A stretch of 39,825 nt of DNA, from sequence record MH031343, one strand, 5' to 3'. The stretch comes from Escherichia phage vB_EcoP_S523. The number at the start of each line of letters is the position of its first letter. The first letter of the stretch is position 1. The translations under genes were made by a program, and so were the position numbers. Under the pieces are notes generated by a model. That model ran no database searches. It was not told the DNA's origin and saw only the letters and a list, made by a program, of their open reading frames with translations. Positions 1-39,825 of the stretch are shown here, one piece after another.

Positions 1-19
1 ATGACCTTTAGTTTAACTC

Positions 20-42
20 TTTCGCAATAGTGAGTCGTATTA
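20..42 (-). promoter_or_regulatory. phage RNAP promoter (phi1.3-like), TAATACGACTCACTATTGCGAAA
   Basis: Promoter core downstream of gene 1.2, upstream (across the window wrap) of ligase gene 1.3. Confidence 0.7.
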
Positions 43-312
43 CTTCCAGTGCTTCAGGTCTGCGTGTACCTTGCGGAGCCACTCAGTCTGTGCATTGCAG
101 CGAACGTCTGCGTCGTCTTGTTCGAAACGCTCAGAGGTTAACACTACGCCATTCCGCAAGACCACTCGAAGAGTCTCACCGGATACCCAGCGCATCCTAG
201 CATAGTTATTATAGCGGAAAGTCTCAGTGACCACACGGACATCATGGTCTTCTTTGAGTCGTTCGATAGCGTCTTTGTATGCTATTAAGTTACCACTGTA
301 TAAGCGACCCAT
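40..312 (-). CDS. gene 1.2-like protein (T7 gp1.2 is a host dGTPase inhibitor), 90 aa
   Basis: ORF starts MGRLYSGNL and ends HWK, like recalled T7 gp1.2; sits between gene 1.1 and the promoter preceding ligase; ATG at 310-312 with GGAGG upstream. Confidence 0.6.
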   Translation of the reverse strand: MGRLYSGNLIAYKDAIERLKEDHDVRVVTETFRYNNYARMRWVSGETLRVVLRNGVVLTSERFEQDDADVRCNAQTEWLRKVHADLKHWK

Positions 313-461
313 TAGAGTGCCTCCTTCCAGTTGCGTTTCTCAGAGTTGCCACGCTGTGTCTTGTGGCGTTTCTTCATGCGGTCTTTACGTTCCTGCCATT
401 CAGTACCGTGTTCATTGATTACGTTGTTGCGCTTAGTGGTTGGTTCAAAGTTGGTACGCAT
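312..461 (-). CDS. gene 1.1-like small basic protein, 49 aa
   Basis: Hand-translated minus-strand ORF MRTNFEPTTKRNNVINEHGTEWQERKDRMKKRHKTQRGNSEKRNWKEAL; AAGGA RBS; stop overlaps gene 1.2 start as TAATG; position matches T7 gene 1.1. Confidence 0.45.
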   Translation of the reverse strand: MRTNFEPTTKRNNVINEHGTEWQERKDRMKKRHKTQRGNSEKRNWKEAL

Positions 462-543
462 AATGTTGTTTCCTTCTGTGTAGTTAATGACAGTTAATCA
501 TGAAGGCCACCAAATGTGATGACCTTGAGTTTAACTTTCAGTG

Positions 544-566
544 TTTCCCATTAGTGAGTCGTATTG
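544..566 (-). promoter_or_regulatory. phage RNAP promoter (phi1.1B-like), CAATACGACTCACTAATGGGAAA
   Basis: Promoter core overlapping the stop codon of the 185-aa ORF, upstream of gene 1.1. Confidence 0.75.
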
Positions 567-1108
567 TCTGCAACCTTACGTGCAATCTCAATGCGACCCG
601 CTACATCTTTCTTATAATAGGTGAACTCTTTGCGCTCACCGTCAGTGCACGTCTGTGTCAGCAGGTAGCGGTCGGCTTGTTCAACCCAATGTAGACATGT
701 GACTTGCTTACCACATGAGCCGAGACCCAGCTTGAACTCAGTGCGCTTCCATCCAGCATCCGGGATGTGAGCAGTAAACTTGATAGACGTGATGTCACTG
801 TGTGTATACTCACGGATAATCTTCTTGGCTTCTTTAAGTTCCTTGCGGTACTCCACTGCCTCAGCGCGTAGACGCTCAATGAGTTCTCGTTGGTTCGACA
901 TGTCATATTGTTGTTCGAACTCTAAGGTACGGATTCGACCAGCTAGTTCCTGCTTATCTCGCCATCCATCTTCAAGTCTCTCTTTGAGTGCATGAGAGTT
1001 CTTCTCTTCTTTGATTAGCTTAGTGAGAAATACCTTTGAACGATTATAGTATGTTGCTGCAAGAATGGTTGATACGAGAGCGCCTACTGAAGTGATTAAA
1101 GTAAACAT
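551..1108 (-). CDS. hypothetical membrane-anchored protein, 185 aa (N-terminal TM helix, charged coiled-coil, Cys-containing C-terminal domain)
   Basis: ORF with ATG at 1106-1108 preceded by AAGAGGAAA RBS; hydrophobic N-terminus MFTLITSVGALVSTILAATYY; flanked by two phage promoters; no counterpart on the canonical T7 map between genes 1 and 1.1. Confidence 0.6.
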   Translation of the reverse strand: MFTLITSVGALVSTILAATYYNRSKVFLTKLIKEEKNSHALKERLEDGWRDKQELAGRIRTLEFEQQYDMSNQRELIERLRAEAVEYRKELKEAKKIIREYTHSDITSIKFTAHIPDAGWKRTEFKLGLGSCGKQVTCLHWVEQADRYLLTQTCTDGERKEFTYYKKDVAGRIEIARKVADNTTH

Positions 1109-1168
1109 GATTGTGTTTCCTCTTAAAGTTAGAACTTAAAGTTATCTTAAAGTTTAGGAAGCCCGAAG

Positions 1169-1191
1169 GCTCCCAATAGTGAGTCGTATTA
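1169..1191 (-). promoter_or_regulatory. phage RNAP promoter (phi1.1A-like), TAATACGACTCACTATTGGGAGC
   Basis: Promoter core immediately after the RNAP gene stop; transcript would begin GGGAGCCUUCGGGCUUCC (UUCG tetraloop hairpin). Confidence 0.8.
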
Positions 1192-1198
1192 GATTCCG

Positions 1199-3850
1199 TT
1201 AGGCAAACGCAAAGTCTGACTTAAGGATTTCTTGCAGGTCCAGAGAGCCTTTAGCTGGCATCTCAGGCATCTTATCAAGCTGTGTCTCGTGCAACTGGTC
1301 AGCAAATTGCTCATAGAAGTCTGCAAGTACATCGTTCTCTTCGTAAGTGTTGACCATCGTTTCACGCACTGCTTTAAACAGGTTGCCAGCAGCAGCCGGG
1401 ATAGTGCCAAAGGAGTCATGAATCAGTGCGAAGGATTCCACACCGTAGACCTCATTGGAGCGCACTACAGTCATTCTCAGGTGGCTTCCATCCATTGAGT
1501 GGACAAAGTTAGGTGCGATGCCTGACTCCTGTTTACGAGCGTCAATCCCGCTATCTTTGTTGGTGTTCACGGTAGGCTGTAGACGAATCTGGCCTAAGAA
1601 CATCAGGTTCAAGCGGGTCTGTACTGGCTTCTTATATTCCTGCCAGACCGGGAAGCCATCAGGAGTAACCCAATGTACCGCACAGCGCTTACGGAGGACT
1701 TCTTTAGTCTTTTTGTCCTTGACTTCAGCAGCCAGAAGTTTAGCAGCAGACTTCAACCAGTTCATCGCTTCAACCGCTGCGACAACTGTGACCGTTACCG
1801 ATTCCCAAATCAGTTTAGCCATGTAGCCAGCCGCTTGGTTCGGTTGAGTGAACATCAAGCCCTTGCCATCGTCGATAGCTGGCTGAATGGTGTCCTCAAG
1901 AACTTGGTCACGGAATCCGTACTCTTTGGAACCATAAGCCAACGTCATGACCGAACGCTTAGTGACCTTGCGAGTCACACCATAGGCCAGCCACTGACCA
2001 GCTAACTCTTTCGTTCCCAGCTTGAGCTTCTCAGTGATTTCACCAGTGTCCTTGTTTGTCACGGTTTCCACTTCGTTATCAGTGCCGTTGACTACCGCTT
2101 CGCGGAGCATCTCGTTCACACGTTCCGCAACGATTCGGTAGATGTCCTGTACTTCCTTGCTCGGCAGCAGGTTAACCGCACGACCACCAACCTCATCACG
2201 GAGCATCGCGGAGAAGTGCTGAATACCGGAGCAGCTACCATCGAACGCCAGCGGAAGAGAGCAGTTGTAGTTCATCCCGTGGTGTTGCACACCTGCATAC
2301 TCAAAGCAGAATGCGAGGAAGCAGAACGGAGAGTCTTGCTCGGCCCACCAAGTGTTAGCAATCGGGTCAGCCGCAACGCTCATGATGTTCTCATGGTTGT
2401 CATCAATGAACTTGATGCGTTCTGCAAAGTCCACCTTGTCCACGCCAGCAGTGTTAGCACCGTGAATCTTCAGCCAGTAATACCCATCGACACCGATTGG
2501 TTTACCTTTAGCGAGCGTTAACAGACCCTTGGTCATGTCGTTGCCCTGCGGGTTGAACATCGGGACCGCGTACACACGACCGCGCCAGTCCATATTCATC
2601 GGGAACCAGATAGCTTTAAACTGTGCGAACTTATTGGCCTGACCTAACATGAACTCCATGCTCATGCGGCGTGACACTCGTGCCTTCTCTTTGCGGTAGA
2701 TTGCGGAGGCCGCTTTCTTCCATGCTTTGAGTGATGCCTCGTTGGTGTCGATGTCATCAGGTTTGACCGGGAGTTCTCCACGTTCCAGAGCGGGTACATC
2801 TTCAACCGGGCAATGCTTCCAGTTCACAATCTCGTTGACCACTGCCAGAACCTTCTTGTTAATCTTCCAAGGAGTATTCTGTGCGATGTTCACCGCCTTG
2901 TAGACTTCAGGCATATACACATCGTTGTAACGCTCAAGTCCCTTCTTGCTACCAGTGCGAACCAGAGAGAGAGGCTTGCGACCCGCAGCCCAATAGCCAC
3001 CACCGACCGGAGAAGTCCAAGGCTTCGGAGGGACCACGCAAGGCTGATACATCGGAGCGATTGCAGCCAGAGCGCCAGCACGTTTGGATAGCAGGTCTAC
3101 ATATTGTTCTGTTAACTGGATGTACTCGCCATCCTTCTCGATGTTCCCAGCGAACGGGCGGTGTAACTCAACGAGACCAGTAGACCCGATGAGCAGTTCC
3201 AACATGCGCACACCAACGTGAATTGATTCTTCAGGTGTCCATGTAGTCCACTTGGTTTGCAGTTGACCAGCATCAAGCATCTTGCCCTCTACGGCTTGCA
3301 TGAATGCTTTCTTGTAGACGATACCAACGCGCTTGTTCAGTGCCTCCTGTACGTGATTCTTAAAGTGCTTCGCTTCTTCGTCACGGATGCGACCAAAACG
3401 CAGTTCATCCTCAATACTGCGACCAATCTTAGTGGCGACCGATTGCAGGTTGGTGAACTCTTCTTTCGTCAAGCAAGCGAGTGTGACCTTAAGTGTGATG
3501 AATGCAGCAGCTTCAGGTGCAACCTTCTGTACCAGATTGTAGGCTACTGGACGCTTACCACGCTTCGCTTCCACTTCAGTGAACCAAGTGTTCCACGCCT
3601 CGATGAACTTTGGTGCGAGGGATGACAGGAGCGGTTTAGCTACTGCGTTATCACCGAACTCACCCGCTTTGATTTGACGTTCCATTGCCTTTAAGAAACG
3701 TTTCTCACCCTCGGTGTGCGCCTCGTGTTCCAACTCAAGCTGCGTAGCTGCAAGCTGTGCGCCGTAATGGTCAGCCAGAATGTTGTACGGCTGGATTGCA
3801 TTAGCGATGTCAGAGAAGTCATTCTTTGGTGCGTTGATTACGTTAGTCAT
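1199..3850 (-). CDS. single-subunit DNA-directed RNA polymerase (T7 gp1 family), 883 aa
   Basis: Same length as T7 RNAP; conserved motifs (DGSCSGIQHFSAMLRDEVGG, palm/fingers, C-terminal FAFA); position after kinase gene 0.7. Confidence 0.97.
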   Translation of the reverse strand: MTNVINAPKNDFSDIANAIQPYNILADHYGAQLAATQLELEHEAHTEGEKRFLKAMERQIKAGEFGDNAVAKPLLSSLAPKFIEAWNTWFTEVEAKRGKRPVAYNLVQKVAPEAAAFITLKVTLACLTKEEFTNLQSVATKIGRSIEDELRFGRIRDEEAKHFKNHVQEALNKRVGIVYKKAFMQAVEGKMLDAGQLQTKWTTWTPEESIHVGVRMLELLIGSTGLVELHRPFAGNIEKDGEYIQLTEQYVDLLSKRAGALAAIAPMYQPCVVPPKPWTSPVGGGYWAAGRKPLSLVRTGSKKGLERYNDVYMPEVYKAVNIAQNTPWKINKKVLAVVNEIVNWKHCPVEDVPALERGELPVKPDDIDTNEASLKAWKKAASAIYRKEKARVSRRMSMEFMLGQANKFAQFKAIWFPMNMDWRGRVYAVPMFNPQGNDMTKGLLTLAKGKPIGVDGYYWLKIHGANTAGVDKVDFAERIKFIDDNHENIMSVAADPIANTWWAEQDSPFCFLAFCFEYAGVQHHGMNYNCSLPLAFDGSCSGIQHFSAMLRDEVGGRAVNLLPSKEVQDIYRIVAERVNEMLREAVVNGTDNEVETVTNKDTGEITEKLKLGTKELAGQWLAYGVTRKVTKRSVMTLAYGSKEYGFRDQVLEDTIQPAIDDGKGLMFTQPNQAAGYMAKLIWESVTVTVVAAVEAMNWLKSAAKLLAAEVKDKKTKEVLRKRCAVHWVTPDGFPVWQEYKKPVQTRLNLMFLGQIRLQPTVNTNKDSGIDARKQESGIAPNFVHSMDGSHLRMTVVRSNEVYGVESFALIHDSFGTIPAAAGNLFKAVRETMVNTYEENDVLADFYEQFADQLHETQLDKMPEMPAKGSLDLQEILKSDFAFA

Positions 3851-3923
3851 TGTTGCCTCACGTTGTTAAGAAAGTTTATCTATAAAGGCCAGCAGTCAGT
3901 GCCGACCTTGAAGATACACCTTA

Positions 3924-5027
3924 TCAGCCTTGCAGTTGTGCGTCAAGTAACTTGTCAATGTTCAGAGGTAGACCCGCTTGGATTGCTAGGCGGTCCCCTA
4001 GTTGCCACTTGAGGCCGTTCACTTGTTCAACCTTGCGGAACGTTGCGTTACCATTATGCAACCATGCGTAATGCCATGCAGACCCCATGAACATCTCGGC
4101 ACGGCGTTCATTTCGGTCAATAGCTCTACGCTCAAGACGCCCTTTGACAAACTGTTGCATTCCTTCCGCTGCATGTTTAGCACGTAACTTACGGTTACGC
4201 TTACGGCGTTTCATTGCTGCCTTGCGGTTAACCTGAAAGGTTCCGTTAGGGTCACACTTAGCCTTACGATTGCGGCACCGTTCAATGATGCGCTCGTTAG
4301 CTATCGCCTCGACCTCGGCAATCAGTGCTTCAGGGTCCAGAGGGAAACCGTCCTCACGTTCACGGTCATGAGAGAAACTAACCGGGTCAGTGATGTAAGC
4401 CACATCGTTCTCATCGAACATGATGTTCCCACTGTGCATGTCGAAAGATGCAATACCGTGGAAGAACTCACGAATCATCTTGCATGTCTCAATGAACTCC
4501 TTGCTAACATACTGTGCGTACCAATCGGCATCGCCTCCAGAGCACTCAATGAACTCCTGCGCAGCACTTGCATACTTTGCGTGCACATCGTTAGCGTAGC
4601 GGTCACAGCTTTGTAAGCGGTCCAGTACGACCGTATAGCAACCTGCATGTCGTGCTACGTGATAGACGTTAGGGATACCCGCTCGGCCTTGGTGCATCCT
4701 ACAGAACGCAGTGTACGCAGCGCCTGAATCCTCTTTCTTAAAGCCAACCTTGATGACTCGGCCCGGTAACAGTTCATGTGAGTAGGCCGCACTAAAGTGA
4801 CCATTACCCAACATGCGGAAACCTGCATCACGCATTAGTGCACCCAAGGTGTGCCAATAGTCCTGATACTCAAGACCCTGCGACCCATCTGTGTCGTTGC
4901 CATCGCTTGTCTCACCGTTCACGATGTCAGCAGCCAGTGCAACCAGAAGAGGCTGGCGCTTGTCCAGTTCACTAATCGGGAGTGACTTGATGATTGCCAG
5001 ACGTGCCTGAATGTCGGTGTAGTTCAT
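3924..5027 (-). CDS. gp0.7-like serine/threonine protein kinase / host transcription shut-off protein, 367 aa
   Basis: Kinase core resembling T7 gp0.7 (GNGHFSAAYSHELLPGRVIKVGFKKEDSGAAYTAFCRM, FDMHSGNIMF); located between gene 0.3 and gene 1. Confidence 0.85.
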   Translation of the reverse strand: MNYTDIQARLAIIKSLPISELDKRQPLLVALAADIVNGETSDGNDTDGSQGLEYQDYWHTLGALMRDAGFRMLGNGHFSAAYSHELLPGRVIKVGFKKEDSGAAYTAFCRMHQGRAGIPNVYHVARHAGCYTVVLDRLQSCDRYANDVHAKYASAAQEFIECSGGDADWYAQYVSKEFIETCKMIREFFHGIASFDMHSGNIMFDENDVAYITDPVSFSHDREREDGFPLDPEALIAEVEAIANERIIERCRNRKAKCDPNGTFQVNRKAAMKRRKRNRKLRAKHAAEGMQQFVKGRLERRAIDRNERRAEMFMGSAWHYAWLHNGNATFRKVEQVNGLKWQLGDRLAIQAGLPLNIDKLLDAQLQG

Positions 5028-5131
5028 TAGATTGTGTCCTTTAAGAGAGAAGATTGTGAGAGTGTTATTTCATGAAGATAATACAGAGCGTAGGCCATAC
5101 AACGAAGACCATGTAGAAGCCGAAATTGCGT

Positions 5132-5329
5132 TTAATGTGTTGCAACATAGAAGATACCAACCTTGTTAGCCTTAAAGCGCCCGTTGCGTTCACGGACTGT
5201 GAATCGTGGTAGAAAGCCATACTTCAGGTGCGAGAAGTTAGCCTTGTGTACCTTGAGACCCGTTGTGAAGTCTCGAAGGAAGTACGCCCCAATCAGAGCG
5301 TACACCGTGATTACAAAGAGTGCGACCAT
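5132..5329 (-). CDS. small hydrophobic early protein (gene 0.4-0.6 region), 65 aa
   Basis: ORF immediately downstream of gene 0.3 with hydrophobic N-terminus; weak RBS; function unknown. Confidence 0.35.
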   Translation of the reverse strand: MVALFVITVYALIGAYFLRDFTTGLKVHKANFSHLKYGFLPRFTVRERNGRFKANKVGIFYVATH

Positions 5330-5330
5330 G

Positions 5331-5789
5331 TTATGCTACCTGCCAGTATTTGCCGAACTCATCGACCGTGAAGCAGCCTTGGATTGGTGCACCTTTAGGG
5401 ATGCGCTGGAAACTACCCGACAAACGTTCAGCCTTATAGCCGTCAATGCCTTTAGCGTACACTAAGCCAGCCGTGTGAGTCTGTGACTTATAGACCAGTA
5501 CGCAATCTTGTTCCCACTCATTACAGGCCAGTCGTGCGACATTAAGAACCTGTGCCTTGTCTTTACAACGTACACGGATTGTTTTCTCTTCAGTCGGTGC
5601 ACTTGAGATGGCTTCGCGGTAACAGCCAGTTAAATCGGTAGACTCAACGCTACCATAAAGACCCGGTGCGTTGCGCAGGTTGTTAACCATGTGGCGGTGG
5701 CGACTCATGTTGACCTCATCGTCGAGGTTAGAACGGAATGCGCTTACCAGTACATAGAAAACATTAGCTTGCTCTTTAGTGTGAATCAT
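5331..5789 (-). CDS. gene 0.3 S-adenosylmethionine lyase (T3-type SAMase, anti-restriction), 152 aa
   Basis: First gene downstream of the early promoters; ATG at 5787-5789 with AAGGA RBS gives 152 aa; not acidic like T7 Ocr; resembles recalled T3 SAMase (ANVFYVLVSAFRSNL, CNEWEQDCVLVYKSQTHTAGLVYAKGIDGYKAERL). Confidence 0.65.
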   Translation of the reverse strand: MIHTKEQANVFYVLVSAFRSNLDDEVNMSRHRHMVNNLRNAPGLYGSVESTDLTGCYREAISSAPTEEKTIRVRCKDKAQVLNVARLACNEWEQDCVLVYKSQTHTAGLVYAKGIDGYKAERLSGSFQRIPKGAPIQGCFTVDEFGKYWQVA

Positions 5790-5973
5790 GATGATTTCCT
5801 TAGTTGCAGTGATTATCATAAAGGCTTCTCTTTCGAGTCACCTTGAGTTAATCGCTGTTGTCGTCGTCATCTCAAGAGTGCTTATTGTCCAAATTGTTAA
5901 AGAGCTTTAAGTGCAGGTTTGTTAGCACCGAGTCACTTTCAGTGTGTGACCTCACAAGAACGCTATGTCGTAC

Positions 5974-6003
5974 ATCTTACATCTTGTTGCTACTGCATGT
6001 CAA
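5974..6003 (-). promoter_or_regulatory. sigma-70-type early promoter, TTGACA-N18-TAAGAT
   Basis: Minus-strand -35 TTGACA (6003..5998) and -10 TAAGAT (5979..5974); same hexamers as recalled T7 A2. Confidence 0.6.
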
Positions 6004-6068
6004 CCACTTTGTTTCTCACCGTGACACCTCATGGTGTTTCAGAGGGCGACCAGTTGTTGACGACTGCT

Positions 6069-6097
6069 ATACTACGTTATTGCTTTCGTTGAGTCAA
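6069..6097 (-). promoter_or_regulatory. sigma-70-type early promoter, TTGACT-N17-TAGTAT
   Basis: Minus-strand -35 TTGACT (6097..6092), 17-nt spacer, -10 TAGTAT (6074..6069). Confidence 0.6.
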
Positions 6098-6204
6098 CCA
6101 CTTTCGTATGTCTGGTTGATGACTACTTGAGACCCTTCAGCCTTACCAGATAACTCTAGGTCTTGTCTGGTAGTTGGTAGCGTTGTGTCTCTCAACTGGT
6201 AGCC

Positions 6205-6233
6205 ATTAGAACATAGTTGTTTCTTAGAGTCAA
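6205..6233 (-). promoter_or_regulatory. sigma-70-type early promoter, TTGACT-N17-TCTAAT
   Basis: Minus-strand -35 TTGACT (6233..6228), 17-nt spacer, -10 TCTAAT (6210..6205); upstream-most of three. Confidence 0.5.
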
Positions 6234-6319
6234 CCCCTTAGTTAGACTTTAAGTTATCTTTAAGTGGTCTTTAAGTTAGCACTATAAGGAAGGGATTAGT
6301 AATAAGACTATAAACAACC

Positions 6320-6342
6320 ATTCTCAATAGTGAGTCGTATAA
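6320..6342 (-). promoter_or_regulatory. phage RNAP promoter (phiOL-like, left end), TTATACGACTCACTATTGAGAAT
   Basis: Match to T7 promoter core ACGACTCACTAT on minus strand, upstream of the host-type early promoters. Confidence 0.55.
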
Positions 6343-6479
6343 AGGCTATTGACTATAAGCCAGCTTTAAGGCACTATAAGCACTCAGTCAATTCTACTTG
6401 TCTCTCTCATTACTCAGAGACTGCTAAACAGAGTAAGATAGTGATTCTCTTAGTGACGTAGCCTACTGGTCACTGATAA

Positions 6480-6930
6480 ACATAAGGCACCGACTGAAGG
6501 TTAACATAAGGATAGCCAGCCATAAGGATAGACATAAGGTGTTAACTCTAAGAGGTCATAAGGTGTTAACTCTAGGGTCACTTACAGATAGGGACACAGA
6601 GAGGTCCACATATAGTATCATTAAGTCACTCTAAGCCCTATATCTAGTGGTAACACCTAGAGTTAACCCAATGTCACACATAAGGATTGACATTAAGTAA
6701 ACCATAAGTTACCATAGGGGCGCTCTCTTTGAGTGGACTGAAGGAGGCCATAGGGGGGGAAACACTTTGTATGAACTATGAGATACCCTCTCAGATTTTT
6801 CTGTAGGATTCTTAAAGGGGGTACATCAAGTCTCATAAGGTTAACCACAGAGGCTCTATCATAAGGTGAGACTACGTGAGAGACCCTAAGAGACCCTGTA
6901 GACCATAGAGAGTGGTACATAAGGGGTTAC
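6480..6930. repeat. terminal-region short repeat array (about 12 copies of CATAAGG-like motif; minus-strand CCTTATG) spanning the inferred concatemer junction
   Basis: Recurrent cataagg / ccatagg / tcataaggtgttaactcta motifs between phiOL and gene 19.5; analogous to the CCTAAAG repeats of the T7 left end. Confidence 0.55.
6771..6783 (-). other. inferred mature genome left end (minus strand begins TCTCATAGTTCAT...); terminal repeat collapsed to one copy
   Basis: Reverse complement of 6771..6783 is TCTCATAGTTCAT, followed by CCCCCCC-TATGG; resembles the recalled T7/T3 genome start TCTCA(C/T)AG... and lies between the last late gene and phiOL. Confidence 0.4.
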
Positions 6931-7016
6931 TCTTAGAGTTGACTTCTTACAGTGATTATAGGGAAGATGTATATCGACCATAATCACTAAGAGCGCACTA
7001 AGCGCCGATGAGCAGT

Positions 7017-7172
7017 CTAAGGAACACAAGTGAGTAGAGAACAAAGCAGAGTCTCCAGTTCACCGATGTGTTCAGCACTAGATGCGAGACCAATGGAAGC
7101 AGCAAGTACAACGAGAAATTTGTAAGTCACTCGATGCGTTGCCAGTGTCTTGAGCACGGATAGTAAGCGCAT
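7017..7172 (-). CDS. gene 19.5-like small protein, 51 aa
   Basis: Hand-translated ORF MRLLSVLKTLATHRVTYKFLVVLAASIGLASSAEHIGELETLLCSLLTCVP with AAGGAGG RBS; resembles recalled T7 gp19.5 (HRVTY.FLVVL); downstream of phiOR. Confidence 0.5.
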   Translation of the reverse strand: MRLLSVLKTLATHRVTYKFLVVLAASIGLASSAEHIGELETLLCSLLTCVP

Positions 7173-7329
7173 AGAGCGTCCTCCTTGTTATACTTGATGG
7201 TTGCACTGTTAGTAGGGATGTAATTACTATTACCATCATCCCTCACTGTAAGGGTCTCTAAGAGTTAGTCACTAAGTATGCACTTTGCATATGCAGTCTT
7301 TAAGTGTCTTTAAGTTGTCTTAGGGTGCC

Positions 7330-7352
7330 CTTCCCAATAGTGAGTCGTATTA
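7330..7352 (-). promoter_or_regulatory. phage RNAP promoter (phiOR-like, right end), TAATACGACTCACTATTGGGAAG
   Basis: Strong promoter match located after terminase gene 19, directing transcription across the genome junction. Confidence 0.75.
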
Positions 7353-7439
7353 ATTTCTTCATGTATATCAGTAAGTTACTCAACGGTAACGTAGCGGTAC
7401 TAAGTGCTTACCTATGCACCTTTCCCGCATACTTATCTA

Positions 7440-9197
7440 TTACCACTCAATGAAGCAGCTAGAGTCTCCATCGTCCTCGTAGTAGATGTCTACGCCACCA
7501 GCCTCGTAGCTATGGATAGCATCACCACCAATGGTCTGTTTCTCCATGTGGTGTTCAAGGAACTCAAGGGTCATAGCTTCCTCACCTACCTTAGAGTCCA
7601 CCTGCATCCCTTCACGAAGGAACTCGATACCCAATGCGATAGCATCAAGACGGTCATCGTGTGCCACAGCGCCCTTCTCACGAGTCATACGGGTCATCTG
7701 ATAGAACGCACTGTAGCGAACATCATGTTTCCCATCAAGGTCACGAGCGGTCTGGTAGTCCTCACGGATTACTTCGTCACGGATGATAAGGCGGTGTGCA
7801 CCCATCAACGGTTCGATAGTATCGCAGATACGCATCTCCTTCATGCCACGAGCGCGAATCTCTTCTAAGGCACACTTGTGGTGCTTCAGGAGAACCGGAG
7901 AGAATACCTTACCAAACATACCATCACCGAAGTTACTCTCGTGTACGACCGTCTGTACCTTCCACTGCTTGGCCTTCTTAGCGAGCTTCTCTAGGGTAGG
8001 GTCATCGTAGCCACCACGGAACCCACCGACTTCCATCAAGTAGATGTAGCCGTTCAGGGTGTAGAGGACCGCGTAACCCGTTTCATCCTTACCACGACCA
8101 GAGGGGTCAATGACGAGAATCTTTTGCTGGTACTCAGCGGTCTTAGAGGAACACACATGGAAGCTGTGAATGTCGTCACCCTTCAGACCCACGTTAGGAA
8201 GTTCCTCATTGCGGTTCTGACGGTTCGGCAACCACTGGTAGGACAATGGGGCACGTTCAGTGTCCACTGCGCACACGATAGCGTCACGGAGCCTCAGAGG
8301 GTACTTCTCGGCATCACTCAGGTTAGGGTTGAGCATGAACTGTAACGTGTAACCAGCTTTACCATATTCGAGTTCACGTTCACGGAGGTCATCCATATCG
8401 AATCGAACAGGGTCAGTAGGTTGTCCACGAAGTAACTCATAGCCATCATCATACTCGGCCTTAAGCATAGGAGCCAATCGGTCGCCATAGTAGAGAGCCT
8501 CAGCATCATTACGTGGATACTGTGCTGGCCAGATTACTGTGCTATACCCTTTGTTATCCTCAAGTTCCTTATAGAGAGTCATCTCGGTTTGAGGTGTCCC
8601 AAGGTAGATAACACGAGAGGTAGGCAACGGCTTAAGCAACGCAGCAAACTCAGTTACCAACGTCCAGAGCTTCTCACGGGCAGAACTCGTAGAACTGTTG
8701 CCGGGAACCTCAACGTCATCCGCAATGATAATATCAGCACGGCTACCAGTCAACTGACCAGTAATACCTACAGACTTCACAGAAGGTGAGTGGTCGGGTT
8801 TCGCCAAGCCTACGTCAAAGCTAATCACAGAGTCACGCTGTCCCGGTCGAGGTTTCAACTCAGCGAGGAATGGCAGCAGGTCAATGATGTTCTTAATGAA
8901 GATGGAGTTAGCATCCGCACGTTCCTTAGAGGCAGACACGATGAGCACCTTAAGTTGAGGGTCACGCCATAGCACCCACACAACGAACGCACAGGTGATA
9001 AAGGACTTGCCGATACCACGGAACGCCTGAAGGATAAACTTCTTGTGGTCGCCATTAGCGAGTGTACGTGCCATATCAATCTGACACTTGGTTGGTTTAG
9101 GTAAGTTCAGAGCCTTCCATAAGACGAACAGGAAGGCCACGAAGTCACCCTTAAGTTGCGCCACGATGAGCGCATTCTTGTTTGCTTGAGTAGACAT
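7440..9197 (-). CDS. terminase large subunit (gp19), 585 aa
   Basis: Near-colinear with T7 gp19 ([54 protein letters not shown]). Confidence 0.95.
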
Positions 9198-9212
9198 TGT
9201 GGCCTCCTATTG

Positions 9213-9770
9213 TTACTCGGCAGATTTCTCTAAGGCAGCAATGCGCTTCTCAAGAGCCTTGATAGTGTCGGTCTTAGACACAGCCCCGTCGATGTTACTA
9301 GGTTGGAACATAACGGAAGCGCTCTTCCCTTCGCTGTCCACGAACTGTGTACCAAATGCACTATCAGACGCAGAAAGCGTTGCATTGACTAATGAAGACA
9401 CACCACCTTCCGGTTCAGGGTCAGCACCAGTCCACTCTTTGTATACGTCGATTCGAACCATACCGAGCCGCTCAGTGCTTTGCTCATTCAGGAACACCGT
9501 CATGAACCCGCTACCCGGTTTAGACTCGACGGAGCCGCCCCAAGTGGACATAAGGGTCTCGAACGTAGCATGTTGCTCAGTGGTGCCATCACTCAGTTGG
9601 ATAACGTATTCAACCTTAGAGTAGCCATCAACCTTAACCATCTCCGAAGCTGGGATGTCGATACGCCCAACACGAATGCCAATATTGTTGCGGTCATACA
9701 CATCACGACTGTCTGGTGAGCGACCATTGATGGTCCAGAGTGTGCGGGTTCTTGAGTTTGTAGTAGCCAT
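9213..9770 (-). CDS. hypothetical protein, 185 aa, between the spanin genes and the terminase large subunit gene
   Basis: ORF with ATG at 9768-9770 and AAGGAG RBS, packed tightly between gene 18.5 and gene 19; no TM segment; C-terminal heptad-like KALEKRIAALEK; no T7 counterpart at this position. Confidence 0.6.
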   Translation of the reverse strand: MATTNSRTRTLWTINGRSPDSRDVYDRNNIGIRVGRIDIPASEMVKVDGYSKVEYVIQLSDGTTEQHATFETLMSTWGGSVESKPGSGFMTVFLNEQSTERLGMVRIDVYKEWTGADPEPEGGVSSLVNATLSASDSAFGTQFVDSEGKSASVMFQPSNIDGAVSKTDTIKALEKRIAALEKSAE

Positions 9771-9771
9771 A

Positions 9772-10215
9772 TTATTTCTCCTTCTTAGATTGCATTTCAG
9801 TTATTGTATTTTGGAGCGCTTTAATCCACGCATCCCCTCTTTGAGTTACTCCGATAAGACGCTTACTAAACTCTTCGTCAAGTTCGGCTCGACCATCAAC
9901 GAGGCATCCACCGTTAGCTTGGAGTTCTCGTGAGGTGGCTGATAGTTTGACACGCAGCCGCTTACCATCGTTACGCAAATCATTAATGACCCTATCAGTG
10001 CTGCCTTCCAGCGCCGCAAGGTCTTCTTGGTATTGTCGTGAGACTTCATTGAGAGCAGCCTGTTTATCCTCAGTCGCCTTAACTTTCTTAACGTACTCAT
10101 TGTGCACCTCCTGTTCCCATTTAGTGTTAGCCTTGTCATAGCCGTGGTTGTACGCAAGGGTAATTCCCAAGGCAAACGCAGCGATTATGGCGTAGCTCTT
10201 TAAATTCTTGAGCAT
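9772..10215 (-). CDS. inner-membrane spanin (gp18.5, Rz-like), 147 aa
   Basis: N-terminal TM segment and conserved KWEQEVHNEYVKKV ... YQEDLAALEGSTDR as in T7 gp18.5. Confidence 0.85.
   Translation of the reverse strand: MLKNLKSYAIIAAFALGITLAYNHGYDKANTKWEQEVHNEYVKKVKATEDKQAALNEVSRQYQEDLAALEGSTDRVINDLRNDGKRLRVKLSATSRELQANGGCLVDGRAELDEEFSKRLIGVTQRGDAWIKALQNTITEMQSKKEK
9846..10100 (-). CDS. outer-membrane lipoprotein spanin (gp18.7, Rz1-like) embedded in gene 18.5 in another frame, 84 aa
   Basis: ATG at 10098-10100 gives MSTLRKLRRLR...; lipobox-like LIGSLMICVTMVSGC; proline-rich C-terminus ending SLMVEPNLT like T7 gp18.7. Confidence 0.7.
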   Translation of the reverse strand: MSTLRKLRRLRINRLLSMKSHDNTKKTLRRWKAALIGSLMICVTMVSGCVSNYQPPHENSKLTVDASLMVEPNLTKSLVSVLSE

Positions 10216-10313
10216 AACTACCCTCCCGTATTTTCAGATTTCACGTAGCGTCACCGTGAGTTGTGTTGATAATTCATAAAGACCACTAGATGTAGTGGCC
10301 TTGAGTATTACCA

Positions 10314-10583
10314 TCAGTTAAGTGTGTACTTCTCATCTTCAGTGAGGCCATCAGCACCAACTAGGTTCTGGTACTCTTCGAGTCCATCTGCCAGTCCACC
10401 AAGGATGTTACGGTCTGGTTGTAACTTGGAGACTTGGAACTTATGGCGCTCTAACAGTTTCCCGATTGCGTTGTACAATTGAGGTGTACGGCGTTCATCG
10501 TTCTGCAAGTCAGCAAGCATACGTTGAGCCATCTCAGTGTCCAGCATCTCAAGGAATTGAATTAAGGACTTATCATTAGACAT
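10314..10583 (-). CDS. terminase small subunit (gp18), 89 aa
   Basis: MSNDKSLIQFLEMLDT...; same length as T7 gp18. Confidence 0.85.
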   Translation of the reverse strand: MSNDKSLIQFLEMLDTEMAQRMLADLQNDERRTPQLYNAIGKLLERHKFQVSKLQPDRNILGGLADGLEEYQNLVGADGLTEDEKYTLN

Positions 10584-10782
10584 CTTTACCCTCCTTCTTC
10601 CATTTGATAATCACATCGACTACCTTGGCACCAATTTGAGCCACTGTGTAGGCAATTGCGGCTACATAGAACCACTCGTTAAGGGACAGTCCGAAGAACA
10701 GACGGGCAGCACCATCGGCTACACCTGTCCCTACAATCGGAGCAGCCTTCACTACCTCGTTGTTAAAGTCTAAAGACAACAT
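10576..10782 (-). CDS. holin (gp17.5, class II), 68 aa
   Basis: MLSLDFNNE..AAPIVGTGVAD...FGLSLNEWFYVAAIAYTV like T7 gp17.5; overlaps gene 18 start. Confidence 0.85.
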   Translation of the reverse strand: MLSLDFNNEVVKAAPIVGTGVADGAARLFFGLSLNEWFYVAAIAYTVAQIGAKVVDVIIKWKKEGKDV

Positions 10783-10829
10783 TGTGTCCTCCTTATTGTT
10801 GAGACCATCCGTGGTCTATATGTTGTCCG

Positions 10830-12854
10830 TTATTGGGTTTGAACTAAGATTCTCGTAGGTACAGAACTACGGTCAGCATCATTACGGAAAGTTCTCCCGT
10901 TGTTGGAGATTGTGAACTGTAACCACCCGCCCATAGAAGAGATGTAGTATGCACCGTTATCACCAATCTGAACAGGGTTCCAGCGTCCTCGAGTTTGAAT
11001 CCAGATGGTTCTCCATCGGACATCCTGTGAGAGACCTACGGATACCCCACCACCAGCGGAACCTTTCCACACCTCAGCCCAGCCAGCATTCTTACGAATG
11101 TATCGACCGTCAGCGGCACCTTGGGTTAAACGACCATTAACTAGGTTGTTCACCTCTCTTTTGTTATAGGCATGTTCACCAAGGCGTTTGTTGACCCAAC
11201 CGTCGATGTAAGAATCATACTTCTTGATGTATAAGTTACCATCTGCCGCAATCTGCCACCCCTTACTACTTGCCAATGCGCCTTGAATAGTCATTGTAAG
11301 GGCATGTTCATTACCGCCATCCCCCTTGAGTTGGATGATACCATCGTGGAAGTTGTTGCTACCCTTGGATACCATACCGATGGAGAATGCCGCCGGATAA
11401 CCATTAGAGCGTCTACCATATTGTTTAATCATAGGGTAATACACGTTGCCATCCTGATTTCCGGGGAGGCTTTGCGAGTAGGGGGCATTGTTATTCAACT
11501 GGTTTGCGAACCCTCCTGACCCAAAAGTTGACTCAGTGTAGAATCGCTCATCAGCCCTGATATACTTAGATACTCGAAGATAACCATCCATAGATACGTT
11601 CTGGTAGAACCGTGAATCATGGTGAGAGTGGAATCCACCGTAGAAATCGTGGCGTCCGTTCCCATTGGAGCGACCATCAGGCCACTTAGATGGGTCCGTG
11701 TTTGTAAACACATAGTAGTCCATGCGTTTTGGTCCGGCCTGAATCCACTGTTCCCAAACAGTCTCCTTACTGCCCTCCCCACGCCATTGGGTCCACACCA
11801 AGTCAACTGGCTGTGTACCAGCACCTTTTGCATCATTTCGCAACGTAAAGTCCTTACCAGATACTTTGCGCTTGAAGTAAACATCAGGAGCCTCAACCCT
11901 GTCGATAGCCTCAGCTAGTGAGTTCATATTACCCAACTTGTCAGCCTCAGCCTTAGCACGGTCAGCCTCACCTTTGGAGCGGTTTGCCTCAGTGTTGGCT
12001 CGGTCAGCATGTCCCTTAGCGGTCTCAACATGTGCAGCAGCTTTGGCAACCTCAGCAGCAGCTTTAGTCACTTCTCCGGCAGCACGATTGGCCTCATCAC
12101 GGGCACGATTGGCCTCAGAGTTGGAACGGTCAGCTTGCTTCTTGGCCTCAGCGACACTTGCGGTCATACTATCAGCATAACCTTTAGCTCGGTTAGCCTC
12201 AGAGTTGGAACGGTCAGCTTGCTTCTTGGACTCAACTGCTTGTTGCGTAGAGACACCTGCCTGTTGCGTTGAGCGGTCAGCTTCACGTTGAGCACGGTTG
12301 GCCTCATCACGAGAACGGTTTGCTTCCTTATTGGCCCTGTCAGCGTGTTCGTTAGCTTTTGTTACGGCATTCCATGCAGAGGATTCACGCTCTTTAACCT
12401 GCTTTAAAGGAACGGCATCATAGTCACTTGTGGCATACGCCAAGTTAACAATCTTACGACCACGAGCATCTAAGTGACCGTCATTGTTGACACCAATGGT
12501 ATCCGCAGTGAGGTCTCGTGCTTCTTCAGCAACATGCAGTGTTTGAATCTGCGAGATGTTCAGGTCATATGCACGGAGGATTGAGCCATCAGCAAGGTCA
12601 ACCAGACGATCAGTAGCCGAAGTGAATCGACGAATCTCAATCATCTGGTAGCCATCAGCGGCAGTCCACGCACGGGTAGTAGTAATTTGAGTCTTACTGG
12701 TAAAACGATAGTCCTGATTGAGAACCAGTTCTTTACGGTCTTTACCAATAAGTGTCACTTGGATGAACTTACGTGCCAGATAATCAAAGGTAATCGTGAA
12801 ATTCACGGCACCATTCAGCGGGTAAGTCATCACAGTACGAATCTTGTTAGCCAT
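10830..12854 (-). CDS. tail fiber protein (gp17), 674 aa, with extended shaft and distal domain
   Basis: N-terminal about 150 aa and C-terminal about 90 aa match T7 gp17 (FEYLARKF..VTLIG, GSAGGGVSV..SQD); central ADRxNxEANR repeats; about 120 aa longer than T7 gp17 (553 aa). Confidence 0.9.
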   Translation of the reverse strand: MANKIRTVMTYPLNGAVNFTITFDYLARKFIQVTLIGKDRKELVLNQDYRFTSKTQITTTRAWTAADGYQMIEIRRFTSATDRLVDLADGSILRAYDLNISQIQTLHVAEEARDLTADTIGVNNDGHLDARGRKIVNLAYATSDYDAVPLKQVKERESSAWNAVTKANEHADRANKEANRSRDEANRAQREADRSTQQAGVSTQQAVESKKQADRSNSEANRAKGYADSMTASVAEAKKQADRSNSEANRARDEANRAAGEVTKAAAEVAKAAAHVETAKGHADRANTEANRSKGEADRAKAEADKLGNMNSLAEAIDRVEAPDVYFKRKVSGKDFTLRNDAKGAGTQPVDLVWTQWRGEGSKETVWEQWIQAGPKRMDYYVFTNTDPSKWPDGRSNGNGRHDFYGGFHSHHDSRFYQNVSMDGYLRVSKYIRADERFYTESTFGSGGFANQLNNNAPYSQSLPGNQDGNVYYPMIKQYGRRSNGYPAAFSIGMVSKGSNNFHDGIIQLKGDGGNEHALTMTIQGALASSKGWQIAADGNLYIKKYDSYIDGWVNKRLGEHAYNKREVNNLVNGRLTQGAADGRYIRKNAGWAEVWKGSAGGGVSVGLSQDVRWRTIWIQTRGRWNPVQIGDNGAYYISSMGGWLQFTISNNGRTFRNDADRSSVPTRILVQTQ
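12112..12229 (-). repeat. in-frame direct repeat inside tail fiber shaft region (34-nt identical copies at 12112..12145 and 12196..12229, 84 nt apart)
   Basis: gcctcagagttggaacggtcagcttgcttcttgg occurs twice; encodes repeated KKQADRSNSEANRA. Confidence 0.7.
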
Positions 12855-12901
12855 CTGTAGCCTCCTTTCGAATGTGTTGGATAGAGGGAAGCTGTGTGAG
12901 C

Positions 12902-12924
12902 CTTCCCATTAGTGAGTCGTATTG
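12902..12924 (-). promoter_or_regulatory. phage RNAP promoter upstream of tail fiber gene (phi17-like), CAATACGACTCACTAATGGGAAG
   Basis: Promoter core match about 50 nt upstream of gene 17 ATG. Confidence 0.75.
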
Positions 12925-12925
12925 A

Positions 12926-15900
12926 TTACTTCTTGTCAGCCTTAAGGTGAACACCATTAGCCTCATAGAACTTAATGAGCATCTGTTGAGTGATAGGGTC
13001 ATTAGGAACCATCTCACGATGAGCGTTCATCAAGCCAGTCATCATCTCACGCTCGGTCACTTTGTTAGGAGCCGTTAGGACACCATAAGCATTTCGACCA
13101 GCAGCAAGGGTTGCCCCAGCGAAACCAAGAGCGGGAATCTGTTCACCAATAGCGCCCATGATGGATTCTCCCATATCACGAGAGGTCACTGCTTTATTCC
13201 GGTCACGCTTGTCTTCTCCTTTCGGTAGAATCGTAGAGCGCACCATGAGACCTTGGTCGTAACCAGCAGCACCCATAGCGAAGTTGGCGATACTCAACGG
13301 GGAACCTAAGTGTGAACTACGGGAGGCCGCAGCGTAGGCAATCATCTTCGGGTCGAGGGCTTTCTTCAAGTAATCCTTCTGTTGCTCTTTAGGAAGACCA
13401 GCAGCTTTCAAGTGAGCCTGTGCCACATAGTAGGAGCCAGCAATGCCACCAGAGATAGCATAGGTCAGCGCCATGTCCATAGCACGGTGGTTCTTAAAGG
13501 CTTCGTTGCCAGAGCGGATAAACTTAGAGTTCATCGACTTGATGACAAACGACTTAAACTGAAGGACTAACTTAGGGATAGCACCATACGCATGGGAATC
13601 CTGTAGGGAAACCTTATGAGGTCGGAGCATCGTTTCATCAGCAACCTTATCAGCTAAACGCCATAAGTCCATAGCACGAGGGTCATTCGCCAGCTTGCGC
13701 TTATCCTTGAAGGTGAACTTACCGTCTTCACCACGAGTCACGTTCTCACGAATGAGGTTCTGAATGCCTTCCCACTGTTCCTTAGAGATACTCGCAGACT
13801 TCAGCATGTCACCTTTAATCCACTTGTTGGCACCTTTGCCAGTGATAGCATGAGTGACCACATCTCCCATCACACCCTGTCGAGCCATATCGAGAATGTA
13901 GTTTGACGTACCATTCAGGAACTTGGTGAGCGGGGAGCGAGCAGCTAACTCTTGAGTCGTGTGCTTGATAGTCCCTACAGCCTTAGCAGCCATATCTGGA
14001 GTATCGGTTGACTCGCGTAGTCGCTGAACGATGTCTTGACGAGTCGGACGAATCAGGTCGTCGAACTCTTTACCAAACACCATTGAGTGGAGTTCCTTGA
14101 GTTCCTTACCAGAGACTGGCTTGTTGCGGAACGCTAAGTCACGCAGAGCAGGAATACCATGCAGCATCGCACGAGTGTTACCCTTTGCTAAGAGACCAGA
14201 GATTTCAGTTAGGTTCTGCAAGCCCATGTATGCGTTCTTCGTAAAGAATGACATATCGGACAGAGCGCGAACCATAGTGTCACCTACGGTATCCTGATTG
14301 CGACGAGCGCGACCAGTGAGAATCTTAACGGTATCTTTCAGTGCCTCTACTTCACCTTTCATCGTACCCTTCCCTTCTGACTTCTTATCGAGAGCCATAA
14401 TGGAATCTTTCAGTTCAGCAGTTGTCTTCCCTGTTCCACCCATGATTGCAATGTCACCATCAACACGTCGGTCATAGGCTGGCATCACACGCTTCATATC
14501 GAAGTCACGGAGGTCATTCACAGAGAACGGCTGTCCATTCGGTAAGGTAACTGGCATGTCAGAGTCGAATAGGTTACGGGCTTCAAGGAACGAGTTGTTC
14601 TCAATCCCCACGAGACCCTCAATGTTATCGTCGATGACACTTGAAGAGTTGAACTCATCAGTCTTCGCAATACCATAAGCCTTATCGCTGGCATGTTTCA
14701 TCACCATCTCTTCGGTAACAGCCTTTGGGTCGATACCCAAGGTCTCCGCTAAGTGCTCATCCACACGAGCCTTAACTTCAGGACGTGAACGGTAAGAGGT
14801 CATCCAGCTTGCAGCGATAGCTTCCTGTAAACCGTCAGTACCGCCAAGAGCCTGTGAGTACAACTGCTTGGCTTCCCGCGAGTACACATGAGGAACGTAA
14901 GTCCCTTTGTGACGACTATTGGGGAAGATAGAAGTTGCCTTGTTACCAAACATAGACGGGTTCTCCATCATCTCACGCTTGAGGTCGAAATGTTCCTTCA
15001 TGATGTCCATTACCTTACGCTCAGCCTTCGTTAAGTTGGCCTGAAGTTCTGGACGCTCAATAGCGATTGCAGCACGACGATAGATTTCCTGACGAGCACC
15101 TTGAGCACCCTGCTTGAACATACCCACAGACCACTCAGGGTCAGCCATAGCTTCCTTCATTGCACTATAGAGGTCGTTGTAGGTTCGTTGGTTCGTACTG
15201 TGCAGACGCTCTTTAATGTCAGAGGCAGTAGCACCGAACTTACCGTGAGTACCTGACTCCATACCTGTAGGTGAGCGCACTAAGTCCTTAGCGAGACCAC
15301 GGATTTCAGCGTGTTCAGAACGTAAAGTCCTCAAGCCGATTTCACTCAGTCCACGCATAGGCAAGCCCCACGCAGCACGTTCAGGGTCTACTTCTGCGAA
15401 CTCTTTGGCTGTCATTGGGTTAGCCAAGTTTGTATCACTGATAATGGAACCATCACGCAACACTACGGCACCCGGTTCAGTTTCAAGAGGTGAATACTCA
15501 ACGCCATTGTGATTCGAGAACACTCGGTCTTCACTAGGAGGCATACGGCTTGCGTCGTGCCCACCTGTGTTACGTGCAGTCTCACGAGCCTCAAAGCGCA
15601 TCTGTGCAGCAGCGAATGGGTTCTCAATCTGTTCAGCACCGGACTTACGGAGACCAGCAGCCACACCATCAGCGATAGCAGTAAGGCCACCAGCGAACAG
15701 CATACCAGCAAGGGCAGCTTCAGCATAGTGAGCATCACCGCCAGCAACCGATGTGCGGAGTCCTTCAGAGGCCACGTTGAGAGCGCCAGCTTGAGCACCT
15801 ACAATCAACGCCTTGTTAACCAGCTTGAACCCTTTAGCCGCAGTCCCAGCGATAGGAACGTAGGTCAACGGGTCAACACCAGCACCAATAAGGCCAGCAG

Positions 15901-16873
15901 ACAGTTTGGCACCAACCCCAGCATCAGCGGCCTTAGAGTCCAACTCGAAGTTCTCATTGGCTAACTTGATGAGTTCATCCAGATTCTCAGAGGAACCTCC
16001 CAGCACTACGTTCATGTACGCAGGGTTCTTCACTTCGTTGCGAATCTTTTCGAGTTCTTCAGGCGACCAAATGTGGCTATTAAACCGTGTCGGTTGAAGT
16101 ACGTCAGTAACAACATCGAAACCATTATCACGCTTACCAGCACGGAAGGCCACACCCAATGTTGAGTTGGAGAGTTCTGCTTCAGTAGCATTGCCGAATC
16201 CGAAGAAGGTTGAACGCTCGTTAGCTTCGTCGAGTGTAGTTCCTTTGGCTTCCCAATAGTCTTTACCGAACGGCTGATTGGGAGCGGCCTGTTCTTTACC
16301 TTGAAAGGACATTGAGTGAGACTCAGGGAGTTCAGTTGTTACCTTTCCTTTCTTCCCGATACCACTCATCGCAGCATCAAACGGAATCCCTTTAGCCTTT
16401 GGGGTGATACCACCGAATGACTCAATGTCCCCACTCTTAGGTGACTTAGCGACATCCAGAAGTGAACGCAGATAGTTACGACCTTCATCCCCAATGTTGG
16501 CAAAGTTGCCAGAATCGTAGGCTTCCAGTTGTGGCTTACCATTGCGTCCTTCACCTTGGTTGTACGCTAGGGCAGCTTTAAGTTCATCGCCATCGTACTT
16601 CTTAACGAGGTCTGCAAGGTAACGAGCACCTGCATCAATGGACTTAGCCGGGTCAGTGAAGTCCTCATCGTTCTGGAGACCATAAGCCTGACCAGTTGCC
16701 TTAGTGAACTGCATGACACCTCGCGGCCCTGTTGGTGATTGAGCCGTAGGTTTAAAGCGGGACTCTACCCAACCGACCTTCCGAAGAAGGCCATAGGAGA
16801 CTCCATGTGTGTCAGCAGCTTGTTGAAATAACGCATCATATTCATGCGGTTCGTTCGGGTTATACTTATCCAC
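12926..16873 (-). CDS. internal virion protein D (gp16) with N-terminal lytic transglycosylase domain, 1315 aa
   Basis: Length and N-terminal SLT-like motif (GVSYGLLRKVGWVESRF, GPRGVMQFTKAT) as in T7 gp16; conserved C-terminus. Confidence 0.95.
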   Translation of the reverse strand: MDKYNPNEPHEYDALFQQAADTHGVSYGLLRKVGWVESRFKPTAQSPTGPRGVMQFTKATGQAYGLQNDEDFTDPAKSIDAGARYLADLVKKYDGDELKAALAYNQGEGRNGKPQLEAYDSGNFANIGDEGRNYLRSLLDVAKSPKSGDIESFGGITPKAKGIPFDAAMSGIGKKGKVTTELPESHSMSFQGKEQAAPNQPFGKDYWEAKGTTLDEANERSTFFGFGNATEAELSNSTLGVAFRAGKRDNGFDVVTDVLQPTRFNSHIWSPEELEKIRNEVKNPAYMNVVLGGSSENLDELIKLANENFELDSKAADAGVGAKLSAGLIGAGVDPLTYVPIAGTAAKGFKLVNKALIVGAQAGALNVASEGLRTSVAGGDAHYAEAALAGMLFAGGLTAIADGVAAGLRKSGAEQIENPFAAAQMRFEARETARNTGGHDASRMPPSEDRVFSNHNGVEYSPLETEPGAVVLRDGSIISDTNLANPMTAKEFAEVDPERAAWGLPMRGLSEIGLRTLRSEHAEIRGLAKDLVRSPTGMESGTHGKFGATASDIKERLHSTNQRTYNDLYSAMKEAMADPEWSVGMFKQGAQGARQEIYRRAAIAIERPELQANLTKAERKVMDIMKEHFDLKREMMENPSMFGNKATSIFPNSRHKGTYVPHVYSREAKQLYSQALGGTDGLQEAIAASWMTSYRSRPEVKARVDEHLAETLGIDPKAVTEEMVMKHASDKAYGIAKTDEFNSSSVIDDNIEGLVGIENNSFLEARNLFDSDMPVTLPNGQPFSVNDLRDFDMKRVMPAYDRRVDGDIAIMGGTGKTTAELKDSIMALDKKSEGKGTMKGEVEALKDTVKILTGRARRNQDTVGDTMVRALSDMSFFTKNAYMGLQNLTEISGLLAKGNTRAMLHGIPALRDLAFRNKPVSGKELKELHSMVFGKEFDDLIRPTRQDIVQRLRESTDTPDMAAKAVGTIKHTTQELAARSPLTKFLNGTSNYILDMARQGVMGDVVTHAITGKGANKWIKGDMLKSASISKEQWEGIQNLIRENVTRGEDGKFTFKDKRKLANDPRAMDLWRLADKVADETMLRPHKVSLQDSHAYGAIPKLVLQFKSFVIKSMNSKFIRSGNEAFKNHRAMDMALTYAISGGIAGSYYVAQAHLKAAGLPKEQQKDYLKKALDPKMIAYAAASRSSHLGSPLSIANFAMGAAGYDQGLMVRSTILPKGEDKRDRNKAVTSRDMGESIMGAIGEQIPALGFAGATLAAGRNAYGVLTAPNKVTEREMMTGLMNAHREMVPNDPITQQMLIKFYEANGVHLKADKK

Positions 16874-16896
16874 TTGGAACCTCCTATCGTGGTCTG

Positions 16897-19176
16897 TTAG
16901 TCTTTACCAGTCAGCGTGTCCAGAATACCTTTACCACTTACCGAATCGTACATGCTACCAGAGCGCTTAGGCTTCTTAGCTTCACGTTCACGCTTGCGGT
17001 TCATAGCTCGTGTATGCAGGGTTCGCTTATTGGCATCTTTGAGTGCCTTGTTACGGGCTTCCTCATCCAGCTTCGCTTGGTTCTCTTGATACATCTTAGA
17101 GAGCAACTGCTTGTCATACCGAATGTTAACCTGTCCGGTTGTATCCATCAGGTAGATAGAGTCACCACGCTCGAACACAGTGAGTTGCTTGTTAGTCACC
17201 CAAGGGTTCGTCTCAGCGAGTTTCTTAGCGGCTGTGTCGATGATGTCCTTACCCTGTTTCCAAGAGTCCGGGTCATCGGTCACACGTAGAGAGTTTCTCG
17301 TTAAGACACCAATGGTATCACCATCAACATCATCACCAGTGAGAGTCGTTGTGTTCTCTTTGAGGTACTTATCGACCTGTTGCATCGCCATATCAGCATT
17401 GCCAGTACGGTACTTCACAGAGTCATAAATCTTACGAGCACCAGCGTCCAAGGTGGCTGGCATACGGGATAATTCAGGAGACTGTGAGTTGTTCTTAAGA
17501 GCAGCCCATGCCTTGTCATCCTCATACTGCATATCCTTGGTCAGAGATTGTCGAGCCTTGTCTGCATCTAAGAGAATCTGCGGGTCAATCCCTTGGTTGT
17601 CCATCATGTCCATCGTGAGGAACATCTCGGCTTTATCAGGATAGAGTGCAGCGAATAACTCAGGGTCAGCATTACGAACACGACGAAGAGCATTAAGTGC
17701 CACTCCACCATCTTCGGGCATCTTCCCGTTAATCACAGCGGACGTCCACTCCTTCTCAGCGTCCCCAATAAGTTCACCAACCGCAGTACGGAAAGCACCC
17801 TTCTCAGAGTCAGCCTTGAGGTAGTCCAGCTTCATTCGGTCCTTCTGTTCAGCAGGGATGTCCATAGCGTCAATGTCGGCTAACTTCTTGTTCGCATAGT
17901 TAACCATGTCACTATGGGTGAACTCGCCAGTGTTCTCGTTGGTAGGCATATCGCCATACGCAGTAGACACATACTGACCATTCAGTCTCTTCTGGAACTG
18001 TGCGTCAATGACGTTCATTTTGTTCATCGACTTCTGTTGCTTGTCCATCTGCTTGGCTAACTCAGCGGTCTCCCGCTTCATCCTGTCCTGCATCTGCGTC
18101 TGTGCATTGATTAACGCCTGACGTTCAGGTGTCATCTCTTCGCCCGGTTGCAGTGTGTCCAGTTCAGCCTTGATGGATTGCAACTGTTCCCAGCCAGTGT
18201 TCACATTCTCTTGGTTCAACGCAGAGTTCACATTAAGTTGGAACGCCTCGGTCTTCTTAGCATTCAACTGGAACTCATTATGTTGAGCCTTAACCATCAG
18301 ATTGTTCCACTGTTCGGCACCCATCAGTTCCTTGAAGGTTGTCTCTTTTCCGTGGAGTTTCACCTTACGGTTCTCAATCTGTTGCAGGAACTGACCGCCA
18401 CCTTCACGGTTAACCACGTCAGACAGACCTTGGCTAATCATTGTGAACGCTTGGTCATCACTAGGAATACTACCAGTCGTCAATCCAGCACTGAAGTAGT
18501 TCTCAAAGAACTCACCAGCATGTGGAGAACGTAGGGTTTCCGGGTCGTTCAACACAGAGTTCAACTCTACGCGACTGTTGATGACAGCACCCTTCTTAGC
18601 TTGGTCACTCAGGAAGTTATCGTGAGCACCATAGAGGGCGATGTTACGTTCAGTGATGTCGGAGTTGAAACCTTTCTGATAGTGCTCATCAGTCTCGTCG
18701 ATACCGAACTGTTCCGCATAGTTCTTAGCGGCTTCTTGCAGTCGGCTATGACGGAACTCTTCCAACTCTTGACGAGTACGGAACTCACCGTTCTTCACCT
18801 TCTGTGCCACTTCATCATCTACGAGATACGCAGCGTTACGACCAGTCTTAATCTTAAGTGCTTCCATCGCATATGGGTCATCCTGATATAACAGTGTCCC
18901 ATTCTTAATGGCCTCTCGACGTTGCTCAGGAGTCAGCTTACGAATAATCTCGTTAGAGCGTTCGTCTGCTTTGTCCTTCTGGTGCTGGTCATACTGCATG
19001 TAAGCATCCGCGCCCATCTCAGCAAGTTTACCTACAGTGCCAATCAGAGCGGACTTCTTGGCATACTTAGGGTCTTCATAGACTGTTGCGGCCTTAACTT
19101 CCATACGACCAGTGCCGCGCAGACGACTAGCAGCCGGAGCGTTCATGCTACCCAATGCTTGCGCTAACTTACTCAT
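16897..19176 (-). CDS. internal virion protein C (gp15), 759 aa
   Basis: Size and position between gp14 and gp16 as in T7 (747 aa). Confidence 0.88.
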   Translation of the reverse strand: MSKLAQALGSMNAPAASRLRGTGRMEVKAATVYEDPKYAKKSALIGTVGKLAEMGADAYMQYDQHQKDKADERSNEIIRKLTPEQRREAIKNGTLLYQDDPYAMEALKIKTGRNAAYLVDDEVAQKVKNGEFRTRQELEEFRHSRLQEAAKNYAEQFGIDETDEHYQKGFNSDITERNIALYGAHDNFLSDQAKKGAVINSRVELNSVLNDPETLRSPHAGEFFENYFSAGLTTGSIPSDDQAFTMISQGLSDVVNREGGGQFLQQIENRKVKLHGKETTFKELMGAEQWNNLMVKAQHNEFQLNAKKTEAFQLNVNSALNQENVNTGWEQLQSIKAELDTLQPGEEMTPERQALINAQTQMQDRMKRETAELAKQMDKQQKSMNKMNVIDAQFQKRLNGQYVSTAYGDMPTNENTGEFTHSDMVNYANKKLADIDAMDIPAEQKDRMKLDYLKADSEKGAFRTAVGELIGDAEKEWTSAVINGKMPEDGGVALNALRRVRNADPELFAALYPDKAEMFLTMDMMDNQGIDPQILLDADKARQSLTKDMQYEDDKAWAALKNNSQSPELSRMPATLDAGARKIYDSVKYRTGNADMAMQQVDKYLKENTTTLTGDDVDGDTIGVLTRNSLRVTDDPDSWKQGKDIIDTAAKKLAETNPWVTNKQLTVFERGDSIYLMDTTGQVNIRYDKQLLSKMYQENQAKLDEEARNKALKDANKRTLHTRAMNRKREREAKKPKRSGSMYDSVSGKGILDTLTGKD

Positions 19177-19190
19177 AAACTGTACCTCCT

Positions 19191-19796
19191 TTATTTACCT
19201 TGGCCTGTTGACTTGGCATCTGAAGCCTTAACCTTAGCGGCGGCCTTCTTAGCCAGCTTGCCTTCAAAGAGTCCACCAGCAGTTGCAATACCAGCCAGTT
19301 TACCCATACCAAGGCCCAGCGGGTCAATGATTTGCTCTAAGCGACCTTTAAGTTTAGGTTCAGACTTGTTGATTTCTTTAATTTGACTGACTGTGTTCTC
19401 GTGGTTAGCTAACCGCTTCCCTAAGATGACACTGTAGTCACGTTGATAGTTCTCAGTGAGACCTTGAGACTCTCGAAGGAAGTCACCCTCAGTAACGCGA
19501 GTTACACGTTCCATAGAGTTACCTTCAAGCATCCCTTCACCGATTGCCGCGCGGATAGTCCCCATGTTTCTCACACGGTTCATATTCGCTTGGGTCATCT
19601 CTTGCACAGTGGAGTCAATGAGGTCACGAGATTCTAACTTAAGGTTAGCCTCGTTGTAGTTCATCTCCTTCAGCATCTGCATACTTTGACGACGACCTTG
19701 GTCAATCTGTGCGGCCTTTGCCTGTTCACCCTGCATACCTCCCATAATCATGGAAGCGCCTTGCATAGCGATAGGGATTGCAGCCATCCAGCACAT
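19191..19796 (-). CDS. internal virion protein B (gp14), 201 aa
   Basis: Size and position as T7 gp14 (196 aa). Confidence 0.8.
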   Translation of the reverse strand: MCWMAAIPIAMQGASMIMGGMQGEQAKAAQIDQGRRQSMQMLKEMNYNEANLKLESRDLIDSTVQEMTQANMNRVRNMGTIRAAIGEGMLEGNSMERVTRVTEGDFLRESQGLTENYQRDYSVILGKRLANHENTVSQIKEINKSEPKLKGRLEQIIDPLGLGMGKLAGIATAGGLFEGKLAKKAAAKVKASDAKSTGQGK

Positions 19797-19798
19797 AG

Positions 19799-20212
19799 TT
19801 AACCTCCTATTGTGAATAGTTGGAATTGATTACTGTCACCAGTAAACTCATTGTGGAATACCGCACCGATAGACTTCAAGAACCTAACGTGGGACTTATT
19901 GCCTATCCAGACATAGTTCCAGATTATTGGATACTGTTTTAGCATCGTATCGCGGTACTCTAGAATGAGCTTGCGGAACTCTCTTCGTGTCTTCATACTC
20001 AGTTTCCACACACGGGCAGACGTTACGAACCACACTTGGTCCCCACAGTTACCACCAATAGCCACAGGCATCCCATGAAGGGACATAGTGACGCACTCAG
20101 AGGCTGGTGGAAATGATGGTTCAATGCCATAAGCGTGAGCCTCAGCAATGTCTTCAGGTGACGGAGTGAATCTCTCGAAGTCGGATTCTTTGGTAGGTCT
20201 GATTATTAACAT
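19799..20212 (-). CDS. internal virion / assembly protein gp13, 137 aa
   Basis: Size and position as T7 gp13 (138 aa); preceded by a phage promoter. Confidence 0.75.
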   Translation of the reverse strand: MLIIRPTKESDFERFTPSPEDIAEAHAYGIEPSFPPASECVTMSLHGMPVAIGGNCGDQVWFVTSARVWKLSMKTRREFRKLILEYRDTMLKQYPIIWNYVWIGNKSHVRFLKSIGAVFHNEFTGDSNQFQLFTIGG

Positions 20213-20238
20213 AGAGTTTCTCCTTTAAGTATAAACCC

Positions 20239-20261
20239 CTTCCCAATAGTGAGTCGTATTG
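20239..20261 (-). promoter_or_regulatory. phage RNAP promoter (phi13-like), CAATACGACTCACTATTGGGAAG
   Basis: Promoter core match between gene 12 stop and gene 13 start. Confidence 0.75.
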
Positions 20262-20289
20262 TTCACTAATTGAGTCGGGGTGTTTTCAT

Positions 20290-22677
20290 TTAGATACCAG
20301 AAGAACGACGAAGGTAGTTACCCTCCCAGCCACAACCGATAACGTTCAGTGGTGTGGTGTGGTCAGAGATAATGCGGACCTCATTCAACTGTGCGTTGCC
20401 AGCAACCGGGAATCGGAACTGACCTGTACCAACGTTAAGTCCACCAGCACGTAACGCATTGGAACCCAAACGGGCACCTGCCATATCGTAGCTGAACAGA
20501 CGTGAGGTGTTCTCCACTTCCACAACGAATGCACCAGAGTCCTCATAGTTCACCCATGCTCGACGAAGCTGCAATCGACCAATGTCCTCGGTAGCCGTAG
20601 ACCCGTCGTCAGCGGTCTTCTTAATGAGGAACTTAGAGAACACATAACGGAAGTTTATAGCCAAGCCAACGTAGATTGTCTCACCCTCACGGTTCCCACT
20701 CATTGACAGCACAGGGACACCATTAGGCCAACCACCACGCGGAGGGTCGAACCACGAGACTAAACCATCAGAGGCCACGATGTAGAACTTACCCGTCCAA
20801 TACTTCATCCCGTAGATGTCCACAGGCTTGATAGTGGTCGTGTAGGTATCATCATTGTAGGCACCTTTAGGAATCACATACTTTATCTTGTTGTCGATGT
20901 ACAGCCGATATGGTTCATCATGGAAGTCAATGGAGTTCTTCGTAAAGTGTGCTCGGCACATCCAAGTGTGGGACTGGTTGCGCAACACAAGGTACATCGT
21001 TGAGCCGATAGAGTCACAAGCCAGAACCGTTACGTTACTTCCAAGTTCCCAATGTGACCACGACTGTTGAGCAATCTCTTCGTTGAGGTACAGGAATTTG
21101 TACAGGAAGATTTTACTCGGAGCGTTCGCAGAGAGCACGGAGATAAAGTTCTCAGTACCGGAGCCACGAATGGAGAACACACCGTTCGGAATGTAACTTG
21201 GAACGTGAGCACTCATATCCTCAGCAGACTTCACGGAGCTAACATCCTGTACCGCATAGTAACGGTTAAGTGACGTATAGGAAGCACGAGGTGACGCAAA
21301 GTACACACCACGCCCAACGCCAAAAGGTCTCGCTCGGTCTGACACATCGAACTCGGTCGTGAGGTTCAATTCTACTGACTTCGGTGAGAGTATACCTTGA
21401 GCAGACAACACGAACTGTGCTTGGTCTGACCATAGGAGCAACTCTTCGGAGAATGGCACAGCGTACTTCAGGATTGAGATTCTGTTGTGAGACACGGCAA
21501 CGTCGATTGGGTCATCATCAGACAGGTTAGCCACGGAGGCAGGGAACAGTGAGAAATACTTGGAGGTACGGGACATCACAATGTTCTCACCAGCGAGGAA
21601 CCCTAAGCGGTTACGGAAGAAGAACACATCGTTAATCGACTGGTCAACAATAGACGGAGTAGGGTTAGTGTCCATGTCCCCACATGAGCGCTGTGCCCAC
21701 GGTAGAACCTGCATCTGGAATGAACCATCAGACTGACGGACGAGAGCGTGAGGCATCGTGCCACCATTGAGTCCCTTCTGTACGCCCCAACCAGCCACCT
21801 CTTTCCATACCTTCTTCACGTTGTCGTACTGAACGTAGAACTGGTCGGAAGTCTTAGAGGTGTCACCTACAATCTTCACTGTGTACCCATTAGGAGCCTC
21901 AAGAGGCAACTTACTGAATGACTGGCTGGTGTGCATCACTGCGTTCATCAACTGGTTGGCGTAGCCATCTTCAGTGGACAGTGAGTTAATCTGGCTGTTA
22001 CCCGGAGCAATCACATGGATGAACCCCGGCCCTTCGTTGAACTTCCAGTCCTTAAAGGAACCGTGAGCACGAGCGAGGCCAGCCAGTTTCTTAACGAGCC
22101 ACTGTGCGTCTGTCTCCTGTACAGCCTGTTCAGCACCATCACCAACACCGTTGTGAATCTTGTATGCGATACGTACACCGTTGATAGTGAATGCCAATGT
22201 ACGACCATACTGACCGCCACGGACGTTAATCAAGCAGTCCCCATTCTCCTTAAGGTCATACAGAGGGGCAGTGTCAGCGCGTACCACCATGTTACGGTTT
22301 ACGATAAACGTATAGTCAGCCACAGTGACCATCCTTAAGTCATCTCGTGGGTTCCCTACCTTCACGTAGGACAAGTCACCCTTCACAGCATACTCTTTAC
22401 CATTGAGGTCGAACACACGAATACCCTGTCCGGTAAACACTACGTAATACTGTTCGACACTATCGCGGTTGATTAGGTGAACGAGAGGTTTGGCACCAAG
22501 GGCATTCTGGTCTCCAATGGTCTTAGTGAAGACAAAAGGTGGACGCTTCTGAAGACCCTCAGTCTCCGAAGACCAACCGTTAATCTGTTCGGAACCCTGT
22601 TCGGGGAACCTTAAGATGTTCGGCTGTTGACTGATACCGCCCTTCAGGTTCTTGACGGATTGTGAAATAAGAGCCAT
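20290..22677 (-). CDS. tail tubular protein B (gp12), 795 aa
   Basis: ATG at 22675-22677 with AGGAGG RBS gives MALISQSVKNLKGGISQQP..., colinear with T7 gp12 and ending GCGWEGNYLRRSSGI; the 863-aa track ORF is an upstream extension. Confidence 0.95.
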   Translation of the reverse strand: MALISQSVKNLKGGISQQPNILRFPEQGSEQINGWSSETEGLQKRPPFVFTKTIGDQNALGAKPLVHLINRDSVEQYYVVFTGQGIRVFDLNGKEYAVKGDLSYVKVGNPRDDLRMVTVADYTFIVNRNMVVRADTAPLYDLKENGDCLINVRGGQYGRTLAFTINGVRIAYKIHNGVGDGAEQAVQETDAQWLVKKLAGLARAHGSFKDWKFNEGPGFIHVIAPGNSQINSLSTEDGYANQLMNAVMHTSQSFSKLPLEAPNGYTVKIVGDTSKTSDQFYVQYDNVKKVWKEVAGWGVQKGLNGGTMPHALVRQSDGSFQMQVLPWAQRSCGDMDTNPTPSIVDQSINDVFFFRNRLGFLAGENIVMSRTSKYFSLFPASVANLSDDDPIDVAVSHNRISILKYAVPFSEELLLWSDQAQFVLSAQGILSPKSVELNLTTEFDVSDRARPFGVGRGVYFASPRASYTSLNRYYAVQDVSSVKSAEDMSAHVPSYIPNGVFSIRGSGTENFISVLSANAPSKIFLYKFLYLNEEIAQQSWSHWELGSNVTVLACDSIGSTMYLVLRNQSHTWMCRAHFTKNSIDFHDEPYRLYIDNKIKYVIPKGAYNDDTYTTTIKPVDIYGMKYWTGKFYIVASDGLVSWFDPPRGGWPNGVPVLSMSGNREGETIYVGLAINFRYVFSKFLIKKTADDGSTATEDIGRLQLRRAWVNYEDSGAFVVEVENTSRLFSYDMAGARLGSNALRAGGLNVGTGQFRFPVAGNAQLNEVRIISDHTTPLNVIGCGWEGNYLRRSSGI

Positions 22678-22702
22678 TAGAGACCTCCTTAAGTTGTTAC
22701 CA

Positions 22703-23293
22703 TTAGCGAGACAGCAGACCACCAGTGAAGGCATCACCATCAAGCATGTTGAAGTTACCAAAGTCCAGTTCATACTCGTGACACTGCATCTTCGCTTCTT
22801 GTTCTTCTTCAGCCAACACTGCGTCAATCTCAGGAGCACCAAAGAACCTGTTGTTAAACTGACGGGCAGCTTTAGTGACAATCCAGAAGCGGAAGCACTC
22901 AGGCATCTCGTAGAACTCGCGGAGCTTGATGATGGTCACAGTGATTGGGTTCTGGAACACATCGGTTCCTGTAGTCCGGTCATAGACGTAACCACCACGG
23001 TTAACGTAAGCGGTCGCGCCTCCTTCAGACAGTACGGACAGGTAGTCGGACATATAGGGAATCAATCCGTTGAACACATCGGGAAGTAACTGTTGGTCTT
23101 CCTCAATGTTGAACGTCCAGCCCTTAGATTGAATCTGACGGTTAATCTTATTGAGCACTCGACGAGCATTGGCAACATCGGCGTTAGCATCACCTTCCAA
23201 AGTGGAGACTGGCGGTTCACCGATAGAGGCCAAGATGTCATTGACCGCAGCCAACTCTTCGCCTGTCTCTAGGGTTGTTTCATAGGAACGCAT
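22703..23293 (-). CDS. tail tubular protein A (gp11), 196 aa
   Basis: ATG at 23291-23293 gives MRSYETT...; same length as T7 gp11 with conserved [24 protein letters not shown]. Confidence 0.9.
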
Positions 23294-23315
23294 GTTGGTA
23301 TCCTCCTGTTGTAGC

Positions 23316-23358
23316 GAAAAAAAAACCCTCAAGCACCCGCGAAGGCACCCAAGGGGTT
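23316..23358 (-). terminator. late terminator (Tphi-like): GC/GU-rich hairpin followed by a U9 tract
   Basis: Minus-strand RNA AACCCCUUGGGUGCCUUCGCGGGUGCUUGAGGG-UUUUUUUUU; same architecture and position (after capsid gene 10) as T7 Tphi. Confidence 0.7.
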
Positions 23359-23369
23359 TCATATAGTTA

Positions 23370-24547
23370 TCATTCAGTAGCAGCTAACTCAGCTTCCTTT
23401 CGAGCCTTGTTTGCCGCACGGGTACGGGCAGCTTTCTGTTGTGGCGTTAGCTCTTGCTCAACTTCAGTAAGGGACTCAGTGTCCCCTACGAGTTTGCGAG
23501 AAGTTAAGCCTTGTTGAAAACCAGCGCACCACATGCTTCAGGGCGCAGACCACCGTGACCCATAGCGTACTTAGCGATAATCTGGTCTGCTTGGAAGTTA
23601 GCTCGACGAGCACGTTCCAGTGCCATATCTTTCAGCTTAACAGTACCAACGGCAGAGCGGTGATTGAACAGACCGACAACGTTGTCCAGAGCAACACGGG
23701 TGTCACCAGAGGAAGTCTCAGGGAACGCATGTTTCTGACCAGTCGGATTTACACCTTCTTCTGGACGGTCTTCGCCAGCACCACCAGCAGTCAGATGCGG
23801 AACCTCAATAACTTCGAAGCCCATAACGTTGCGGATAGAGCCAGTAGACGGGTCAATCAGAGCCTGATAGTTTGCAGCGTTAGGCATCAGAGCAGCCAGA
23901 ATAGCAGAGTAGTTGTCTGGAGTGGTGTAGAACACACGGTCAGCAGACGGAACATAGTTGCTAGTCAGCTTGGCACGAGCCAGAGTTAACTGTGCGATAA
24001 TAGCCTGACCCAGCTTAACTTGGTCTCCCTGAAGATCAGACTGCTTGCCAACTTCCAGTACATGAGCCTTACCGAGACCAGCGATGTTCTCATCAGACGC
24101 AGACGGAAGGTTACACAGTTTAGCCATTTCAGCCAGAACCGCGCCATCAGCAGCCATCGCAAGAGATTCACCCAACTGTGCGGTATACTCGGAGCGCACG
24201 TCATAGTGGTTCATTGCGTCTTCGATGTCGTAAATCAGAACGTCAGCAGTCAGCAGACCATCAATGTTGATGACCTTCTCAGTGTGCTTCATGTCTTTAC
24301 GTTTGTCATCGAGGTTCTCACCCGGTTGCAGGTAAGCAGCTTTGGTACGACCCAGCACAGGGAACTGCGCGGACTTACCGGACTGAATAGAACGCACGAG
24401 GTGTTTGTTCATAGTAACAGAGGTACGAGTAAACGCGGTCAGAACTTCACCACCGAACACTTTCAGGAACAGAGCCAGTTTATCACCAGCAGACATACCT
24501 TTACCTTGGTCTTTACCAATTTGCTGACCACCATTCATCTTAGCCAT
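23370..24547 (-). CDS. minor capsid protein 10B, predicted -1 frameshift product of gene 10 (about 49 extra residues)
   Basis: GGTTTTC at 23516..23522 just before the 10A stop; the -1 frame stays open for [49 protein letters not shown] to a TGA at 23370..23372, just upstream of Tphi. Confidence 0.5.
23504..24547 (-). CDS. major capsid protein 10A, 347 aa
   Basis: Colinear with T7 gp10A ([41 protein letters not shown]). Confidence 0.95.
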   Translation of the reverse strand: MAKMNGGQQIGKDQGKGMSAGDKLALFLKVFGGEVLTAFTRTSVTMNKHLVRSIQSGKSAQFPVLGRTKAAYLQPGENLDDKRKDMKHTEKVINIDGLLTADVLIYDIEDAMNHYDVRSEYTAQLGESLAMAADGAVLAEMAKLCNLPSASDENIAGLGKAHVLEVGKQSDLQGDQVKLGQAIIAQLTLARAKLTSNYVPSADRVFYTTPDNYSAILAALMPNAANYQALIDPSTGSIRNVMGFEVIEVPHLTAGGAGEDRPEEGVNPTGQKHAFPETSSGDTRVALDNVVGLFNHRSAVGTVKLKDMALERARRANFQADQIIAKYAMGHGGLRPEACGALVFNKA

Positions 24548-24715
24548 GTTGAATCTCCTTCTGTTGATTTAAAGTTTAATGTGTGAGGTACTACTTGAAA
24601 CGAGTTGGTTCTCATTGTGTATCACTCAAAGGGAGCATTCCCACGACAAGCCCGGAAGCCAGATGTCACAGCAACTTAATGGTCTGTGTGACCTCCAATC
24701 GTGGGATTCCATCTC

Positions 24716-24738
24716 TCTCCCAATAGTGAGTCGTATTA
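24716..24738 (-). promoter_or_regulatory. phage RNAP promoter upstream of capsid gene (phi10-like), TAATACGACTCACTATTGGGAGA
   Basis: Best promoter match in the window; about 165-nt leader ending AAGGAGATTCAACATG. Confidence 0.85.
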
Positions 24739-24741
24739 ATT

Positions 24742-25653
24742 TTAGAAGTTACTGTACATCATCTTACGCTCAACTTCAGCACGGAACTTAGAGTCCGAAC
24801 GGTAGCGAGGGTCAGACATTGCAGCAATCATCTCAGCCTGTGACTCAAAGCCAGACTGTTTGGCTCGTACAGGTGCAGCAGGTACGGCACGTTTAGAAAT
24901 GCTACGGGAAGCAGGTTTACCGAAAGTCTTCGCACGGCTTGCACCAGCAAGATTCACGATAGCCTTAACGGTCGCAAGGTCACGGTTTTCCAGAGCACTA
25001 ACCAGAGACTCGGCAGCATCCGGGTTGGACACTTCGAGGTGATTGTAGATTGCTTGGAACTGTGCTTCACCACCAGCATACTCCATAACAGACTGAACGT
25101 ACTGTTCGACCAGTGCTTCCTGTCCACGAATGTAGGAGTCAACGAAGGACTTAGAGTAGCCAGCCTTAGCCAGTTCTTCATAGGACTCTTCGGACAGACC
25201 ATCTTCACCATATTCCTGTTGGATACGGACGATAGTTTCTTCGGACAGACCACGTTCAGCAGCCTGATTGACCATCTCTTCGAAGCCAGCTTCATGCTCT
25301 TCGAGTTGACTTGAGGCTTCATTCAGTTCGTCTGGAACGTCACCCACAGGTTCAAACTCTTCGGAACCTTCTTCGTTGCCTTCGGAGTAATCAATCTCAC
25401 CCTCTTCGGTCTCTTCAGGTTCACCATCAGTGGAGATACGAATCTCAGTACGATTCTCGTCTTCTTCACCAAACGGGTCTGGATTACCATAAGGGTCATC
25501 ATTGCCAACTAACTCGATTGCATCATCACCATCACGGGCAGCAACATCGAGTTCAAGCATAGCCTGTTCGTGGTCAGTAGGAGTAGACCCACCGACAACC
25601 GCAGAGTTCACACCGAAAGATGCGTAAACATCAGCATTAGATTCACCGGACAT
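24742..25653 (-). CDS. capsid scaffolding protein (gp9), 303 aa
   Basis: ATG at 25651-25653 with AGGAGA RBS gives MSGESNADVYASFGVNSA... like T7 gp9; acidic; the track ORF begins at a non-ATG codon upstream. Confidence 0.88.
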   Translation of the reverse strand: MSGESNADVYASFGVNSAVVGGSTPTDHEQAMLELDVAARDGDDAIELVGNDDPYGNPDPFGEEDENRTEIRISTDGEPEETEEGEIDYSEGNEEGSEEFEPVGDVPDELNEASSQLEEHEAGFEEMVNQAAERGLSEETIVRIQQEYGEDGLSEESYEELAKAGYSKSFVDSYIRGQEALVEQYVQSVMEYAGGEAQFQAIYNHLEVSNPDAAESLVSALENRDLATVKAIVNLAGASRAKTFGKPASRSISKRAVPAAPVRAKQSGFESQAEMIAAMSDPRYRSDSKFRAEVERKMMYSNF

Positions 25654-25740
25654 ATTGTATCTCCTTTGATAATAAAGTTTAGAACTCAAAGGGACACCAA
25701 GGACTCCAACCTTGTGACGGCGCTCATTTCAAAGCCGTGT

Positions 25741-25763
25741 GTTCCCATTAGTGAGTCGTATTA
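25741..25763 (-). promoter_or_regulatory. phage RNAP promoter (phi9-like), TAATACGACTCACTAATGGGAAC
   Basis: Promoter core overlapping the gene 8 stop codon, upstream of gene 9. Confidence 0.8.
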
Positions 25764-27368
25764 ATTAGGAACCATACCAGCCTGTGCAGCAGCAGCTTCC
25801 ATGTTCTCAGGACTTGCAGTAGCCAGTGCACCAGCACCAGCACCAGCAGACGCAGCAGCGTTCTCCATAGCAGTACCTTGAGCGGCCTCAGCCATCTCCT
25901 GTTGCTTCTCTTCAGGTGTCTTAAGGATACCAGAAGTGTCGATGCCGATAGCATTCGCAATGCGCAACTTAATGGTCGCAATGTTGATGTCCGGGTCATT
26001 CTGCATAGGAGCAAGAGCAGACCAAGCAGCAATACAACGTTCCAGCTTATCGAGGTCTTGACCACGACCCAATGCTTCCATCCCGGTACTGATAGTAGGC
26101 TCAACGGCCTCTTTCGGTAACTCAGGAATTTGATTGGTTGCTTGAAGTTGCTTCAGCAGTACACGAACCATTGGCAACTGAAGTTCCTGTGAGAGAATCG
26201 AATAGACACCACCAAGGGTATCTTCGAGTTCAGATGCAACATAACGAATCTCTTCGGCAGTCACACGCTCACCAGTACGCTGCACAGCGGAGTTCAACAT
26301 AAAGGCATAGGACAGTCGGCCTTCAATCTGTTCACTCACAGCACGAGCCACGGAGAAGTCAGCAGCCTTTTCGAGTTGTAGGAACGAGATGTCTTCTGGA
26401 CGACCAGACACGAAGTCACCAGTCTGCGCTTTGGTCAAGCGTCGAACCTGTGTGATACCAGCCGGGTTTACCAAGCCGATAACCTTTGCACTAATCATGG
26501 ACATCTTGACGATAGCTTCCTGAAGGTTCTCAAGGGAACGTAAGTCACCCAAGTATTCCTCACAGTATGAACGACCGTATGATTCCCCATCAATGCGTAC
26601 CATGCGAACCGGGATATAAGGACAAGCGTCCACCGGATAAGAAGCATCTGTACCATCAACTTCGACTCCATCAATCTCTTCGTACTTCAGGTATTCGCCT
26701 GATTCCTCATCGAGATAAATGTGAGTATACACGTCAATCATTTCATCGCCTTTATGTTCCGTACCGGAGTCCATAGAGTTCCTTACGTCTTCTGGTAGTG
26801 CTGCATAGGCAGTCTTATCCAAGGTCACAATCTGTAGTACCGTGCCGAATGCGTCTCGTTGGACAACATAAGAAGACAGTCGGTATAACTTCATGGGATT
26901 GTAAGTACCTTCAGGTTCCGGGATGTAGAGCAGAGCGTTACCCGCTACGACCAACTGCTTCAGGGTCTCAAAGAGTGTCACACGGTATGAGTTTGACTCG
27001 ATGTAGTTCATCAAGATACGCTCGACCATTGAGAGACCCTCTTCGACCTTCGCCAGTTCAGCAGGTTGTGCAACCAATTGTTTCGCTTCGAACTCAGAGA
27101 TGGTCAGCTTCATCCAAGTCTGCATAGGGAACAGAGCGAGCATGAGCTTAGAGGCCAAGTTGTTCAGACCACGAGCGCCTACTGCTTGCCACGGAGTCGT
27201 GTAGTCAGTAGAGGCGTTATCGGAGTCCTTCGGGAACAACGAGGGGATGGTGTACTTCGCACAGTTTTCCGCACGGGTCTCATAGGAGTTCCGGTCGTTC
27301 TTCAATGCGTCATACACCGCCTTGGCACCATTCTCAGCGAAGCCTTCACGTTTCTGTGAGCTTGCCAT
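25761..27368 (-). CDS. head-to-tail connector / portal protein (gp8), 535 aa
   Basis: Colinear with T7 gp8 (536 aa). Confidence 0.95.
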   Translation of the reverse strand: MASSQKREGFAENGAKAVYDALKNDRNSYETRAENCAKYTIPSLFPKDSDNASTDYTTPWQAVGARGLNNLASKLMLALFPMQTWMKLTISEFEAKQLVAQPAELAKVEEGLSMVERILMNYIESNSYRVTLFETLKQLVVAGNALLYIPEPEGTYNPMKLYRLSSYVVQRDAFGTVLQIVTLDKTAYAALPEDVRNSMDSGTEHKGDEMIDVYTHIYLDEESGEYLKYEEIDGVEVDGTDASYPVDACPYIPVRMVRIDGESYGRSYCEEYLGDLRSLENLQEAIVKMSMISAKVIGLVNPAGITQVRRLTKAQTGDFVSGRPEDISFLQLEKAADFSVARAVSEQIEGRLSYAFMLNSAVQRTGERVTAEEIRYVASELEDTLGGVYSILSQELQLPMVRVLLKQLQATNQIPELPKEAVEPTISTGMEALGRGQDLDKLERCIAAWSALAPMQNDPDINIATIKLRIANAIGIDTSGILKTPEEKQQEMAEAAQGTAMENAAASAGAGAGALATASPENMEAAAAQAGMVPN

Positions 27369-27382
27369 TTAGCGCCTCCTTG

Positions 27383-27733
27383 TTAGATATTAAGACCACC
27401 GCCAGAACTACGAGCGACACTCAGAGATTTCTTACCACCAGCACGAGCTTTCTTCTTACCAGATTCGGTCTGTGCATCATCATCGGTGTCCACATCGTCT
27501 TTACTCGGTGGCTCAATAATCTGCGCAGCTACAGGAGCGGCTTGTTCAACCACCTGTACATCAGGCTTACCACCACCAGCAAGTGCACCAGCAACGCCAC
27601 CAACGACTTTACCAGCTTCCTTCCCGACCTTCTCGACTGCCTTACCAGTTTCCTTGACAATCTTCTCGACTGGCTTAGTTACTTTCTTGATAGTCTTTTT
27701 GATTTTCTTACGAATCTTTTTACCCCAACCCAT
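27383..27733 (-). CDS. gp7.3-like tail/host-range protein, 116 aa
   Basis: Lysine-rich N-terminus and C-terminus ESGKKKARAGGKKSLSVARSSGGGLNI as in T7 gp7.3. Confidence 0.8.
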   Translation of the reverse strand: MGWGKKIRKKIKKTIKKVTKPVEKIVKETGKAVEKVGKEAGKVVGGVAGALAGGGKPDVQVVEQAAPVAAQIIEPPSKDDVDTDDDAQTESGKKKARAGGKKSLSVARSSGGGLNI

Positions 27734-27747
27734 GATACACCTCCTAA

Positions 27748-28023
27748 TTATTTCTTCTTAAAGACACTGGTACGGATACCAGACTTGGACTTCTTCTTGG
27801 CAGCATCGGAGTCTGCCTTCTTGGACTTCTCAACGGAGTCATCCAGTTTCACCTTCAGGGACTTCTTGCCACCCGTTGGCACCTCAGAAGAGGTTCCGCT
27901 ATCATTGTCCTCTTCGCCACCAAAGAGAATACCTTTCGGTTCTTCCGTCAGTGGCGCAGGGTCGATAGCTCGGATGGATTCAGTCTTTACTTTAGGTGTC
28001 TTAATCTTTGGCGAAAAGCACAT
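27748..28023 (-). CDS. gp6.7-like virion protein, 91 aa
   Basis: N-terminus MCFSPKIKTPK... as recalled for T7 gp6.7; position after gene 6.5. Confidence 0.75.
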   Translation of the reverse strand: MCFSPKIKTPKVKTESIRAIDPAPLTEEPKGILFGGEEDNDSGTSSEVPTGGKKSLKVKLDDSVEKSKKADSDAAKKKSKSGIRTSVFKKK

Positions 28024-28038
28024 AAGACCTCCATACGA

Positions 28039-28284
28039 TTAGGACTCAGCCTGTTCCTTACGGATTGCCTCCATGTCGTCCAGAGTTTGAGACGCATAGT
28101 TGAGACCCGCGAGGAACCCAGCGATGTAGCTTTCAGACCATCCAGCCTGTTTCAATCGGTTGATTAGTCCTGACTGAATAGCATATCCAGCATTGTATTG
28201 AACCTGTAGGTACTCCATAGTTGCACGAGGCACATTAGGAATATCTTGTGGGTTCTCCATATACTTCTTGATAGGGGTTAACAT
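28039..28284 (-). CDS. gp6.5-like protein, 81 aa
   Basis: ATG at 28282-28284 with AAGGAGAA RBS just downstream of a phage promoter; MLTPIKKYMENPQDIPNVPRATMEYLQV...; the track ORF is an upstream extension. Confidence 0.65.
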   Translation of the reverse strand: MLTPIKKYMENPQDIPNVPRATMEYLQVQYNAGYAIQSGLINRLKQAGWSESYIAGFLAGLNYASQTLDDMEAIRKEQAES

Positions 28285-28335
28285 AATTAATGTTCTCCTT
28301 AAAGTTAAACTTAAAGTAGGTATCATATAGGCACC

Positions 28336-28358
28336 CCTCTCAATAGTGAGTCGTATTG
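28336..28358 (-). promoter_or_regulatory. phage RNAP promoter (phi6.5-like), CAATACGACTCACTATTGAGAGG
   Basis: Promoter core between gene 6.3-like ORF and gene 6.5. Confidence 0.75.
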
Positions 28359-28386
28359 ATTTCACTGTCGAGAAGAATGCCTAGAG

Positions 28387-28473
28387 TTACACACTCTTAG
28401 CTATAAATGCAGCCCACACCATAGCGAAGGCTACGATTGCGAACATTACGAACGCAACTGTTCCGGCGACCAT
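28387..28473 (-). CDS. gene 6.3-like small hydrophobic protein, 28 aa
   Basis: Hand-translated MVAGTVAFVMFAIVAFAMVWAAFIAKSV; AAGGAG RBS; overlaps the 3' end of gene 6. Confidence 0.3.
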   Translation of the reverse strand: MVAGTVAFVMFAIVAFAMVWAAFIAKSV

Positions 28474-29360
28474 AGGTAAATCTCCTTGTCGATAAAGTTG
28501 TACTCTTCGAATCGAAGTATGCGAGCCATCTGGCCTTGCTTAATGATTTCCTCTTCGGTCATCCCAGCTTTTGCACCAAGTGTCACAATGGCTTCCCATA
28601 GGGTTCGCTCACCCATGTCAACCTTTTTCCATTCGAGAACTGTCTGTCCCTTACGAGCACCAGACTTGAAAGTTTTCTCAACCTGTTCAAAGGCATACGG
28701 GTTCTCCAGCCACTCAGCGGTAGTCTCTCCCCAGCCCGGAATGCCACCATAGCCATCTGTCAAGTCACCTTTGATGGTCTGATAGATGTGCCAGTAGTCG
28801 GCAGTCGTCTGGTCTTGAGTCAAGATGTTACCAGTGGTACACCACAAGAAGTCACAATCAGGGATGGTCTTAAAGTCCTTATCACAGGAGACCAGCACAG
28901 CCTTCTTGAAACCAAAGTGTTTAGCACCAGACCCAATGATTCCCATTACGTCATCGCCCTCAAGTCGGTCCTCAAGGATAGACGTCCAGTCCTCACAGGC
29001 TTGAACACGCTCGACGAACGCACGGTAGCCTACAGGCTTACGGGATGCCTTACGGTTCTCCTTATAGGTTGGGTCCACCAGTTCCTTACGCCAGTTCACA
29101 GAGTCAGTGAAGGCCAATACGATAGGTGCATCACGCCAAGCCTTCTTACGGCTCGCATAGGACTTGATAGAGTCAACCAGAATGTTCCACGCTTTCCCAT
29201 GGTCACACTCTAAGGTCCACACATCGTCACCCCAATCGGTCTCGACTTCACTTGCTGCCATCGCTTGGAACACCAGCCAGTCACCATCCATTACGAGAAC
29301 ACCCTTATCGGATTTCCCTTGGCGTAACTCGTAGAACTCCTTCAGTGTAATTGCGCTCAT
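28446..29360 (-). CDS. 5'-3' exonuclease (gp6), 304 aa
   Basis: ATG at 29358-29360 gives MSAITLKEFYELRQG...GVLVMDGDWLVFQAM, colinear with T7 gp6; upstream part of track ORF is an extension. Confidence 0.9.
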   Translation of the reverse strand: MSAITLKEFYELRQGKSDKGVLVMDGDWLVFQAMAASEVETDWGDDVWTLECDHGKAWNILVDSIKSYASRKKAWRDAPIVLAFTDSVNWRKELVDPTYKENRKASRKPVGYRAFVERVQACEDWTSILEDRLEGDDVMGIIGSGAKHFGFKKAVLVSCDKDFKTIPDCDFLWCTTGNILTQDQTTADYWHIYQTIKGDLTDGYGGIPGWGETTAEWLENPYAFEQVEKTFKSGARKGQTVLEWKKVDMGERTLWEAIVTLGAKAGMTEEEIIKQGQMARILRFEEYNFIDKEIYLWSPEQLRS

Positions 29361-29566
29361 ACGCAACCTCCCATCTTCTTCAGGAATCGGACACCAGAGC
29401 CTGTTACTTCCCAAGCGCCAGCATTACGCCCATCGACTGATAGGCAAGAGATATGACCACGACTCGCAGCCTCAGCCACCAGTGACGCATTGTTGCGCAC
29501 ATAGTTCGACTGAAAGGTCTTAGGGCAGCTTTTGATAGCCGCCAGTACACGTAGATATTCACCCAT
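29357..29566 (-). CDS. gp5.7-like protein, 69 aa
   Basis: Same length as T7 gp5.7; position between gp5.5 and gene 6; overlaps gene 6 start by 4 nt. Confidence 0.6.
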   Translation of the reverse strand: MGEYLRVLAAIKSCPKTFQSNYVRNNASLVAEAASRGHISCLSVDGRNAGAWEVTGSGVRFLKKMGGCV

Positions 29567-29850
29567 TACTTCACCTCACGGATAGTTGCTGGAGAAACCT
29601 TCAGACCATCTTCCGGTAACTCGGTACGAATGAACTCTCGCATACCCTGTTTGGCGGCAAATGAGATAGCACCCTCGACACCATGAGTCAGCGCTTGTAC
29701 CAGAAGTTCACGGTCACGGGGACTAATCTTCTCACCAGCCGCAGCCTTCTTAGCCAAGTGAACCAGTTCCTCAGTGAATCCTTCCTCCATCTCGGAGGTG
29801 ATTACAGCGGTGACTTCGAATGATACTTTAAAGCGTTTAGTAATAGCCAT
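29566..29850 (-). CDS. gp5.5-like protein (T7 gp5.5 binds host H-NS), 94 aa
   Basis: MAITKRFKVSFEVTA... resembles T7 gp5.5 N-terminus; position downstream of the HNH gene. Confidence 0.65.
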   Translation of the reverse strand: MAITKRFKVSFEVTAVITSEMEEGFTEELVHLAKKAAAGEKISPRDRELLVQALTHGVEGAISFAAKQGMREFIRTELPEDGLKVSPATIREVK

Positions 29851-30172
29851 GATATTTCTCCTTTGCTTCTAATGTGATGACCTTCCGCTCTCGGTTGGTC
29901 TTGATTACGTGTTCCCGCTTGGGGATACACTGTAGGTGCTCTACGTTACAGCACCCACGGTTTAGGCATAGATGGTCTATCTCATACCCTTCTGGTATCT
30001 TTCCGTGGACGTTCTCCCACACGAATCGGTGGAACATGAAAGCAACCTTCTCACCCTTGCGGGACGAGCCTATGCTATACCGGAAGTACCCATCTTTGTT
30101 CCTCTTATGGGAGACGCAGACGATACAGCCAGTCGGCATAGTGTGAAACCTAAGCGTAGCAACGCCTCCCAT
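29837..30172 (-). CDS. HNH family endonuclease (homing-endonuclease-like; same position as T7 gene 5.3), 111 aa
   Basis: His-Me finger signature FHRFVWENVHGKIPEGYEIDHLCLNRGCCNVEHLQ with flanking Cys pairs; strong RBS AAGGAGGT; wedged between DNA polymerase and gene 5.5 with a 14-nt overlap. Confidence 0.8.
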   Translation of the reverse strand: MGGVATLRFHTMPTGCIVCVSHKRNKDGYFRYSIGSSRKGEKVAFMFHRFVWENVHGKIPEGYEIDHLCLNRGCCNVEHLQCIPKREHVIKTNRERKVITLEAKEKYHGYY

Positions 30173-30183
30173 AGTTTACCTCC

Positions 30184-32298
30184 TTAGTGACAAACGGCCC
30201 AATTCGGCCCCATCTTTCCTTCAGTATCCAGTTGACACCTGAAGTTAAAGTGGTCGCCAACCCAGCGCATAGCCTGTTGAGATACTTCGATTACAACTTT
30301 GGCAATCTCTTCAGTACGGCAAGCAAGCTGTTGCTCATCGTGTATCCACCCCATGAGGCAGAAGTCACCATCCCAGCCGTGCTTGTATCCCATCTCAAGG
30401 AGCATCTCTTCTGTCTTGACAATCCACAGTTTACAAATCAGAGCACCAGCAGATTGCAACAAGGTGTTCAACGCAGCGTGAGGACTACGGACATGGACTT
30501 TACGACCATCCAAGCCACGAACCCAACGGCGCTTCCAAGTTACCTTCTGTTCGCCACCAACCCACTTAGAGTCCTTGACGAGTGTACCTGTGATTGCTTC
30601 ACGTAACGCAGCGATAGCCGGAGTTTGCTCAAGGAAGTTCTTGATGAGTCGCTTACCATCTTCGGCAGTGCCACCAACAATCTGTCCAATCTTCGCAGCA
30701 CCAGCACCATAGAGGAACCCATAGATAAACGTCTTAGCGTTATCACGAGTAGGCAGACCAGCAGCCATCTGGTTCTTCGTATGGATGTCACCCGTTAGGA
30801 TGGTCTCAACGTACTCACCTTCGTCATAACGATACATGAAGTGACCTAAGCAACGTAGCTCAAGGCCGGACGCATCCACACCCACTTGAATCCAAGGGTC
30901 TGGCTTACCGTCTTTCATGTTGTGCTCGGCACCGAAAGCAGCACGGCAAGGTTCACCATAAGCAGCACGGATAGAAGGCACCTGTGCCACGTTAGGGAAG
31001 CTATGAGTTGCACGTCCAGTTACCGCACCGTTCGGGTTAACGCTACCGTGAATACGACCATCGTCTCCAATCATTCGGAGCCAGCCGTTATCACCTTCAG
31101 CAACCTGACCGATACGCTTCTGAATCATAAGGTATTCTTTAATCAACTCAATGCAACGCTGTGCATCAGGGTCGTCTACCTTAACGTGCTCTAAGACTTC
31201 ATCGTCTACCTTTGGTGCACCACTAGGAGTGAACTCAACTGGAACCCATCCAGCTTTGGTAAGCACACGAGTGATGTGGTCACGACTAGCAGGGTTAAAC
31301 ACAACGTGCTCTACAGGCGTGTAAGGTGCGCCCTCTACGTAATCACGAGTGTCCAGTTCACAAGGCTCCAGACCTTCACGTTGCTTCTTGTTCTTTGGCT
31401 TCTTAAAGATGCCACCCTGTTTCGGATACTTCACACGAGGATACTTAGTGAGAGGCTTACCAGTTCTCGGATGACGGAATGCTTCAACGCCACCCTTAGC
31501 CTGATACCATGAGCCGAAAGTGTTGGTCAGTTCGACCAGCAGTTCACCACGGCGACCAGCCAGTTCAGCGTAGAGATTCTCTAAGGACTTGATGTCAATA
31601 GGGAAACCATTACGTTCCATCTTGGCTAACAACCACGCAGCATCGTGTTCCAGTTTGACAGCCTCAAGGCTACCGTTCCAGAAACGTTCTGCTTCTGTGC
31701 TTCCAGCAGGTGTCTCGTTAGGGAAATAGAATGTGTTGCTACACAGTTTCTCGAAGAGAGCCTTGGTAACTACAACGTCTTGAACGTTATATTCCATCAT
31801 GTCTTCGTTGAAGAACAGCCACTCCATCCCCTCTTCGTATTCATCACCAGACTCTTCCAGTGACTTCTTAAAGTCGTCCTTGTACTCACCCTTCATTTCG
31901 CCTAAGCGGTAGCCCCACGCCTCAAGAGCGTGAGAGCCAAAGCGTTTACCCGGCAGCTTGCCAGAGCGCAGCAGACCAGCATCGGTGTCTTTGATGTTAG
32001 AGTAAATCAGTCGGGACATCACTAAGGTGTCCAAGACGTTCTCTTTCGGGAACTTAACGTCACGATTCAGAATCAGCTTCGCCAGCTTCTCGATAACAGG
32101 AACGTCATACTTGTGACCGTTGTGGAACACAATGAGACCACCACGAGCAACCTCGGCTTCGAGTGCATCAATGTATGCCCCAAAGTCATCAGGTCGGTAA
32201 CGGATGTACTGGTCGGTTGTGTAGTCGTAAGTCACCGCACAGTGAAATTGACTAACGTTGTGCAGCAACCCGTTTGTTTCGATGTCGGATAGTAACAT
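30184..32298 (-). CDS. DNA polymerase (gp5), 704 aa
   Basis: Same length as T7 gp5; conserved N-terminal exonuclease motif (SDIE.N.LL...FHC) and GLIVFHNGHKYDVP. Confidence 0.97.
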   Translation of the reverse strand: MLLSDIETNGLLHNVSQFHCAVTYDYTTDQYIRYRPDDFGAYIDALEAEVARGGLIVFHNGHKYDVPVIEKLAKLILNRDVKFPKENVLDTLVMSRLIYSNIKDTDAGLLRSGKLPGKRFGSHALEAWGYRLGEMKGEYKDDFKKSLEESGDEYEEGMEWLFFNEDMMEYNVQDVVVTKALFEKLCSNTFYFPNETPAGSTEAERFWNGSLEAVKLEHDAAWLLAKMERNGFPIDIKSLENLYAELAGRRGELLVELTNTFGSWYQAKGGVEAFRHPRTGKPLTKYPRVKYPKQGGIFKKPKNKKQREGLEPCELDTRDYVEGAPYTPVEHVVFNPASRDHITRVLTKAGWVPVEFTPSGAPKVDDEVLEHVKVDDPDAQRCIELIKEYLMIQKRIGQVAEGDNGWLRMIGDDGRIHGSVNPNGAVTGRATHSFPNVAQVPSIRAAYGEPCRAAFGAEHNMKDGKPDPWIQVGVDASGLELRCLGHFMYRYDEGEYVETILTGDIHTKNQMAAGLPTRDNAKTFIYGFLYGAGAAKIGQIVGGTAEDGKRLIKNFLEQTPAIAALREAITGTLVKDSKWVGGEQKVTWKRRWVRGLDGRKVHVRSPHAALNTLLQSAGALICKLWIVKTEEMLLEMGYKHGWDGDFCLMGWIHDEQQLACRTEEIAKVVIEVSQQAMRWVGDHFNFRCQLDTEGKMGPNWAVCH

Positions 32299-32310
32299 TG
32301 TGTTTACTCC

Positions 32311-32727
32311 TTAAAATGTTGAACGGCGATAGCCCATGAAGTTCTTAGGGTCAACCACACGCAGGTTCTTGTGGTTCAGCTTGTGATACTGAATCCCAGC
32401 GACTGTGCCCATTGCATCAATGCGAGTCACACGGGAGCACCAAATGTCTGTCCCCTCGACCTTACGGACATACCAAATGTCTGCATTGCTGGTGGAGGTG
32501 CAGAAGTCCCCAGCCTTAATGTGGGTCATCTTGTTTGCGTCGAAAGTCTGCATACCAACGCTACCACTATTGGTTACTGGTTTGACCCACTTGCCATACT
32601 TGCGGGTCCACCCTAAGTTCTTCAGGATGTGTACCGCAGAGTCACGCGCACATTCATACTCTTTGACATCAGCCAGTTCAGCTTGCAACTTAGAGATTTC
32701 AGCTTCGATTACATTACGATTACGCAT
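32311..32727 (-). CDS. gene 4.7-like hypothetical protein, 138 aa
   Basis: Position between gene 4.5-like ORF and gene 5; size close to T7 gp4.7 (135 aa); preceded by a variant phage promoter. Confidence 0.55.
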   Translation of the reverse strand: MRNRNVIEAEISKLQAELADVKEYECARDSAVHILKNLGWTRKYGKWVKPVTNSGSVGMQTFDANKMTHIKAGDFCTSTSNADIWYVRKVEGTDIWCSRVTRIDAMGTVAGIQYHKLNHKNLRVVDPKNFMGYRRSTF

Positions 32728-32735
32728 AGTGTTGT

Positions 32736-32758
32736 TCTCCCATTAGTGAGTTGAATAG
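32736..32758 (-). promoter_or_regulatory. variant phage RNAP promoter, CTATTCAACTCACTAATGGGAGA
   Basis: Conserved -11 to +6 (ACTCACTAATGGGAGA) but divergent -17 to -12; directly upstream of the gene 4.7-like ATG. Confidence 0.5.
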
Positions 32759-32767
32759 ATTTCATAC

Positions 32768-32816
32768 AAAAGTTAATCACCAAGGCCACCCGTAGATGAC
32801 CTTTAGTTTAACTCTT
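32768..32816 (-). promoter_or_regulatory. conserved ~48-nt structured element (putative RNase III processing site, R4.7-like); copy B
   Basis: aaaagttaatcaccaaggccacccgtagatgacctttagtttaactc; near-identical to the element at 39776..39825; imperfect long hairpin with internal bulges. Confidence 0.45.
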
Positions 32817-32817
32817 A

Positions 32818-32890
32818 CTCTTCACACTTGTCAGCAAGCATGTTGCCCTCAGAACTCTTCACACTTGTCAGCAAGCATGTTGCCCTCAGA
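32818..32890 (-). repeat. 37-bp tandem duplication (2 copies: 32818..32853 and 32855..32890) spanning the gene 4.5 stop codon
   Basis: ctcttcacacttgtcagcaagcatgttgccctcaga repeated back-to-back; the upstream copy encodes the last 12 codons of the gene 4.5-like ORF, the downstream copy is untranslated. Confidence 0.85.
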
Positions 32891-33154
32891 CTCCACGGCT
32901 TTACCTAGCAGAACCTGACGAACATTGTCTTCGCCTACAGCCACAGTAGCGGCTACAGCAACGGAGGCCAGCAGACGACCTGCCTGTGTGTCATCCAGAG
33001 TCACACGCTGTGTGTGCGCCTTGGTTGACTTACTGTCCTTCCAGCGGTAGACCAGAGTTACCTTGCCGTTGCGAACGTTGATGTGCACTCGGCGAGCATA
33101 CTGGTCGATGGTGTCAGACAGACGGATTGTGTTGCCGGGGAATTTAATAGCCAT
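32849..33154 (-). CDS. gene 4.5-like hypothetical protein, 101 aa
   Basis: ORF with ATG at 33152-33154; position between gene 4.3-like and gene 4.7-like ORFs. Confidence 0.55.
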   Translation of the reverse strand: MAIKFPGNTIRLSDTIDQYARRVHINVRNGKVTLVYRWKDSKSTKAHTQRVTLDDTQAGRLLASVAVAATVAVGEDNVRQVLLGKAVESEGNMLADKCEEF

Positions 33155-33347
33155 GTTGTGTACTCCTATTAGATACAGTTGTAGTTGGCAGTGAAAACCC
33201 TGCCGTTCTTCATCAAGTCCTTAGACCACGAGCGCCCTTGCTGTTCGCATATCTCGTATGCCTCAGCCTTTGGTGCCGTGATAGGGACTTGACTTATTGT
33301 TTGTCCGCTCACAGTTATCAGAGTGAGCACAAGGGTTATCGTAACCA

Positions 33348-33560
33348 TTACAGGAAGAACTTGTTCAGGTCGGTTGCTTTCGCTGCAATCTTAGCAGCAG
33401 ACGTAACGCCAGCACTTGCATCTTCAGACAGTAGACGTGCCTGTTTCGCCAAGCGTTGAGCCTGTTCTGCATCCTTACGTGCCTTGTCGTTCAGACGTTT
33501 AGCTTCACGGAAGTACATTTTAACTACCAGCTTACCAAGAGTGTTGATGAATTTAAACAT
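33348..33560 (-). CDS. gene 4.3-like protein, 70 aa
   Basis: ATG at 33558-33560 with AAGGAG RBS, just downstream of a phage promoter; same length as T7 gp4.3; track ORF is an upstream extension. Confidence 0.5.
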   Translation of the reverse strand: MFKFINTLGKLVVKMYFREAKRLNDKARKDAEQAQRLAKQARLLSEDASAGVTSAAKIAAKATDLNKFFL

Positions 33561-33603
33561 TGCGATTCTCCTTAAGTGGATTGATAAGTGGGAACAGAGT
33601 GTC

Positions 33604-33626
33604 TGTCCCATTAGTGAGTTGTATTG
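33604..33626 (-). promoter_or_regulatory. variant phage RNAP promoter (phi4.3-like), CAATACAACTCACTAATGGGACA
   Basis: Promoter core inside the 3' end of gene 4, upstream of the gene 4.3-like ORF. Confidence 0.55.
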
Positions 33627-33691
33627 ATTGCTTTCTGTAGAGCGCCTGTTCGCGCTCGTTCAGTTCTTCCCACTGGTCTACCCAATGGCTA

Positions 33692-35467
<1,776 letters not shown>

Positions 35468-35550
35468 TCACCGGAAGTGCTTCACCAAATAGCTTACGCA
35501 TAGTGGTTACTCCTTATACAATTTTAGCGAACAAAGGGAGAAACCTTTCG

Positions 35551-35573
35551 GCTCTCCCATAGTGAGTTCTATT
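35551..35573 (-). promoter_or_regulatory. irregular phage RNAP promoter-like site (phi4c position), TAATAGAACTCACTAT-GGGAGAG
   Basis: Promoter core one nucleotide short between CACTAT and GGG; followed by a GGGAGA...UCUCCC leader hairpin. Confidence 0.4.
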
Positions 35574-35665
35574 ACTTACGAGTTAAGATATAGGTCAATG
35601 CCAGAACGAATACACAGCGGTAAATCATATCGTACATGCCCATCTCATGAATAATCATCATAATC

Positions 35666-36121
35666 TTATCCCCAATCACTTGTTACTAATTCACCAGTCT
35701 TCAGCCAGCGACTCAAGTTAAAACTTGGACACGCTTTAGGAGCCACATCGTGGTGTGCTTTGATTTCTGCATCCGGGTACAGGTCTTTCAGGTCTGCCAG
35801 TTTCTCTTTAAGAGAGTGCATCTGTGCTGGCGTAAAGTTAGCTTCGTGTCTGCCCTTATCGTCGATACCACCAACGAGGCACACACCAACTGACTTACTG
35901 TTCCAGTCTTTCACATGAGACCCAACGACACCGACCGGACGGCCTTCTTCGATTGTACCATCACGGCGAATAATGAAGTGGTAGCCTACATCAAGCCAGC
36001 CCTGTTCTTTATGCCACTGACGGATTTCACGCAGACCGACATTCATGGTCGCCTTAGTTGCGCTACAATGGACAAAGATTGCTTCTGTCACAGCGCGTGG
36101 TTTGAATTGTACCTTACTCAT
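35666..36121 (-). CDS. lysozyme / N-acetylmuramoyl-L-alanine amidase (gp3.5), 151 aa
   Basis: Same length as T7 gp3.5; conserved AIFVHCSATK, REIRQWHKEQGWLDVGYHFII, HHDVAPKACPSF. Confidence 0.92.
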   Translation of the reverse strand: MSKVQFKPRAVTEAIFVHCSATKATMNVGLREIRQWHKEQGWLDVGYHFIIRRDGTIEEGRPVGVVGSHVKDWNSKSVGVCLVGGIDDKGRHEANFTPAQMHSLKEKLADLKDLYPDAEIKAHHDVAPKACPSFNLSRWLKTGELVTSDWG

Positions 36122-36564
36122 TTCTTCTTCACCTCTTTAAATTTATCGAATGGAACATCCTTAGAAGGCTCTTTAAGCCAATCAACTGGAATTAATTTGT
36201 CAGCAAACAGAATGCCATGCTTCTCACACCACTCGCCATAACTGGTCGGAGACCCTTTGTACAGCTTGGAGCGACTAGAAGAGAACACGATGCGCACATC
36301 AAGTTCAGGATACTGTTCACGGATAAGTAAGTGCTTCTTACGGTCGTCACTGTCCCACAGACCTTTGGTTTCCACAAAGATGCCATTAGGTAACAGGAAG
36401 TCCGGGCAATAGGTATGGTTGCTTGCAGGAACAACATATGGTACACGCCAACGCTCGTAGTCGAACTTAATGTTCTTCCCTTCGAGTTGTTTGCTTACCT
36501 TATCCTCCAAGCCAGAGCGAAAGGCACCCACACGAGTGCCTCGACCTGCATAGCCCTTAGCCAT
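36118..36564 (-). CDS. endonuclease I, Holliday-junction resolvase (gp3), 148 aa
   Basis: Colinear with T7 gp3 (VGAFRSGLEDKVSKQLE, PDFLLPNGIFVETKGLW). Confidence 0.9.
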   Translation of the reverse strand: MAKGYAGRGTRVGAFRSGLEDKVSKQLEGKNIKFDYERWRVPYVVPASNHTYCPDFLLPNGIFVETKGLWDSDDRKKHLLIREQYPELDVRIVFSSSRSKLYKGSPTSYGEWCEKHGILFADKLIPVDWLKEPSKDVPFDKFKEVKKK

Positions 36565-37262
36565 TAGAAATCACCGTCTTCGTCTTCATCGTCCTCTTCT
36601 GGTTCTTCATTCCAGCCAGAGTCGTTTTGAGGCTTGCGGGTCTGTGCTTCATCAGCTTCGTAGCCGTCTTCTTCGATTTCATCACCCCAATCGTCATCAC
36701 CACCACCGAACTCGACCAGCTTAATCAGCATCACGGAATCCAGTTGCAGCTTAACGGAAGCACCTGCCACAGCAGACCAACCGTAAGGGAACAGAGTGTA
36801 TTTAATCTTCAGTTCAGAGCCACCAGAGATAGCTGGACGCTCACCACGGATGCGCTTACCTTTGGAGTCCACGATAGCCAAGTCGATTGGTTTGTTCTCA
36901 CCAGTCTTCTTGTCAGTGAACGAGCCGTAGCACTTGAAGTTGAACGTAGTGGTTCCATCTTCGTTATCCATGAAAGGCATGTCGCCAACATATGGCTTCA
37001 GCGGTTTCTTACCCTTGACAACTTTCGGCGGGTTCGCTTCGTACTCTTCGAGTCGAGCAGCGTAGTCCGTCTCATGGGCTTCGACAATCTCGTCAATCAT
37101 CTTCTGACAGCGAGGGTCGTCGTTGGATACAGTCAGTGATACTTTGTAGACACCACGTTCGTTCTTGAAGTCACCGCTACCGAAGTCCGGCTTTGCCAGA
37201 TAGCAGTAAGGTTCAGCAATACCACGAGCGGAAGTGAATACTTTACGTTTTGCGAATGCCAT
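36564..37262 (-). CDS. single-stranded DNA-binding protein (gp2.5), 232 aa
   Basis: Same length as T7 gp2.5; conserved N-terminus and acidic C-terminal tail ending DGDF. Confidence 0.92.
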   Translation of the reverse strand: MAFAKRKVFTSARGIAEPYCYLAKPDFGSGDFKNERGVYKVSLTVSNDDPRCQKMIDEIVEAHETDYAARLEEYEANPPKVVKGKKPLKPYVGDMPFMDNEDGTTTFNFKCYGSFTDKKTGENKPIDLAIVDSKGKRIRGERPAISGGSELKIKYTLFPYGWSAVAGASVKLQLDSVMLIKLVEFGGGDDDWGDEIEEDGYEADEAQTRKPQNDSGWNEEPEEDDEDEDGDF

Positions 37263-37310
37263 AATGATTCTCCTTTAGTTTCTGAAAGTTAAAAGTGGGA
37301 AACGTTAGTG

Positions 37311-37333
37311 TCTCCCATTAGTGAGTCCTATTA
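37311..37333 (-). promoter_or_regulatory. phage RNAP promoter (phi2.5-like), TAATAGGACTCACTAATGGGAGA
   Basis: Promoter core overlapping the gene 2 stop, upstream of gene 2.5. Confidence 0.7.
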
Positions 37334-37522
37334 AACCTTACGGTCTGGACGGATGCGTGTTACAGCGAAGCCAGCAGGGACGTATTGCCACTCAGCTAAC
37401 TCATTGGCCTCTTCAAGAGACGTAGCGAACACGGGTACTTCGAACGATTGGCCTTGGCCTTCTACCGTAGCGAAGAACTTCTTGTCACCGTTTACCAGTG
37501 ACCCTTTATTCAGAGTGCTCAT
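37331..37522 (-). CDS. gp2-like inhibitor of host RNA polymerase, 63 aa
   Basis: Size (T7 gp2 64 aa) and conserved [20 protein letters not shown] motif. Confidence 0.8.
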
Positions 37523-37617
37523 TGTCCTCTCTCCTTCCAGTGATTATATAATTCAAGGTAGTCGGTGTTGCCTGTCTTTTCAAACATACGCTCACACCAT
37601 TCACTAGGCTTTTCCAT
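37519..37617 (-). CDS. gene 1.8-like small protein, 32 aa
   Basis: Hand-translated [32 protein letters not shown]; GAGGTGG RBS; stop overlaps gene 2 ATG (ATGA). Confidence 0.3.
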
Positions 37618-37697
37618 ATTCCACCTCTATAGCCCAAAACATGAGGAACAGGCAAGCACCCATTCCAACACAAATTAGCAGGAAATATAAGATGTCA

Positions 37698-38069
37698 TTA
37701 AGCATAGCACTTACCTTTGTGTTTCTCGTACAGTTCACCATAGAACCCAGCTTTCGCCATGTCCTTCTCTAAGAATGCTAGTTCAGATTTCTTACCAGCA
37801 CGTAGGCGATACTTAAGGATGTTCCCTAAGCAGTACCCTTTGAACTGTTCACGGGTCATCGACCGGGCAATCACTTCGATAGCCTCAATGTCGTCAAACA
37901 ACATATAGTGGCTCGGAGTACGAACATCATCTATATCTTGTGGTTTGTCTGACTTAGTGCAACTACATACACCAGCGCCATTCCAGATTGTACACTCACT
38001 GGTGTGCTTTGTTTTGCAGGTATGCGGGTAGCGGTCATCTTTCTCTAAACATGCTATGCAACCAGACAT
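37698..38069 (-). CDS. gp1.7-like protein (T7 gp1.7 is a nucleotide kinase), short form, 123 aa
   Basis: Conserved CIACLEKDDRYPHTC and PSHYMLFDDIEAIEVIARSMT..FKGYC.GNILKYRLRAGKK relative to recalled T7 gp1.7, but lacking about 70 central residues. Confidence 0.75.
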   Translation of the reverse strand: MSGCIACLEKDDRYPHTCKTKHTSECTIWNGAGVCSCTKSDKPQDIDDVRTPSHYMLFDDIEAIEVIARSMTREQFKGYCLGNILKYRLRAGKKSELAFLEKDMAKAGFYGELYEKHKGKCYA

Positions 38070-38332
38070 TAGAACACCTCCTTGATACGAGCAATGACCA
38101 GACGGACTTTAGGGAAACGGGTGACAAGAACCGGAATGAAAGGCCGGGAGCCAGTGGTCGCTTCTTTATATAAGCCAGTGGTGATTACAGCGTGAACACG
38201 AGGTGCTAACTCAATGGTCGAGCCAAGCACTTTAGGAATGACAGCATGTTTCTCGGAGGCAAGAACCGTCGAGCGGTCGGAACCACGAGCAGAAAAGATA
38301 CCGTTTGATTTGTTGAAGTGTAGTCGTAACAT
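38069..38332 (-). CDS. gene 1.6-like protein, 87 aa
   Basis: ATG at 38330-38332 lies 8 nt downstream of GGAGG in the promoter-initiated leader; the track ORF start at 38347 lies upstream of the predicted transcription start. Confidence 0.55.
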   Translation of the reverse strand: MLRLHFNKSNGIFSARGSDRSTVLASEKHAVIPKVLGSTIELAPRVHAVITTGLYKEATTGSRPFIPVLVTRFPKVRLVIARIKEVF

Positions 38333-38339
38333 AAGTGTT

Positions 38340-38362
38340 TCCTCCATAGGTGAGTCGTATTA
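38340..38362 (-). promoter_or_regulatory. variant phage RNAP promoter (phi1.6-like), TAATACGACTCACCTATGGAGGA
   Basis: Perfect -17 to -5 match, divergent -4 to +4; initiating region doubles as the RBS for gene 1.6. Confidence 0.55.
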
Positions 38363-38440
38363 GCAATCAGGCCAGCAGTTGTCGTCAATGATAACGAAGG
38401 CAAACGTGGCAAAGATAGCAGCAGCAATTAGAAATAGCAT
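38360..38440 (-). CDS. small hydrophobic peptide (gene 1.5 position), 26 aa
   Basis: Hand-translated MLFLIAAAIFATFAFVIIDDNCWPDC; its TAA stop is the first bases of the phi1.6 promoter. Confidence 0.3.
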   Translation of the reverse strand: MLFLIAAAIFATFAFVIIDDNCWPDC

Positions 38441-38447
38441 GAGGTTG

Positions 38448-38470
38448 TTCCTCCATAGTGAGTCTAATAG
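38448..38470 (-). promoter_or_regulatory. variant phage RNAP promoter (phi1.5-like), CTATTAGACTCACTATGGAGGAA
   Basis: Partial promoter core with the same TATGGAGGA initiating region as the phi1.6 site. Confidence 0.4.
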
Positions 38471-38503
38471 AAACACGAAAAGGCCAGACCCGAAAGTCTG
38501 ACC
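38470..38503 (-). terminator. intrinsic terminator (TE-like early terminator): 8-bp stem, 6-nt loop, U-rich tail
   Basis: Minus-strand RNA GGUCAGAC-UUUCGG-GUCUGGCC-UUUUCGUGUUUCU; located after the ligase gene region, where T7 TE lies. Confidence 0.6.
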
Positions 38504-38510
38504 AGTGTTA

Positions 38511-38693
38511 CTACATGTTGGCGTGAAGATATGCCTTTACCTCGGATATGCTTCTACACTCTTTCTGTGTGAAGTAATCCCACTTGCGTCCATAAGAGGC
38601 TGGGTCGTCTCCCTCAGACCACTTCAGGATGTGGAATACCTGTAAGTGTGGGTGTTGCCATACCTTCCAAATGCCTTGGTCAAAGATTATCAT
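38511..38693 (-). CDS. hypothetical protein, 60 aa, immediately downstream of ligase
   Basis: ORF MIIFDQGIWKVWQ...; start overlaps ligase stop (TAATG); lies before the TE-like terminator. Confidence 0.4.
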   Translation of the reverse strand: MIIFDQGIWKVWQHPHLQVFHILKWSEGDDPASYGRKWDYFTQKECRSISEVKAYLHANM

Positions 38694-39739
38694 TACATCT
38701 TCTCCGTTGGGTTATCTTCAGTACCACGGAACATAACGAACGATGGGTGACGCAGAGAACCATCAGGAGTTTCCTCCATGTAGGCAACCTGACACGCCCA
38801 ATTCATATAAGGCGCTGGCTTCATGCCATCCTCAGTGGTCTCCCACTTGGTGTACGCTTCGGTAAACTCATCCATCAGAGCGCGAGAGATGTTTGTGGCG
38901 TTAACTACACGACCACTCTCAAGAAGCACTTCGAATCCGATAATCTTACCTTCGTTAGCCAAGCCGGGAGTTCCCCAGCAGTATCCAATGACCTCACCAT
39001 CAGCTTCACTCTCAGGCTTCATCTTCCACCAGCCAGACTTCTTACCACGCTTGTAGACTTCCAGCGGGTCTTTGACAACCAGACCTTCATGACCATCGGC
39101 GCGAGCTTTCTCGTAGAGTTCCTGAAGTTCTACCATGTCGTAGACTTCTTTGGCCTCAGAGAGTTCCCAAGTGATTTCCGGGAAGTGTTCACTAAGAACC
39201 GGAATGAGGGAACGCACATGCTCTTGCATCAGGAGGGACATAACGCCGTACTCTTTGCCTTCTACCATATCGTGATACGGCATAGCAGCATACAAGACAA
39301 CCTTCAGGCGCTGTGGGTCTAACTCAAACGGCTGTTTGTTCTTCTTCCACTCTTCATGGAAGTATTCGCTGGTGGAGTGCACGAAGTTTGTGGCCTTGAG
39401 CCACTTGGTTCTCAGTAGGCCAGACCCTGTGTTGAAGTCTACGCCTTTGACCATGAGTTCGCCATCCAGCATAAAGCCATCAGGGAAAATCCAGCGGTCA
39501 TCTTTGAGAACATTAGCCCAGCGTTGGTCGAACCCATTAAGGTGCTCAAGCGCGGGGATGGTCTTGGAGACACGGGACAGCCACAGGCAGTCAGCCGTAT
39601 TGTCAACCACGATGTTACCACGTACACCATCATGCTTAGTGTCAGCAATCAGGTAGCCAGCCTTGTCGAGTGCTTTCTTAATGGCAGACTCAACGTAGGA
39701 TACTGCTTTGAACGGCGAAGTCTTAAATGTGATTTCCAT
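38693..39739 (-). CDS. ATP-dependent DNA ligase (gp1.3), 348 aa
   Basis: Catalytic lysine motif KHDGVRG (T7: KYDGVRG) and conserved PFKAVSYVESAIKKALD, GSLRHPSFVMFRGTEDNP..EKM. Confidence 0.95.
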   Translation of the reverse strand: MEITFKTSPFKAVSYVESAIKKALDKAGYLIADTKHDGVRGNIVVDNTADCLWLSRVSKTIPALEHLNGFDQRWANVLKDDRWIFPDGFMLDGELMVKGVDFNTGSGLLRTKWLKATNFVHSTSEYFHEEWKKNKQPFELDPQRLKVVLYAAMPYHDMVEGKEYGVMSLLMQEHVRSLIPVLSEHFPEITWELSEAKEVYDMVELQELYEKARADGHEGLVVKDPLEVYKRGKKSGWWKMKPESEADGEVIGYCWGTPGLANEGKIIGFEVLLESGRVVNATNISRALMDEFTEAYTKWETTEDGMKPAPYMNWACQVAYMEETPDGSLRHPSFVMFRGTEDNPTEKM

Positions 39740-39775
39740 GATGGAACTCCTTTAGTGTGTCGGTTAATAAGTAAT

Positions 39776-39825
39776 CAAAAGTTAATCACAAAGGCCACCC
39801 GTGAAGATGACCTTTAGTTTAACTC
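39776..39825 (-). promoter_or_regulatory. conserved ~50-nt structured element (putative RNase III processing site, R1.3-like); copy A, continuing into window start
   Basis: aaaagttaatcacaaaggccacccgtgaagatgacctttagtttaactc; last 19 nt identical to window positions 1..19; lies between the phi1.3-like promoter and the ligase RBS. Confidence 0.45.

Follow-up and report, generated by a model that had tools for sequence, protein, structure and literature searches.

The window analysed here is the whole of sequence record MH031343, a stretch of 39,825 nucleotides from Escherichia phage vB_EcoP_S523. All genes are located on the minus strand, and the window gives the genome as its reverse complement. 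The 50 coding sequences of phage BA14 were all matched (50 of 50), in a descending order that wraps from position 43 to position 39739. The sole exception to the BA14 order is the HNH endonuclease gene, which is absent at the BA14 position and in the window follows gene 5 instead of preceding it. Twelve matches to the phage promoter sequence TAATACGACTCACTATTGGGA (with up to three mismatches) were found, all on the minus strand, compared to none expected. The main features are listed in Table 1.

Table 1. Positions and supporting details of the features of the 39,825-nt window.
Feature	Position	Strand	Details
End overlap, start copy	1..19	.	ATGACCTTTAGTTTAACTC
Promoter phi1.3 (phage RNA polymerase)	22..42	-	TAATACGACTCACTATTGCGA; position agrees with BA14 phi1.3 annotation
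Gene 1.2, dGTPase inhibitor	40..312 (312->40)	-	PF10922; 91% aa identity to BA14 gp1.2; in transcription order, the last gene before the join
Predicted hairpin upstream of gene 1.1 (positional R1.1)	about 488-540	-	5' arm is the diverged 19-mer
Third, diverged 19-mer copy	519..537	-	two mismatches; 5' arm of hairpin upstream of gene 1.1
Gene 1, single-subunit RNA polymerase	1199..3850	-	883 aa; 98% aa identity to BA14 gp1, full length
Unique left-end region	5790..6589	-	upstream of gene 0.3
Host-type promoters (two)	6097-6069 and 6003-5974	-	upstream of gene 0.3
Promoter phiOL	6322-6342	-	in left-end region
CCTTATG repeats, left-end side	6481-6563	-	in 5790..6589
Direct terminal repeat, single collapsed copy	6590..6783	-	194 nt; end-to-end alignment with annotated repeats of BA14, Kvp1 and FE44
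Unique right-end region	6784..7439	-	directly continuous with the terminal repeat, as in a concatemer junction
CCTTATG repeats, right-end side	6834-6924	-	in 6784..7439
Gene 19.5	7172-7023	-	in right-end region
Promoter phiOR	7332-7352	-	in right-end region
Gene 19, large terminase subunit	7440..9197	-	97% aa identity to BA14 gp19
Gene 18, small terminase / DNA packaging protein	10314..10583	-	PF11123, E = 2.5e-17
Predicted hairpin upstream of gene 4.7 (positional equivalent of T7 R4.7)	about 32767-32817	-	5' arm is the 23-nt repeat
Second exact copy of 23-nt repeat AGATGACCTTTAGTTTAACTCTT	32794..32816	-	5' arm of hairpin upstream of gene 4.7
Perfect 37-nt x 2 tandem duplication	32817..32890	-	3' end of gene 4.5; abuts the 23-nt repeat copy; private to the window sequence
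Gene 1.3, ATP-dependent DNA ligase	38693..39739 (39739->38693)	-	PF01068 and PF17879; 82% aa identity to BA14 gp1.3; first after the join
Predicted hairpin R1.3	39777..39825, continuing into 20-21	-	between phi1.3 and ligase start; crosses the join; aligned to T7, BA14 and FE44
End overlap, end copy	39807..39825	.	with 39805-39806 and 20-21 forms the 23-nt exact repeat AGATGACCTTTAGTTTAACTCTT

The window carries an early gene for a single-subunit RNA polymerase, a one-strand gene order from 0.3 to 19.5, the promoter set, and nucleotide similarity at the level of a genus, for which the ICTV guideline is about 70% or more. Two 20-kb queries aligned to BA14, 285P, BSP161, Kvp1 and PYPS50 with 90-94% identity over 56-97%. 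Judged by its sequence, the phage is a member of the Autographiviridae, Studiervirinae, genus Berlinvirus, in the BA14/Kvp1/FE44 group. In the collection searched, dated August 2025, no record reached 95% identity or more over either 20-kb half. The level at which the phage would count as the same species as a deposited phage (at least 95% over the whole genome) is likewise not attained, with BA14 at about 90% overall.

The Berlinvirus phages BA14 (EU734171), Kvp1 (FJ194439) and FE44 (KF700371) were deposited with their natural ends. They share with the window the gene order 0.3 to 19.5, the phage promoter consensus, the phi1.3-R1.3-ligase layout, and a homologous terminal repeat of 193-194 nt with the same first (TCTCATAGTTCAT) and last (CTCTCTGTGTCCCT) bases. 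Compared to these records, the window is reverse-complemented, is opened between genes 1.2 and 1.3, and has one repeat copy rather than two. The individual aligned blocks are about 82-95% identical to BA14 at the nucleotide level, and summing them gives roughly 90% overall. The products gp0.7, gp1.3, gp5.5 and gp17 have diverged from those of BA14, and the window is about 180 nt longer after the ligase gene. Look-ups of the exact ligase, gp1.2 and tail fibre proteins found none of them on record.

The two ends of the window are identical, as the initial annotation had noted: positions 1-19 and 39807-39825 both read ATGACCTTTAGTTTAACTC, and 19 nt is the longest exact overlap between suffix and prefix. 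This pattern was found in none of 100 dinucleotide-preserving shuffles, and 39,806 bp of unique sequence remain once the overlap is counted a single time. The overlap had also been taken as evidence of a circle. The match is indeed exact, but it is weaker evidence than assumed, since the 19-mer is the arm of a putative RNase III site and recurs exactly at 32796-32814; support for the circle comes instead from synteny with relatives. The enclosing 23-nt repeat has unlike flanking sequences at the join and at 32.8 kb. Because the overlap sits in a dispersed repeat, circularity is not provable from it alone, and any short end overlap that falls inside such a repeat is by itself no proof of a closed circle.

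The window boundary is intergenic, in a promoter and hairpin region, and interrupts no gene. The joined sequence consists of gene 1.2, promoter phi1.3, hairpin R1.3 and the ligase gene. The proposal that the gene order wraps, from gene 1.2 at the window start to ligase gene 1.3 at its end, both on the minus strand, is borne out by the Pfam matches of the two proteins. In about 20 listed relatives, a 1,381-nt query across the join gave a single alignment that covered 98% or more of the query, at 89-95% identity; coverage of this query is 80% or more in 31 records, with the joined sequence in one piece. A 39-mer spanning the join has an exact match in the FE44 contig of IMG/VR, and the alignment of FE44 across the join extends over about 135 nt with one mismatch and no gaps. 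The order of phi1.3, hairpin and ligase gene is the same in the alignment of T7, BA14 and FE44, and the distance between phi1.3 and the ligase start codon, hairpin included, is within 1 nt of that in FE44. These alignments indicate that the join of the window ends is biologically correct.

The contiguity of the join also bears on the possibility of a linear, incomplete contig, with the two window ends in different copies of the RNase III-arm repeat, the intervening sequence missing and the end identity a coincidence of the repeat. Such a contig would be in keeping with the presence of the 19-mer at three or four sites with unlike flanks, and contigs from de Bruijn graphs typically end at repeats. 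However, the BA14 genes are all present in order with nothing missing, and the gapless join relative to FE44, its one-piece alignment in the 31 relatives and the conserved spacing up to the ligase start would all be unexpected, which makes an incomplete contig very unlikely.

The repeat arms belong to three hairpins, upstream of genes 1.3, 4.7 and 1.1, with minimum free energies of -21.7, -21.5 and -18.1 kcal/mol (z = -4.2, -3.8 and -2.7), respectively. They lie at the same places relative to phi1.1, phi1.3 and phi4.7 and to genes 1.1, 1.3 and 4.7 as in T7 (NC_001604), and the core AAGGTC...GTGGCCTT is common to the window hairpins and T7 R1.3/R4.7 at homologous positions. A search of the whole window with Rfam gathering thresholds returned no families; Rfam is without a family for the RNase III sites of the T7 group. 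From their folding and position, the three hairpins are predicted RNase III-type processing sites. In contrast to T7, two of the hairpin arms in the window are identical over 23 nt, and this identity is probably what trapped the assembler (see below).

The initial annotation had placed the true ends, with their direct terminal repeat, inside the window. The repeat sequence is indeed found there, although as one collapsed copy and not as both copies. It starts with TCTCATAGTTCAT at 6783 on the minus strand, finishes with CTCTCTGTGTCCCT at 6590, and occurs once in the window. The annotated repeats of BA14 (194 nt), Kvp1 (194 nt) and FE44 (193 nt) match 6783-6590 at both boundaries with 84-87% identity; with the boundaries set by homology at this level of identity and one copy in the window, the exact repeat length would be within 193-195 nt. 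The first base of five linear records (BA14, Kvp1, FE44, JSS1 and vB_CECAV_058) aligns to 6783 or 6782, and the alignment crosses the 6783/6784 junction into both genome ends of BA14 and Kvp1. The window has 14 CCTTATG heptamers, and nine of them are grouped around the repeat, at 6481-6924. A 38-mer spanning this concatemer junction is absent from GTDB genomes and in IMG/VR is present only in one contig of 39,270 bp. By homology, the natural left end would be base 6783 read on the minus strand. When the sequence is rotated to 6783 and a second repeat copy is added, it amounts to 40,000 bp and is collinear with BA14 from 1 to 39,816. The virion DNA should accordingly be about 40,000 bp long, starting with TCTCATAGTTCAT.

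Two other explanations of the window ends are affected by this arrangement. In a formal sense, identical ends are what a direct terminal repeat would show, and the window ends could in principle be real physical termini with a repeat of 19 bp. These ends, however, are part of an RNA hairpin that separates a promoter from the ligase gene, midway through the early/DNA-metabolism region, and the 19-mer is also found internally. Moreover, an intact homologue of the 194-nt repeats of BA14, Kvp1 and FE44 is present in the interior, between the unique sequences of the right and left ends, and five relatives with natural ends begin at window position 6783. Physical termini at the window ends are rejected on this homology and are the least credible of the explanations considered.

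The genome had also been described as circularly permuted. This holds for the record, whereas the virion DNA should have fixed, non-permuted ends, by homology to relatives with fixed ends. Packaging by a headful mechanism, with virion DNA that is truly circularly permuted and terminally redundant, would make the circular map correct as it stands, and such phages do yield a circular assembly without a duplicated end region. The window is, however, 90-94% identical to and collinear with fixed-end phages, including Kvp1, whose DNA ends were experimentally determined. Genes 18 and 19 for the T7-type terminase are conserved, with gp19 at 97% aa identity, and so are the terminal repeat and the CCTTATG arrays on either side of it. 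Headful permutation is rejected on the homology to fixed-end phages, and its probability is lower still than that of an incomplete contig.

The window is therefore very probably a complete T7-like genome in reverse complement, whose assembly was circularised and then opened at an arbitrary internal point. That it is a circularised assembly had been suggested from the sequence itself, and the suggestion is upheld by the contiguity of the join in 31 relatives, its near-identity to FE44, the collinearity with BA14 after rotation and the full set of 50 BA14 genes. In the BA14/Kvp1/FE44 group, virion DNA has the same 194 bp or so at both ends, and replicating DNA is concatemeric. Reads from two such copies are indistinguishable, so an assembler would generally be expected to merge them; merging would leave a single repeat copy linking the right and left unique ends, with the junction at 6783/6784. 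Loss of the terminal repeat is documented for short-read assemblies of T7-like phages (PMC10438801). The record of CarlSpitteler (MZ501055) is likewise permuted with a single repeat, gene 19, one repeat copy and gene 0.3 being contiguous in its interior; its opening point differs from that of the window. The genome of T7, which belongs to another genus and has a repeat of 160 bp compared to 194 nt in the window, was reportedly described by Dunn and Studier in 1983 as having fixed ends, where arrays of short repeats flank a direct repeat. The window resembles T7 in this arrangement, with its ends placed by homology.

The circle appears to have been opened inside the 23-nt exact repeat shared by the hairpin arms before genes 1.3 and 4.7. 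The contig starts with the last 21-mer of this repeat and finishes with its first 21-mer (21 + 21 - 23 = 19), and a de Bruijn graph with k=21, with the contig cut at the two branching nodes of the repeat, would give an overlap of 19 nt. The contig also runs unbroken through other exact repeats of 21-37 nt, which means that the k=21 reading depends on repeats having been resolved with reads, and it is unproven. The overlap could alternatively represent k or k-1 of a graph with k=19 or k=20, which fits less well because the 19-mer would then be the central word of the 23-nt repeat and not a branching node. The 19-nt overlap is probably an assembly by-product without a biological role. The circular record would likewise be an ordinary by-product of assembly, and T7-type fixed ends, RNase III sites and promoters are already textbook features. 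For annotation or synthesis, the sequence should be reverse-complemented, restarted at 6783 and supplemented with the second 194-nt repeat (about 40,000 bp), and the 19-nt overlap should be dropped.

The 37-nt tandem duplication lies at the foot of the R4.7 hairpin. BA14, Kvp1 and FE44 lack it, and neither IMG/VR nor the JGI metagenomes contain its junction. Its position beside the second copy of the 23-nt repeat suggests that it may be a local assembly error, in which case the window sequence may contain errors in places. A different and more tentative reading, which we consider possible but rather doubtful as a whole, is that the phage represents an undescribed Berlinvirus species (below 95% identity to every record searched), that the duplication is real and arose by recent replication slippage at the hairpin, and that the identity of the R1.3 and R4.7 arms arose by sequence exchange between the processing sites. 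If the duplication is true, gp4.5 would gain one residue and the RNase III site would be shifted by 37 nt from the coding sequence.

The two ends of the window, positions 1–19 and 39807–39825, both read ATGACCTTTAGTTTAACTC. This identity, reported in the initial annotation, was confirmed by direct comparison, by testing every suffix/prefix length up to 200 (19 nt is the longest exact end overlap) and by dinucleotide-preserving shuffles. The overlap is exact and the 19-nt pattern is absent from the shuffles (0/100), and the observation is therefore real; its removal leaves 39,806 unique bases. A further exact copy of the 19-mer at 32796–32814 and a copy with two mismatches at 519–537 had been overlooked. 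An exhaustive list of exact repeats showed that 23 nt (AGATGACCTTTAGTTTAACTCTT) are common to the copy at the join and the one at 32.8 kb, beyond which the flanks differ. Thus, the overlap sits within a dispersed repeat, and the question of a chance repeat with different flanks, which the initial annotation had allowed for, needed outside evidence.

A query consisting of the last 700 nt and the first 700 nt minus the overlap was searched against the phage collection. About 20 listed relatives aligned with it in one piece over 98–100% of its length (89–95% identity), and at least 80% of it was covered in 31 records; the features annotated under these matches are 1.05, 1.1, 1.2, two promoters and 1.3. 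FE44 (KF700371) matches the join by blastn over about 135 nt with one mismatch and no gap, and a join-spanning 39-mer has an exact match in one IMG/VR contig. No sequence was lost and none inserted at the join. The one-piece alignments, together with the Pfam matches of the two genes, bear out the proposed wrapping of the gene order from 1.2 to 1.3 across the window ends. Used as tblastn queries, all 50 BA14 (EU734171) coding sequences were recovered in order, the series passing over the window ends from 43 to 39739; the sole exception is the HNH endonuclease that BA14 has between genes 4.7 and 5, missing at that place in the window. After rotation of the reverse complement to window 6783 and addition of a second terminal repeat copy, the re-linearised sequence aligns collinearly with BA14 in eight blocks, all in order, running from base 1 to base 39,816. 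One rival reading, a linear contig that is incomplete and ends in two separate copies of the repeat, is ruled out: the join has no gap, and the gene set is complete. The record is a circularised assembly of a full phage genome, as initially proposed; the circle is supported, but the overlap taken as its sign lies inside a repeated element.

All long ORFs are on the minus strand, and so is every one of the 12 sites that match the phage promoter TAATACGACTCACTATTGGGA. On this strand the 19-mer reads GAGUUAAACUAAAGGUCAU, and at the join it forms the 5′ arm of a hairpin, with promoter phi1.3 before it and the ligase start after it. The hairpins before genes 1.3, 4.7 and 1.1 have folding energies of −21.7, −21.5 and −18.1 kcal/mol (z-scores against shuffles of −4.2, −3.8 and −2.7, respectively). 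Alignment to T7, BA14 and FE44 places them at the T7 RNase III sites R1.3, R4.7 and R1.1, with a common core AAGGTC...GTGGCCTT. The site names and the putative RNase III assignment are taken by us from T7 (Dunn and Studier 1983). An Rfam search of the window gave no match; Rfam holds no model for T7-type RNase III sites. The overlap probably has no biological role other than as part of the arm of such a site. Real termini at the window ends, with a 19-bp repeat, are also excluded, as the ends lie inside the hairpin between promoter and ligase and a homologue of the true repeat is intact in the interior.

With a query spanning gene 19 to gene 0.3, the first base of five linear records (BA14, Kvp1, FE44, JSS1 and vB_CECAV_058) aligned with window 6783 or 6782. 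The annotated terminal repeats are 194 nt at both ends of BA14 and Kvp1, and 193 nt in FE44. When the window and the two ends each of BA14 and Kvp1 were placed in a multiple alignment, right-end unique sequence (...AAAAATCTGAGAGGGTA), repeat (TCTCATAGTTCAT...CTCTCTGTGTCCCT) and left-end unique sequence (ATCTGTAAG...) formed one continuous run in the window, which locates the repeat there (Table); over its whole length the repeat shares 84–87% identity with those annotated in BA14, Kvp1 and FE44. The true ends would thus lie in the interior, as had been predicted, but as a single collapsed copy of the repeat, which is expected where an assembler merges both ends. It is documented (PMC10438801) that terminal repeats can be lost when T7-like phages are assembled from short reads. 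The record of Escherichia phage CarlSpitteler (MZ501055.1) is likewise permuted, with one interior repeat copy (1030–1222) between gene 19 and gene 0.3. Headful permutation appears unlikely from these comparisons, with the terminase and the repeat both conserved and the relatives having fixed ends; "circularly permuted" would apply to the record but not to the virion DNA. CCTTATG heptamers cluster on either side of the repeat (9 of the 14 in the window, at 6481–6924, minus strand). Several further relatives show the same contiguous match over gene 19, repeat and gene 0.3. The re-linearised length with both 194-nt copies is exactly 40,000 bp, which is taken as coincidence.

Table. Coordinates of features in the window
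Feature	Position	Strand	Basis or remark
Promoter phi1.3	42 to 22	minus	match to phage promoter
Gene 1.2	312 to 40	minus	PF10922
Hairpin upstream of gene 1.1	about 540 to 488	minus	folding; T7 R1.1 position
Gene of gp0.7	3924–5027	minus	divergent from BA14
Host-type promoters	6097–6069 and 6003–5974	minus	at BA14-annotated positions
Promoter phiOL	6322–6342	minus	at BA14-annotated position
Terminal repeat, 194 nt	6783 down to 6590	minus	alignment with BA14 and Kvp1 ends
Promoter phiOR	7332–7352	minus	at BA14-annotated position
Conserved 185-aa ORF	9213–9770	minus	phrog_20446, function unknown; between genes 18.5 and 19
Gene 18	10314–10583	minus	89-aa ORF, PF11123; without annotation in BA14
Gene 17 (tail fibre gp17)	10830–12854	minus	divergent from BA14
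34-nt exact direct repeat	12112–12145 and 12196–12229		84 nt apart; inside gene 17
Gene of gp5.5	29566–29850	minus	divergent from BA14
HNH endonuclease ORF, 111 aa	29837–30172	minus	PF13392, E = 1e-17
Hairpin upstream of gene 4.7	about 32817 to 32767	minus	folding; T7 R4.7 position
Perfect 37-nt x 2.0 tandem duplication	32817–32890		3′ end of gene 4.5
60-aa ORF	38511–38693	minus	phrog_6957, function unknown, E = 8e-22; in extra segment
Gene 1.3, ligase	39739 to 38693	minus	PF01068, PF17879; divergent from BA14

Cutting of concatemers and duplication of the repeat are established T7 biology, and by homology this phage appears to share the T7 maturation route. In the phage, the 194-bp repeat would let replicated genomes join as concatemers, which the gene 18/19 terminase would cut at fixed sites, the repeat being duplicated in maturation; in the computer, the same repeat would turn the assembly graph circular. 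The first 21-mer of the window corresponds to positions 3–23 within the 23-nt repeat and is the last word common to both copies; the last 21-mer corresponds to positions 1–21 and is the first such word (21 + 21 − 23 = 19). The chance of an arbitrary cut giving a 19-nt overlap wholly within this repeat copy is 5 in 39,806. We infer that the overlap reflects a k=21 de Bruijn graph: the contig would have been broken at both nodes where the repeat branches, the repeat having been crossed once before at the gene 4.7 copy. The k=21 reading has a weak point: other exact repeats of 21–37 nt are crossed by the contig without a break, which obliges this reading to assume read-based repeat resolution. 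Values of k=19 or k=20 fit less well, as they would make the 19-mer the central word of the repeat rather than a branching node.

No exact repeat in the genome is longer than the 37-nt duplication, which adjoins the 23-nt repeat copy at 32794–32816 with zero gap and changes the gene 4.5 C-terminus only from ...CEE to ...CEEF before the stop. BA14 and all 27 relatives matching the region have one copy, and the duplication junction was not found in IMG/VR or JGI metagenomes. Its exact contact with the repeat holding the contig ends is suspicious; the duplication could be either an assembly artefact or a real, private slippage event at the hairpin foot.

The closest relatives are the Berlinviruses BA14, 285P, BSP161, Kvp1, FE44, PYPS50 and CarlSpitteler (about 90–94% identity). 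Over neither genome half does any record of the August 2025 phage collection come to 95% identity, and on the basis of this search the phage may therefore be a separate species. Searches of IMG/VR, JGI metagenomes, GTDB genomes and the protein-position index did not find the exact sequence. The genome is a standard Berlinvirus in standard assembly form, an ordinary finding whose practical value lies in re-linearising the record.

Divergence from BA14 is mosaic: gp0.7, ligase, gp5.5 and tail fibre gp17 have 75%, 82%, 55% and 68% amino acid identity, respectively, whereas most other proteins have 95–100%, which suggests modules exchanged by recombination. The HNH ORF of the window follows DNA polymerase gene 5 and precedes gene 5.5, whereas BA14 has an HNH gene at another site, between 4.7 and 5; this looks like mobile endonuclease turnover. 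Compared with BA14, the window also has about 180 nt extra downstream of the ligase stop, before gene 1.5 (38441–38692, minus strand). No Pfam family matches the 185-aa ORF; its BA14 counterpart, with 94% identity, carries the annotation "unknown product". Period-21 tandem-repeat matches are found at 11940–12065, near the 34-nt repeat of gene 17.

Follow-up and report, generated by a model that had tools for sequence, protein, structure and literature searches.

Sixteen predicted promoters in a Berlinvirus genome, Escherichia phage vB_EcoP_S523, share a T7-like consensus with T instead of A at position −1

Promoters of the T7 type share a 23-bp layout in which −7 to −3 reads CACTA and the start is GGGAGA; it is found in T7, in T3 (AATTAACCCTCACTAAAGGGAGA), in K11 (AATTAGGGCACACTATAGGGAGA) and in the T3-like (L031) and K11-like (L030) promoters of IMG/VR contigs. 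T3 and K11 depart from T7 at −12 to −8, the segment targeted by the specificity loop of the polymerase, and have A at −1. In the genus Berlinvirus, phage BA14 (EU734171) has 16 annotated promoters, while phage Kvp1 (FJ194439) has 14, including an extra phi11 and lacking several others; the Kvp1 promoter logo is closest to that of phage Berlin (Lingohr et al. 2008, PMC2579914). The replacement of A by T just before the start site is already known, having been annotated in 2008 for both BA14 and Kvp1. The polymerase of a further relative, phage PP74, has been purified and shows in vitro activity on TAATACGACTCACTATTGGGAA, outperforming the others in a set of 26 enzymes (PMC11475235).

Here, we analysed a stretch of 39,825 nucleotides from Escherichia phage vB_EcoP_S523 (MH031343), hereafter the window, which is a complete Berlinvirus genome in reverse-complemented and circularly permuted form. 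Nucleotide identity to BSP161, BA14, 285P, Kvp1 and PP74 amounts to 88–94% across most of the genome; the sequence records of BA14, Kvp1 and PP74 assign them to Berlinvirus, of which we take BSP161 and 285P to be members as well. The terminal repeat is present as a single collapsed copy, which lies between phiOR and phiOL and marks the physical genome ends (Table 1).

An earlier note, made from the sequence alone, had described sixteen phage promoters in this window, quoting the low (+6) coordinate of each, and all sixteen were recovered as 23-bp sites (−17 to +6), every one on the minus strand and running with transcription. A motif search allowing up to 3 mismatches returned 12 matches in the window against 0 in 100 shuffles, far beyond chance. 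A matrix built from the 16 sites recovers exactly these sites with 23.5–38 bits, a scan that is partly circular, as the sites were scored against a matrix built from themselves, while the rest of the window remains below 8 bits on both strands. The same scan of both strands yielded no further promoter sites, and a near-match at 9053–9063 (ACTCGCTAATG) falls below 8 bits and was rejected as a chance match. A T7-type base at −1 was likewise rejected for the sites, a search with the T7 consensus and up to 3 mismatches having found only 5. In both order and spacing, the sites follow the T7 and BA14 maps (OL, 1.1–1.6, 2.5, 3.8, 4.x, 6.5, 9, 10, 13, 17, OR).

Table 1. Predicted promoters and associated features of the window. 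For each promoter, the higher coordinate is position −17 and the lower one position +6.
Feature	Position	Strand	Sequence (−17 to +6)	Score (bits)	Remarks
phi1.3	20..42	−	TAATACGACTCACTATT GCGAAA	35.2	flanks match BA14 phi1.3
phi1.1	544..566	−	CAATACGACTCACTAAT GGGAAA	37.9	23-mer identical to BA14 phi1.1
phi1.05	1169..1191	−	TAATACGACTCACTATT GGGAGC	36.2	directly after polymerase gene; counterpart of BA14 phi1.05
gene 1, single-subunit RNA polymerase	1199..3850	−			883 aa; Pfam RNA_pol (PF00940) and RPOL_N (PF14700)
phiOL	6320..6342	−	TTATACGACTCACTATT GAGAAT	31.8	23-mer identical to BA14 phiOL
terminal repeat, single collapsed copy	6590..6783	−			blastn of BA14 terminal repeat (1–194), 84% identity
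phiOR	7330..7352	−	TAATACGACTCACTATT GGGAAG	37.9	identical to BA14 phiOR
phi17	12902..12924	−	CAATACGACTCACTAAT GGGAAG	37.3	upstream of tail fibre gene; sole difference in BA14 phi17 is T at −2
phi13	20239..20261	−	CAATACGACTCACTATT GGGAAG	37.7	identical to BA14 phi13
phi10	24716..24738	−	TAATACGACTCACTATT GGGAGA	38.0	full consensus, top score; upstream of major capsid gene; identical to BA14 phi10 and Kvp1 phi10A
phi9	25741..25763	−	TAATACGACTCACTAAT GGGAAC	36.4	counterpart of BA14 phi9
phi6.5	28336..28358	−	CAATACGACTCACTATT GAGAGG	35.2	counterpart of BA14 phi6.5
phi4.7, class II	32736..32758	−	CTATTCAACTCACTAAT GGGAGA	30.6	deviant upstream part; identical to BA14 phi4.7
phi4.3, class II	33604..33626	−	CAATACAACTCACTAAT GGGACA	33.0	counterpart of BA14 phi4.3
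phi3.8, class II	35552..35574	−	TAATAGAACTCACTATG GGAGAG	26.0	named phi4A in Kvp1
phi2.5, class II	37311..37333	−	TAATAGGACTCACTAAT GGGAGA	35.1	identical to BA14 and Kvp1 phi2.5
phi1.6	38340..38362	−	TAATACGACTCACCTAT GGAGGA	25.8	identical to BA14 phi1.6
phi1.5	38448..38470	−	CTATTAGACTCACTATG GAGGAA	23.5	identical to BA14 phi1.5

When the matrix was compared with T7 promoters of classes II and III, the consensus proved identical from −17 to −3, as the earlier note had claimed. The same note placed a difference from T7 at both −2 and −1, of which only the second stands: position −1 is T in 14 and G in two of the window sites and never A, against 16 A and one T in T7, whereas both phages have either A or T at −2 (7 A and 9 T here, 5 A and 12 T in T7). 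Unlike T3 and K11, the window thus differs from T7 at −1 only. The sequence (A/T)TGGGA, previously attributed to every copy in the form of TTG or ATG before GGGA, occurs in just 10 of the 16; two sites (28358 and 6342, by their −17 positions) read TTGAGA, one (42) reads TTGCGA, and the remaining three (35574, 38470, 38362) carry TATGGGAGA, TATGGAGGA or CCTATGGAGGA. At phi3.8 one base is missing ahead of GGGAGA, which amounts to a G at −1; the same sequence is annotated in BA14 and Kvp1. Position +1 is G throughout (16/16), the promoters of both phages being G-initiating, and −4 to −1 consists of A and T alone in 13 of the 16 sites. T7 phi2.5 (TAATACGACTCACTATT AGGGAA) has the same −17 to −1 segment as the TT-type sites of the window, but begins with A at +1. 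The late promoters also differ, in that those of T7 are identical 23-mers and those of the window are not all identical. None of the sixteen sites is a T7 promoter in the strict sense of the Teseptimavirus consensus TAATACGACTCACTATAGGGAGA with A at −1; the set conforms to the Berlinvirus promoter, in which TAATACGACTCACTA occupies −17 to −3, −2 is A or T, −1 is T and +1 is G.

The novelty implied for this consensus does not hold, since the identical consensus is found in BA14 (16 annotated promoters), Kvp1 (14 annotated) and PP74 (tested in vitro, PMC11475235). The form TAATACGACTCACTA(A/T)TGGGAGA is common to the window, BA14, Kvp1, Berlin and PP74, and the unusual forms of phi1.5, phi1.6 and phi3.8 recur in the Berlinvirus relatives. 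The promoters of BA14 lie in the same gene contexts and correspond one-to-one with those of the window; ten of the 16 23-mers are identical and the others (phi1.05, 1.3, 4.3, 6.5, 9 and 17) show single-base differences, which at phi1.3 and phi17 are swaps of A and T at −2.

The gene 1 polymerase shares 76% identity with T7 RNA polymerase and 94% with that of PP74, and its best matches among solved structures are the T7 RNA polymerase entries 1cez and 1qln. The base-contacting residues of the T7 enzyme, R746, N748, R756 and Q758, are conserved, as are W422 and the AT-rich recognition loop KRGKRP. The peptide cited in the earlier note as a T7-like recognition-loop region (PTVNTNKDSGIDARKQESGIAPNFVHSMDG) is indeed present, at residues 759–788, but it only flanks the specificity loop on the C-terminal side, and the base-contacting residues lie just upstream of it. 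The intercalating hairpin diverges substantially, from QNAGVVGQDS in T7 to PFAGNIEKDG here, with V replaced by I at residue 237; judged from the sequence, the details of melting could differ from those of T7. A search of the literature for a contact between W422 and the template base at −1 yielded no usable result. In the structures of Cheetham and Steitz, that base reportedly stacks on W422, a point not used as evidence here.

Taken together, the sixteen sites are best read as the promoters of classes II and III in a T7-like Berlinvirus phage, probably transcribed by its own gene 1 polymerase, a reading to which we assign a probability of about 0.93. The predicted promoter used by this enzyme is TAATACGACTCACTATTGGGAGA. 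By analogy with established knowledge of T7, −17 to −13 would be bound by the AT-rich recognition loop and −11 to −7 read by the specificity loop (R746, N748, R756, Q758), and the intercalating hairpin, with I237 in place of the V237 of T7, would open the AT-rich −4 to −1 segment. Synthesis would start from GTP at the first G, whose distance from the binding element would be fixed. Because the AT-rich loop and the specificity-loop contacts are conserved, the polymerase would be expected to read a T7-type upstream element, in agreement with the earlier proposal of such an element combined with an altered initiating region. T at −1 would then be the state of the melting and initiation segment throughout the genus and −2 a neutral A/T position, and the mechanism would be unchanged, since T at −1 keeps this segment all A/T (TATT or TAAT versus TATA).

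Another possibility, which we consider doubtful, is that T at −1 is a true specificity determinant, so that Berlinvirus polymerases require T and reject T7-type promoters with A at −1; changes in the N-terminal domain or the intercalating hairpin, and not the specificity loop, would then discriminate, acting at the melting and initiation segment. The complete absence of A at −1 in the window agrees with this, as do the cross-transcription experiments of Mertens and Hausmann (1982), which, as cited in PMC13600099, found the BA14 polymerase/promoter system to be functionally unlike those of T7 and T3. Several other lineages of Studiervirinae have T at −1 as well, one of them (L028) lying outside the Berlinvirus clade, and 27 columns of the polymerase alignment split the lineages with T at −1 from those with A, including a change of Q232 to P or L at the base of the intercalating hairpin. 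These columns are, however, confounded by shared ancestry, as the groups largely track phylogeny and the internal branches of the tree are short, and we do not take them as evidence of contact. Discrimination in the opposite direction is weak: T7 polymerase on TAATACGACTCACTATTGG, with T at −1, gave 73.3 against a wild-type mean of 169, or about 43% (PMC5937735, S2 File), and TT occurs naturally at T7 phi2.5. The AT double variant (TAATACGACTCACTAATGG) is not among the variants considered from the Komura S2 File. Moreover, two or three of the window's own promoters have G at −1. That T at −1 is an orthogonality determinant sensed via the N-terminal domain or hairpin (e.g. Q232P, residues 232–241), and one that arose more than once within Studiervirinae, seems unlikely to us.

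As regards the upstream part, the earlier note had listed four sites varying at −12 to −10 and suggested graded promoter strength. A fifth, phi1.5 (38470, CTATTAGACTCAC), also deviates, and the deviations span −16 to −11. The sites in question (phi1.5, 2.5, 3.8, 4.3 and 4.7) would be of the weaker class II type, and those with the exact AATACGACTCACTA core (phi6.5 to phiOR) of the strong late type. Graded strength is a reasonable inference, because the upstream-deviant sites are all confined to the class II (DNA metabolism) region, as they are in T7, where the promoter positions along the genome correspond to those of the window. It is improbable that the variation among the 16 sites is instead drift with no regulatory meaning. 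Positions −17, −2 and +4 to +6 do vary without pattern between the window and its BA14 orthologues, as drift would have it, but the upstream deviations are restricted to the early and middle gene region and are kept site by site in BA14 and Kvp1. At phi4.7 the conservation extends even to T7, both phages having CTATTC, and the deviation of T7 phi3.8 (TAATTGAAC...) also matches that of its window orthologue. It is, besides, established that the class II promoters of T7 are weaker than its class III promoters. Finally, the notion that the repeats are a non-promoter element, such as packaging or recombination sites, is effectively refuted by synteny and by the in vitro data on PP74, as all 16 are oriented with the genes, lie directly upstream of genes or at gene ends at the positions of T7 promoters, and match experimentally validated promoters of T7 and PP74.

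With the sixteen sites read as Berlinvirus promoters, the window represents one more genome of this genus with the promoter set expected for it, which is of use for annotation only. Of wider interest are polymerase/promoter pairs that lie one base off T7, outside the target of the specificity loop, as these could be used for orthogonal expression and would shed light on the sensing of the initiation segment, a question opened experimentally with the PP74 enzyme (PMC11475235).

The start sites are predicted ones, notably at phi3.8, phi1.5 and phi1.6, which depart from the other promoters in spacing or in the −1 base. The sequence of the two TATGGAGGA sites, which the earlier reading had counted towards graded strength, is better explained by a double role: positions +1 to +6 of phi1.5 and phi1.6 would serve also as the ribosome-binding sites of genes 1.5 and 1.6, respectively, with the ATG at +14. 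This Shine-Dalgarno reading (GGAGGA) has a parallel in T7, whose phi1.5 and phi1.6 are arranged alike and double as ribosome-binding sites. At the other end of the window, phi1.3 would drive the ligase gene, which spans the permuted window junction.

The sixteen phage promoters reported from the sequence form a real and clean set in the window. The pattern TAATACGACTCACTAWTGGGA gave 12 matches at ≤3 mismatches, all on the minus strand, against none in 100 shuffles, and the sites beyond these 12 were recovered with a shorter core. Scanned over both strands of the window, a 23-column matrix derived from these sites recovered exactly the same 16 at 23.5-38 bits, the sites being scored against themselves, and no other position exceeded 8 bits in a search for further promoters. 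The coordinates in the earlier note are the low (+6) ends of the minus-strand sites. Its observation is thus real and its mechanistic reading broadly right, but its wording was loose and its implied novelty wrong: TTG or ATG precedes GGGA in 10 of the 16 copies rather than in all, with TTGAGA in two, TTGCGA in one and other forms in three.

The promoter consensus is already known: its annotation and publication date back to 2008, and it was used in vitro in 2024. Closely related described phages share it identically, the very finding that the earlier note named as its refutation. The BA14 record (EU734171) annotates 16 phage promoters, namely phiOL, 1.05, 1.1, 1.3, 1.5, 1.6, 2.5, 4.3, 4.7, 6.5, 9, 10, 13, 17 and OR, plus one at the 3.8 position labelled only "phi", with the same consensus as the window, TAATACGACTCACTA(A/T)TGGGAGA. 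The sites of the two phages pair one to one by flanking sequence, with identical 23-mers in 10 of 16 pairs, and share the unusual forms of phi1.5 (CTATTAGACTCACTATGGAGGAA), phi1.6 (TAATACGACTCACCTATGGAGGA) and phi3.8 (TAATAGAACTCACTATGGGAGAG). Kvp1 (FJ194439) carries 14 annotated promoters of the same type, and its logo was published in 2008 with the phage Berlin promoters named as closest (PMC2579914). The PP74 polymerase, 94% identical to that of the window, was expressed, purified and active on TAATACGACTCACTATTGGGAA, ranking top of the 26 enzymes tested (PMC11475235). As a separate observation, the recurrent form CACTATGGGAGAG, which lacks one base ahead of GGGAGA or, read otherwise, carries G at -1, is kept in three phages (see table).

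Column counts show that the consensus from -17 to -3 is identical to that of T7. The proposed difference at -2/-1 holds categorically for -1, where the window has T at 14 sites and G at 2 and T7 has A at 16 and T at 1. It does not hold for -2, which is A or T in both phages: A at 7 sites and T at 9 in the window, against A at 5 and T at 12 in T7. Where the window has one of A and T at -2 in phi1.3 and phi17, the orthologous BA14 promoter has the other, so that this position behaves as neutral between A and T. The one T7 promoter with TT at -2/-1 is phi2.5 (TAATACGACTCACTATT AGGGAA).

The -1 T is also recurrent in the subfamily rather than peculiar to this phage, since it occurs in other lineages. 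We surveyed 46 IMG/VR loci encoding polymerase relatives, each taken with as much as 10 kb of sequence to either side. The exact motif AATACGACTCACTAWTGGGA was repeated in contigs whose polymerase is 94-99% identical to that of the window, and was also found in a single relative at greater distance (86%); two T7-like contigs had one copy each. Positions -2/-1 read TT, AT or TG in the loci of the 94-99% group, and TA or AA in T7-like loci, plus the single phi2.5 TT. Other upstream elements accompany -1 T in L013 (TAATAGAACTCACTATTGGGAGA), L050 (...CTCACTAATGGGAGA), L028 (AATTACAACTCACTAATGGGAAC), L022 and L023 (CCATGCGACTCACTATTGAGAGA) and L029 (TTAACTATCACTATTGG...). These six loci belong to other Studiervirinae lineages; a neighbour-joining tree of polymerases places that of L028 outside the Berlinvirus clade.

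The -1 change is tolerated by T7 polymerase: in the Komura et al. barcoded library (PMC5937735), the only barcode for TAATACGACTCACTATTGG scored 73.3, about 43% of the wild-type mean (169). Rejection of -1 A by Berlinvirus enzymes is less clear. According to PMC11475235, non-cognate promoters yielded no output with the PP74 enzyme, "even a single nucleotide change", the promoter so changed not being named in the text; the BA14 system is reported to be functionally distinct from the T7 and T3 systems (Mertens and Hausmann 1982, as cited in a 2026 paper). The -1 T might make Berlinvirus enzymes orthogonal to T7 promoters, which would be of wider interest.

Gene 1 carries the Pfam domains RNA_pol and RPOL_N, and its top solved-structure matches are T7 polymerase entries. 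R746 is one of the T7 residues contacting positions -11 to -7. The others are N748, R756 and Q758, as summarised in PMC5937735. All four are kept in the window polymerase, as are the KRGKRP AT-rich loop and W422, which fits with the identical -17 to -5 element and upholds the proposal that the phage polymerase reads a T7-type upstream element. The peptide quoted in its favour as the recognition loop lies just C-terminal of the base-contacting residues and does not comprise the contacts themselves. Among the promoter-proximal elements, the intercalating hairpin has diverged furthest, much further than the specificity and AT-rich loops: it reads PFAGNIEKDG against QNAGVVGQDS in T7, with I in place of V237. 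Among IMG/VR relatives, 27 alignment columns split -1T from -1A polymerases, including Q232 to P/L at the hairpin base; they are a lead only, because polymerase groups largely follow ancestry.

The T7 scheme, applied here by homology, is established knowledge. The enzyme would bind -17 to -5 as duplex, the hairpin would open the AT-rich -4 to -1 segment, and transcription would start with GTP, the spacing from the binding element being fixed. As a change from TATA to TATT or TAAT leaves -4 to -1 all A/T, this mechanism would need no change.

Deviations at -16 to -11 occur in phi1.5, 2.5, 3.8, 4.3 and 4.7, all within the DNA-metabolism region, and the six late sites retain the exact AATACGACTCACTA core, a distribution matching the T7 class II (DNA-metabolism)/class III (late) pattern. 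At phi4.7 the deviation is kept site by site between genera (T7 CTATTCGACTCAC..., window CTATTCAACTCAC...); this conservation suggests that a particular strength has been selected for. Because of this pattern and this conservation, graded promoter strength, as proposed earlier, appears reasonable from the sequences, and is not new. The unusual CTATTC upstream part of phi4.7 is common to the window, BA14 and T7. At phi1.5 and phi1.6, the best reading of GGAGGA is as a promoter start doubling as a Shine-Dalgarno sequence, with ATG at +14; similarly, T7 gene 1.5 begins 13 nt after the phi1.5 +1.

Coordinates of features in the window and in compared phages
Feature	Genome	Position	Strand	Description
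Identical ends	window	1-19; 39807-39825		ATGACCTTTAGTTTAACTC
Gene 1	window	1199-3850	minus	883 aa, 76% identical to T7 RNA polymerase
Intercalating hairpin	window	3127-3156		residues 232-241
Terminal repeat	window	6590-6783	minus	~194 bp, 84% identical to BA14's
ORF	window	9213-9770	minus	185 aa, between gene 18.5 and gene 19 equivalents
ORF	BA14	36655-37212		558 bp, "unknown product"
phi4.7	window	32736-32758	minus	CTATTC
phi4.7	T7 (L003)	13898-13920		CTATTC
CACTATGGGAGAG	window	35552-35574	minus	
CACTATGGGAGAG	BA14 (L001)	10827-10849		
CACTATGGGAGAG	Kvp1 (L002)	10845-10867; 17773-17795		

The window holds the complete genome of a T7-like phage in reverse-complemented, circularly permuted form; read along the reverse strand, its sites follow the order of the T7 promoter map. 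It is a circularised whole-genome assembly opened within the phi1.3-to-ligase leader; its identical ends are a short assembly overlap at the cut. The physical genome ends lie at the terminal repeat, because its single copy is there, between phiOR and phiOL, the second having been collapsed by assembly. The closest records are BSP161, BA14, 285P, PhiV-1, Kvp1, PP74, WW1 and P151 (88-94% nucleotide identity), and those of BA14, Kvp1 and PP74 give the genus as Berlinvirus. By the 95% species criterion, vB_EcoP_S523 would probably be a new Berlinvirus species. The top whole-genome matches, WW1, P151, BSP161, 285P and BA14, show 90-94% identity across 85-97% of the sequence. The tabulated ORFs of the window and BA14 are equal in length and position.

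Follow-up and report, generated by a model that had tools for sequence, protein, structure and literature searches.

Organization of the early region

The window analyzed here, the whole 39,825-nucleotide stretch of Escherichia phage vB_EcoP_S523 (MH031343), is a complete, circularly permuted T7-family genome with its genes on the minus strand. An open reading frame of 185 amino acids with an ATG start lies on the minus strand and, as the initial annotation proposed, between gene 1, encoding the phage RNA polymerase, and gene 1.1. The genes that define its setting, together with the terminator that follows them, are listed below.

40..312, minus strand, gene 1.2
312..461, minus strand, gene 1.1
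551..1108, minus strand, gene 1.05 coding sequence (185 amino acids and stop, ATG start), under purifying selection, its product 98.9% identical in amino acids to BA14 gp1.05
1199..3850, minus strand, RNA polymerase gene (gene 1)
3924..5027, minus strand, 0.7 kinase gene
38482..38503, minus strand, TE-like intrinsic terminator beyond gene 1.3 (terminator scan)

The order at the locus is gene 1, the promoter phi1.05, a hairpin and AT-rich leader, gene 1.05, the promoter phi1.1 with an R1.1-like element, and gene 1.1, which is the standard arrangement in T3, K11, and BA14 and also matches phiSG-JL2. The neighborhood includes the host-directed genes 0.7 and 1.2. A TE terminator is annotated just past gene 1.3 in the BA14 and T7 records, and because gene 1.05 lies upstream of its TE-like counterpart in the window, it falls inside the early transcription unit served by the host polymerase. 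The early-to-middle expression first suggested for the reading frame is therefore plausible.

Identity and distribution of gene 1.05

The reading frame is almost certainly the ordinary gene 1.05 of a BA14-like (Berlinvirus-type) T7-family phage. Its product, gp1.05, matches the Pfam family PF25755 (Phage_T3_1_05, "Enterobacteria phage T3 gene 1.05 protein") over residues 106-176 with an E-value of 2.2e-29 and 101.6 bits, relative to a gathering cut-off of 27 bits, and the match spans profile positions 2-72 of 73. Two PHROG families, 8103 and 6440, are also matched, both of which are function-unassigned. The closest known counterpart is gp1.05 of BA14 (ACF15732), from which the protein in the window differs by a few substitutions, and the DNA of the region is 95% identical to BA14 and CarlSpitteler. 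BA14 and other Berlinvirus-type phages, including 285P, Kvp1, and CarlSpitteler, agree with the window in the protein length of 185 amino acids, in both promoters, phi1.05 and phi1.1, and in having a stop codon that phi1.1 overlaps.

In the BA14 GenBank record, phi1.05 is followed by a 558-nt gene 1.05 ("fusion protein with gene 1.05"), by phi1.1 over the 3′ end of that gene, and then by 1.1, 1.2, 1.3, and TE. Gene 1.05 is similarly annotated in 285P, Kvp1, and K11; the K11 record places a "gp1.05 fusion protein" between phi1.05 and phi1.1, and the T3 record has a 90-amino acid "1.05 protein" at the equivalent place. This is a known gene, whose "fusion" architecture and both promoters are already present in public annotation (BA14 and K11 records), and with the Pfam family public as well, gp1.05 matters little as a discovery. 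The initial annotation had considered that the reading frame might prove to be an ordinary, previously characterized gene 1.05 homologue. A gene 1.05 homologue it is, but not one with a characterized function: in the literature on gp1.05, gene 1.05, and PF25755 we found genome-annotation tables only and no functional study.

The gp1.05 domain is found in 504 phage records by tblastn, 340 of them Klebsiella phages, and among the carriers are the many Klebsiella phages under study for therapeutic use. When 1.84 billion representative proteins were searched exhaustively with a profile, 191 family representatives were found. The distant family members P0073 and P0117, too, come after the polymerase gene, and more distant members occupy other genome positions. 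A six-frame search of T7 with the family profile found no gp1.05 (best E 0.84), in agreement with the initial description of the T7 interval as non-coding; the same search gave one strong match each in the window and in K11. The residues of the family signature F-x-L-G-x-G-x-C-G ... Q ... K-x-F-x-Y ... G-R-[IV]-E are present in gp1.05, and G128, C132, Q152, F162, G171, and R172 are invariant across 64 divergent members. The gp1.05 barrel is a well-defined, conserved domain of 75 residues, with an invariant Cys/Gln/Arg signature, in about 500 T7-family phages.

Purifying selection on the reading frame

Codon alignments between the window and twelve homologues gave dN/dS values of 0-0.19 for the C-terminal domain, while synonymous divergence in the more diverged pairs reached dS values of 0.3-0.7 or was saturated. 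Low dN/dS combined with free synonymous change indicates conservation at the level of the protein and not a DNA constraint imposed by a nearby origin; the latter was considered for the conservation of the C-terminal half and rejected, as synonymous sites diverge freely. The N-terminal half has dN/dS values of 0.11-0.57 among close relatives. Disruption of the frame in closely related genomes had been raised initially as a possibility, and tblastn recovered the intact frame in one piece from each of the 21 records at 90% identity or above. Judged from these comparisons, gene 1.05 is a genuine gene under purifying selection.

That the reading frame is spurious, consisting of non-coding origin or spacer DNA that stays open by chance, has next to no probability. 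Nothing speaks for it beyond the position near a putative origin, and it is refuted by the selection analysis, in which dN/dS of 0-0.19 is accompanied by substantial synonymous change; the Pfam family match, the 191 cluster representatives, the confident fold, and the intact frame in close relatives also stand against it.

The N-terminal half behaves as a cassette that is exchanged between genomes otherwise about 90% identical. BSP161 and BP12A can be aligned with only 77% of the region, at 90-92% identity, and not with the N-terminal cassette. Identity of the N-terminal half to BP12A, PP74, and K11 is 17-26%, and the BP12A flanks are about 90% identical.

Promoters, hairpin, and leader of gene 1.05

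The regulatory features around gene 1.05 include two promoters, two predicted RNA stems, and a set of short tandem units.

544..566, minus strand, phage promoter phi1.1, CAATACGACTCACTAATGGGAAA, 3 mismatches to the consensus TAATACGACTCACTATTGGGAGA
1169..1191, minus strand, phage RNA polymerase promoter phi1.05, TAATACGACTCACTATTGGGAGC, 1 mismatch to the same consensus
1157..1174, minus strand, predicted 5′ transcript stem-loop GGGAGCC-UUCG-GGCUUCC, 7 base pairs (predicted leader fold)
1122-1130, 1135-1143, and 1146-1154, minus strand, three tandem exact AACTTTAAG units in the AT-rich leader
488..540, minus strand, R1.1-like stem-loop in the gene 1.1 leader, candidate RNase III site (predicted fold -18.1 kcal/mol, z = -1.9)

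Both flanking promoters, the UUCG hairpin, and the three leader repeats had been noticed initially and hold up. Nine promoter sites in the window match the consensus, relative to 0 expected. The upstream promoter is annotated under the same name, phi1.05, in BA14 and K11, and its transcript would start at about 1174. The predicted fold of the phi1.05 leader has a minimum free energy of -17.7 kcal/mol (z = -2.5), and by inspection the pairing of the 5′ stem survives two-sided changes in BA14, PP74, L009, T3, and K11. The version of the hairpin in the window, GGGAGCC/GGCUUCC, is common to 285P and PYPS50, whereas BA14 has GGGAGACCC/GGGUUUCCC. The T7 phi10 and phi3.8 transcripts start with stems that resemble the phi1.05 hairpin.

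Only one exact copy of AACTTTAAG occurs elsewhere in the window. The last of the three leader units merges into a Shine-Dalgarno sequence, TAAGAGG (1119-1125), located 10 nt ahead of the ATG, and the GC fraction of 0.32 at 1081-1140 is the minimum over the first 2 kb of the window. The combination of promoter, hairpin, three units, and AGAGG Shine-Dalgarno is kept in BA14, 285P, Kvp1, P483, PYPS50, BP12A, BSP161, PP74, L009, and K11; the T3 version of this layout is looser, and the phi1.05-type leader is absent from more distant phages. The sequence UAACUUUAA agrees with the epsilon translational enhancer of T7 gene 10, UUAACUUUAA, at nine of its 10 bases (PMC9590205), and in T7 and K11 single units are found immediately before Shine-Dalgarno sequences, as ACTTTAAGGAG. 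Given this epsilon likeness and the placement of single units in T7 and K11, the unit nearest the gene 1.05 ATG is plausibly ordinary ribosome-binding context.

At the other end of the gene, phi1.1 overlaps the last four codons and the stop, an overlap annotated likewise in BA14. The 3′ end of gene 1.05, AAT ACG ACT CAC TAA (N-T-T-H-*), is the phi1.1 promoter core, which explains why most close homologues end in NTTH. The R1.1-like element beyond it, AAACTCAAGGTCAT...GTGGCCTT, is common to the stretch downstream of T7 phi1.1A, and the phiSG-JL2 record has an RNase III site, R1.1, annotated after phi1.1 at the equivalent place. An Rfam search of window positions 1-1400 returned no family.

Relation to the T7 primary origin

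In T7, phi1.1A and phi1.1B serve as primary origins, and phiOR and phi6.5 are among the secondary ones (PMC8373140). The T7 interval consists of phi1.1A with the stem AAACTCAAGGTCAT...GTGGCCTT, followed by phi1.1B with the hairpin AACCTTAAGGTT and the AT-rich TAACTTTAAGACCCTTAAG..., with gene 1.1 last. Resemblance pairs the T7 phi1.1B module with phi1.05, the hairpin, and the ACTTTAAG units of the window, and the T7 phi1.1A module with phi1.1 and the R1.1-like stem of the window. Both promoter modules are recognizably homologous between the two genomes, but their order is swapped, and in the window the 558-nt gene 1.05 lies between them. As the order of the modules is swapped relative to T7, gene 1.05 is no simple insertion between paired promoters, and the initial description of a reading frame placed between T7-like phi1.1A and phi1.1B does not stand.

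An AT-rich leader with ACTTTAAG-type units is common to the T7 primary origin region and the window, and the window leader has the phage promoter and AT-rich stretch that characterize a T7-type primary origin. The putative rep_origin annotated in phiSG-JL2 is confined to the promoter phi1.05 and its leader and stops 12 nt inside gene 1.05. The origin-like element, as recognized from these resemblances, is the phi1.05 promoter with the AT-rich leader upstream of the reading frame, uninterrupted by it. Direct reading of the sequence from the transcript start to the ATG for the GTC primase core, on either strand, found no GTC or GAC; in T7, a GGGTC site within the AT-rich cluster is reported to be unused for priming (PMC12839067).

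Predicted architecture and topology of gp1.05

The protein is predicted to have three parts.

1046..1108, minus strand, predicted N-terminal membrane anchor, residues 1-21, N-out/C-in (hydrophobicity, charge pattern)
803..1045, minus strand, charged helical stalk, predicted coiled coil, residues 22-102, variable lineage-specific cassette (AlphaFold2, heptad period)
578..799, minus strand, gp1.05 domain (PF25755), predicted six-stranded small beta-barrel, residues 104-177 (Pfam, AlphaFold2, dN/dS)

The N-terminal transmembrane helix and the charged coiled coil of the initial annotation are both upheld as predictions. The 19-residue Kyte-Doolittle mean for residues 1-19 is 1.79, barely over the usual threshold of 1.6. 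No charge occurs in residues 1-21, after which come R23, K25, K30, and K33, with a net charge of +3 in the next 15 residues. The proteins of BP12A, PP74, L009, L010, and K11 likewise begin with a hydrophobic stretch and then a net positive charge, although their N-terminal halves are only 17-26% identical to that in the window. An AlphaFold2 model from a 30-sequence alignment has a continuous helix over residues 2-102 and a six-stranded beta domain over residues 106-177 (strands 106-115, 119-126, 135-143, 147-154, 159-165, and 169-177), with a mean pLDDT of 87.7 and block means of 83-96 in the stalk; with a pTM of 0.49, it is uncertain how the domain is oriented with respect to the stalk. A model of the domain by itself is consistent with the full model (pLDDT 81.9).

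The stalk is 47% charged, its strongest hydrophobic period is 3.5 residues, and 0.55 of its a/d positions are hydrophobic relative to a background of 0.30. The same period of 3.5 is found in K11, L010, and PYPS50, with peaks at 3.3-3.8 in BP12A, PP74, and L009. A hydrophobic period of 3.5 residues points to a coiled coil and not to a single charged helix.

With a hydrophobic anchor and a coiled-coil stalk ahead of the domain, gp1.05 belongs to the long "fusion" form known from BA14 and K11. The K11/KP32 "gp1.05 fusion protein" (Przondovirus) shares the three-part architecture and the genomic position, and its 3.5-residue period is even clearer, but its N-terminal half is 17% and its barrel 53% identical to those in the window, and its leader units read ACTTAAAG. 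T3 gp1.05 resembles the protein in the window in its barrel domain, in the motifs FKLGxGxCG and GRIE, in its position between genes 1 and 1.1, and in its promoter/hairpin/repeat leader; it differs in having only 90 residues, without membrane anchor or coiled coil, and the two domains are about 44% identical. Among 176 family members, 70 are essentially bare domains, and 82 have a TM-like N-terminus, which begins a long extension in 69 of them, begins a shorter one in 11, and directly precedes the domain in two; the remaining 24 include forms with a coiled coil and no anchor, as well as a few C-terminal extensions. This modularity, in which the barrel occurs by itself, behind a coiled coil, or behind an anchor and a coiled coil, offers a clean experimental handle.

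Since the bare-domain members (70/176) have no signal sequence, the domain is expected to work in the cytoplasm, and a cytoplasmic domain together with the distribution of charges predicts an N-out/C-in orientation for the anchored forms. We consider it probable that gp1.05 has this architecture, in which a short anchor is followed by about 80 residues of coiled-coil stalk and by a barrel of about 75 residues, and that the barrel faces the cytoplasm, although dimerization, topology, and membrane insertion are predictions only. A host-envelope role, as first proposed, or a periplasmic one is unlikely on the same grounds, namely the bare domains without signal sequence and the charges that predict N-out/C-in.

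Several other assignments were considered and rejected. The C-terminal domain of the initial annotation exists and is conserved (PF25755), but the cysteine motif attributed to it does not hold: of the three cysteines, C132, C138, and C154, only C132, in the G-x-C-G loop, is invariant in the family, with C154 common and C138 variable, and a metal-binding cysteine cluster was rejected because only C132 is conserved. A cleavable signal peptide or lipoprotein was rejected, as a positive N-region and a consistent cleavage motif are both missing and residues 1-30 include no cysteine. An Rz-like spanin inner-membrane subunit would have the opposite topology (N-in/C-out, with a periplasmic coiled coil) to that predicted here; moreover, the gene lies in the early region beside gene 1 and not in a lysis cassette, and soluble domain-only homologues exist.

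Structure and function searches

A Foldseek search of the full model against the PDB found no significant relative, the best match being ribosomal protein bL19 at E 0.05; below significance, there are weak fold resemblances to Hfq, WYL, and bL19, which are nucleic-acid-binding small barrels. PDB sequence searches were similarly unproductive: the single protein returned antibody noise only, at E >= 0.08, and a 64-member profile returned one match at E 0.64, and both results were rejected. The matches in a viral structure library were uncharacterized proteins only, from Pectobacterium, Klebsiella, Pseudomonas, Ralstonia, Aeromonas, Delftia, and Erwinia phages, among others. No PADLOC defense profile was matched at E <= 1 (0 families), and no NCBIfam family matched gp1.05. 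Ten family members that carry additional sequence were scanned against Pfam, and no informative second domain was found; a YabA match in that scan lies in the coiled coil and below threshold and was rejected.

A possible role for gp1.05

We tentatively propose that gp1.05 acts as a membrane-tethered accessory adaptor, a mechanism to which we give somewhat less than an even chance of being correct. The protein would be made early by read-through of the host polymerase and again in the middle period from phi1.05, and the stabilizing 5′ hairpin and epsilon-like ribosome-binding context suggest that its expression may be high. The beta-barrel would be the working part, binding a conserved cytoplasmic partner, either protein or nucleic acid, and in this lineage the anchor and stalk would tether the barrel, which is probably dimeric, to the cytoplasmic membrane on its inner face, where the partner would thereby be sequestered or relocated. 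Because T7 has no such gene and T3 has only the soluble barrel, gp1.05 would be a dispensable accessory factor in host takeover or anti-defense, like 0.7 and 1.2, and not a core replication protein. Taken as a whole, the explanation that joins a BA14-like gene 1.05 to this role is in our view the best one available, with equal prospects of being right or wrong.

The position of gene 1.05 beside the RNA polymerase gene and a putative origin would also fit a role in replication or transcription. The early protein p16.7 of phage phi29 is anchored in the membrane at its N-terminus and has a coiled coil followed by a C-terminal domain that is helical and binds DNA. By analogy, gp1.05 might organize replication by using a C-terminal domain that binds nucleic acids to tether replicating DNA or the origin transcript to the membrane. 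We consider this unlikely, even though the order of anchor, coiled coil, and C-terminal domain is the same as in p16.7, gene 1.05 lies directly downstream of the putative origin and beside the RNA polymerase gene in distant phages too, and Hfq, WYL, and bL19, which the barrel weakly resembles in fold, are small barrels that bind nucleic acids. T7 replicates from a homologous origin without gp1.05, T3 gp1.05 has neither anchor nor stalk, the barrel is near neutral (13 K+R relative to 11 D+E), all of the fold matches are below significance, and more distant family members are located elsewhere in their genomes. Moreover, the DNA-binding domain of p16.7 is helical and not a barrel, whereas the C-terminal domain of gp1.05 is all-beta and its PDB searches gave no significant match. 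The comparison is a functional analogy only, without sequence or fold relationship.

Superinfection exclusion, the leading idea of the initial annotation, in which gp1.05 at the cytoplasmic face of the inner membrane would stop the entering DNA of a second phage, is a slightly poorer prospect again. The predicted inner-membrane anchor, early expression, and dispensability would suit it, and the variable N-terminal cassette could reflect an arms race. However, about three residues at most would face the periplasm, and the conserved part is the cytoplasmic barrel, which is soluble in 70 of 176 members including T3. The variable half likewise shows no sign of positive selection, its dN/dS being below 1 (0.11-0.57), and searches of PHROG and PADLOC found no similarity to catalogued exclusion or defense proteins.

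Tandem units downstream of phage promoters

The leader units of gene 1.05 belong to a wider pattern. The motif ACTT(T/A)AAG has 19 sense and three antisense copies in the genome, relative to about 1.3 expected from composition, and adjacent pairs number six, with none in 300 shuffles. All four tandem clusters are located 22-51 nt downstream of a phage promoter core, with three units after phi1.05, two after phi6.5, two after a phiOR-like promoter following gene 19, and three after a phiOL-like promoter. Similarly, K11 has the variant unit ACTTAAAG after phiOL, phi1.05, phi6.5, phi13, and phiOR, and T7 keeps such units after phiOL, phi1.1B, and phi6.5, yet has no gene 1.05. The presence of such units in T7 without the gene indicates that the units are independent of gp1.05.

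This distribution bears on two further ideas about the barrel. It is improbable that the barrel is a membrane-tethered factor acting on origin-type promoter leaders, namely the tandem units, which in this genome follow exactly phiOL, phi1.05, phi6.5, and phiOR, and coupling origin firing or the fate of leader RNA to the inner membrane. Still less credible is an RNA-binding regulator, in which ACUUUAAG units, in the gene 1.05 leader as well as elsewhere in other leaders, would be bound by an Sm/Hfq-like barrel that controls translation or transcript stability; such autoregulation through the leader repeats was down-weighted, as T7 has the repeats without the gene and the K11 variant unit occurs genome-wide. 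In a weaker version of the first of these two ideas that makes no appeal to gp1.05, the tandem units may be a previously unrecognized replicator signature of T3/K11/BA14-type phages. The pattern at the four origin-associated promoters could help to place origins in T3-type phages.

Tandem leader units downstream of origin-type promoters

Across the window, tandem copies of the short repeat ACTT(T/A)AAG lie solely 3' of four phage promoters, at 22-51 nt from the promoter core:

1122-1153, minus strand, three units downstream of phi1.05
6247-6276, minus strand, three units downstream of a phiOL-like promoter
7298-7315, minus strand, two units downstream of a phiOR-like promoter
28298-28317, minus strand, two units downstream of phi6.5

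These four promoters are the counterparts of the origin-associated promoters of T7. The motif occurs 19 times in the sense and 3 times in the antisense orientation, where about 1.3 occurrences would be expected, and adjacent pairs were absent from 300 shuffles. One of the four promoters falls outside the matches of a 3-mismatch consensus scan:

about 6319-6341, minus strand, phiOL-like promoter, TTTATACGACTCACTATTGAGAA

Its three ACTTAAAG units stand directly 5' of a host-type TTGACT -35 element.

In K11, all three units of the gene 1.05 leader (5828-5859) read ACTTAAAG instead of ACTTTAAG, and the same ACTTAAAG unit is also present after phiOL, phi6.5, phi13 and phiOR:

K11, 5828-5859, 503, 17833, 25892 and 40552, unit positions

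The CTTAAAG core of the K11 unit is the reverse complement of CTTTAAG. The change in the K11 leader units is a concerted variant across the whole genome.

Promoter modules flanking gene 1.05

We compared the promoter modules of the window (462-566 and 1106-1191, minus strand) with positions 5830-6010 of T7 (NC_001604). The phi1.05 promoter, with its hairpin and AT-rich leader, resembles T7 phi1.1B, and phi1.1, with a stem like that of the R1.1 RNase III site, resembles T7 phi1.1A. The order of the two modules is swapped relative to T7, and therefore the T7 arrangement is not a simple loss of gene 1.05. At the 3' end of the gene (551-566, minus strand), the conserved core of phi1.1 (AATACGACTCACTAA) doubles as the closing codons N-T-T-H and the stop, and this dual use as coding sequence and promoter fixes the C-terminal tail of most close gp1.05 homologues.

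Exchangeable anchor and stalk, conserved barrel

The N-terminal anchor and stalk of gp1.05 (803-1108, minus strand) behave as an exchangeable cassette. They share 17-26% identity with their equivalents in BP12A, BSP161 and PP74, among which the cassette architecture is preserved, while the leader, barrel and flanking genes of BP12A and BSP161 are about 90% identical in DNA to the window. In the barrel, G128, C132, Q152, F162, G171 and R172 are invariant among 64 divergent domain-only homologues:

593-727, minus strand, gp1.05 residues 128-172, invariant-residue stretch in the 64-homologue comparison

The sole cysteine among the six lies in a G-P/S-C-G loop. These residues could mark a ligand-binding or catalytic site, but no known motif corresponds to them. 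The most distant members of the barrel family PF25755 (L021, 568-816; L020, 322-660) do not adjoin an RNA polymerase gene. One such member is adjoined by an endonuclease I gene and another shares its contig with a T5-type deoxynucleotidase; the domain therefore occurs outside the T7-like layout.

Genome layout and relatives

The window appears to hold a whole genome in circularly permuted form (junction 1 / 39825). Gene 1.2 stands at its start, as does a phi1.3-like promoter (20-42), and its far end carries gene 1.3 and a TE-like terminator (38482-38503). No close sequenced twin was present in the genome collection compared. The best whole-genome matches, vB_YenP_WW1 and P151, reach only 82-85% coverage at about 90% identity, and the genome is therefore a mosaic.

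What the first reader, a model, noticed from the sequence alone, without database searches (positions are those of the whole stretch)
5331..5789. Mosaic early region: T3-type SAM lyase gene 0.3 with a T7-type transcription system
Gene 0.3 encodes a 152-aa protein resembling the T3 S-adenosylmethionine-degrading anti-restriction enzyme rather than the acidic DNA mimic Ocr of T7, yet the RNAP and promoters are T7-like. Compared with the T7 map there is also no gene 5.9 (gene 5.7 overlaps gene 6 directly), no gene 7 or 7.7 (gene 7.3 abuts gene 8), and a shortened gp1.7. This indicates a recombinant lineage within the T7/T3 group.
Basis: partly seen in the sequence, partly recalled or inferred. 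Interest (0 to 1): 0.4.

Follow-up and report, generated by a model that had tools for sequence, protein, structure and literature searches.

The report
Ordinary SAM lyase gene, BA14-like phage
The gene is a well-conserved copy of the phage T3-type enzyme that destroys the host's S-adenosylmethionine to escape restriction and BREX defences, sitting in a normal BA14-like (genus Berlinvirus) T7-relative whose gene set has been described since 2008, so it is ordinary rather than a new T7/T3 hybrid.

Summary
Window 5331-5789 (minus strand) encodes a 152-aa protein that matches Pfam S-AdoMet_lyase (E 1e-43). It is 89.5% identical to the solved T3 SAMase, and every known catalytic and MetK-binding residue is kept. 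There is no Ocr, gene 5.9 or gene 7, and no gene at the 7.7 position. gp1.7 is short. All 16 phage promoters are T7-like at positions -12 to -5.

The interpretation, a recombinant T7/T3 lineage, is mostly not supported. The window is a complete, permuted, reverse-complemented genome of the genus Berlinvirus. Its intergenomic similarity is 89-90% to BA14, 285P, CarlSpitteler and BSP161, but only 53-54% to T7 and to T3. Its RNA polymerase is equally far from T7 (76%) and T3 (75%). BA14 and 285P carry the same distinctive gene layout.

Synonymous sites of gene 0.3 against T3 are near saturation (pS 0.60), as in other genes, so the high protein identity reflects purifying selection and not a recent transfer. 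Against the BA14 clade pS is 0.08-0.18, which fits co-inheritance with the backbone.

One part of the "mosaic" idea holds. Across Berlinvirus the 0.3 slot is a swap site: SAM lyase alleles of 67-99% identity, SAM lyase plus Ocr, or nothing. That is a genus-wide pattern, not a feature of this genome. The combination was reported for Kvp1 (2008) and in the BASEL study (2021).

The parts
5331..5789 (-). Gene 0.3: S-adenosylmethionine lyase (T3 SAMase family), 152 aa plus stop.
   Evidence: ORF. Pfam PF23780, E 1e-43. PDB 7OCK/8BB1, E 4e-92. 99.3% aa identity to BA14 and Kvp1 gp0.3 and 89.5% to T3. Residues T4, N9, E68, Q94, D95, Q103, T104, H105 and T106 are conserved.
5797..5802 (-). Shine-Dalgarno sequence TAAGGA, 7 nt upstream of the gene 0.3 ATG.
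   Evidence: Read from the sequence. The GAGG/AAGG motif sits at the same place in T3 and BA14.
5840..5880 (-). Leader hairpin CTCTTGAG...AACTCAAGG, homologous to the annotated T3 RNase III site R0.3.
   Evidence: Both stem arms are conserved in the window/T3/BA14 alignment. The hairpin appears in the MFE fold, although the region as a whole folds no better than shuffles. T3 annotates R0.3 at 822-875. Function is inferred by homology only.
5974..6003 (-). Sigma-70-type early promoter (TTGACA-18-TAAGAT), the counterpart of A3 in T7/T3.
   Evidence: Consensus scan, 10 of 12 matches. It aligns with the T3 A3 region. The count of such sites is not above shuffles, so the assignment rests on position and homology.
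6069..6097 (-). Second sigma-70-type early promoter candidate (TTGACT-17-TAGTAT).
   Evidence: BA14 annotates four host promoters in the equivalent stretch.
6320..6342 (-). Phage promoter phiOL (TTATACGACTCACTATTGAGAAT).
   Evidence: Identical to the annotated BA14 phiOL.
6590..6783 (-). Approximate position of the terminal repeat and genome ends, present once in this permuted assembly.
   Evidence: Both ends of BA14 (1-306 and 38986-39816, with a 194-bp terminal repeat) map onto this single stretch.
5132..5329 (-). Gene 0.6 (65 aa), starting 1 nt after the gene 0.3 stop.
   Evidence: 65% aa identity to T3 gp0.6 and 89-98% to BA14-clade homologues. phrog_2385.
3924..5027 (-). Gene 0.7 protein kinase (367 aa).
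   Evidence: 53-54% aa identity to T7 and T3 gp0.7 and 96% to CarlSpitteler.
1199..3850 (-). Gene 1, single-subunit RNA polymerase (883 aa).
   Evidence: 76.0% aa identity to T7, 74.8% to T3, 98-99.7% to Berlinvirus RNAPs. The specificity loop has the T7-type Asn748.
5043..5808 (-). The module that differs from T7: SAM lyase plus 0.6 here, ocr-0.4-0.5-0.6 in T7. Both flanks are homologous.
   Evidence: blastn homology to T7 ends at window 5808 (T7 900, 25 nt before the ocr start) and resumes at window 5043 (T7 2005, 16 nt before gene 0.7).
29357..29360 (-). 4-nt overlap of genes 5.7 and 6. There is no gene 5.9.
   Evidence: ORF coordinates. T7 and T3 gp5.9 give no tblastn hit. BA14 and 285P have the same junction.
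27369..27382 (-). 14-nt spacer between gene 7.3 and gene 8. There is no gene 7, and no gene at the 7.7 position.
   Evidence: T3, BA14 and 285P have the same arrangement.
37698..38069 (-). Short gene 1.7 (123 aa), C-terminal DUF3310 part only.
   Evidence: 98% aa identity to the 372-nt BA14 ORF.

Best explanation
What it is. Gene 0.3 of a BA14-like Berlinvirus, a T7-relative of the subfamily Studiervirinae. It encodes a T3-family S-adenosylmethionine lyase.

How it most likely works:
1. It is the first gene downstream of the left-end host-RNAP promoters, so it is transcribed by the host polymerase as soon as the genome enters the cell. This is inferred from position and from homology to T3 and T7.
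2. The protein cleaves SAM to 5'-methylthioadenosine and homoserine lactone.
3. Through its N-terminal tail and the beta4-beta5 loop it binds and inhibits the host SAM synthetase MetK.
4. [quoted passage not shown]

Shown versus inferred. The activity steps were shown for the T3 enzyme. They are inferred here from 89.5% identity and conservation of all mapped functional residues.

Evolution. The gene is the native allele of the BA14 clade, inherited together with the backbone. Its combination with T7-like promoter specificity is the normal state of this clade, not a recent T7 x T3 recombination.
For: Family and residues:
- Pfam S-AdoMet_lyase, E 1e-43.
- T3 SAMase structures 7OCK/8BB1, E 4e-92 over residues 1-151.
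- E68, Q94 and D95 (SAM binding and catalysis) are identical. So are T4, N9, Q103, T104, H105 and T106 (MetK interface). Only 16 of 152 residues differ from T3. Residue roles come from PMC7877911 and bioRxiv 10.1101/2023.02.27.530186.

Selection:
- dN 0.09, the lowest of 35 genes compared with T3.

Expression context:
- SD sequence, conserved leader and sigma-70-like promoters upstream.

Lineage:
- Intergenomic similarity is 89-90% to BA14, 285P, CarlSpitteler and BSP161, against 53-54% to T7 and T3.
- Per-gene identity is 90-100% to the BA14 clade and roughly equal to T7 and T3.
- The 16 promoters are equivalent to the 16 annotated in BA14.
- SAM lyase pS against the BA14 clade is 0.08-0.18, at or below the RNAP value of 0.18-0.28.
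- BA14 and 285P annotations show the same gene layout.

Literature:
- Kvp1 has 'T3-like Gp0.3, 0.6 and 0.7' (PMC2579914).
- In the BASEL study, all Studiervirinae genera other than Teseptimavirus carry a SAM hydrolase at the gp0.3 locus (PMC8594841).
Against: - No biochemical or genetic test was done on this protein.
- The N-terminal tail has F3H and P7Q. F3 is listed among the MetK contacts in T3, so MetK affinity could differ.
- The promoter scan finds no more sigma-70-like sites than shuffled sequence does. The early-promoter assignment therefore rests on homology.
- No phage record in the collection reaches 95% identity genome-wide. The exact genome is not a described species in that collection.
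Confidence: 0.9

Rival explanations
1. This genome is a recombinant lineage in which a T3-derived gene 0.3 was joined to a T7-derived transcription system.
For: - gp0.3 is the protein most similar to its T3 counterpart: 89.5%, against a typical 50-83%.
- The promoters share positions -12 to -5 with T7, and the RNAP has Asn at T7 position 748.
- Relative to T7, the ocr-0.6 block is replaced precisely between conserved flanks.
Against: - The RNAP is 76.0% identical to T7 and 74.8% to T3, while T7 and T3 are 82% identical to each other. The polymerase is therefore an outgroup to both, not T7-derived.
- For gene 0.3 against T3, nucleotide identity is 79.8% and pS 0.60 (dS about 1.2), as saturated as the other genes.
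- Genome-wide similarity is 53% to T7 and 54% to T3.
- The same combination occurs across the BA14 clade.
- SAM lyase is found in 490 records of several genera.
Confidence: 0.05
2. An ancient cassette exchange. The 0.3 slot of Studiervirinae is a hot spot where anti-defence genes are swapped between genera. On this reading the BA14-clade SAM lyase allele was acquired horizontally long ago and has since been inherited vertically.
For: - SAM lyase and RNAP identities are incongruent. Berlinvirus RNAPs are 96-100% identical, but Berlinvirus SAM lyases are only 67-99% identical, and the BA14-type allele is as close to T3 (89%) as to WW1 (88%).
- pS at gene 0.3 against WW1, P151, A7 and PcCB251 is 0.48-0.67, against 0.28-0.38 at the RNAP gene.
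- The WW1 allele is an intragenic chimera.
- Berlin lacks the gene. P151 and A7 carry SAM lyase plus an Ocr-like or 'antirestriction' gene. The Teseptimavirus IME15 carries SAM lyase plus an ocr-like gene.
Against: - The direction and timing of any transfer cannot be read from pairwise distances.
- The low dN of the gene can by itself explain the 89% identity to T3.
- This is a statement about the genus, not about this window. It does not conflict with the best explanation.
Confidence: 0.5
3. An assembly artefact. The window is a chimeric contig joining reads from two co-occurring T7-like phages.
For: The window is circularly permuted and reverse-complemented, with the terminal repeat collapsed to one copy. 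It is therefore an assembler product rather than a mapped linear genome.
Against: - It is collinear with BA14, 285P, CarlSpitteler and BSP161 over 96-97% of its length at about 92-93% identity.
- The gene 0.3 region and its flanks match the same clade at similar identity.
- All genes are intact.
Confidence: 0.02

Closest known systems
gp0.3 of Escherichia phage BA14 (EU734171) and Kluyvera phage Kvp1 (FJ194439), with 285P, FE44, BSP161 and CarlSpitteler: the SAM lyases of the BA14 clade of Berlinvirus.
   Same: - 98.7-99.3% amino-acid and 95-97.6% nucleotide identity.
- Same length (152 aa).
- Same position: first early gene, followed 1 nt later by gene 0.6.
- Same promoters, and in BA14 and 285P the same surrounding gene layout.
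   Different: - One or two substitutions, e.g. S124 here against H, Q or P in the others.
- The genome as a whole is only 89-90% similar. It differs in the usual variable modules: kinase allele, gp5.5 allele, the HNH gene at the 5.3 slot and the tail-fibre tip.
Bacteriophage T3 SAMase (gp0.3; PDB 7OCK, 8BB1), the founding member of the family.
   Same: - 89.5% identity over the full length.
- All mapped catalytic and MetK-contact residues except F3.
- Homologous leader with the R0.3 hairpin and the early promoters.
   Different: - 16 substitutions, clustered in the N-terminal tail (F3H, P7Q), residues 36-40 and the C-terminal 30 residues.
- The host genome belongs to a different genus. The RNAPs are 75% identical and promoter specificity is T7-like rather than T3-like.
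T7 Ocr (gp0.3), the DNA-mimic inhibitor of Type I restriction and BREX.
   Same: Same genomic slot, same timing and the same defence targets. The flanking leader and the gene 0.7 junction are homologous (PMC8594841).
   Different: No sequence similarity (best tblastn E 1.5). The mechanism is different: DNA mimicry rather than cofactor destruction.
Svi3-3 and Orf1, environmental phage SAM lyases (PMC7877911).
   Same: Same reaction (SAM to MTA plus homoserine lactone) and the equivalent Glu/Gln substrate-binding residues, according to the paper.
   Different: Sequence similarity is barely detectable. [quoted passage not shown] They did not appear among the PDB sequence hits.

Membership tests
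T3-type S-adenosylmethionine lyase (Pfam PF23780 S-AdoMet_lyase) | Full-length sequence match above the curated family threshold. | tested here: met
   148.9 bits against a cut-off of 28; E 1e-43; profile positions 1-132 of 133. phrog_2226, E 1e-54.
T3-type S-adenosylmethionine lyase (Pfam PF23780 S-AdoMet_lyase) | SAM-binding and catalytic residues E68, Q94 and D95 (T3 numbering; shown by mutagenesis in PMC7877911 and bioRxiv 2023.02.27.530186). | tested here: met
   All three are identical in an ungapped alignment with T3.
T3-type S-adenosylmethionine lyase (Pfam PF23780 S-AdoMet_lyase) | MetK-binding residues that are strictly conserved among close homologues: T4, N9, Q103, T104 and H105. 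| tested here: met
   All are identical, as are I2, K5, A8 and T106. The contact residue F3 is H here.
T3-type S-adenosylmethionine lyase (Pfam PF23780 S-AdoMet_lyase) | Enzymatic cleavage of SAM to MTA plus homoserine lactone, and anti-restriction / anti-BREX activity in vivo. | not testable with these tools
   Needs a TLC, HPLC or NMR assay and plating on EcoKI+ or BREX+ hosts.
T3-type S-adenosylmethionine lyase (Pfam PF23780 S-AdoMet_lyase) | First early gene downstream of the left-end host-RNAP promoters. | tested here: met
   It is the first ORF after phiOL and the sigma-70-like sites, with a leader homologous to those of T3 and BA14. Promoter activity is inferred.
Ocr (T7 gp0.3 DNA mimic) | Sequence similarity to T7 gp0.3 anywhere in the genome. 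| tested here: not met
   tblastn best E 1.5 over 14 residues, inside the RNAP gene.
Genus Berlinvirus (BA14 / Berlin / Kvp1 group) | At least 70% genome-wide nucleotide similarity to members of the genus (ICTV criterion as quoted in PMC13600099). | tested here: met
   90.0% to 285P, 89.7% to BA14, 89.1% to CarlSpitteler, 88.9% to BSP161 and 78-82% to Kvp1, WW1, PcCB251, P151 and A7.
Genus Berlinvirus (BA14 / Berlin / Kvp1 group) | Same species as a described member (at least 95% similarity). | tested here: not met
   The highest computed value is 90.0%. No record falls in the 95-99% band for either genome half in the 50,697-record collection.
T7 x T3 hybrid phage (for example T7M or laboratory T3/7 recombinants) | Alternating segments near-identical to T7 and to T3. 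| tested here: not met
   No gene exceeds 83% aa identity to T7 or 90% to T3. Synonymous sites are near saturation throughout. Similarity is 53-54% to both.
T7-type promoter specificity | Promoter positions -12 to -8 read CGACT, paired with Asn at RNAP position 748. | tested here: met
   10 of the 16 promoters carry ACGACTCAC and the other 6 are variants. There are no T3-type CCCTC promoters. The specificity loop reads RLNLMFLGQ as in T7. The -1 base is T, not A.
T7-type promoter specificity | Cross-recognition of T7 promoters by this polymerase. | not testable with these tools
   [quoted passage not shown] I did not read the primary source.

The most novel reading that the evidence does not exclude
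The most novel reading still open is that the BA14-clade allele behaves differently from the T3 enzyme. Its changed N-terminal tail (F3H, P7Q) and distinct C-terminal 30 residues could alter MetK binding or host range. In addition, the alternative states of the 0.3 slot within one genus (SAM lyase alone, SAM lyase plus Ocr, neither) may reflect selection by different host defence repertoires. That would make Berlinvirus a natural experiment on anti-defence cassette turnover.
Probability: 0.15. Interest if true: 0.4.

Novelty: already known. Interest (0 to 1): 0.1.

Why it matters
It matters little beyond correct annotation.

- The gene should be named S-adenosylmethionine lyase. RefSeq and PHROGs propagate 'SAM-dependent methyltransferase', and many records say 'hydrolase'. 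Both are misnomers given PMC7877911.
- The genome should be filed as a Berlinvirus of the BA14 clade, possibly a new species by the 95% rule.
- For phage-therapy or host-range work, the gene predicts resistance to Type I restriction-modification and BREX.
- The wider point of some interest concerns the genus, not this window. Within one genus with near-identical RNA polymerases, the 0.3 slot holds different anti-restriction solutions.

Tried and rejected
- Recent transfer of gene 0.3 from a T3-like phage. Tested with Nei-Gojobori synonymous and non-synonymous divergence for 35 genes and for SAM lyase against RNAP in 12 genomes. Rejected: pS is 0.57-0.62 against T3-like phages.
- A T3-type promoter hidden somewhere in the window. 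None is found within 3 mismatches of the T3 consensus.
- An Ocr, gp5.9 or gp7 homologue relocated elsewhere in the genome. tblastn with word size 2 and E up to 10 gave only chance hits.
- RNase III site R0.3 by folding. The conserved hairpin appears in the MFE structure, but the 126-nt stretch folds no better than shuffles (z 0.13). I rely on homology to the T3 annotation instead.
- Sigma-70 promoter scan. It gives no more hits than in shuffled sequence and is used only as positional support.
- Whether the window is phage 6phi10 of PMC13600099. It is not: that genome is 40,100 bp and has different similarity values.
- Not used, because the answer was already clear at 89.5-99% identity to characterised proteins: structure prediction, fold search, the large protein-database searches and the contig-collection scans.

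Full report
**What is at the coordinates**

All genes of the window lie on the minus strand. Window 5789..5331 is an intact ORF of 152 codons ending in TAA. A TAAGGA Shine-Dalgarno sequence lies 7 nt before the ATG. The ORF could be read 10 codons longer from an upstream ATG, but no homologue uses that start.

The product matches Pfam PF23780 (S-AdoMet_lyase) at E 1e-43, 148.9 bits against a cut-off of 28. It also matches PHROG 2226. In the PDB its only match is the T3 SAMase, chains of 7OCK and 8BB1, at E 4e-92 over residues 1-151. An ungapped comparison with T3 gp0.3 shows 16 differences in 152 residues.

I translated every annotated T7 and T3 gene and searched the window with a permissive tblastn.

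- Nothing resembles Ocr (best E 1.5), T7 gp0.4, 0.5, 0.6A, gp5.9 (E 0.47) or gp7 (E 0.44).
- The only gp7.7 hit is HNH-domain similarity to a different gene at the 5.3 slot.
- Gene 5.7 overlaps gene 6 by 4 nt.
- Gene 7.3 ends 14 nt before gene 8.
- gp1.7 is 123 aa and keeps only the C-terminal DUF3310 part.
- Sixteen minus-strand sites fit TAATACGACTCACTA[A/T]TGGGAGA. No site lies within three mismatches of the T3 consensus.
- The RNA polymerase specificity loop reads RLNLMFLGQ as in T7 (Asn748). T3 has RLDMIFLGQ.

**What the genome is**

The window is a complete T7-like genome, reverse-complemented and circularly permuted. It is cut between genes 1.2 and 1.3, and the terminal repeat is present once, near 6590-6783.

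- The gene 0.3 DNA is 95-97.6% identical to FE44, CarlSpitteler, Kvp1, JSS1, 285P, BP12A, BA14 and BSP161.
- Both halves of the genome find the same group at about 90-94% identity. No record lies above 95%.
- These phages are classified in the genus Berlinvirus.
- A VIRIDIC-style intergenomic similarity is 90.0% to 285P, 89.7% to BA14, 89.1% to CarlSpitteler and 88.9% to BSP161. It is 78-82% to Kvp1, WW1, PcCB251, P151 and A7.
- Similarity to T7 is only 53.0% and to T3 only 54.0%.

**The 'unusual' gene set is the normal one for this clade**

The BA14 record (2008) annotates:

- a 459-nt gene 0.3;
- a 198-nt gene 0.6A;
- a 372-nt ORF in the 1.7 position;
- gene 5.7 overlapping gene 6, with no 5.9;
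- 7.3 followed directly by 8;
- 16 phage promoters with the same sequences as found here.

285P has the same layout. The gene layout and the genus are already described, although the window stays below the 95% species line against everything I compared.

**Is it a T7/T3 recombinant?**

No.

- Per-gene protein identities to T7 and to T3 are nearly equal for almost every shared gene. Examples: RNAP 76.0 / 74.8%, DNA polymerase 74 / 74%, gp8 80 / 83%, gp19 81 / 81%.
- T7 and T3 RNAPs are closer to each other (82%) than either is to the window's polymerase.
- The transcription system is therefore T7-like in specificity-determining positions only, and it belongs to a third lineage.
- PMC13600099 cites cross-transcription work in which the BA14 system was functionally distinct from those of T7 and T3. 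I did not read the primary source.

**Why gp0.3 is so similar to T3**

At 89.5%, gp0.3 is the protein most similar to its T3 counterpart. I tested whether that reflects recent transfer.

- Against T3, nucleotide identity is 79.8%. The proportion of synonymous differences is 0.60 (dS about 1.2), inside the range of the other genes (0.51-0.9).
- dN is 0.09, the lowest of all 35 genes compared.
- Against four other T3-like or T7-like SAM-lyase carriers, pS is 0.57-0.68, close to the RNAP values of 0.65-0.70.
- Against BA14, CarlSpitteler and BSP161, pS at gene 0.3 is 0.08-0.18. That is at or below the RNAP values of 0.18-0.28.

The high identity to T3 is therefore purifying selection on an old gene. 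In this clade the gene has travelled with the backbone.

**Where 'mosaic' is true**

The SAM lyase is not a T3 marker. tblastn finds it in 490 phage records, all about 37-44 kb T7-like genomes, from Klebsiella, Salmonella, Escherichia, Vibrio, Pectobacterium, Yersinia and other hosts. One of them is IME15, a member of T7's own genus, which also has an ocr-like gene.

Within Berlinvirus the RNAPs are 96-100% identical, but the 0.3 slot varies:

- BA14-type SAM lyase, 99% identical to the window's;
- WW1-type, 88%;
- A7- and P151-type, 82%;
- PcCB251-type, 67.5%;
- no gene at all in phage Berlin, where the flanks are retained.

P151 carries an intact SAM lyase ORF that is not annotated in the record, followed by an Ocr-like gene. 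A7 carries an 'antirestriction protein' gene upstream of its SAM lyase. For these phages, pS at gene 0.3 (0.48-0.67) exceeds pS at the RNAP gene (0.28-0.38). WW1's allele joins a P151/A7-type body to a BA14-type C-terminal tail.

Relative to T7, homology stops 25 nt before the ocr start and resumes 16 nt before gene 0.7. The exchanged module is therefore sharply bounded, at about window 5043-5808.

Other variable modules behave the same way:

- gene 5.9 (present in Kvp1, Berlin, WW1 and P151);
- the gp5.5 allele;
- gp1.05;
- gp4.7;
- the HNH gene at the 5.3 slot;
- the tail-fibre tip.

This is the ordinary intra-genus mosaicism of T7-like phages. It is not specific to this window.

**Mechanism**

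The mechanism is shown for T3 and inferred here.

- T3 SAMase is a lyase that forms MTA and homoserine lactone. E68 is the equivalent of the substrate-orienting Glu69 of Svi3-3 (PMC7877911).
- E68Q/Q94A is catalytically dead but still binds MetK and inhibits BREX.
- MetK contacts involve M1-K5, A8 and N9 of the N-terminal tail, and Q103, T104 and T106 of the beta4-beta5 loop.
- T4, N9, Q103, T104 and H105 are strictly conserved among homologues of at least 30% identity (bioRxiv 10.1101/2023.02.27.530186).
- PMC8406200 reports inhibition of the host SAM synthetase through heteropolymers.

In the window's protein E67, E68, Q94, D95, I2, T4, K5, E6, A8, N9, Q103, T104, H105 and T106 are all identical to T3. 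Among the listed contacts only F3 differs, being H here.

The gene follows phiOL and sigma-70-like sites. Its leader aligns with those of T3 and BA14, including the hairpin annotated in T3 as RNase III site R0.3. I therefore expect immediate early expression by host RNAP, SAM destruction together with a block of SAM synthesis, and escape from Type I restriction-modification and BREX. Confidence in the functional assignment is about 0.9. The untested points are the activity itself and the effect of F3H and P7Q on MetK binding.

**Prior knowledge and verdict**

- The Kvp1 paper (2008) states that Kvp1 'encodes T3-like Gp0.3, 0.6 and 0.7 homologs' and that its promoters are most like those of phage Berlin (PMC2579914).
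- The BASEL study (2021) states that at the gp0.3 locus Teseptimavirus isolates encode Ocr, and all other Studiervirinae genera, Berlinvirus included, encode a T3-like SAM hydrolase (PMC8594841).

The finding is therefore already known and low in interest. The genome itself is at most a new species-level member of a well-sampled genus.

Noticed in passing
L008 (Escherichia phage P151, PP083182) 27822-28280 and 28363-28725: An intact 152-aa SAM lyase ORF is not annotated in the record. It lies directly upstream of an annotated Ocr-like gene, so this Berlinvirus carries both anti-restriction genes in tandem. Its C-terminal 30 residues are identical to those of T3.
   Followed up: partly
L010 (Shigella phage A7) 38113-38984; L013 (Stenotrophomonas phage IME15) 870-2194; L007 (Yersinia phage Berlin) 850-1280: The 0.3 slot takes other states in relatives. 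A7 has an 'antirestriction protein' gene upstream of its SAM lyase. IME15, in T7's own genus, has SAM lyase plus an ocr-like gene. Berlin has neither, but retains both flanks.
   Followed up: partly
L006 (Yersinia phage WW1) 8634-9092: The WW1 SAM lyase looks like an intragenic recombinant. Roughly the first 120 residues are of the P151/A7 type, and the C-terminal tail (RIPKGAPIQGCFTVDEFGKYWQVA) is of the BA14/window type.
   Followed up: partly
window 29837-30172 (-): An HNH (HNH_3) endonuclease gene of 111 aa sits between genes 5 and 5.5 and overlaps the start of 5.5. It is 84% identical to T3 gp5.3 and 99% to PcCB251. It is absent from BA14, 285P, CarlSpitteler and BSP161, and megablast finds it in only 8 phage records. 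This patchy distribution is what a homing endonuclease would show.
   Followed up: partly
window 10830-12854 (-), especially 10833-11957: The tail fibre gp17 (674 aa) has a Berlinvirus N-terminal half, but its C-terminal half is at best 86% identical to that of E. coli phage P483 and 81% to EG1. It matches the closest genome relatives only at 47-60%. This is a swapped receptor-binding tip and suggests an E. coli-type host.
   Followed up: partly
window 6476-6800 and both window ends: The window is a circular permutation, cut between genes 1.2 and 1.3, and is reverse-complemented. Both BA14 ends map to one stretch, so the roughly 194-bp terminal repeat is collapsed to one copy and the physical genome should be about 40.0 kb. 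Short 'ccttatg'-type repeats follow the repeat region, as at the left end of T7-group genomes.
   Followed up: partly
window 9213-9770 (-): A 185-aa ORF lies between genes 18.5 and 19 (phrog_20446, unknown function, no Pfam match). It is present in BA14, 285P, CarlSpitteler and BSP161. It is absent from Kvp1, WW1, P151, PcCB251, A7, T3 and T7.
   Followed up: no
window 38511-38693 (-): A 60-aa ORF directly after the ligase gene is 100% identical in 285P and BSP161 and has no tblastn match in the other nine genomes compared, T3 and T7 included (phrog_6957, unknown function).
   Followed up: no
annotation of homologues: RefSeq records and PHROG 2226 label this family 'SAM-dependent methyltransferase', and many GenBank records say 'SAM hydrolase'. 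Published biochemistry (PMC7877911) shows the enzymes are SAM lyases, so both names are propagated misnomers.
   Followed up: no
window 3924-5027 (-), 29566-29850 (-), 551-1108 (-): Alleles of the kinase gp0.7, gp5.5 and gp1.05 match different Berlinvirus relatives. gp0.7 is 96% to CarlSpitteler but 75% to BA14. gp5.5 is 97-98% to BSP161, 285P and Kvp1 but 55% to BA14 and CarlSpitteler. gp1.05 is 97-99% to BA14, 285P, CarlSpitteler and Kvp1 but 53% to BSP161. This shows routine intra-genus module shuffling.
   Followed up: partly

Follow-up and report, generated by a model that had tools for sequence, protein, structure and literature searches.

Where does the genome of Escherichia phage vB_EcoP_S523 begin and end, and what is the role of the gene-free DNA between its last late gene and the promoter that opens its early region? 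The question is posed by sequence record MH031343, a stretch of 39,825 nucleotides that is referred to here in its entirety as the window. The initial annotation described about 600 bp of non-coding DNA leading up to a phiOL-like promoter and singled out positions 6400-7016. The gap exists, but it extends from 7016 to 6343 and measures ~670 bp, of which 6400-7016 is the larger part. The sequence of this region and of its relatives makes it very probable that it is the concatemer junction of a T7-like phage (genus Berlinvirus), with a single 194-bp direct terminal repeat and flanking processing signals.

The form of the record explains much of what is seen. The window is a complete genome of a Berlinvirus (the Berlinviruses are T7 relatives) that is circularly permuted and reverse-oriented, with its genes on the minus strand. 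The Berlinvirus records PhiV-1, PYps49T and PYPS50 are ~92% identical to it across 22.6 kb, and 101 phage records match the junction when a phage collection is searched with 7400..6200 (minus strand). An identical 19-mer, ATGACCTTTAGTTTAACTC, stands at positions 1-19 and 39807-39825, and the joint of window end and start is contiguous DNA in relatives, in the gene 1.2-1.3 region. Because the relative D226 carries this 19-mer only once, contiguously, between genes 1.2 and 1.3, the window is a circularized contig with a 19-nt overlap; its unit length is 39,806 bp when the overlap is counted once. Segment 6783..6590 is likewise found once in the window. Loss of one copy and a circularized contig are the usual outcome when a genome with direct terminal repeats is put through a short-read assembler (PMC10438801), and the single copy and mid-contig location of the repeat are an artefact of short-read assembly, as the initial annotation had anticipated in proposing a repeat collapsed to one copy. 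Virion DNA would have a length of ~39,806 + 194 = 40,000 bp with the second terminal repeat added.

The ends themselves were located by alignment to relatives with annotated termini (Table 1). Terminal repeats are annotated in Kvp1 and BA14 (194 bp each, at both ends) and in FE44 (193 bp), and the genome ends of Kvp1 were determined experimentally by primer walking. Over its full length, segment 6783..6590 can be aligned with the repeats of Kvp1 and BA14, both boundaries included. On the left, the BA14 and FE44 records (TCTCATAGTTCAT...) match the window from 6783 base for base, and the Kvp1 record begins one base later. On the right, record ends map to 6590 (BA14, FE44), 6591 (Kvp1) and 6589 (PYPS50, BSP161). 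These alignments support 6783 as the left virion end and 6590 as the last repeat base, with a 1-nt ambiguity that arises between the Kvp1 and BA14 records, Kvp1 being shifted at both ends. The end sequences are also of the conserved kind, with TCTCAYAGT... on the left and ...CCCT then ATCTGT on the right. On the minus strand, the predicted repeat opens with TCTCATAGTTCAT (6783-6771) and closes with CTCTCTGTGTCCCT / CTCTGTGTCCCT. A mature left end at 6783 had been suggested beforehand from a resemblance to the T7/T3 start, and the alignments agree with it: the T3 record starts TCTCATAGTTCAAGAACCCAAAGTACCCCCCCCATAG. A C7 run had been described as following TCTCATAGTTCAT; the run is there (6759-6753), 11 nt further on rather than directly adjoining.

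Table 1. Features of the junction of MH031343 and of the genes and promoters around it (window coordinates)
Feature	Position	Strand	Evidence or remark
phiOR-type phage RNA polymerase promoter, TAATACGACTCACTATTGGGAAG	7330..7352	-	Aligns to BA14 phiOR and Kvp1 phi19.2
Gene 19.5 (51 aa), last gene before the junction	7017..7172	-	96% to Kvp1 gp19.5; phrog_2193, E=5e-24
Right-side heptamer array (SRR-like), exact copies starting at 6924, 6866, 6840	6834..6924	-	Motif search
Conserved block just outside the left end, CCCTTTAAGAATCCTACAGAAAAATCTGAGAGGGTA (begins CCCTTTAAGAATCCTACAGAAAAATCTGAG..., ends ...GTA)	6784..6818	-	Nearly invariant in 9 Berlinviruses
Direct terminal repeat as predicted by alignment, 194 bp, one copy	6590..6783	-	Aligns to both ends of Kvp1 and BA14 and to the left end of FE44
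ATCTGTA, differing in one base from the class II pause/termination signal ATCTGTT of T7	6583..6589	-	Directly after the last repeat base
Left-side heptamer array (SRL-like), exact copies starting at 6563, 6539, 6527, 6511, 6487	6481..6563	-	Motif search
phiOL-type phage promoter, TTATACGACTCACTATTGAGAAT, start of the early region	6320..6342	-	Aligns to BA14 phiOL 353-375; promoter core
gp18 (small terminase)	10583..10314	-	73% to T7 protein; phrog_1351
gp19 (large terminase)	9197..7440	-	81% to T7 protein

The surroundings of the repeat are those of a T7-type junction. It lies between the phiOR-type promoter and gene 19.5 on one side and the phiOL-type promoter on the other, and the phiOR-type promoter is upstream of gene 19.5 and directed toward the junction. 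The promoter core TACGACTCACTAT is matched 10 times, exactly in 7 cases and with a single mismatch in 3, and always on the minus strand. Gene 19.5 had been named beforehand as the last late gene, ending at 7017, and this identification holds. Both subunits of a T7-type terminase, gp18 and gp19, are encoded. Several local features accompany this arrangement. Repeats of ACTTAAAG type with a 10-11-bp periodicity occur directly downstream of phiOL (6247-6278) and phiOR (7296-7321), and the ACTTAAAG word is nearer to the T3/T7 heptamers than to the Berlinvirus word CCTTATG. An ORF of 185 aa (9213-9770, minus strand; phrog_20446, E=6e-126), with no function assigned, lies between gene 18.5 and gene 19, a position at which T7 has no gene. 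Among relatives, SWJM-03 carries a ~400-bp insertion between phiOR and gene 19.5 that adds an ORF, and ETEP21B has an HNH endonuclease gene directly after gene 19.

Conservation was assessed across nine Berlinvirus junctions: the window, Kvp1, BA14, CarlSpitteler, P694, SWJM-03, DS_BP2, pEa_SNUABM_57 and P151. The 14 bases of the left end, TCTCATAGTTCATA, are kept in eight of the nine genomes, and the right end with its adjoining site, ...TGTGTCCCT followed directly by ATCTGTAA, is kept in all nine. The near-invariant parts are the block preceding the left end, the first repeat bases, several interior blocks of the repeat, and the right end with ATCTGTAA. The block preceding the left end (6784..6818) is a candidate for the sequence recognized in making the left-end cut. 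The most variable part is the DNA just beyond the repeat. The window has a short (GA)n run in the region after the repeat, GAGAGAGA (~6396-6404); in CarlSpitteler there is a long GA microsatellite, and a left-side 26-bp unit is present in about five copies. The GA and 26-bp expansions in CarlSpitteler indicate, therefore, that the post-repeat region is prone to slippage.

Short repeats are the most conspicuous feature of the junction. The heptamer CCTTATG (CATAAGG on the plus strand) occurs 14 times in the whole window, and nine of these copies are inside 6481-6924, all on the minus strand. For 617 bp of one strand, shuffling predicts 0.025 copies and the density elsewhere in the window 0.063, which gives a Poisson P for at least nine copies of 1e-20 to 4e-17. 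Three one-mismatch copies, also on the minus strand (CCCTATG at 6755 and 6719, ACTTATG at 6709), bring the number within 6481-6924 to 12, in agreement with the initial annotation's figure of about 12. Three copies precede the terminal repeat, four are inside it (one exact, at 6685, and the three near copies) and five follow it. Successive spacings are 58, 26, 85, 36, 10, 24, 122, 24, 12, 16 and 24, so that the copies are interspersed rather than arranged head to tail. Tandem Repeats Finder did not detect the heptamer arrays; its only reports were a two-copy repeat of 10 bp at 6879-6897 and, next to the promoters, the ACTTAAAG-type repeats. The left-side array contains a two-copy 24-bp tandem unit with a duplicated core of 18 nt, CATAAGGTGTTAACTCTA (plus strand), exact at 6533-6550 and 6557-6574 and thus at 24-bp spacing; the second copy extends 11 nt past the upper limit of the array. 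The longer duplicated units that had been remarked on are thereby accounted for. Short direct repeats thus flank the terminal repeat on both sides, in the manner of SRL and SRR, with 3 + 5 exact copies of a word that is not that of T7.

The heptamers admit two interpretations. To our knowledge, no role has been established for the heptamer arrays of T7, and a literature search on CCTAAAG or pacB found no relevant paper. One possibility, which we consider conceivable but on balance unlikely, is that the heptamers are sequence-specific sites for a packaging protein, for example the small terminase gp18, and set genus-specific packaging like the R sites of lambda cosB. In each of the genera compared, arrays flank the repeat on either side, yet the word is not constant: T7 and T3 use CCTAAAG, Berlinviruses CCTTATG, K1F CCTACAG and gh-1 CCATAGG. 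All copies are on the same strand, and three right-side copies are present in all nine Berlinvirus junctions, which would also suit a binding site. Against this, the left-side count ranges from 1 to 8 among close relatives (the repeat interior has 1-3), and it varies because a 24-26-bp tandem unit expands, as in CarlSpitteler and FE44. A T7 mutant is viable without gene 19.5 and the 'm' element next to it, which counts against heptamer binding as well. T3 and T7 have the same heptamer, and yet packaging is reported to be restricted in both to the phage's own DNA (PMC3276506). The comparison of gp18 establishes that the machinery is present and says nothing about what reads the heptamers. Since their number varies freely among relatives, the heptamers do not appear to be the core signal; most likely they are accessory, genus-specific repeats that aid processing and not the primary recognition signal.

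The sequence directly after the repeat requires separate consideration. In T7, a class II signal of the phage RNA polymerase sits at the concatemer junction, and any base change in it is described as abolishing termination by the T7 enzyme (bioRxiv 10.1101/2021.01.11.426313). The polymerase-lysozyme complex paused at this signal is reported to interact with gp18/gp19, which starts maturation and packaging (PMC3276506). The window does not have the exact ATCTGTT on the non-template strand; it has ATCTGTA, which agrees in six of seven bases, and the A at base 7 recurs in all nine Berlinviruses and in K1F and gh-1. Its placement is that of the T7 signal, at the right edge of the junction, in sense orientation, with phiOR ~750 nt upstream. 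The bases after it, AGTGACCCTAG, contain no T run, as suits a pause rather than release. ATCTGT starts no more than one base from the annotated or reported repeat end in T7, T3, Berlin, Kvp1, BA14 and K1F, and BA14 annotates positions 193-200 as 'concatemeric junction'. On the sense (minus) strand of the whole window, ATCTGT is found a single time (6589), where Markov models of order 3 to 1 predict 5.5-15 copies; the antisense strand has 17. Kvp1 has 2 sense and 13 antisense copies. In T7, the junction copy is joined on the sense strand by just two more, in the early genes 0.7 and 1. This rarity on the sense strand is compatible with selection against the signal within transcription units and supports such a view without proving it; it is weaker than it first looked, ranking 38th of 2617 hexamers for strand asymmetry in a genome that is transcribed one way and in which many hexamers are strand-biased. 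ATCTGTA is outside the strict class II family, though by analogy with T7 this candidate pause site likely works in a similar way. If ATCTGTA does work in Berlinviruses, K1F and gh-1, then A at base 7 would be tolerated, with cognate enzymes, in a class II signal that is supposed to be invariant. A more far-reaching joint proposal is that the heptamers are a fast-evolving, genus-specific recognition code that co-evolves with the packaging protein and, separately, that ATCTGTA is a working variant of the pause signal. We regard the two together as decidedly unlikely; if true, the heptamer code would set which DNA a phage packages.

Other readings of the region fare much worse. The physical ends might lie elsewhere, or the genome might be permuted, in which case the region would be no more than repeat-rich spacer DNA between genes, or else a secondary origin of replication. 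The window lacks duplicated ends, and in T7 the regions of phiOL and phiOR have been reported to act as (secondary) replication origins (bioRxiv 10.1101/2024.04.20.590424), but both boundaries coincide to the base with the annotated ends of relatives, including the experimentally mapped ends of Kvp1. Several independent records stop at the same two positions, and the terminase encoded is of T7 type, which makes ends at other sites highly improbable. Equally improbable as the driver of repeat duplication is a hairpin made by an inverted repeat across the right boundary. The window does have a 12-nt exact inverted repeat there (one arm, GTTAACTCTAGG, inside the terminal repeat, the complementary arm 14 nt beyond it), a length reached by 0 of 200 shuffles, and P694 has one of 10 nt; in seven of the nine Berlinviruses, this stretch is no better than shuffled sequence. 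The inverted repeat being missing in those seven, the hairpin was rejected as a conserved mechanism. That the region encodes a small protein is scarcely credible: a 75-aa ORF exists (6920..6693), BA14 has an 'unknown product' CDS over the region and Berlin has its ORF1 inside the repeat, but the frame from the homologous ATG stops after 10-16 codons in Kvp1, SWJM-03, DS_BP2 and P151, pEa57 has GGT in place of the ATG and a stop after 10 codons, the frame shifts in BA14, CarlSpitteler and P694, and conservation tracks DNA motifs rather than codons, so the ORF was rejected as a gene for want of a frame conserved among relatives.

Searches for other element types complete the description of the region. 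Rfam gave no match at E<=1 in 5800-7600, and no intrinsic terminator was found in 6000-7400. A sigma-70-like promoter on the plus strand, directed leftward, lies inside the repeat at 6687-6715 (TTGACA, 17 nt, TACCAT; 10/12 matches), within the most conserved block of the repeat. It resembles the leftward 'A0' host promoter that is annotated in T7 and inside the T3 repeat.

Taken as a concatemer junction, the region likely serves in the joining of concatemers, their cutting and their packaging, as in T7. By analogy with T7 biology, replicated genomes would join head to tail through the repeat, leaving one copy per junction. Late in infection, the phage RNA polymerase would start at phiOR, cross gene 19.5 and the repeat, and pause a few bases past ATCTGTA. 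The paused complex would then help the terminase-prohead to cut after 6590, which creates the right end. Cutting a second time, before 6783, together with DNA synthesis, would duplicate the repeat and place a copy at both ends of the virion DNA. For T7 itself, one repeat per concatemer junction and synthesis of the second copy during maturation are described (PMC10438801), and phiOR plus the junction are enough to package plasmid DNA (bioRxiv 10.1101/2024.04.20.590424; PMC13236587). The practical benefit is that a start and end can be assigned to the genome: with the predicted left end at 6783 (minus strand) and a 194-bp repeat appended at the right end, record MH031343 can be re-oriented and completed to ~40,000 bp. 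The biological yield is another instance of the conserved T7-type junction, an element type that is already well known.

Comparison with known systems begins with Kvp1, BA14 and FE44 (repeats of 193-194 bp), which share with the window the genus, the 194-bp segment, its TCTCATAGTTCATA start and its end, TGTGTCCCT followed by ATCTGTAA; also in common are the CCTTATG heptamers and, on the flanks, phiOR, 19.5 and phiOL. Identity to the window is ~88-92%, or 92-93% by megablast over the aligned right-end segment. Peculiar to the window are its five-heptamer left array, the two-copy 24-bp unit and a C7 run where Kvp1, BA14 and FE44 have C5-C6. Unlike those records, it holds the repeat once, as a circularized contig.

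T7 has the same order of parts, with a 160-bp repeat beginning TCTCACAGT. Its left end has TCTCA.AGT as in the window, with AAAAATCTGAG just before it; T7 reads ...ATAAAAATCTGAGTGACTA directly before the left end. At its right end, CTCTCTGTGTCCCT is followed by ATCTGTT (...GTGTCCCT, then ATCTGTT), where the window has ATCTGTA. The C-run is followed by ATAGG in T7 and by TATGG in the window. CCTAAAG occurs three times inside the T7 repeat, in eight exact copies plus variants after it and several times before it, in same-strand arrays as in the window. The differences are the word (CCTAAAG versus CCTTATG), the repeat length (160 versus 194 bp) and the rest of the repeat interior, which is not alignable by eye, whereas the terminase proteins are 73-81% identical. 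T3, with a longer repeat (231 bp), has its first 12 bases, TCTCATAGTTCA, in common with the window and a C8 run near its left end. Its repeats are CCTAAAG and CTTAAAG, and its right border is ...TGTGTCCCT followed by ATCTGTT (...GTGTCCCT, then ATCTGTT), again with T where the window has A.

More distant genera retain the same boundaries to differing degrees. For K1F, a repeat of 179 bp is reported, and base 180 is the first of ATCTGT; KP32 has ...GTGTCCCT followed by ATCTGTT in the same ...CCCT context; in gh-1, two ATCTGT copies flank the end of the annotated 216-bp repeat. The left end TCTCAYAGT is found in T7, T3, K1F and KP32 but not in gh-1. The border ...CCCT followed by ATCTGT is found in T7, T3, KP32 and, approximately, gh-1, whereas K1F and Berlin have ...CTCT before ATCTGT. 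As far as the compared records indicate, both cut-site sequences and the ATCTGT site are fixed across the subfamily (Studiervirinae), and it is the heptamer that changes by genus. The cos site of lambda (cosQ-cosN-cosB) is a functional analogue only: it too is a concatemer junction, with repeated sites for terminase binding and cleavage at fixed positions (PMC2366019), but it generates 12-nt cohesive ends with no repeat duplication, gives phage RNA polymerase no role and has no sequence relation to the junction in the window.

Follow-up and report, generated by a model that had tools for sequence, protein, structure and literature searches.

Canonical relatives of phage T7 place the spanin genes 18.5/18.7 directly before gene 19, which encodes the large terminase subunit (TerL), and the question raised by Escherichia phage vB_EcoP_S523 is what an additional 185-aa open reading frame (ORF) between them encodes. 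The window analysed here, the whole 39,825-nt stretch of record MH031343, is a complete, circularly permuted and reverse-oriented Berlinvirus-type genome (a BA14/Berlin-type T7 relative), with the coding-strand order 17 (10830-12854), 17.5, 18, 18.5 with the embedded 18.7, the ORF and 19 (Table 1). The ORF occupies positions 9213-9770 on the minus strand; the preliminary description had placed it correctly and left the strand unstated. It starts with an ATG at 9770-9768, preceded by ...AAGAAGGAGAAATAAT, and ends with a stop codon at 9215-9213. The ribosome-binding site and tight packing behind 18.5 that had been noticed earlier are both present, the AAGGAG standing 7 nt before the ATG and a single nucleotide separating the spanin TAA (9774-9772) from the start codon.

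Table 1 Coordinates of the ORF, its parts, its neighbours and the phage promoters in the window.
Feature	Position	Strand	Basis or remark
185-aa ORF (PHROG 20446 family)	9213..9770, including stop codon 9213-9215	minus	ORF list, PHROG match, dN/dS, homologues
ORF part: N-terminal beta domain (aa 1-121), ending in DPEPE linker (aa 117-121, nt 9408-9422)	9408..9770	minus	
ORF part: variable middle module (aa 122-160), beta hairpins, AFGTQFVDSEGKSASVMFQ	9291..9407	minus	Replaced in relatives; pLDDT 46-55 (monomer)
ORF part: C-terminal heptad/coiled-coil tail (aa 161-185), ...TDTIKALEKRIAALEKSAE	9216..9290	minus	Predicted helix 168-184
ORF ribosome-binding site AAGGAG, within 3' end of gene 18.5	9778..9783	minus	Sequence; 7-nt spacer to ATG
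Gene 18.5, 147-aa Rz-like i-spanin; upstream neighbour in every family member	9772..10215	minus	Pfam Phage_lysis, PHROG 1327, synteny
Gene 18.7, o-spanin embedded in 18.5	9846-10100	minus	Lipobox VSGC
Gene 19, TerL; downstream neighbour in every family member	7440..9197	minus	Pfam Terminase-T7_RNaseH-like, E 4e-40; synteny
Gene 19 ribosome-binding site AGGAGG, 3' end of inserted cassette	9203..9208	minus	Sequence TAACAATAGGAGGCCACAATG; kept in Carena despite internal deletion
phi17 promoter, driving the late transcript with 17, 17.5, 18, 18.5/18.7, ORF and 19	12904..12926	minus	BA14 consensus, 2 mismatches
phiOR promoter, next one downstream, past gene 19	7332-7354	minus	BA14 consensus match
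Phage promoters	22-44, 1171-1193, 6322-6344, 7332-7354, 12904-12926, 20241-20263	minus	BA14-type consensus match
Phage promoters, continued	24718-24740, 25743-25765, 28338-28360, 33606-33628, 37313-37335	minus	BA14-type consensus match

Expression of the ORF can be read from the promoter map. A scan of the whole genome with the phiOR promoter of BA14 as query (consensus ATTAATACGACTCACTATTGGGA, up to 3 mismatches allowed) located 11 BA14-type phage promoters, all on the minus strand, with 0 expected by chance. None lies between phi17 and phiOR, sigma-70-like and terminator-like sites occur at background or chance level only, and the RNA at the 3' end of the ORF has no unusual structure (fold z -0.72). 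Because there is neither a promoter between phi17 and phiOR nor a terminator of its own, the ORF belongs to the last late transcript, within which its sequence context indicates translational coupling to 18.5. The earlier idea of a moron was rejected, as the ORF lacks its own promoter and terminator and sits inside the phi17-to-19 transcript.

Substitution patterns identify the ORF as a real gene, under purifying selection, and not a chance reading frame. Against the same-slot homologues of BA14, P483, 285P, BSP161 and FE44 (Nei-Gojobori), dN/dS is 0.10-0.51 for the whole ORF and 0.00-0.41 for residues 1-121; values for residues 122-185 lie above those of the N-terminal domain (0.09-1.17, from small counts). 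Homologues at 30-60% identity retain frame and position. Profile searches assign the protein to PHROG 20446 (E 5.8e-126, residues 1-185 of 185) and, through its N-terminal domain, to PHROG 27102 (E 8.1e-47, residues 4-129), both of unassigned function, and yielded no Pfam, NCBIfam or PADLOC family for the ORF or three relatives. Named members of these PHROGs include BA14 ACF15774.1, Berlin YP_919023, Yep-phi CDS00042 and P483_44. As a full-length member of 20446 in the same slot, the ORF shows no substantive difference from these proteins of the Berlinvirus 18.5-19 junction, whose database annotations are all 'hypothetical' or 'unknown product'.

Homologues are carried by 55-56 phage records, all Berlinvirus or Berlinvirus-like, and no copy was found outside Berlinvirus among phage records (tblastn with the ORF protein and two distant members as queries, each of which retrieved essentially one and the same set). 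Carriers include BA14, 285P, FE44, PhiV-1, P483, BSP161, PZJ0206, ETEP21B, CarlSpitteler and nasanit, as well as PYPS50/PYps50T, Berlin, Yep-phi, Yepe2, YpP-G, YepMm, vB_YpP_T3, pEa_SNUABM_57 and many AKS isolates of Y. pestis phages. Identity to the ORF reaches 96% in PhiV-1, 285P, FE44 and P483 and 91-96% in BA14-type members. Comparison of the 18.5-19 junction confirms that, where present, the gene always lies between spanin and TerL (for example in BA14, Altay-2017 and vB_YpP_T3). The protein is absent from T7 and T3 and has no N-domain paralogue among the ORFs of this genome or of related loci (profile search), in keeping with the initial impression that nothing in the T7 proteome resembles it. 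An exhaustive profile search of 1.84 billion representatives returned only 29 proteins, about 20 of which contain the N-terminal domain, all of these being 185-270 aa long; in the five metagenomic relatives looked up (5 of 5), the gene is flanked by those for an Rz-like spanin and a TerL of T7 type, and an IMG/VR scan retrieved known cultured phages only. A routine conserved gene with a known role would have spoken against the preliminary description, and half of this holds: the position is conserved, though within one genus only (56 records), and no role is known. It is thus a genus-restricted accessory gene, already present in databases as a hypothetical protein with no assigned function.

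Three further observations concern the family at large. One metagenomic relative (locus L013) belongs to a phage with two receptor-binding proteins, and a remote structural match was found in BFVD A0A5B9NKC0, an uncharacterised 205-aa protein of the T7-like Klebsiella phage vB_KpnP_Sibilus (Foldseek E 1.8e-4, 21% identity); both hint that the family reaches beyond Berlinvirus. The deposited starts of the Altay-2017 (L002 2935-3576), PYPS50 and Yep-phi homologues are about 20 codons too early (MRGLRRSKIQSKKCN...) and overlap the spanin gene; the family alignment indicates that the true start is the internal methionine of MAN(F/V)K/R....

How the gene came to occupy this slot is visible in relatives without it. 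The closest whole-genome matches, vB_YenP_WW1 and P151 (~90%), are both without the ORF, which instead shares 96% identity with its counterparts in PhiV-1, 285P and FE44, from which it follows that the late region is mosaic. In WW1 (3650-3710; here 9771-9800), the AAGGAG at the end of 18.5 directly serves the ATG of gene 19, and in Kvp1 and vB_ShiP-A7 gene 19 likewise follows 18.5 with nothing between, as the preliminary description had expected of canonical relatives. The WW1 arrangement indicates that the extra gene is a cassette, consisting of the ORF and a new ribosome-binding site for gene 19, placed between the old ribosome-binding site and gene 19. About 86 records match the DNA of the flanking spanin and TerL genes at 90% identity or more, which, set against the 55-56 carriers, means that roughly a third of close relatives lack the gene.

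Dispensability is also indicated by Escherichia phage Carena, which has a 75-aa ORF in this slot (1013-1240). Residues 1-42 and 153-185 are kept in frame, and the in-frame deletion of residues 43-152 (here 9315-9644) joins two copies of GCTTC(C/G)G. The abstract of the Carena announcement gives the genome as 93.4% identical to that of CarlSpitteler. CarlSpitteler has the intact gene. Carena is a natural knockout of the N-terminal domain, and since the deletion occurs in a viable phage, this domain is not needed for plaque formation. Together with the absence of the gene from about a third of close relatives, the Carena deletion establishes that the gene is dispensable.

The encoded protein (20.1 kDa, pI 4.85, no cysteine) has the features first read from its translation: acidic, apparently beta-rich, free of transmembrane segments (Kyte-Doolittle 19-residue window, maximum 0.61) and ending in the heptad stretch TDTIKALEKRIAALEKSAE. 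It has no signal peptide and, being without cysteine, no lipobox. AlphaFold2 modelling of the monomer (mean pLDDT 72.5; N-terminal domain 82-89) places seven strands and one short helix within residues 1-115, hairpins of low confidence at 123-155 and a C-terminal helix at 168-184. The heptad stretch has I at a positions and L at d positions over ~2.5 heptads, and the tail is conserved in two of the architectural types described below (a and b). A sequence-profile search of the PDB with the ORF returned designed coiled coils only, as weak and non-significant matches. We infer that this tail probably drives oligomerisation, probably into trimers.

Alignments resolve the family into a conserved N-terminal beta domain of ~120 aa, an acidic DPEPE hinge and interchangeable C-terminal modules. 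Invariant positions in alignment A1 include G16, R17, D20, S21, R22, D26, R36, D38, Y50, K52, E54, K111, E112 and D117-P118-E119; nearly invariant across the wider family are W12, R17, S21, D26, G35, G49, Y50, G62, G103, K111 and P118. Four types of C-terminus recur beyond the hinge: type a, to which this phage belongs, with a short hairpin module and the heptad; type b, with a ~100-aa module (ISARGL..AFGLGG..GYxFQLGGRxGxxWxRFxxxGxxxEW) and the heptad; type c (Berlin, Yepe2, Yep-phi), with a Trp-rich segment and the end ..LKxALGI..; and type d, with GLGLDFxFKDG.. and ..IKxxLGI. Other architectures include that of P0010, with a coiled-coil repeat segment. Within type a, the metagenomic P0004 (208 aa) has the C-terminal heptad unit in tandem (SNNIDGAVARTNTIKALEKRLDALEE / PSNIDGAVSKTNTIKALEKRIAALEK), which lengthens its coiled-coil tail.

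Several of these modules are homologous to segments of tail fibres. P0036, a side tail fibre of lambda type with the Pfam domains phage_tail_N, gp37_trimer and Phage_tail_C_2, shares 32% identity with the type b module through its residues 240-335 (99 residues aligned, E 4e-12). The type b module also matches PHROG 6578 'tail fiber' and reappears, often in multiple copies, in RTX or cadherin-type adhesins and in a fibre of 2506 aa that has a Peptidase_S74 chaperone domain. In P0010, residues 114-219 correspond to positions 140-245 of PHROG 4242, a tail fibre of T7 type (E 5.5e-9), and this segment aligns to residues 143-182 of gp17 of this phage, at the border of tail anchor and shaft. Both matches imply that in these relatives the N-terminal domain stands in the place of the gp17 anchor, with fibre parts following it. 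For the 40-residue module of this phage's own ORF, no relative outside the family was detected in Pfam, PHROG, PDB profiles or its own gp17, and no C-terminal module was found to be copied from the same phage's own proteins.

Variation of these modules is uncoupled from that of the main fibre. Three Y. pestis phages, Altay-2017, vB_YpP_T3 and Yep-phi, are 96-98% identical over the C-terminal 250 residues of gp17, and the C-termini of their ORF homologues, of three different architectures, are only 17-27% identical. Conversely, this phage, BSP161, 285P and FE44 have ORF C-termini that are 91-99% identical, and most pairs of their gp17 tips share 57-62% identity (77% for BSP161-285P). The Y. pestis trio thus shows rapid module exchange independent of the main fibre, and the lack of co-variation with the gp17 tip indicates that the variable part evolves independently of it. 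As an observation on the main fibre itself, gene 17 of this phage (minus strand) encodes a tail fibre of 674 aa, against 569-666 aa in relatives, and its shaft contains repeated KQADRSNSEANRA-type coiled-coil units that look like a repeat expansion.

The constant part of the family is harder to place. The N-terminal domain is of a type not characterised before and has no PDB sequence match, and its derivation as a diverged gp17 anchor was rejected (hhalign probability 1.2% against an alignment of gp17 N-termini). The overall pattern suggests a small beta-sandwich, possibly lectin-like, and is not diagnostic. By the precedent of phage fibres, an N-terminal domain of this kind would suggest an anchor; matches to CBM-like folds, together with the polar and aromatic residues conserved in the domain, would also allow a conserved ligand-binding head.

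Taken together, late co-expression with the fibre, lysis and packaging genes, solubility, dispensability, the succession of N-terminal domain, hinge and recombining fibre or adhesin modules, and the terminal coiled coil lead us to favour, tentatively and at somewhat less than even chances, a small oligomer that serves the virion as an accessory fibre, whisker or adhesin of the decoration type. The gene would encode a soluble, late-expressed, non-essential accessory protein built as a miniature phage fibre, and progeny virions would either carry the protein or be accompanied by it on release, as an auxiliary element acting as whisker, decoration or adhesin. We infer virion association and any role in adsorption; the N-terminal domain may be the constant part that docks or binds, and recombination with tail-fibre genes would exchange the C-terminal modules, uncoupled from the main fibre gp17. 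A virion-associated accessory protein was one of the two options raised at the outset, and the tail-fibre-derived modules of relatives favour it over the other. Apart from the Yep-phi proteomics paper (J Gen Virol 2011), a literature search found no virion proteomics of any carrier phage; the one Berlinvirus virion mass-spectrometry study found concerns vB_ShiP-A7, a phage without the gene (PMC8427288). Searches for Berlinvirus virion mass spectrometry, accessions and PHROG identifiers found no discussion of the ORF protein.

Known accessory proteins offer partial parallels. Phage L Dec, phi29 gp8.5, T5 pb10, T4 Hoc and the PhiM1 alpha-paw are likewise small, dispensable and made late, and decoration and head-fibre proteins combine a particle-binding domain with an oligomer or fibre that projects from the particle and has been proposed to promote adhesion, a layout that the ORF protein may share. 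No sequence or fold match to decoration proteins (gpD, Soc, Dec, Hoc, pb10, gp8.5, alpha-claw) was found. T4 fibritin (wac) is a non-essential, mostly coiled-coil protein of 487 aa with an N-terminal attachment part and a small C-terminal oligomerisation element. The ORF protein resembles it in this layout, with the presumed attachment part N-terminal and a coiled coil and probable oligomerisation element towards the C terminus, and in being non-essential, but is mostly a globular beta domain with a coiled coil of only ~2.5 heptads, and no homology was detected. By comparison with T7-type gp17 (PF03906 anchor, trimeric coiled-coil shaft and tip), it is 3-4 times smaller, lacks a match to Phage_T7_tail PF03906, has no tip domain and finds nothing in its own phage's gp17 by BLASTP; its relative P0010 carries a segment of the gp17 shaft. 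PhiM1 shows that dispensable decorations bearing a fibrous arm can occur in Autographiviridae, relatives of T7 (PMC11440229); those decorations are all-helical 'alpha-claw' dimers, unrelated to the predicted beta domain and C-terminal helix of the ORF.

A patchily distributed, dispensable gene whose modules turn over rapidly, as is the pattern of accessory genes, would also suit a non-structural soluble late factor, cytoplasmic or released at lysis, that masks receptors or debris against abortive adsorption or acts in counter-defence or host modification, its fibre-like modules serving only as oligomerisation or binding scaffolds. Three C-terminal architectures beside gp17 tips that are nearly identical in the Y. 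pestis phages are what a fast arms-race locus would be expected to produce, and the protein is small and without a recognisable virion anchor. We nevertheless consider such a factor unlikely. The known T7 anti-defence genes (0.3, 1.2, 4.5 and 5.9) are early or middle genes, unlike this ORF in the last late operon, and an extracellular role is suggested by modules that tail fibres and adhesins have in common. The anti-defence function proposed initially also gains nothing from PADLOC, NCBIfam or Pfam, in which no matches were found, and the accessory-gene screen of Silas et al. does not list the gene in its supplements.

Two helper functions in which the protein would serve a neighbouring gene product fare worse. 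With 185-270 aa, a conserved N terminus and a variable C terminus, the family has the dimensions of Tfa proteins, shares an operon with gene 17 and includes, in P0010, a piece of gp17 shaft, as might be expected of a Tfa-like or fibritin-like protein assisting gp17 folding or attachment, whose C-terminus would be matched to the fibre. Yet there is no match to Pfam Caudo_TAP or any other chaperone profile, genes 17.5, 18 and 18.5/18.7 separate the ORF from gene 17, where Tfa genes directly follow the fibre gene, and relatives with closely related gp17 N-termini manage without it. Changes in the variable module and in the gp17 tip are uncoupled in both directions, and this independent evolution argues against a matched chaperone of the Tfa type and for an independent interaction surface; a chaperone is therefore very unlikely and was rejected. 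The invariant slot right after 18.5/18.7, where in all relatives the start codon touches or overlaps the stop of the spanin gene, could in turn indicate a spanin or holin regulator or, as had been suggested, a lysis-timing factor, always translationally coupled to the spanin genes. Such a role is highly improbable: lacking a transmembrane segment, signal peptide and lipobox, the protein cannot reach the periplasmic spanin domains, and fibre-derived modules would be out of place in lysis control. The ORF is equally adjacent to gene 19, and adjacency to the spanins is weak evidence because every gene in these phages is tightly packed.

For the family as a whole, the accessory-fibre reading extends to a bolder proposal, which we regard as possible but doubtful: that these proteins are an unrecognised second host-interaction device of T7-like phages. 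Each would form a small trimeric whisker or decoration whose N-terminal beta-sandwich represents a new virion-docking (or glycan-binding) fold, the distal modules being swapped with tail-fibre genes independently of gp17 so as to give Berlinviruses a separately evolving layer of adhesion or host range on a particle that is otherwise of canonical T7 type. Both the modular, fibre-related build of the family and the deletion mutant found in nature offer new leads that can be tested, and Carena (internal deletion) and CarlSpitteler (intact gene) constitute a near-isogenic natural test pair.

T7-type virions are among the best understood and are generally described with a single receptor-binding protein, gp17, and no decoration. 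If the protein is on the particle, a dispensable, recombining, fibre-like extra in about two thirds of Berlinvirus records would change this picture. The carriers include the Y. pestis diagnostic or therapeutic phages Berlin, Yep-phi, Yepe2 and YpP-G and several candidates for E. coli, Salmonella and Erwinia therapy. On the particle, the protein would provide a second, independently evolving surface element, of consequence for host range, for adsorption in complex environments and for phage engineering, where it could act as a natural display scaffold. Should the protein be absent from the particle, the gene would still represent a compact late accessory gene with arms-race-like turnover of its modules.

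Follow-up and report, generated by a model that had tools for sequence, protein, structure and literature searches.

The tail fiber gene and its setting

The window, a 39,825-nucleotide stretch of the genome of Escherichia phage vB_EcoP_S523 (record MH031343), carries an ATG-to-stop open reading frame at positions 10830-12854 on the minus strand, encoding 674 amino acids followed by a stop codon. This is gene 17, the coding sequence of the vB_EcoP_S523 tail fiber protein. An earlier sequence-only reading of the same DNA had placed the frame exactly, leaving its strand unstated, and had named the product gp17. The name holds. The protein is identical to AWY04277.1 / YP_009802470.1, annotated as 'tail fiber protein', matches phrog_4242 ('tail fiber protein') over its full length (E=5e-240), and has both an N terminus and a tip of the T7 type. 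The prospect of full-length identity to a characterised fiber had also been raised; the only exact match is S523's own uncharacterised GenBank entry. Beyond that entry, the best match is the fiber of phage P483, at 90% amino acid identity.

The surroundings of the gene are those of a T7-like phage. BA14 and 285P match a 25 kb flank at 93-94% identity, and gene 17 follows gene 16 and the phi17 promoter and precedes holin gene 17.5. The adjoining class II holin gene 17.5 is annotated in the same order in P483, BA14, EG1 and T7. Upstream of gene 17, we assigned by homology a putative phi17-type phage RNA polymerase promoter (caatacgactcactaatgggaag; 12902-12924, minus strand), which shares 22 of 23 bases with the annotated BA14 phi17 promoter at the equivalent position between genes 16 and 17. 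A Shine-Dalgarno sequence, AAGGAGG, can be read 6 nt 5' of the ATG (12861-12867, minus strand). Two plus-strand antisense frames within the coiled-coil DNA (11938-12180 and 12009-12272) appear in the open reading frame list with no evidence for being genes, and we put them down to the alanine-rich repeat. The locus is an ordinary, already annotated tail fiber gene of a T7-like coliphage, and it belongs to a Berlinvirus (BA14-like, T7-related) podovirus.

Length and probable coiled-coil rod of a T7-type fiber

Both ends of the protein are as T7-like as had been claimed. The N-terminal tail-attachment domain (residues 1-154; 12393-12854, minus strand) belongs to Pfam PF03906 (E=1.4e-49). Residues 1-181 match T7 gp17 in the PDB (7boz and others, E=1.7e-65), and identity to T7 over residues 1-150 is 71%. 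At the other end lies the C-terminal tip (residues 585-674; 10833-11102, minus strand), a predicted receptor-binding domain by homology. With phmmer, residues 583-673 match the T7 gp17 tip structures 4a0t/4a0u (E=5e-23; the T7 tip spans residues 465-553 of 4A0T), and residues 584-673 align with T7 residues 462-552 (E=3e-22). Tip identity at the amino acid level is 50% to T7, 92% to P483 and 96% to BA14. A Pfam search did not detect PF12604 in the S523 tip.

At 674 residues against 553 in T7 gp17, the fiber is 121 residues longer, in agreement with the earlier estimate of about 120. Alignment divides this excess among three regions: the coiled coil is longer by about 42 residues, or six heptads; a replaced beta-rich middle adds about 57 net; and the connector helix before the tip accounts for 22. 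The sequence-only reading had written of an inserted central domain and an extra distal module; the excess is neither one inserted domain nor such a module. When T7 is the only comparator, 121 additional residues and the lack of any match to T7 gp17 for residues 333-583 in a PDB search suggest a unique, phage-specific enlargement of gp17 by insertion of a new domain. Such an event has next to no chance of being the explanation, since the P483 fiber is identical in length at 90% identity, all Berlinvirus fibers examined measure 655-674 residues with the same additions, and the excess is spread over three regions. The P483 match and the genus-wide alignment refute it. Enlargement as a trait of this phage, as the fiber had been described, is likewise contradicted by these relatives.

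Individual lengths are 674 residues in P483, 666 in Carena and FE44, 662 in EG1 and 655 in BA14 and PhiV-1, and the layout is common to BA14, 285P, FE44, P483, PhiV-1 and Carena. In the alignment, P483, Carena, PhiV-1 and BA14 agree with S523 in the length of the coiled coil, the junction and the long connector; EG1 agrees in coiled coil and junction, with 13 connector residues missing. Aligned with P483, Carena, PhiV-1, BA14, FE44, EG1 and IME390, the S523 protein has the attributes of a Berlinvirus-type elongated gp17: about 655-674 residues, a 21-heptad rod with the KKQADRSNSEANRA duplication, and a lengthened connector. A scan of IMG/VR returned only the already known P483, EG1, FE44 and IME390 genomes. 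Berlinvirus fibers, like those borrowed from them, are normally elongated; the enlargement is not specific to S523.

The proximal rod consists of 21 uninterrupted heptads with an alanine-zipper-like layout (residues 165-311; 11922-12362, minus strand). Its heptad consensus is [D/N]-R-[A/S]-x-x-E-A, and A, S, V, L or M occupies 41 of the 42 core positions; shuffled sequences (n=2000) reach a fraction of at most 0.67. TRF reported a period of 21 in the rod DNA. At the level of sequence, the segment that follows the N-terminal domain qualifies as a probable alpha-helical coiled coil. Within it are the identical 34-nt in-frame copies, 84 nt apart, that had been noticed before. Copy 1 (about codons 209-220; 12196-12229, minus strand) and copy 2, four heptads downstream in the gene (about codons 237-248; 12112-12145, minus strand), both encode KKQADRSNSEA(NRA). 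In the entire window no more than three exact direct repeats reach 25 nt, and this pair is one of them. The two copies are part of the regular 21-heptad array and do not form a separate array.

Could these copies make fiber length variable? Recombination or slippage between 34-nt repeats 84 nt apart might add or remove four heptads and so generate a population of differing fiber lengths, in the style of a contingency locus; the sequence-only reading had called the repeats a plausible site for repeat-mediated length variation. The copies are exact and in frame, a four-heptad unit would preserve both reading frame and coiled-coil register, and CICC 80001, which is distantly related, has a rod with one heptad fewer. 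Yet this sole listed length variant, whose coverage of 63% puts it outside the set covering at least 80%, is off by 21 nt and not by 84. P483, BA14, FE44, PhiV-1, Carena, EG1 and IME390 all keep the repeat at the same codons with the same copy number, no unit gained or lost. The exact run they retain is 37 nt in P483, 34 in BA14 and FE44, 26 in PhiV-1 and 16-17 in Carena, EG1 and IME390. At least 80% of the coiled-coil DNA is covered by 69 phage records, and the 35 of these that were listed are gap-free and exactly equal in length. Over the first 929-1219 nt of the gene, the only length change among the records listed is a gain of 3 nt in Sekstaphage-1. The two 84-nt units themselves are only 60/84 identical, their likeness being confined to the first 41 nt of each. 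Copy number differing among close relatives, the mark of a contingency locus, was not seen in the seven relatives or the listed records. Because repeat codons and length are constant among relatives, the length-variation claim fails on comparison, and we hold a length-switching fiber to be highly improbable. The KKQADRSNSEANRA duplication, four heptads long and internal to the rod, appears instead to be old and fixed, and not a variable locus.

Alleles of the distal shaft

The middle of the fiber is, as claimed, the part that differs from T7. BLASTP of residues 323-584 against T7 residues 268-465 found no detectable similarity (best E=1.9). The pyramid family PF20744, which T7 gp17 matches at E=1.6e-40 (T7 residues 371-464), gave no Pfam match at E<=10 in S523 residues 320-674, so the fold of this part of S523 may not be the T7 one. 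The earlier description of a central domain not seen in T7 therefore stands as regards similarity by BLASTP and Pfam and falls as regards insertion: the region substitutes for the corresponding T7 region and is not added to it. AF2 modelling of residues 320-674 from 12 sequences gave a mean pLDDT of 31.6, and the distal-shaft architecture that follows is the one suggested by sequence comparison.

We distinguish three segments. The beta-rich middle begins with 'sub-domain A' (residues 325-430; 11565-11882, minus strand), an allele that is 60-92% identical at the amino acid level to Carena, FE44 and IME390 and 23-32% identical to BA14 and PhiV-1. It has no Pfam family; residues of about 342-409 match protein P0016, and the same stretch is present in the P0008 and P0009 sequences. 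It is followed by a rare allele of roughly 100 residues, the 'NQLN...YYP.IK...GYP.AFS.G' module (residues 433-530; 11265-11558, minus strand). The last segment, defined by alignment, joins a conserved junction, W.I..DGNLYIKKY.SYID.WVNKRL, to the lengthened connector EVNNLVNGRLTQGAADGRY (residues 531-584; 11103-11264, minus strand). Its DGN...W...L motif aligns with T7 DGNIQGTKWGGKWLDAYL and is the only portion of the middle, at its terminal end, to do so. The connector extends 22 residues beyond that of T7, and 13 of these are missing in EG1 and IME390.

Different parts of the gene have different nearest relatives. Residues 1-262 are 97-98% identical in nucleotides to PhiV-1 and Carena, and over residues 200-280 nearly every comparison with the seven relatives gives 95-100% identity; the exceptions are EG1 and IME390, which fall to 90-93% in the stretch 201-240. 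For residues 323-372 the nearest relative is IME390, for residues of about 373-530 only P483 and EG1 come close, and for the tip it is BA14. Gene 17 is a recombinational mosaic, in which a distal-shaft cassette passes from phage to phage between two conserved anchors, the coiled-coil DNA and the DGN junction. The conserved junctions of codons 323-530 read ADKLGN and DGNLYIKKY. The S523 cassette is of the rarer P483/EG1 type. Its composition gives no signal of foreign origin (GC 0.45-0.51; elsewhere in the gene 0.45-0.54), and a word-indexed protein search with the middle region gave 2 matches.

The module carries the signature G.GG[FY]ANQLN..AP[FY] ... Y[YF]P.[IV]K ... GYP.AFS.G ... I.L.GD. 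Its residues Y472, P474, K477 and G493 are invariant. Only P483 and EG1 have close copies (89-91% amino acid identity), other Berlinvirus fibers being 21-28% identical. Among 1.84 billion proteins it has 27 representatives at E<=0.001, and its carriers include T7-like fibers, fibers with a PF12571 tail-collar N terminus and other fiber types; a word-indexed search with the module profile gave 5 matches. No Pfam or PDB sequence match was found, profile search included; the top entry in the profile search of the PDB was a lectin (E=0.26), which we dismissed as chance. An AF2 monomer of the module (pLDDT 74.7) is an antiparallel beta sheet. We also rejected the notion that it is a diverged T7 pyramid domain: P0011 and P0014, both T7-like fibers, have the module in tandem with a PF20744 segment.

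The evidence divides on whether the cassette, which spans residues of about 373-530 and contains the NQLN/GYP module, acts as a second receptor-binding site, in a lateral position, that sets host range jointly with the tip. It is the most divergent segment, with alleles at 21-28% amino acid identity in a genus otherwise about 93% identical; by contrast, the tip stays at 83-96% among Berlinvirus relatives and at 74-83% in EG1 and IME390, whose fibers are borrowed. The cassette is exchanged as a unit between conserved junctions, and the module recurs in fibers with unrelated N termini and in Fels-2 gpH-like and SJ46 fibers. Receptor-binding parts typically recur across otherwise unrelated fibers. 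For a different allele, the authors of the ETEP21B study proposed a second binding domain here (PMC11267873). Weighing against binding, no lectin or enzyme signature is seen in the module, the lectin hit lacking significance, and in several carriers it sits mid-fiber and is followed by PF21882, PF07484 or PF13884 C-terminal domains. Given that mid-fiber position, a shaft or trimerisation element fits equally well. We regard a second binding site as a tentative possibility, on balance unlikely. Less probable still is the broader idea that the module may be an undescribed receptor- or glycan-binding unit moving between podovirus, myovirus and siphovirus fibers. If it were true, the fibers of S523, P483 and EG1 would possess, in addition to the T7-type tip, a second specificity in a lateral position.

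Proposed fiber and comparison with known systems

The account we favour, with considerable confidence, is that of a Berlinvirus gene 17 fiber built on the T7-type plan, with genus-standard additions, a mosaic distal shaft and fixed repeats. T7 gp17 is a homotrimer, present as six fibers per virion, and binds the LPS core. By homology with it, three gp17 copies would make up each side fiber of S523, with six fibers in all. Residues 1-154 would dock the fiber on the tail. The proximal rod (residues 165-311) would be a rigid triple coiled coil, alanine-zipper-like and 21 heptads long; the distal shaft (residues 325-530) would be beta-rich; and residues 531-584 would supply the conserved junction and lengthened helical connector. 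The T7-type tip, residues 585-674, would be the part that first, and reversibly, touches the LPS core. We predict from homology that the protein forms trimers, that it binds the LPS core and that the tip acts in this way; the same homology with T7 lends support to the earlier suggestion that this protein is the most likely host-range determinant.

The elongated, mosaic architecture and the repeats are already known and published for sister phages. For ETEP21B, fiber elongation and a four-domain AF2-multimer model with extra helices before the tip have been described, including a helical linker insertion in this fiber type, together with LPS-core dependence, seen as a 3-log drop on waaC (PMC11267873). 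The elongated fiber of Sxt1 has pyramid-region insertions and a 27-residue helical linker insertion (PMC11680406), and for PYps50T the conserved first 320 residues, the repeats at the transition and, in outline, the elongation were reported (PMC8762354). All Studiervirinae tested in the BASEL collection were LPS-core dependent (PMC8594841). The literature searched yielded no experiments on the S523, P483 or EG1 fibers, so receptor and specificity rest on homology with fibers that have different middle alleles.

These results have little significance beyond routine annotation, the S523 fiber being correctly annotated in its deposit. For host-range engineering, the coiled-coil DNA and the DGN junction could be used as natural swap points in Berlinvirus fibers, and the rare P483/EG1-type cassette with its unannotated module of about 100 residues is a reasonable swap candidate.

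As in T7 gp17 (PDB 4A0T for tip and pyramid, 7BOZ/7EY9 for the N terminus), the S523 attachment domain is followed by a coiled coil, a beta-rich distal shaft, a helix and the tip, and genomic position and promoter type agree too. The S523 fiber differs in a rod about six heptads longer, a connector 22 residues longer and, in place of a detectable PF20744 domain, unrelated sequence with about 57 more residues. The P483 gp17 (AJF40438.1, Berlinvirus), from a phage whose host is an avian E. coli strain, has the same length, domain order and central cassette, with full-length identities of 90.1% in amino acids and 86% in nucleotides. Its divergence of about 10% in amino acids falls mostly in residues 323-372 (70% identity) and 561-584, and the N-terminal 200 residues of S523 are nearer to PhiV-1 and Carena.

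Fibers of the BA14/PhiV-1/ETEP21B type share the N-terminal domain, the 21-heptad rod with the KKQADRSNSEANRA duplication, the DGN junction, the long connector and a tip 91-96% identical to that of S523. In BA14 and PhiV-1, however, residues 323-530 are another allele (23-32% amino acid identity) in which the NQLN/GYP module is not recognisable, and the fiber is 19 residues shorter overall. According to the open reading frame list, S523 gene 17 is followed by the holin gene, with no tail fiber assembly chaperone gene after it. A further parallel is the class of mosaic tail fibers whose segments are shared between phage groups, such as P2 gpH and Fels-2. The module is found in fibers with P2-type (PF12571) or other N termini and various C-terminal domains; in S523, unlike these, it stands in a podovirus fiber of the T7 type, upstream of a T7-type tip.

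Gene 17 and its surroundings

The window is a deposited Berlinvirus genome in reverse orientation, its remainder being 93-94% identical across 25 kb to BA14, 285P and other Berlinvirus genomes. Gene 17 reads from ATG to stop on the minus strand (10830..12854) and encodes a 674-aa tail fiber. Upstream on the same strand, a 1315-aa gene 16 homologue ends at 12926, and the intergenic region holds a T7-type promoter (12902-12924; 22 of 23 bases shared with the annotated BA14 phi17 promoter) followed by a ribosome-binding site, AAGGAGG. Downstream come a homologue of the class II holin (68 aa, 10576..10782) and the small packaging protein, and gene order around the fiber is identical in the P483 annotation.

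Elsewhere in the window, we observed an exact 37-nt tandem duplication, tctgagggcaacatgcttgctgacaagtgtgaagagt, at 32817-32890 on the minus strand, at the 3' end of ORF 32849..33154. With it, this 101-aa ORF ends in KCEEF-stop rather than KCEE-stop, and an out-of-frame second copy of its last 12 codons is left behind. The duplication could be either real or an assembly artefact.

The coiled-coil rod and its 34-nt repeat

Residues 165-311 comprise 21 heptads without interruption, with the consensus [D/N]-R-[A/S]-x-x-E-A. Of the 42 residues at heptad positions 3 and 7, 41 are A, S, V, L or M; in 2000 shuffles, each taken in its best register, this fraction was at most 0.67. Judged from sequence, this is an alanine-zipper-like coiled-coil signature, as in the known proximal rod of T7 gp17. 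The coiled-coil DNA also contains two antisense ORFs on the plus strand (11938-12180, 80 aa; 12009-12272, 87 aa). Rich in Ala, Ser and Leu, both are by-products that mirror the heptad repeat, with nothing to indicate that they code for protein.

A sequence-only reading had reported a nucleotide repeat here, which we recovered exactly: 34-nt copies at 12196-12229 and 12112-12145 lie in frame, 84 nt (four heptads) apart, both encoding KKQADRSNSEA and then NRA. Exact direct repeats that reach 25 nt number only three in the window, this one included. The 84-nt units are alike over their first ~41 nt only, with an overall identity of 60/84.

The same reading had considered repeat-mediated length variation plausible. 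The repeat stands at identical codons in all seven relatives compared, with no units gained or lost; the two copies agree without a mismatch over at most 37 nt in P483, 34 nt in BA14 and FE44, 26 nt in PhiV-1, 17 nt in Carena, and 16 nt in EG1 and IME390. Searching with the coiled-coil DNA by blastn yielded 69 phage records with a query coverage of 80% or more, among them Berlinviruses of Yersinia pestis, Y. pseudotuberculosis, Salmonella, Enterobacter and Cedecea, and each of the 35 listed aligned in a single piece of exactly the query length. The sole rod-length variant among the matches listed was the more distant CICC 80001 (NC_027387.1, positions 5-305), outside this set at 63% query coverage (gene 17 nt 635-956), whose rod is shorter by 21 nt, one heptad, not 84. 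Because lengths are equal and no unit has changed, this between-phage comparison of seven relatives and 35 listed records speaks against repeat-mediated length variation. By the same comparison of sequences, the duplication is an old, fixed part of the coiled coil.

Mosaicism and the middle cassette

Segment-wise identities along gene 17 place residues 1-262 nearest PhiV-1 and Carena (97-98% nt), residues 323-372 nearest IME390 (87% nt), residues 373-530 near P483 and EG1 only (86-88% nt) and the tip, residues 585-674, nearest BA14 (92% nt, 96% aa). Against every relative except P483 and EG1, residues 433-530 share 21-28% aa. Codons 200-280, which include the repeats (window ~12015-12254), match the seven relatives at 95-100% nt almost throughout, the exceptions being EG1 and IME390 at 90-93% over codons 201-240. 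Their flanks stand at 67-88% nt for some relatives, and identity falls to 52-88% for several at codons 141-180 and 301-340. The stretch resembles a recombination tract or anchor common to these phages, and the coiled-coil DNA and DGN junction, both conserved, look like the anchors of exchange.

Berlinvirus-type fibers also occur in other Studiervirinae genera, in EG1 (classified in Teseptimavirus) and Sekstaphage-1 (Sxt1, a Teetrevirus). IME390, likewise not a Berlinvirus, carries one too; therefore the fiber type moves between genera. In the EG1 fiber the first 120 residues are T7-like, and beyond a breakpoint near codon 120 the rod is of Berlinvirus type and the cassette of S523 type.

By tblastn, the S523-type middle region was found in only 17 of 50,697 phage records. 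Identity exceeded 80% in P483 and EG1 alone; Sekstaphage-1, FE44, IME390, PHB20, Carena and CICC 80001 formed a 40-45% tier, Pectobacterium phage PcCB251 matched the second half (query residues 92-220) at 55%, and Fels-2 gpH-like and SJ46 fibers matched weakly. Among 1.84 billion representative proteins, searched exhaustively with HMMER, there were 27 matches at E<=0.001, nearly all on one ~100-residue stretch (protein residues ~433-530) with the signature G.GG[FY]ANQLN..AP[FY], Y[YF]P.[IV]K, GYP.AFS.G, I.L.GD. Carriers of this module have T7-type, P2-type tail-collar (PF12571) or other N-termini and assorted C-terminal domains (PF21882, PF07484, PF13884). In two T7-like carriers (P0011 and P0014) a PF20744 segment comes after the module, which rules out that it is a diverged T7 pyramid domain. 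The module matched no Pfam family, and a 20-sequence profile gave no significant match in the PDB. An AF2 monomer model built on the same alignment (pLDDT 74.7, pTM 0.60) has a core of four antiparallel strands, with modest Foldseek matches in BFVD (E 3e-5 to 1e-3, TMq 0.5-0.6) to fibers of Aeromonas T4-like phages and T1-like phages and to gp37 fragments; the model of residues 320-674 reached a pLDDT of only 31.6. This unannotated 100-aa module of the rare P483/EG1/S523 allele is the sole mildly new item.

The fiber beside T7 and other Berlinviruses

Both ends of the protein are T7-like, as the sequence-only reading had held. PF03906 covers residues 1-154 (E=1.4e-49), residues 1-181 match the solved T7 gp17 (E=1.7e-65), and tip residues 584-673 match T7 462-552 (E=3e-22). 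The claimed excess of ~120 aa is 121 aa over the 553 aa of T7. The central domain had been described as an insertion not seen in T7; similarity between residues 323-584 and T7 268-465 is indeed undetectable by BLASTP (best E=1.9), but there is no single inserted domain. PF20744 (pyramid domain, residues 371-464) and PF12604 (tip) score on T7 gp17; the S523 C-terminal half has zero Pfam matches, including to these two. Alignment with T7 and five relatives divided the excess among three places: the coiled coil is longer by ~42 residues (six heptads), the beta-rich middle, where the T7 segment is replaced rather than supplemented, by ~57 net, and the connector from the conserved DGN...W...L motif to the tip (EVNNLVNGRLTQGAADGRY) by 22. 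The earlier observation was largely correct, with the minus strand omitted, and its interpretation too generous.

By homology with T7, trimers would bind the tail through residues 1-154, the 21-heptad coiled coil would form the proximal rod and residues 325-530 the beta-rich distal shaft, and the lengthened helical connector would bear a T7-type tip contacting the LPS core. Six extra heptads would extend the rod by ~6 nm, at ~0.15 nm per residue, and the 22-aa connector, if helical, might add up to ~3 nm. That the exchangeable shaft cassette adds a second binding site seems rather unlikely to us; in its favour, the ETEP21B study (PMC11267873) proposed the enlarged pyramid region of a Berlinvirus fiber as a second binding domain. 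The cassette may instead contribute geometry and trimerisation only.

Fibers measure 674 aa in S523 and P483, 666 aa in Carena and FE44, 662 aa in EG1, 655 aa in BA14 and PhiV-1, and 654 aa in IME390. All seven relatives share the S523 rod and junction; P483, Carena, FE44, BA14 and PhiV-1 also share its long connector, whereas EG1 and IME390 do not. These two lack 13 connector residues (the ETNNLVNGRLTQG region, vs window 11103-11174) that all aligned Berlinvirus fibers contain, so it is in the connector rather than in the coiled coil that these fibers vary in length. Hammerl et al. 2022 (PMC8762354) described Berlinvirus fibers as conserved for the first 320 aa and divergent over the next ~180, and noted repetitive sequences where the two parts meet. 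The ETEP21B AlphaFold2-multimer model comprises adaptor, coiled coil, enlarged pyramid region, two additional short helices and tip, and plating of that phage on waaC was down 3 logs (PMC11267873). In the Berlinvirus-type fiber of the Sxt1 study (PMC11680406), the pyramid region carries six insertions and the helical linker one of 27 aa; its authors judged this fiber to be elongated. The BASEL study (PMC8594841) reported LPS-core dependence in all Studiervirinae tested. The S523 fiber is an ordinary Berlinvirus-type gp17, annotated and described before.
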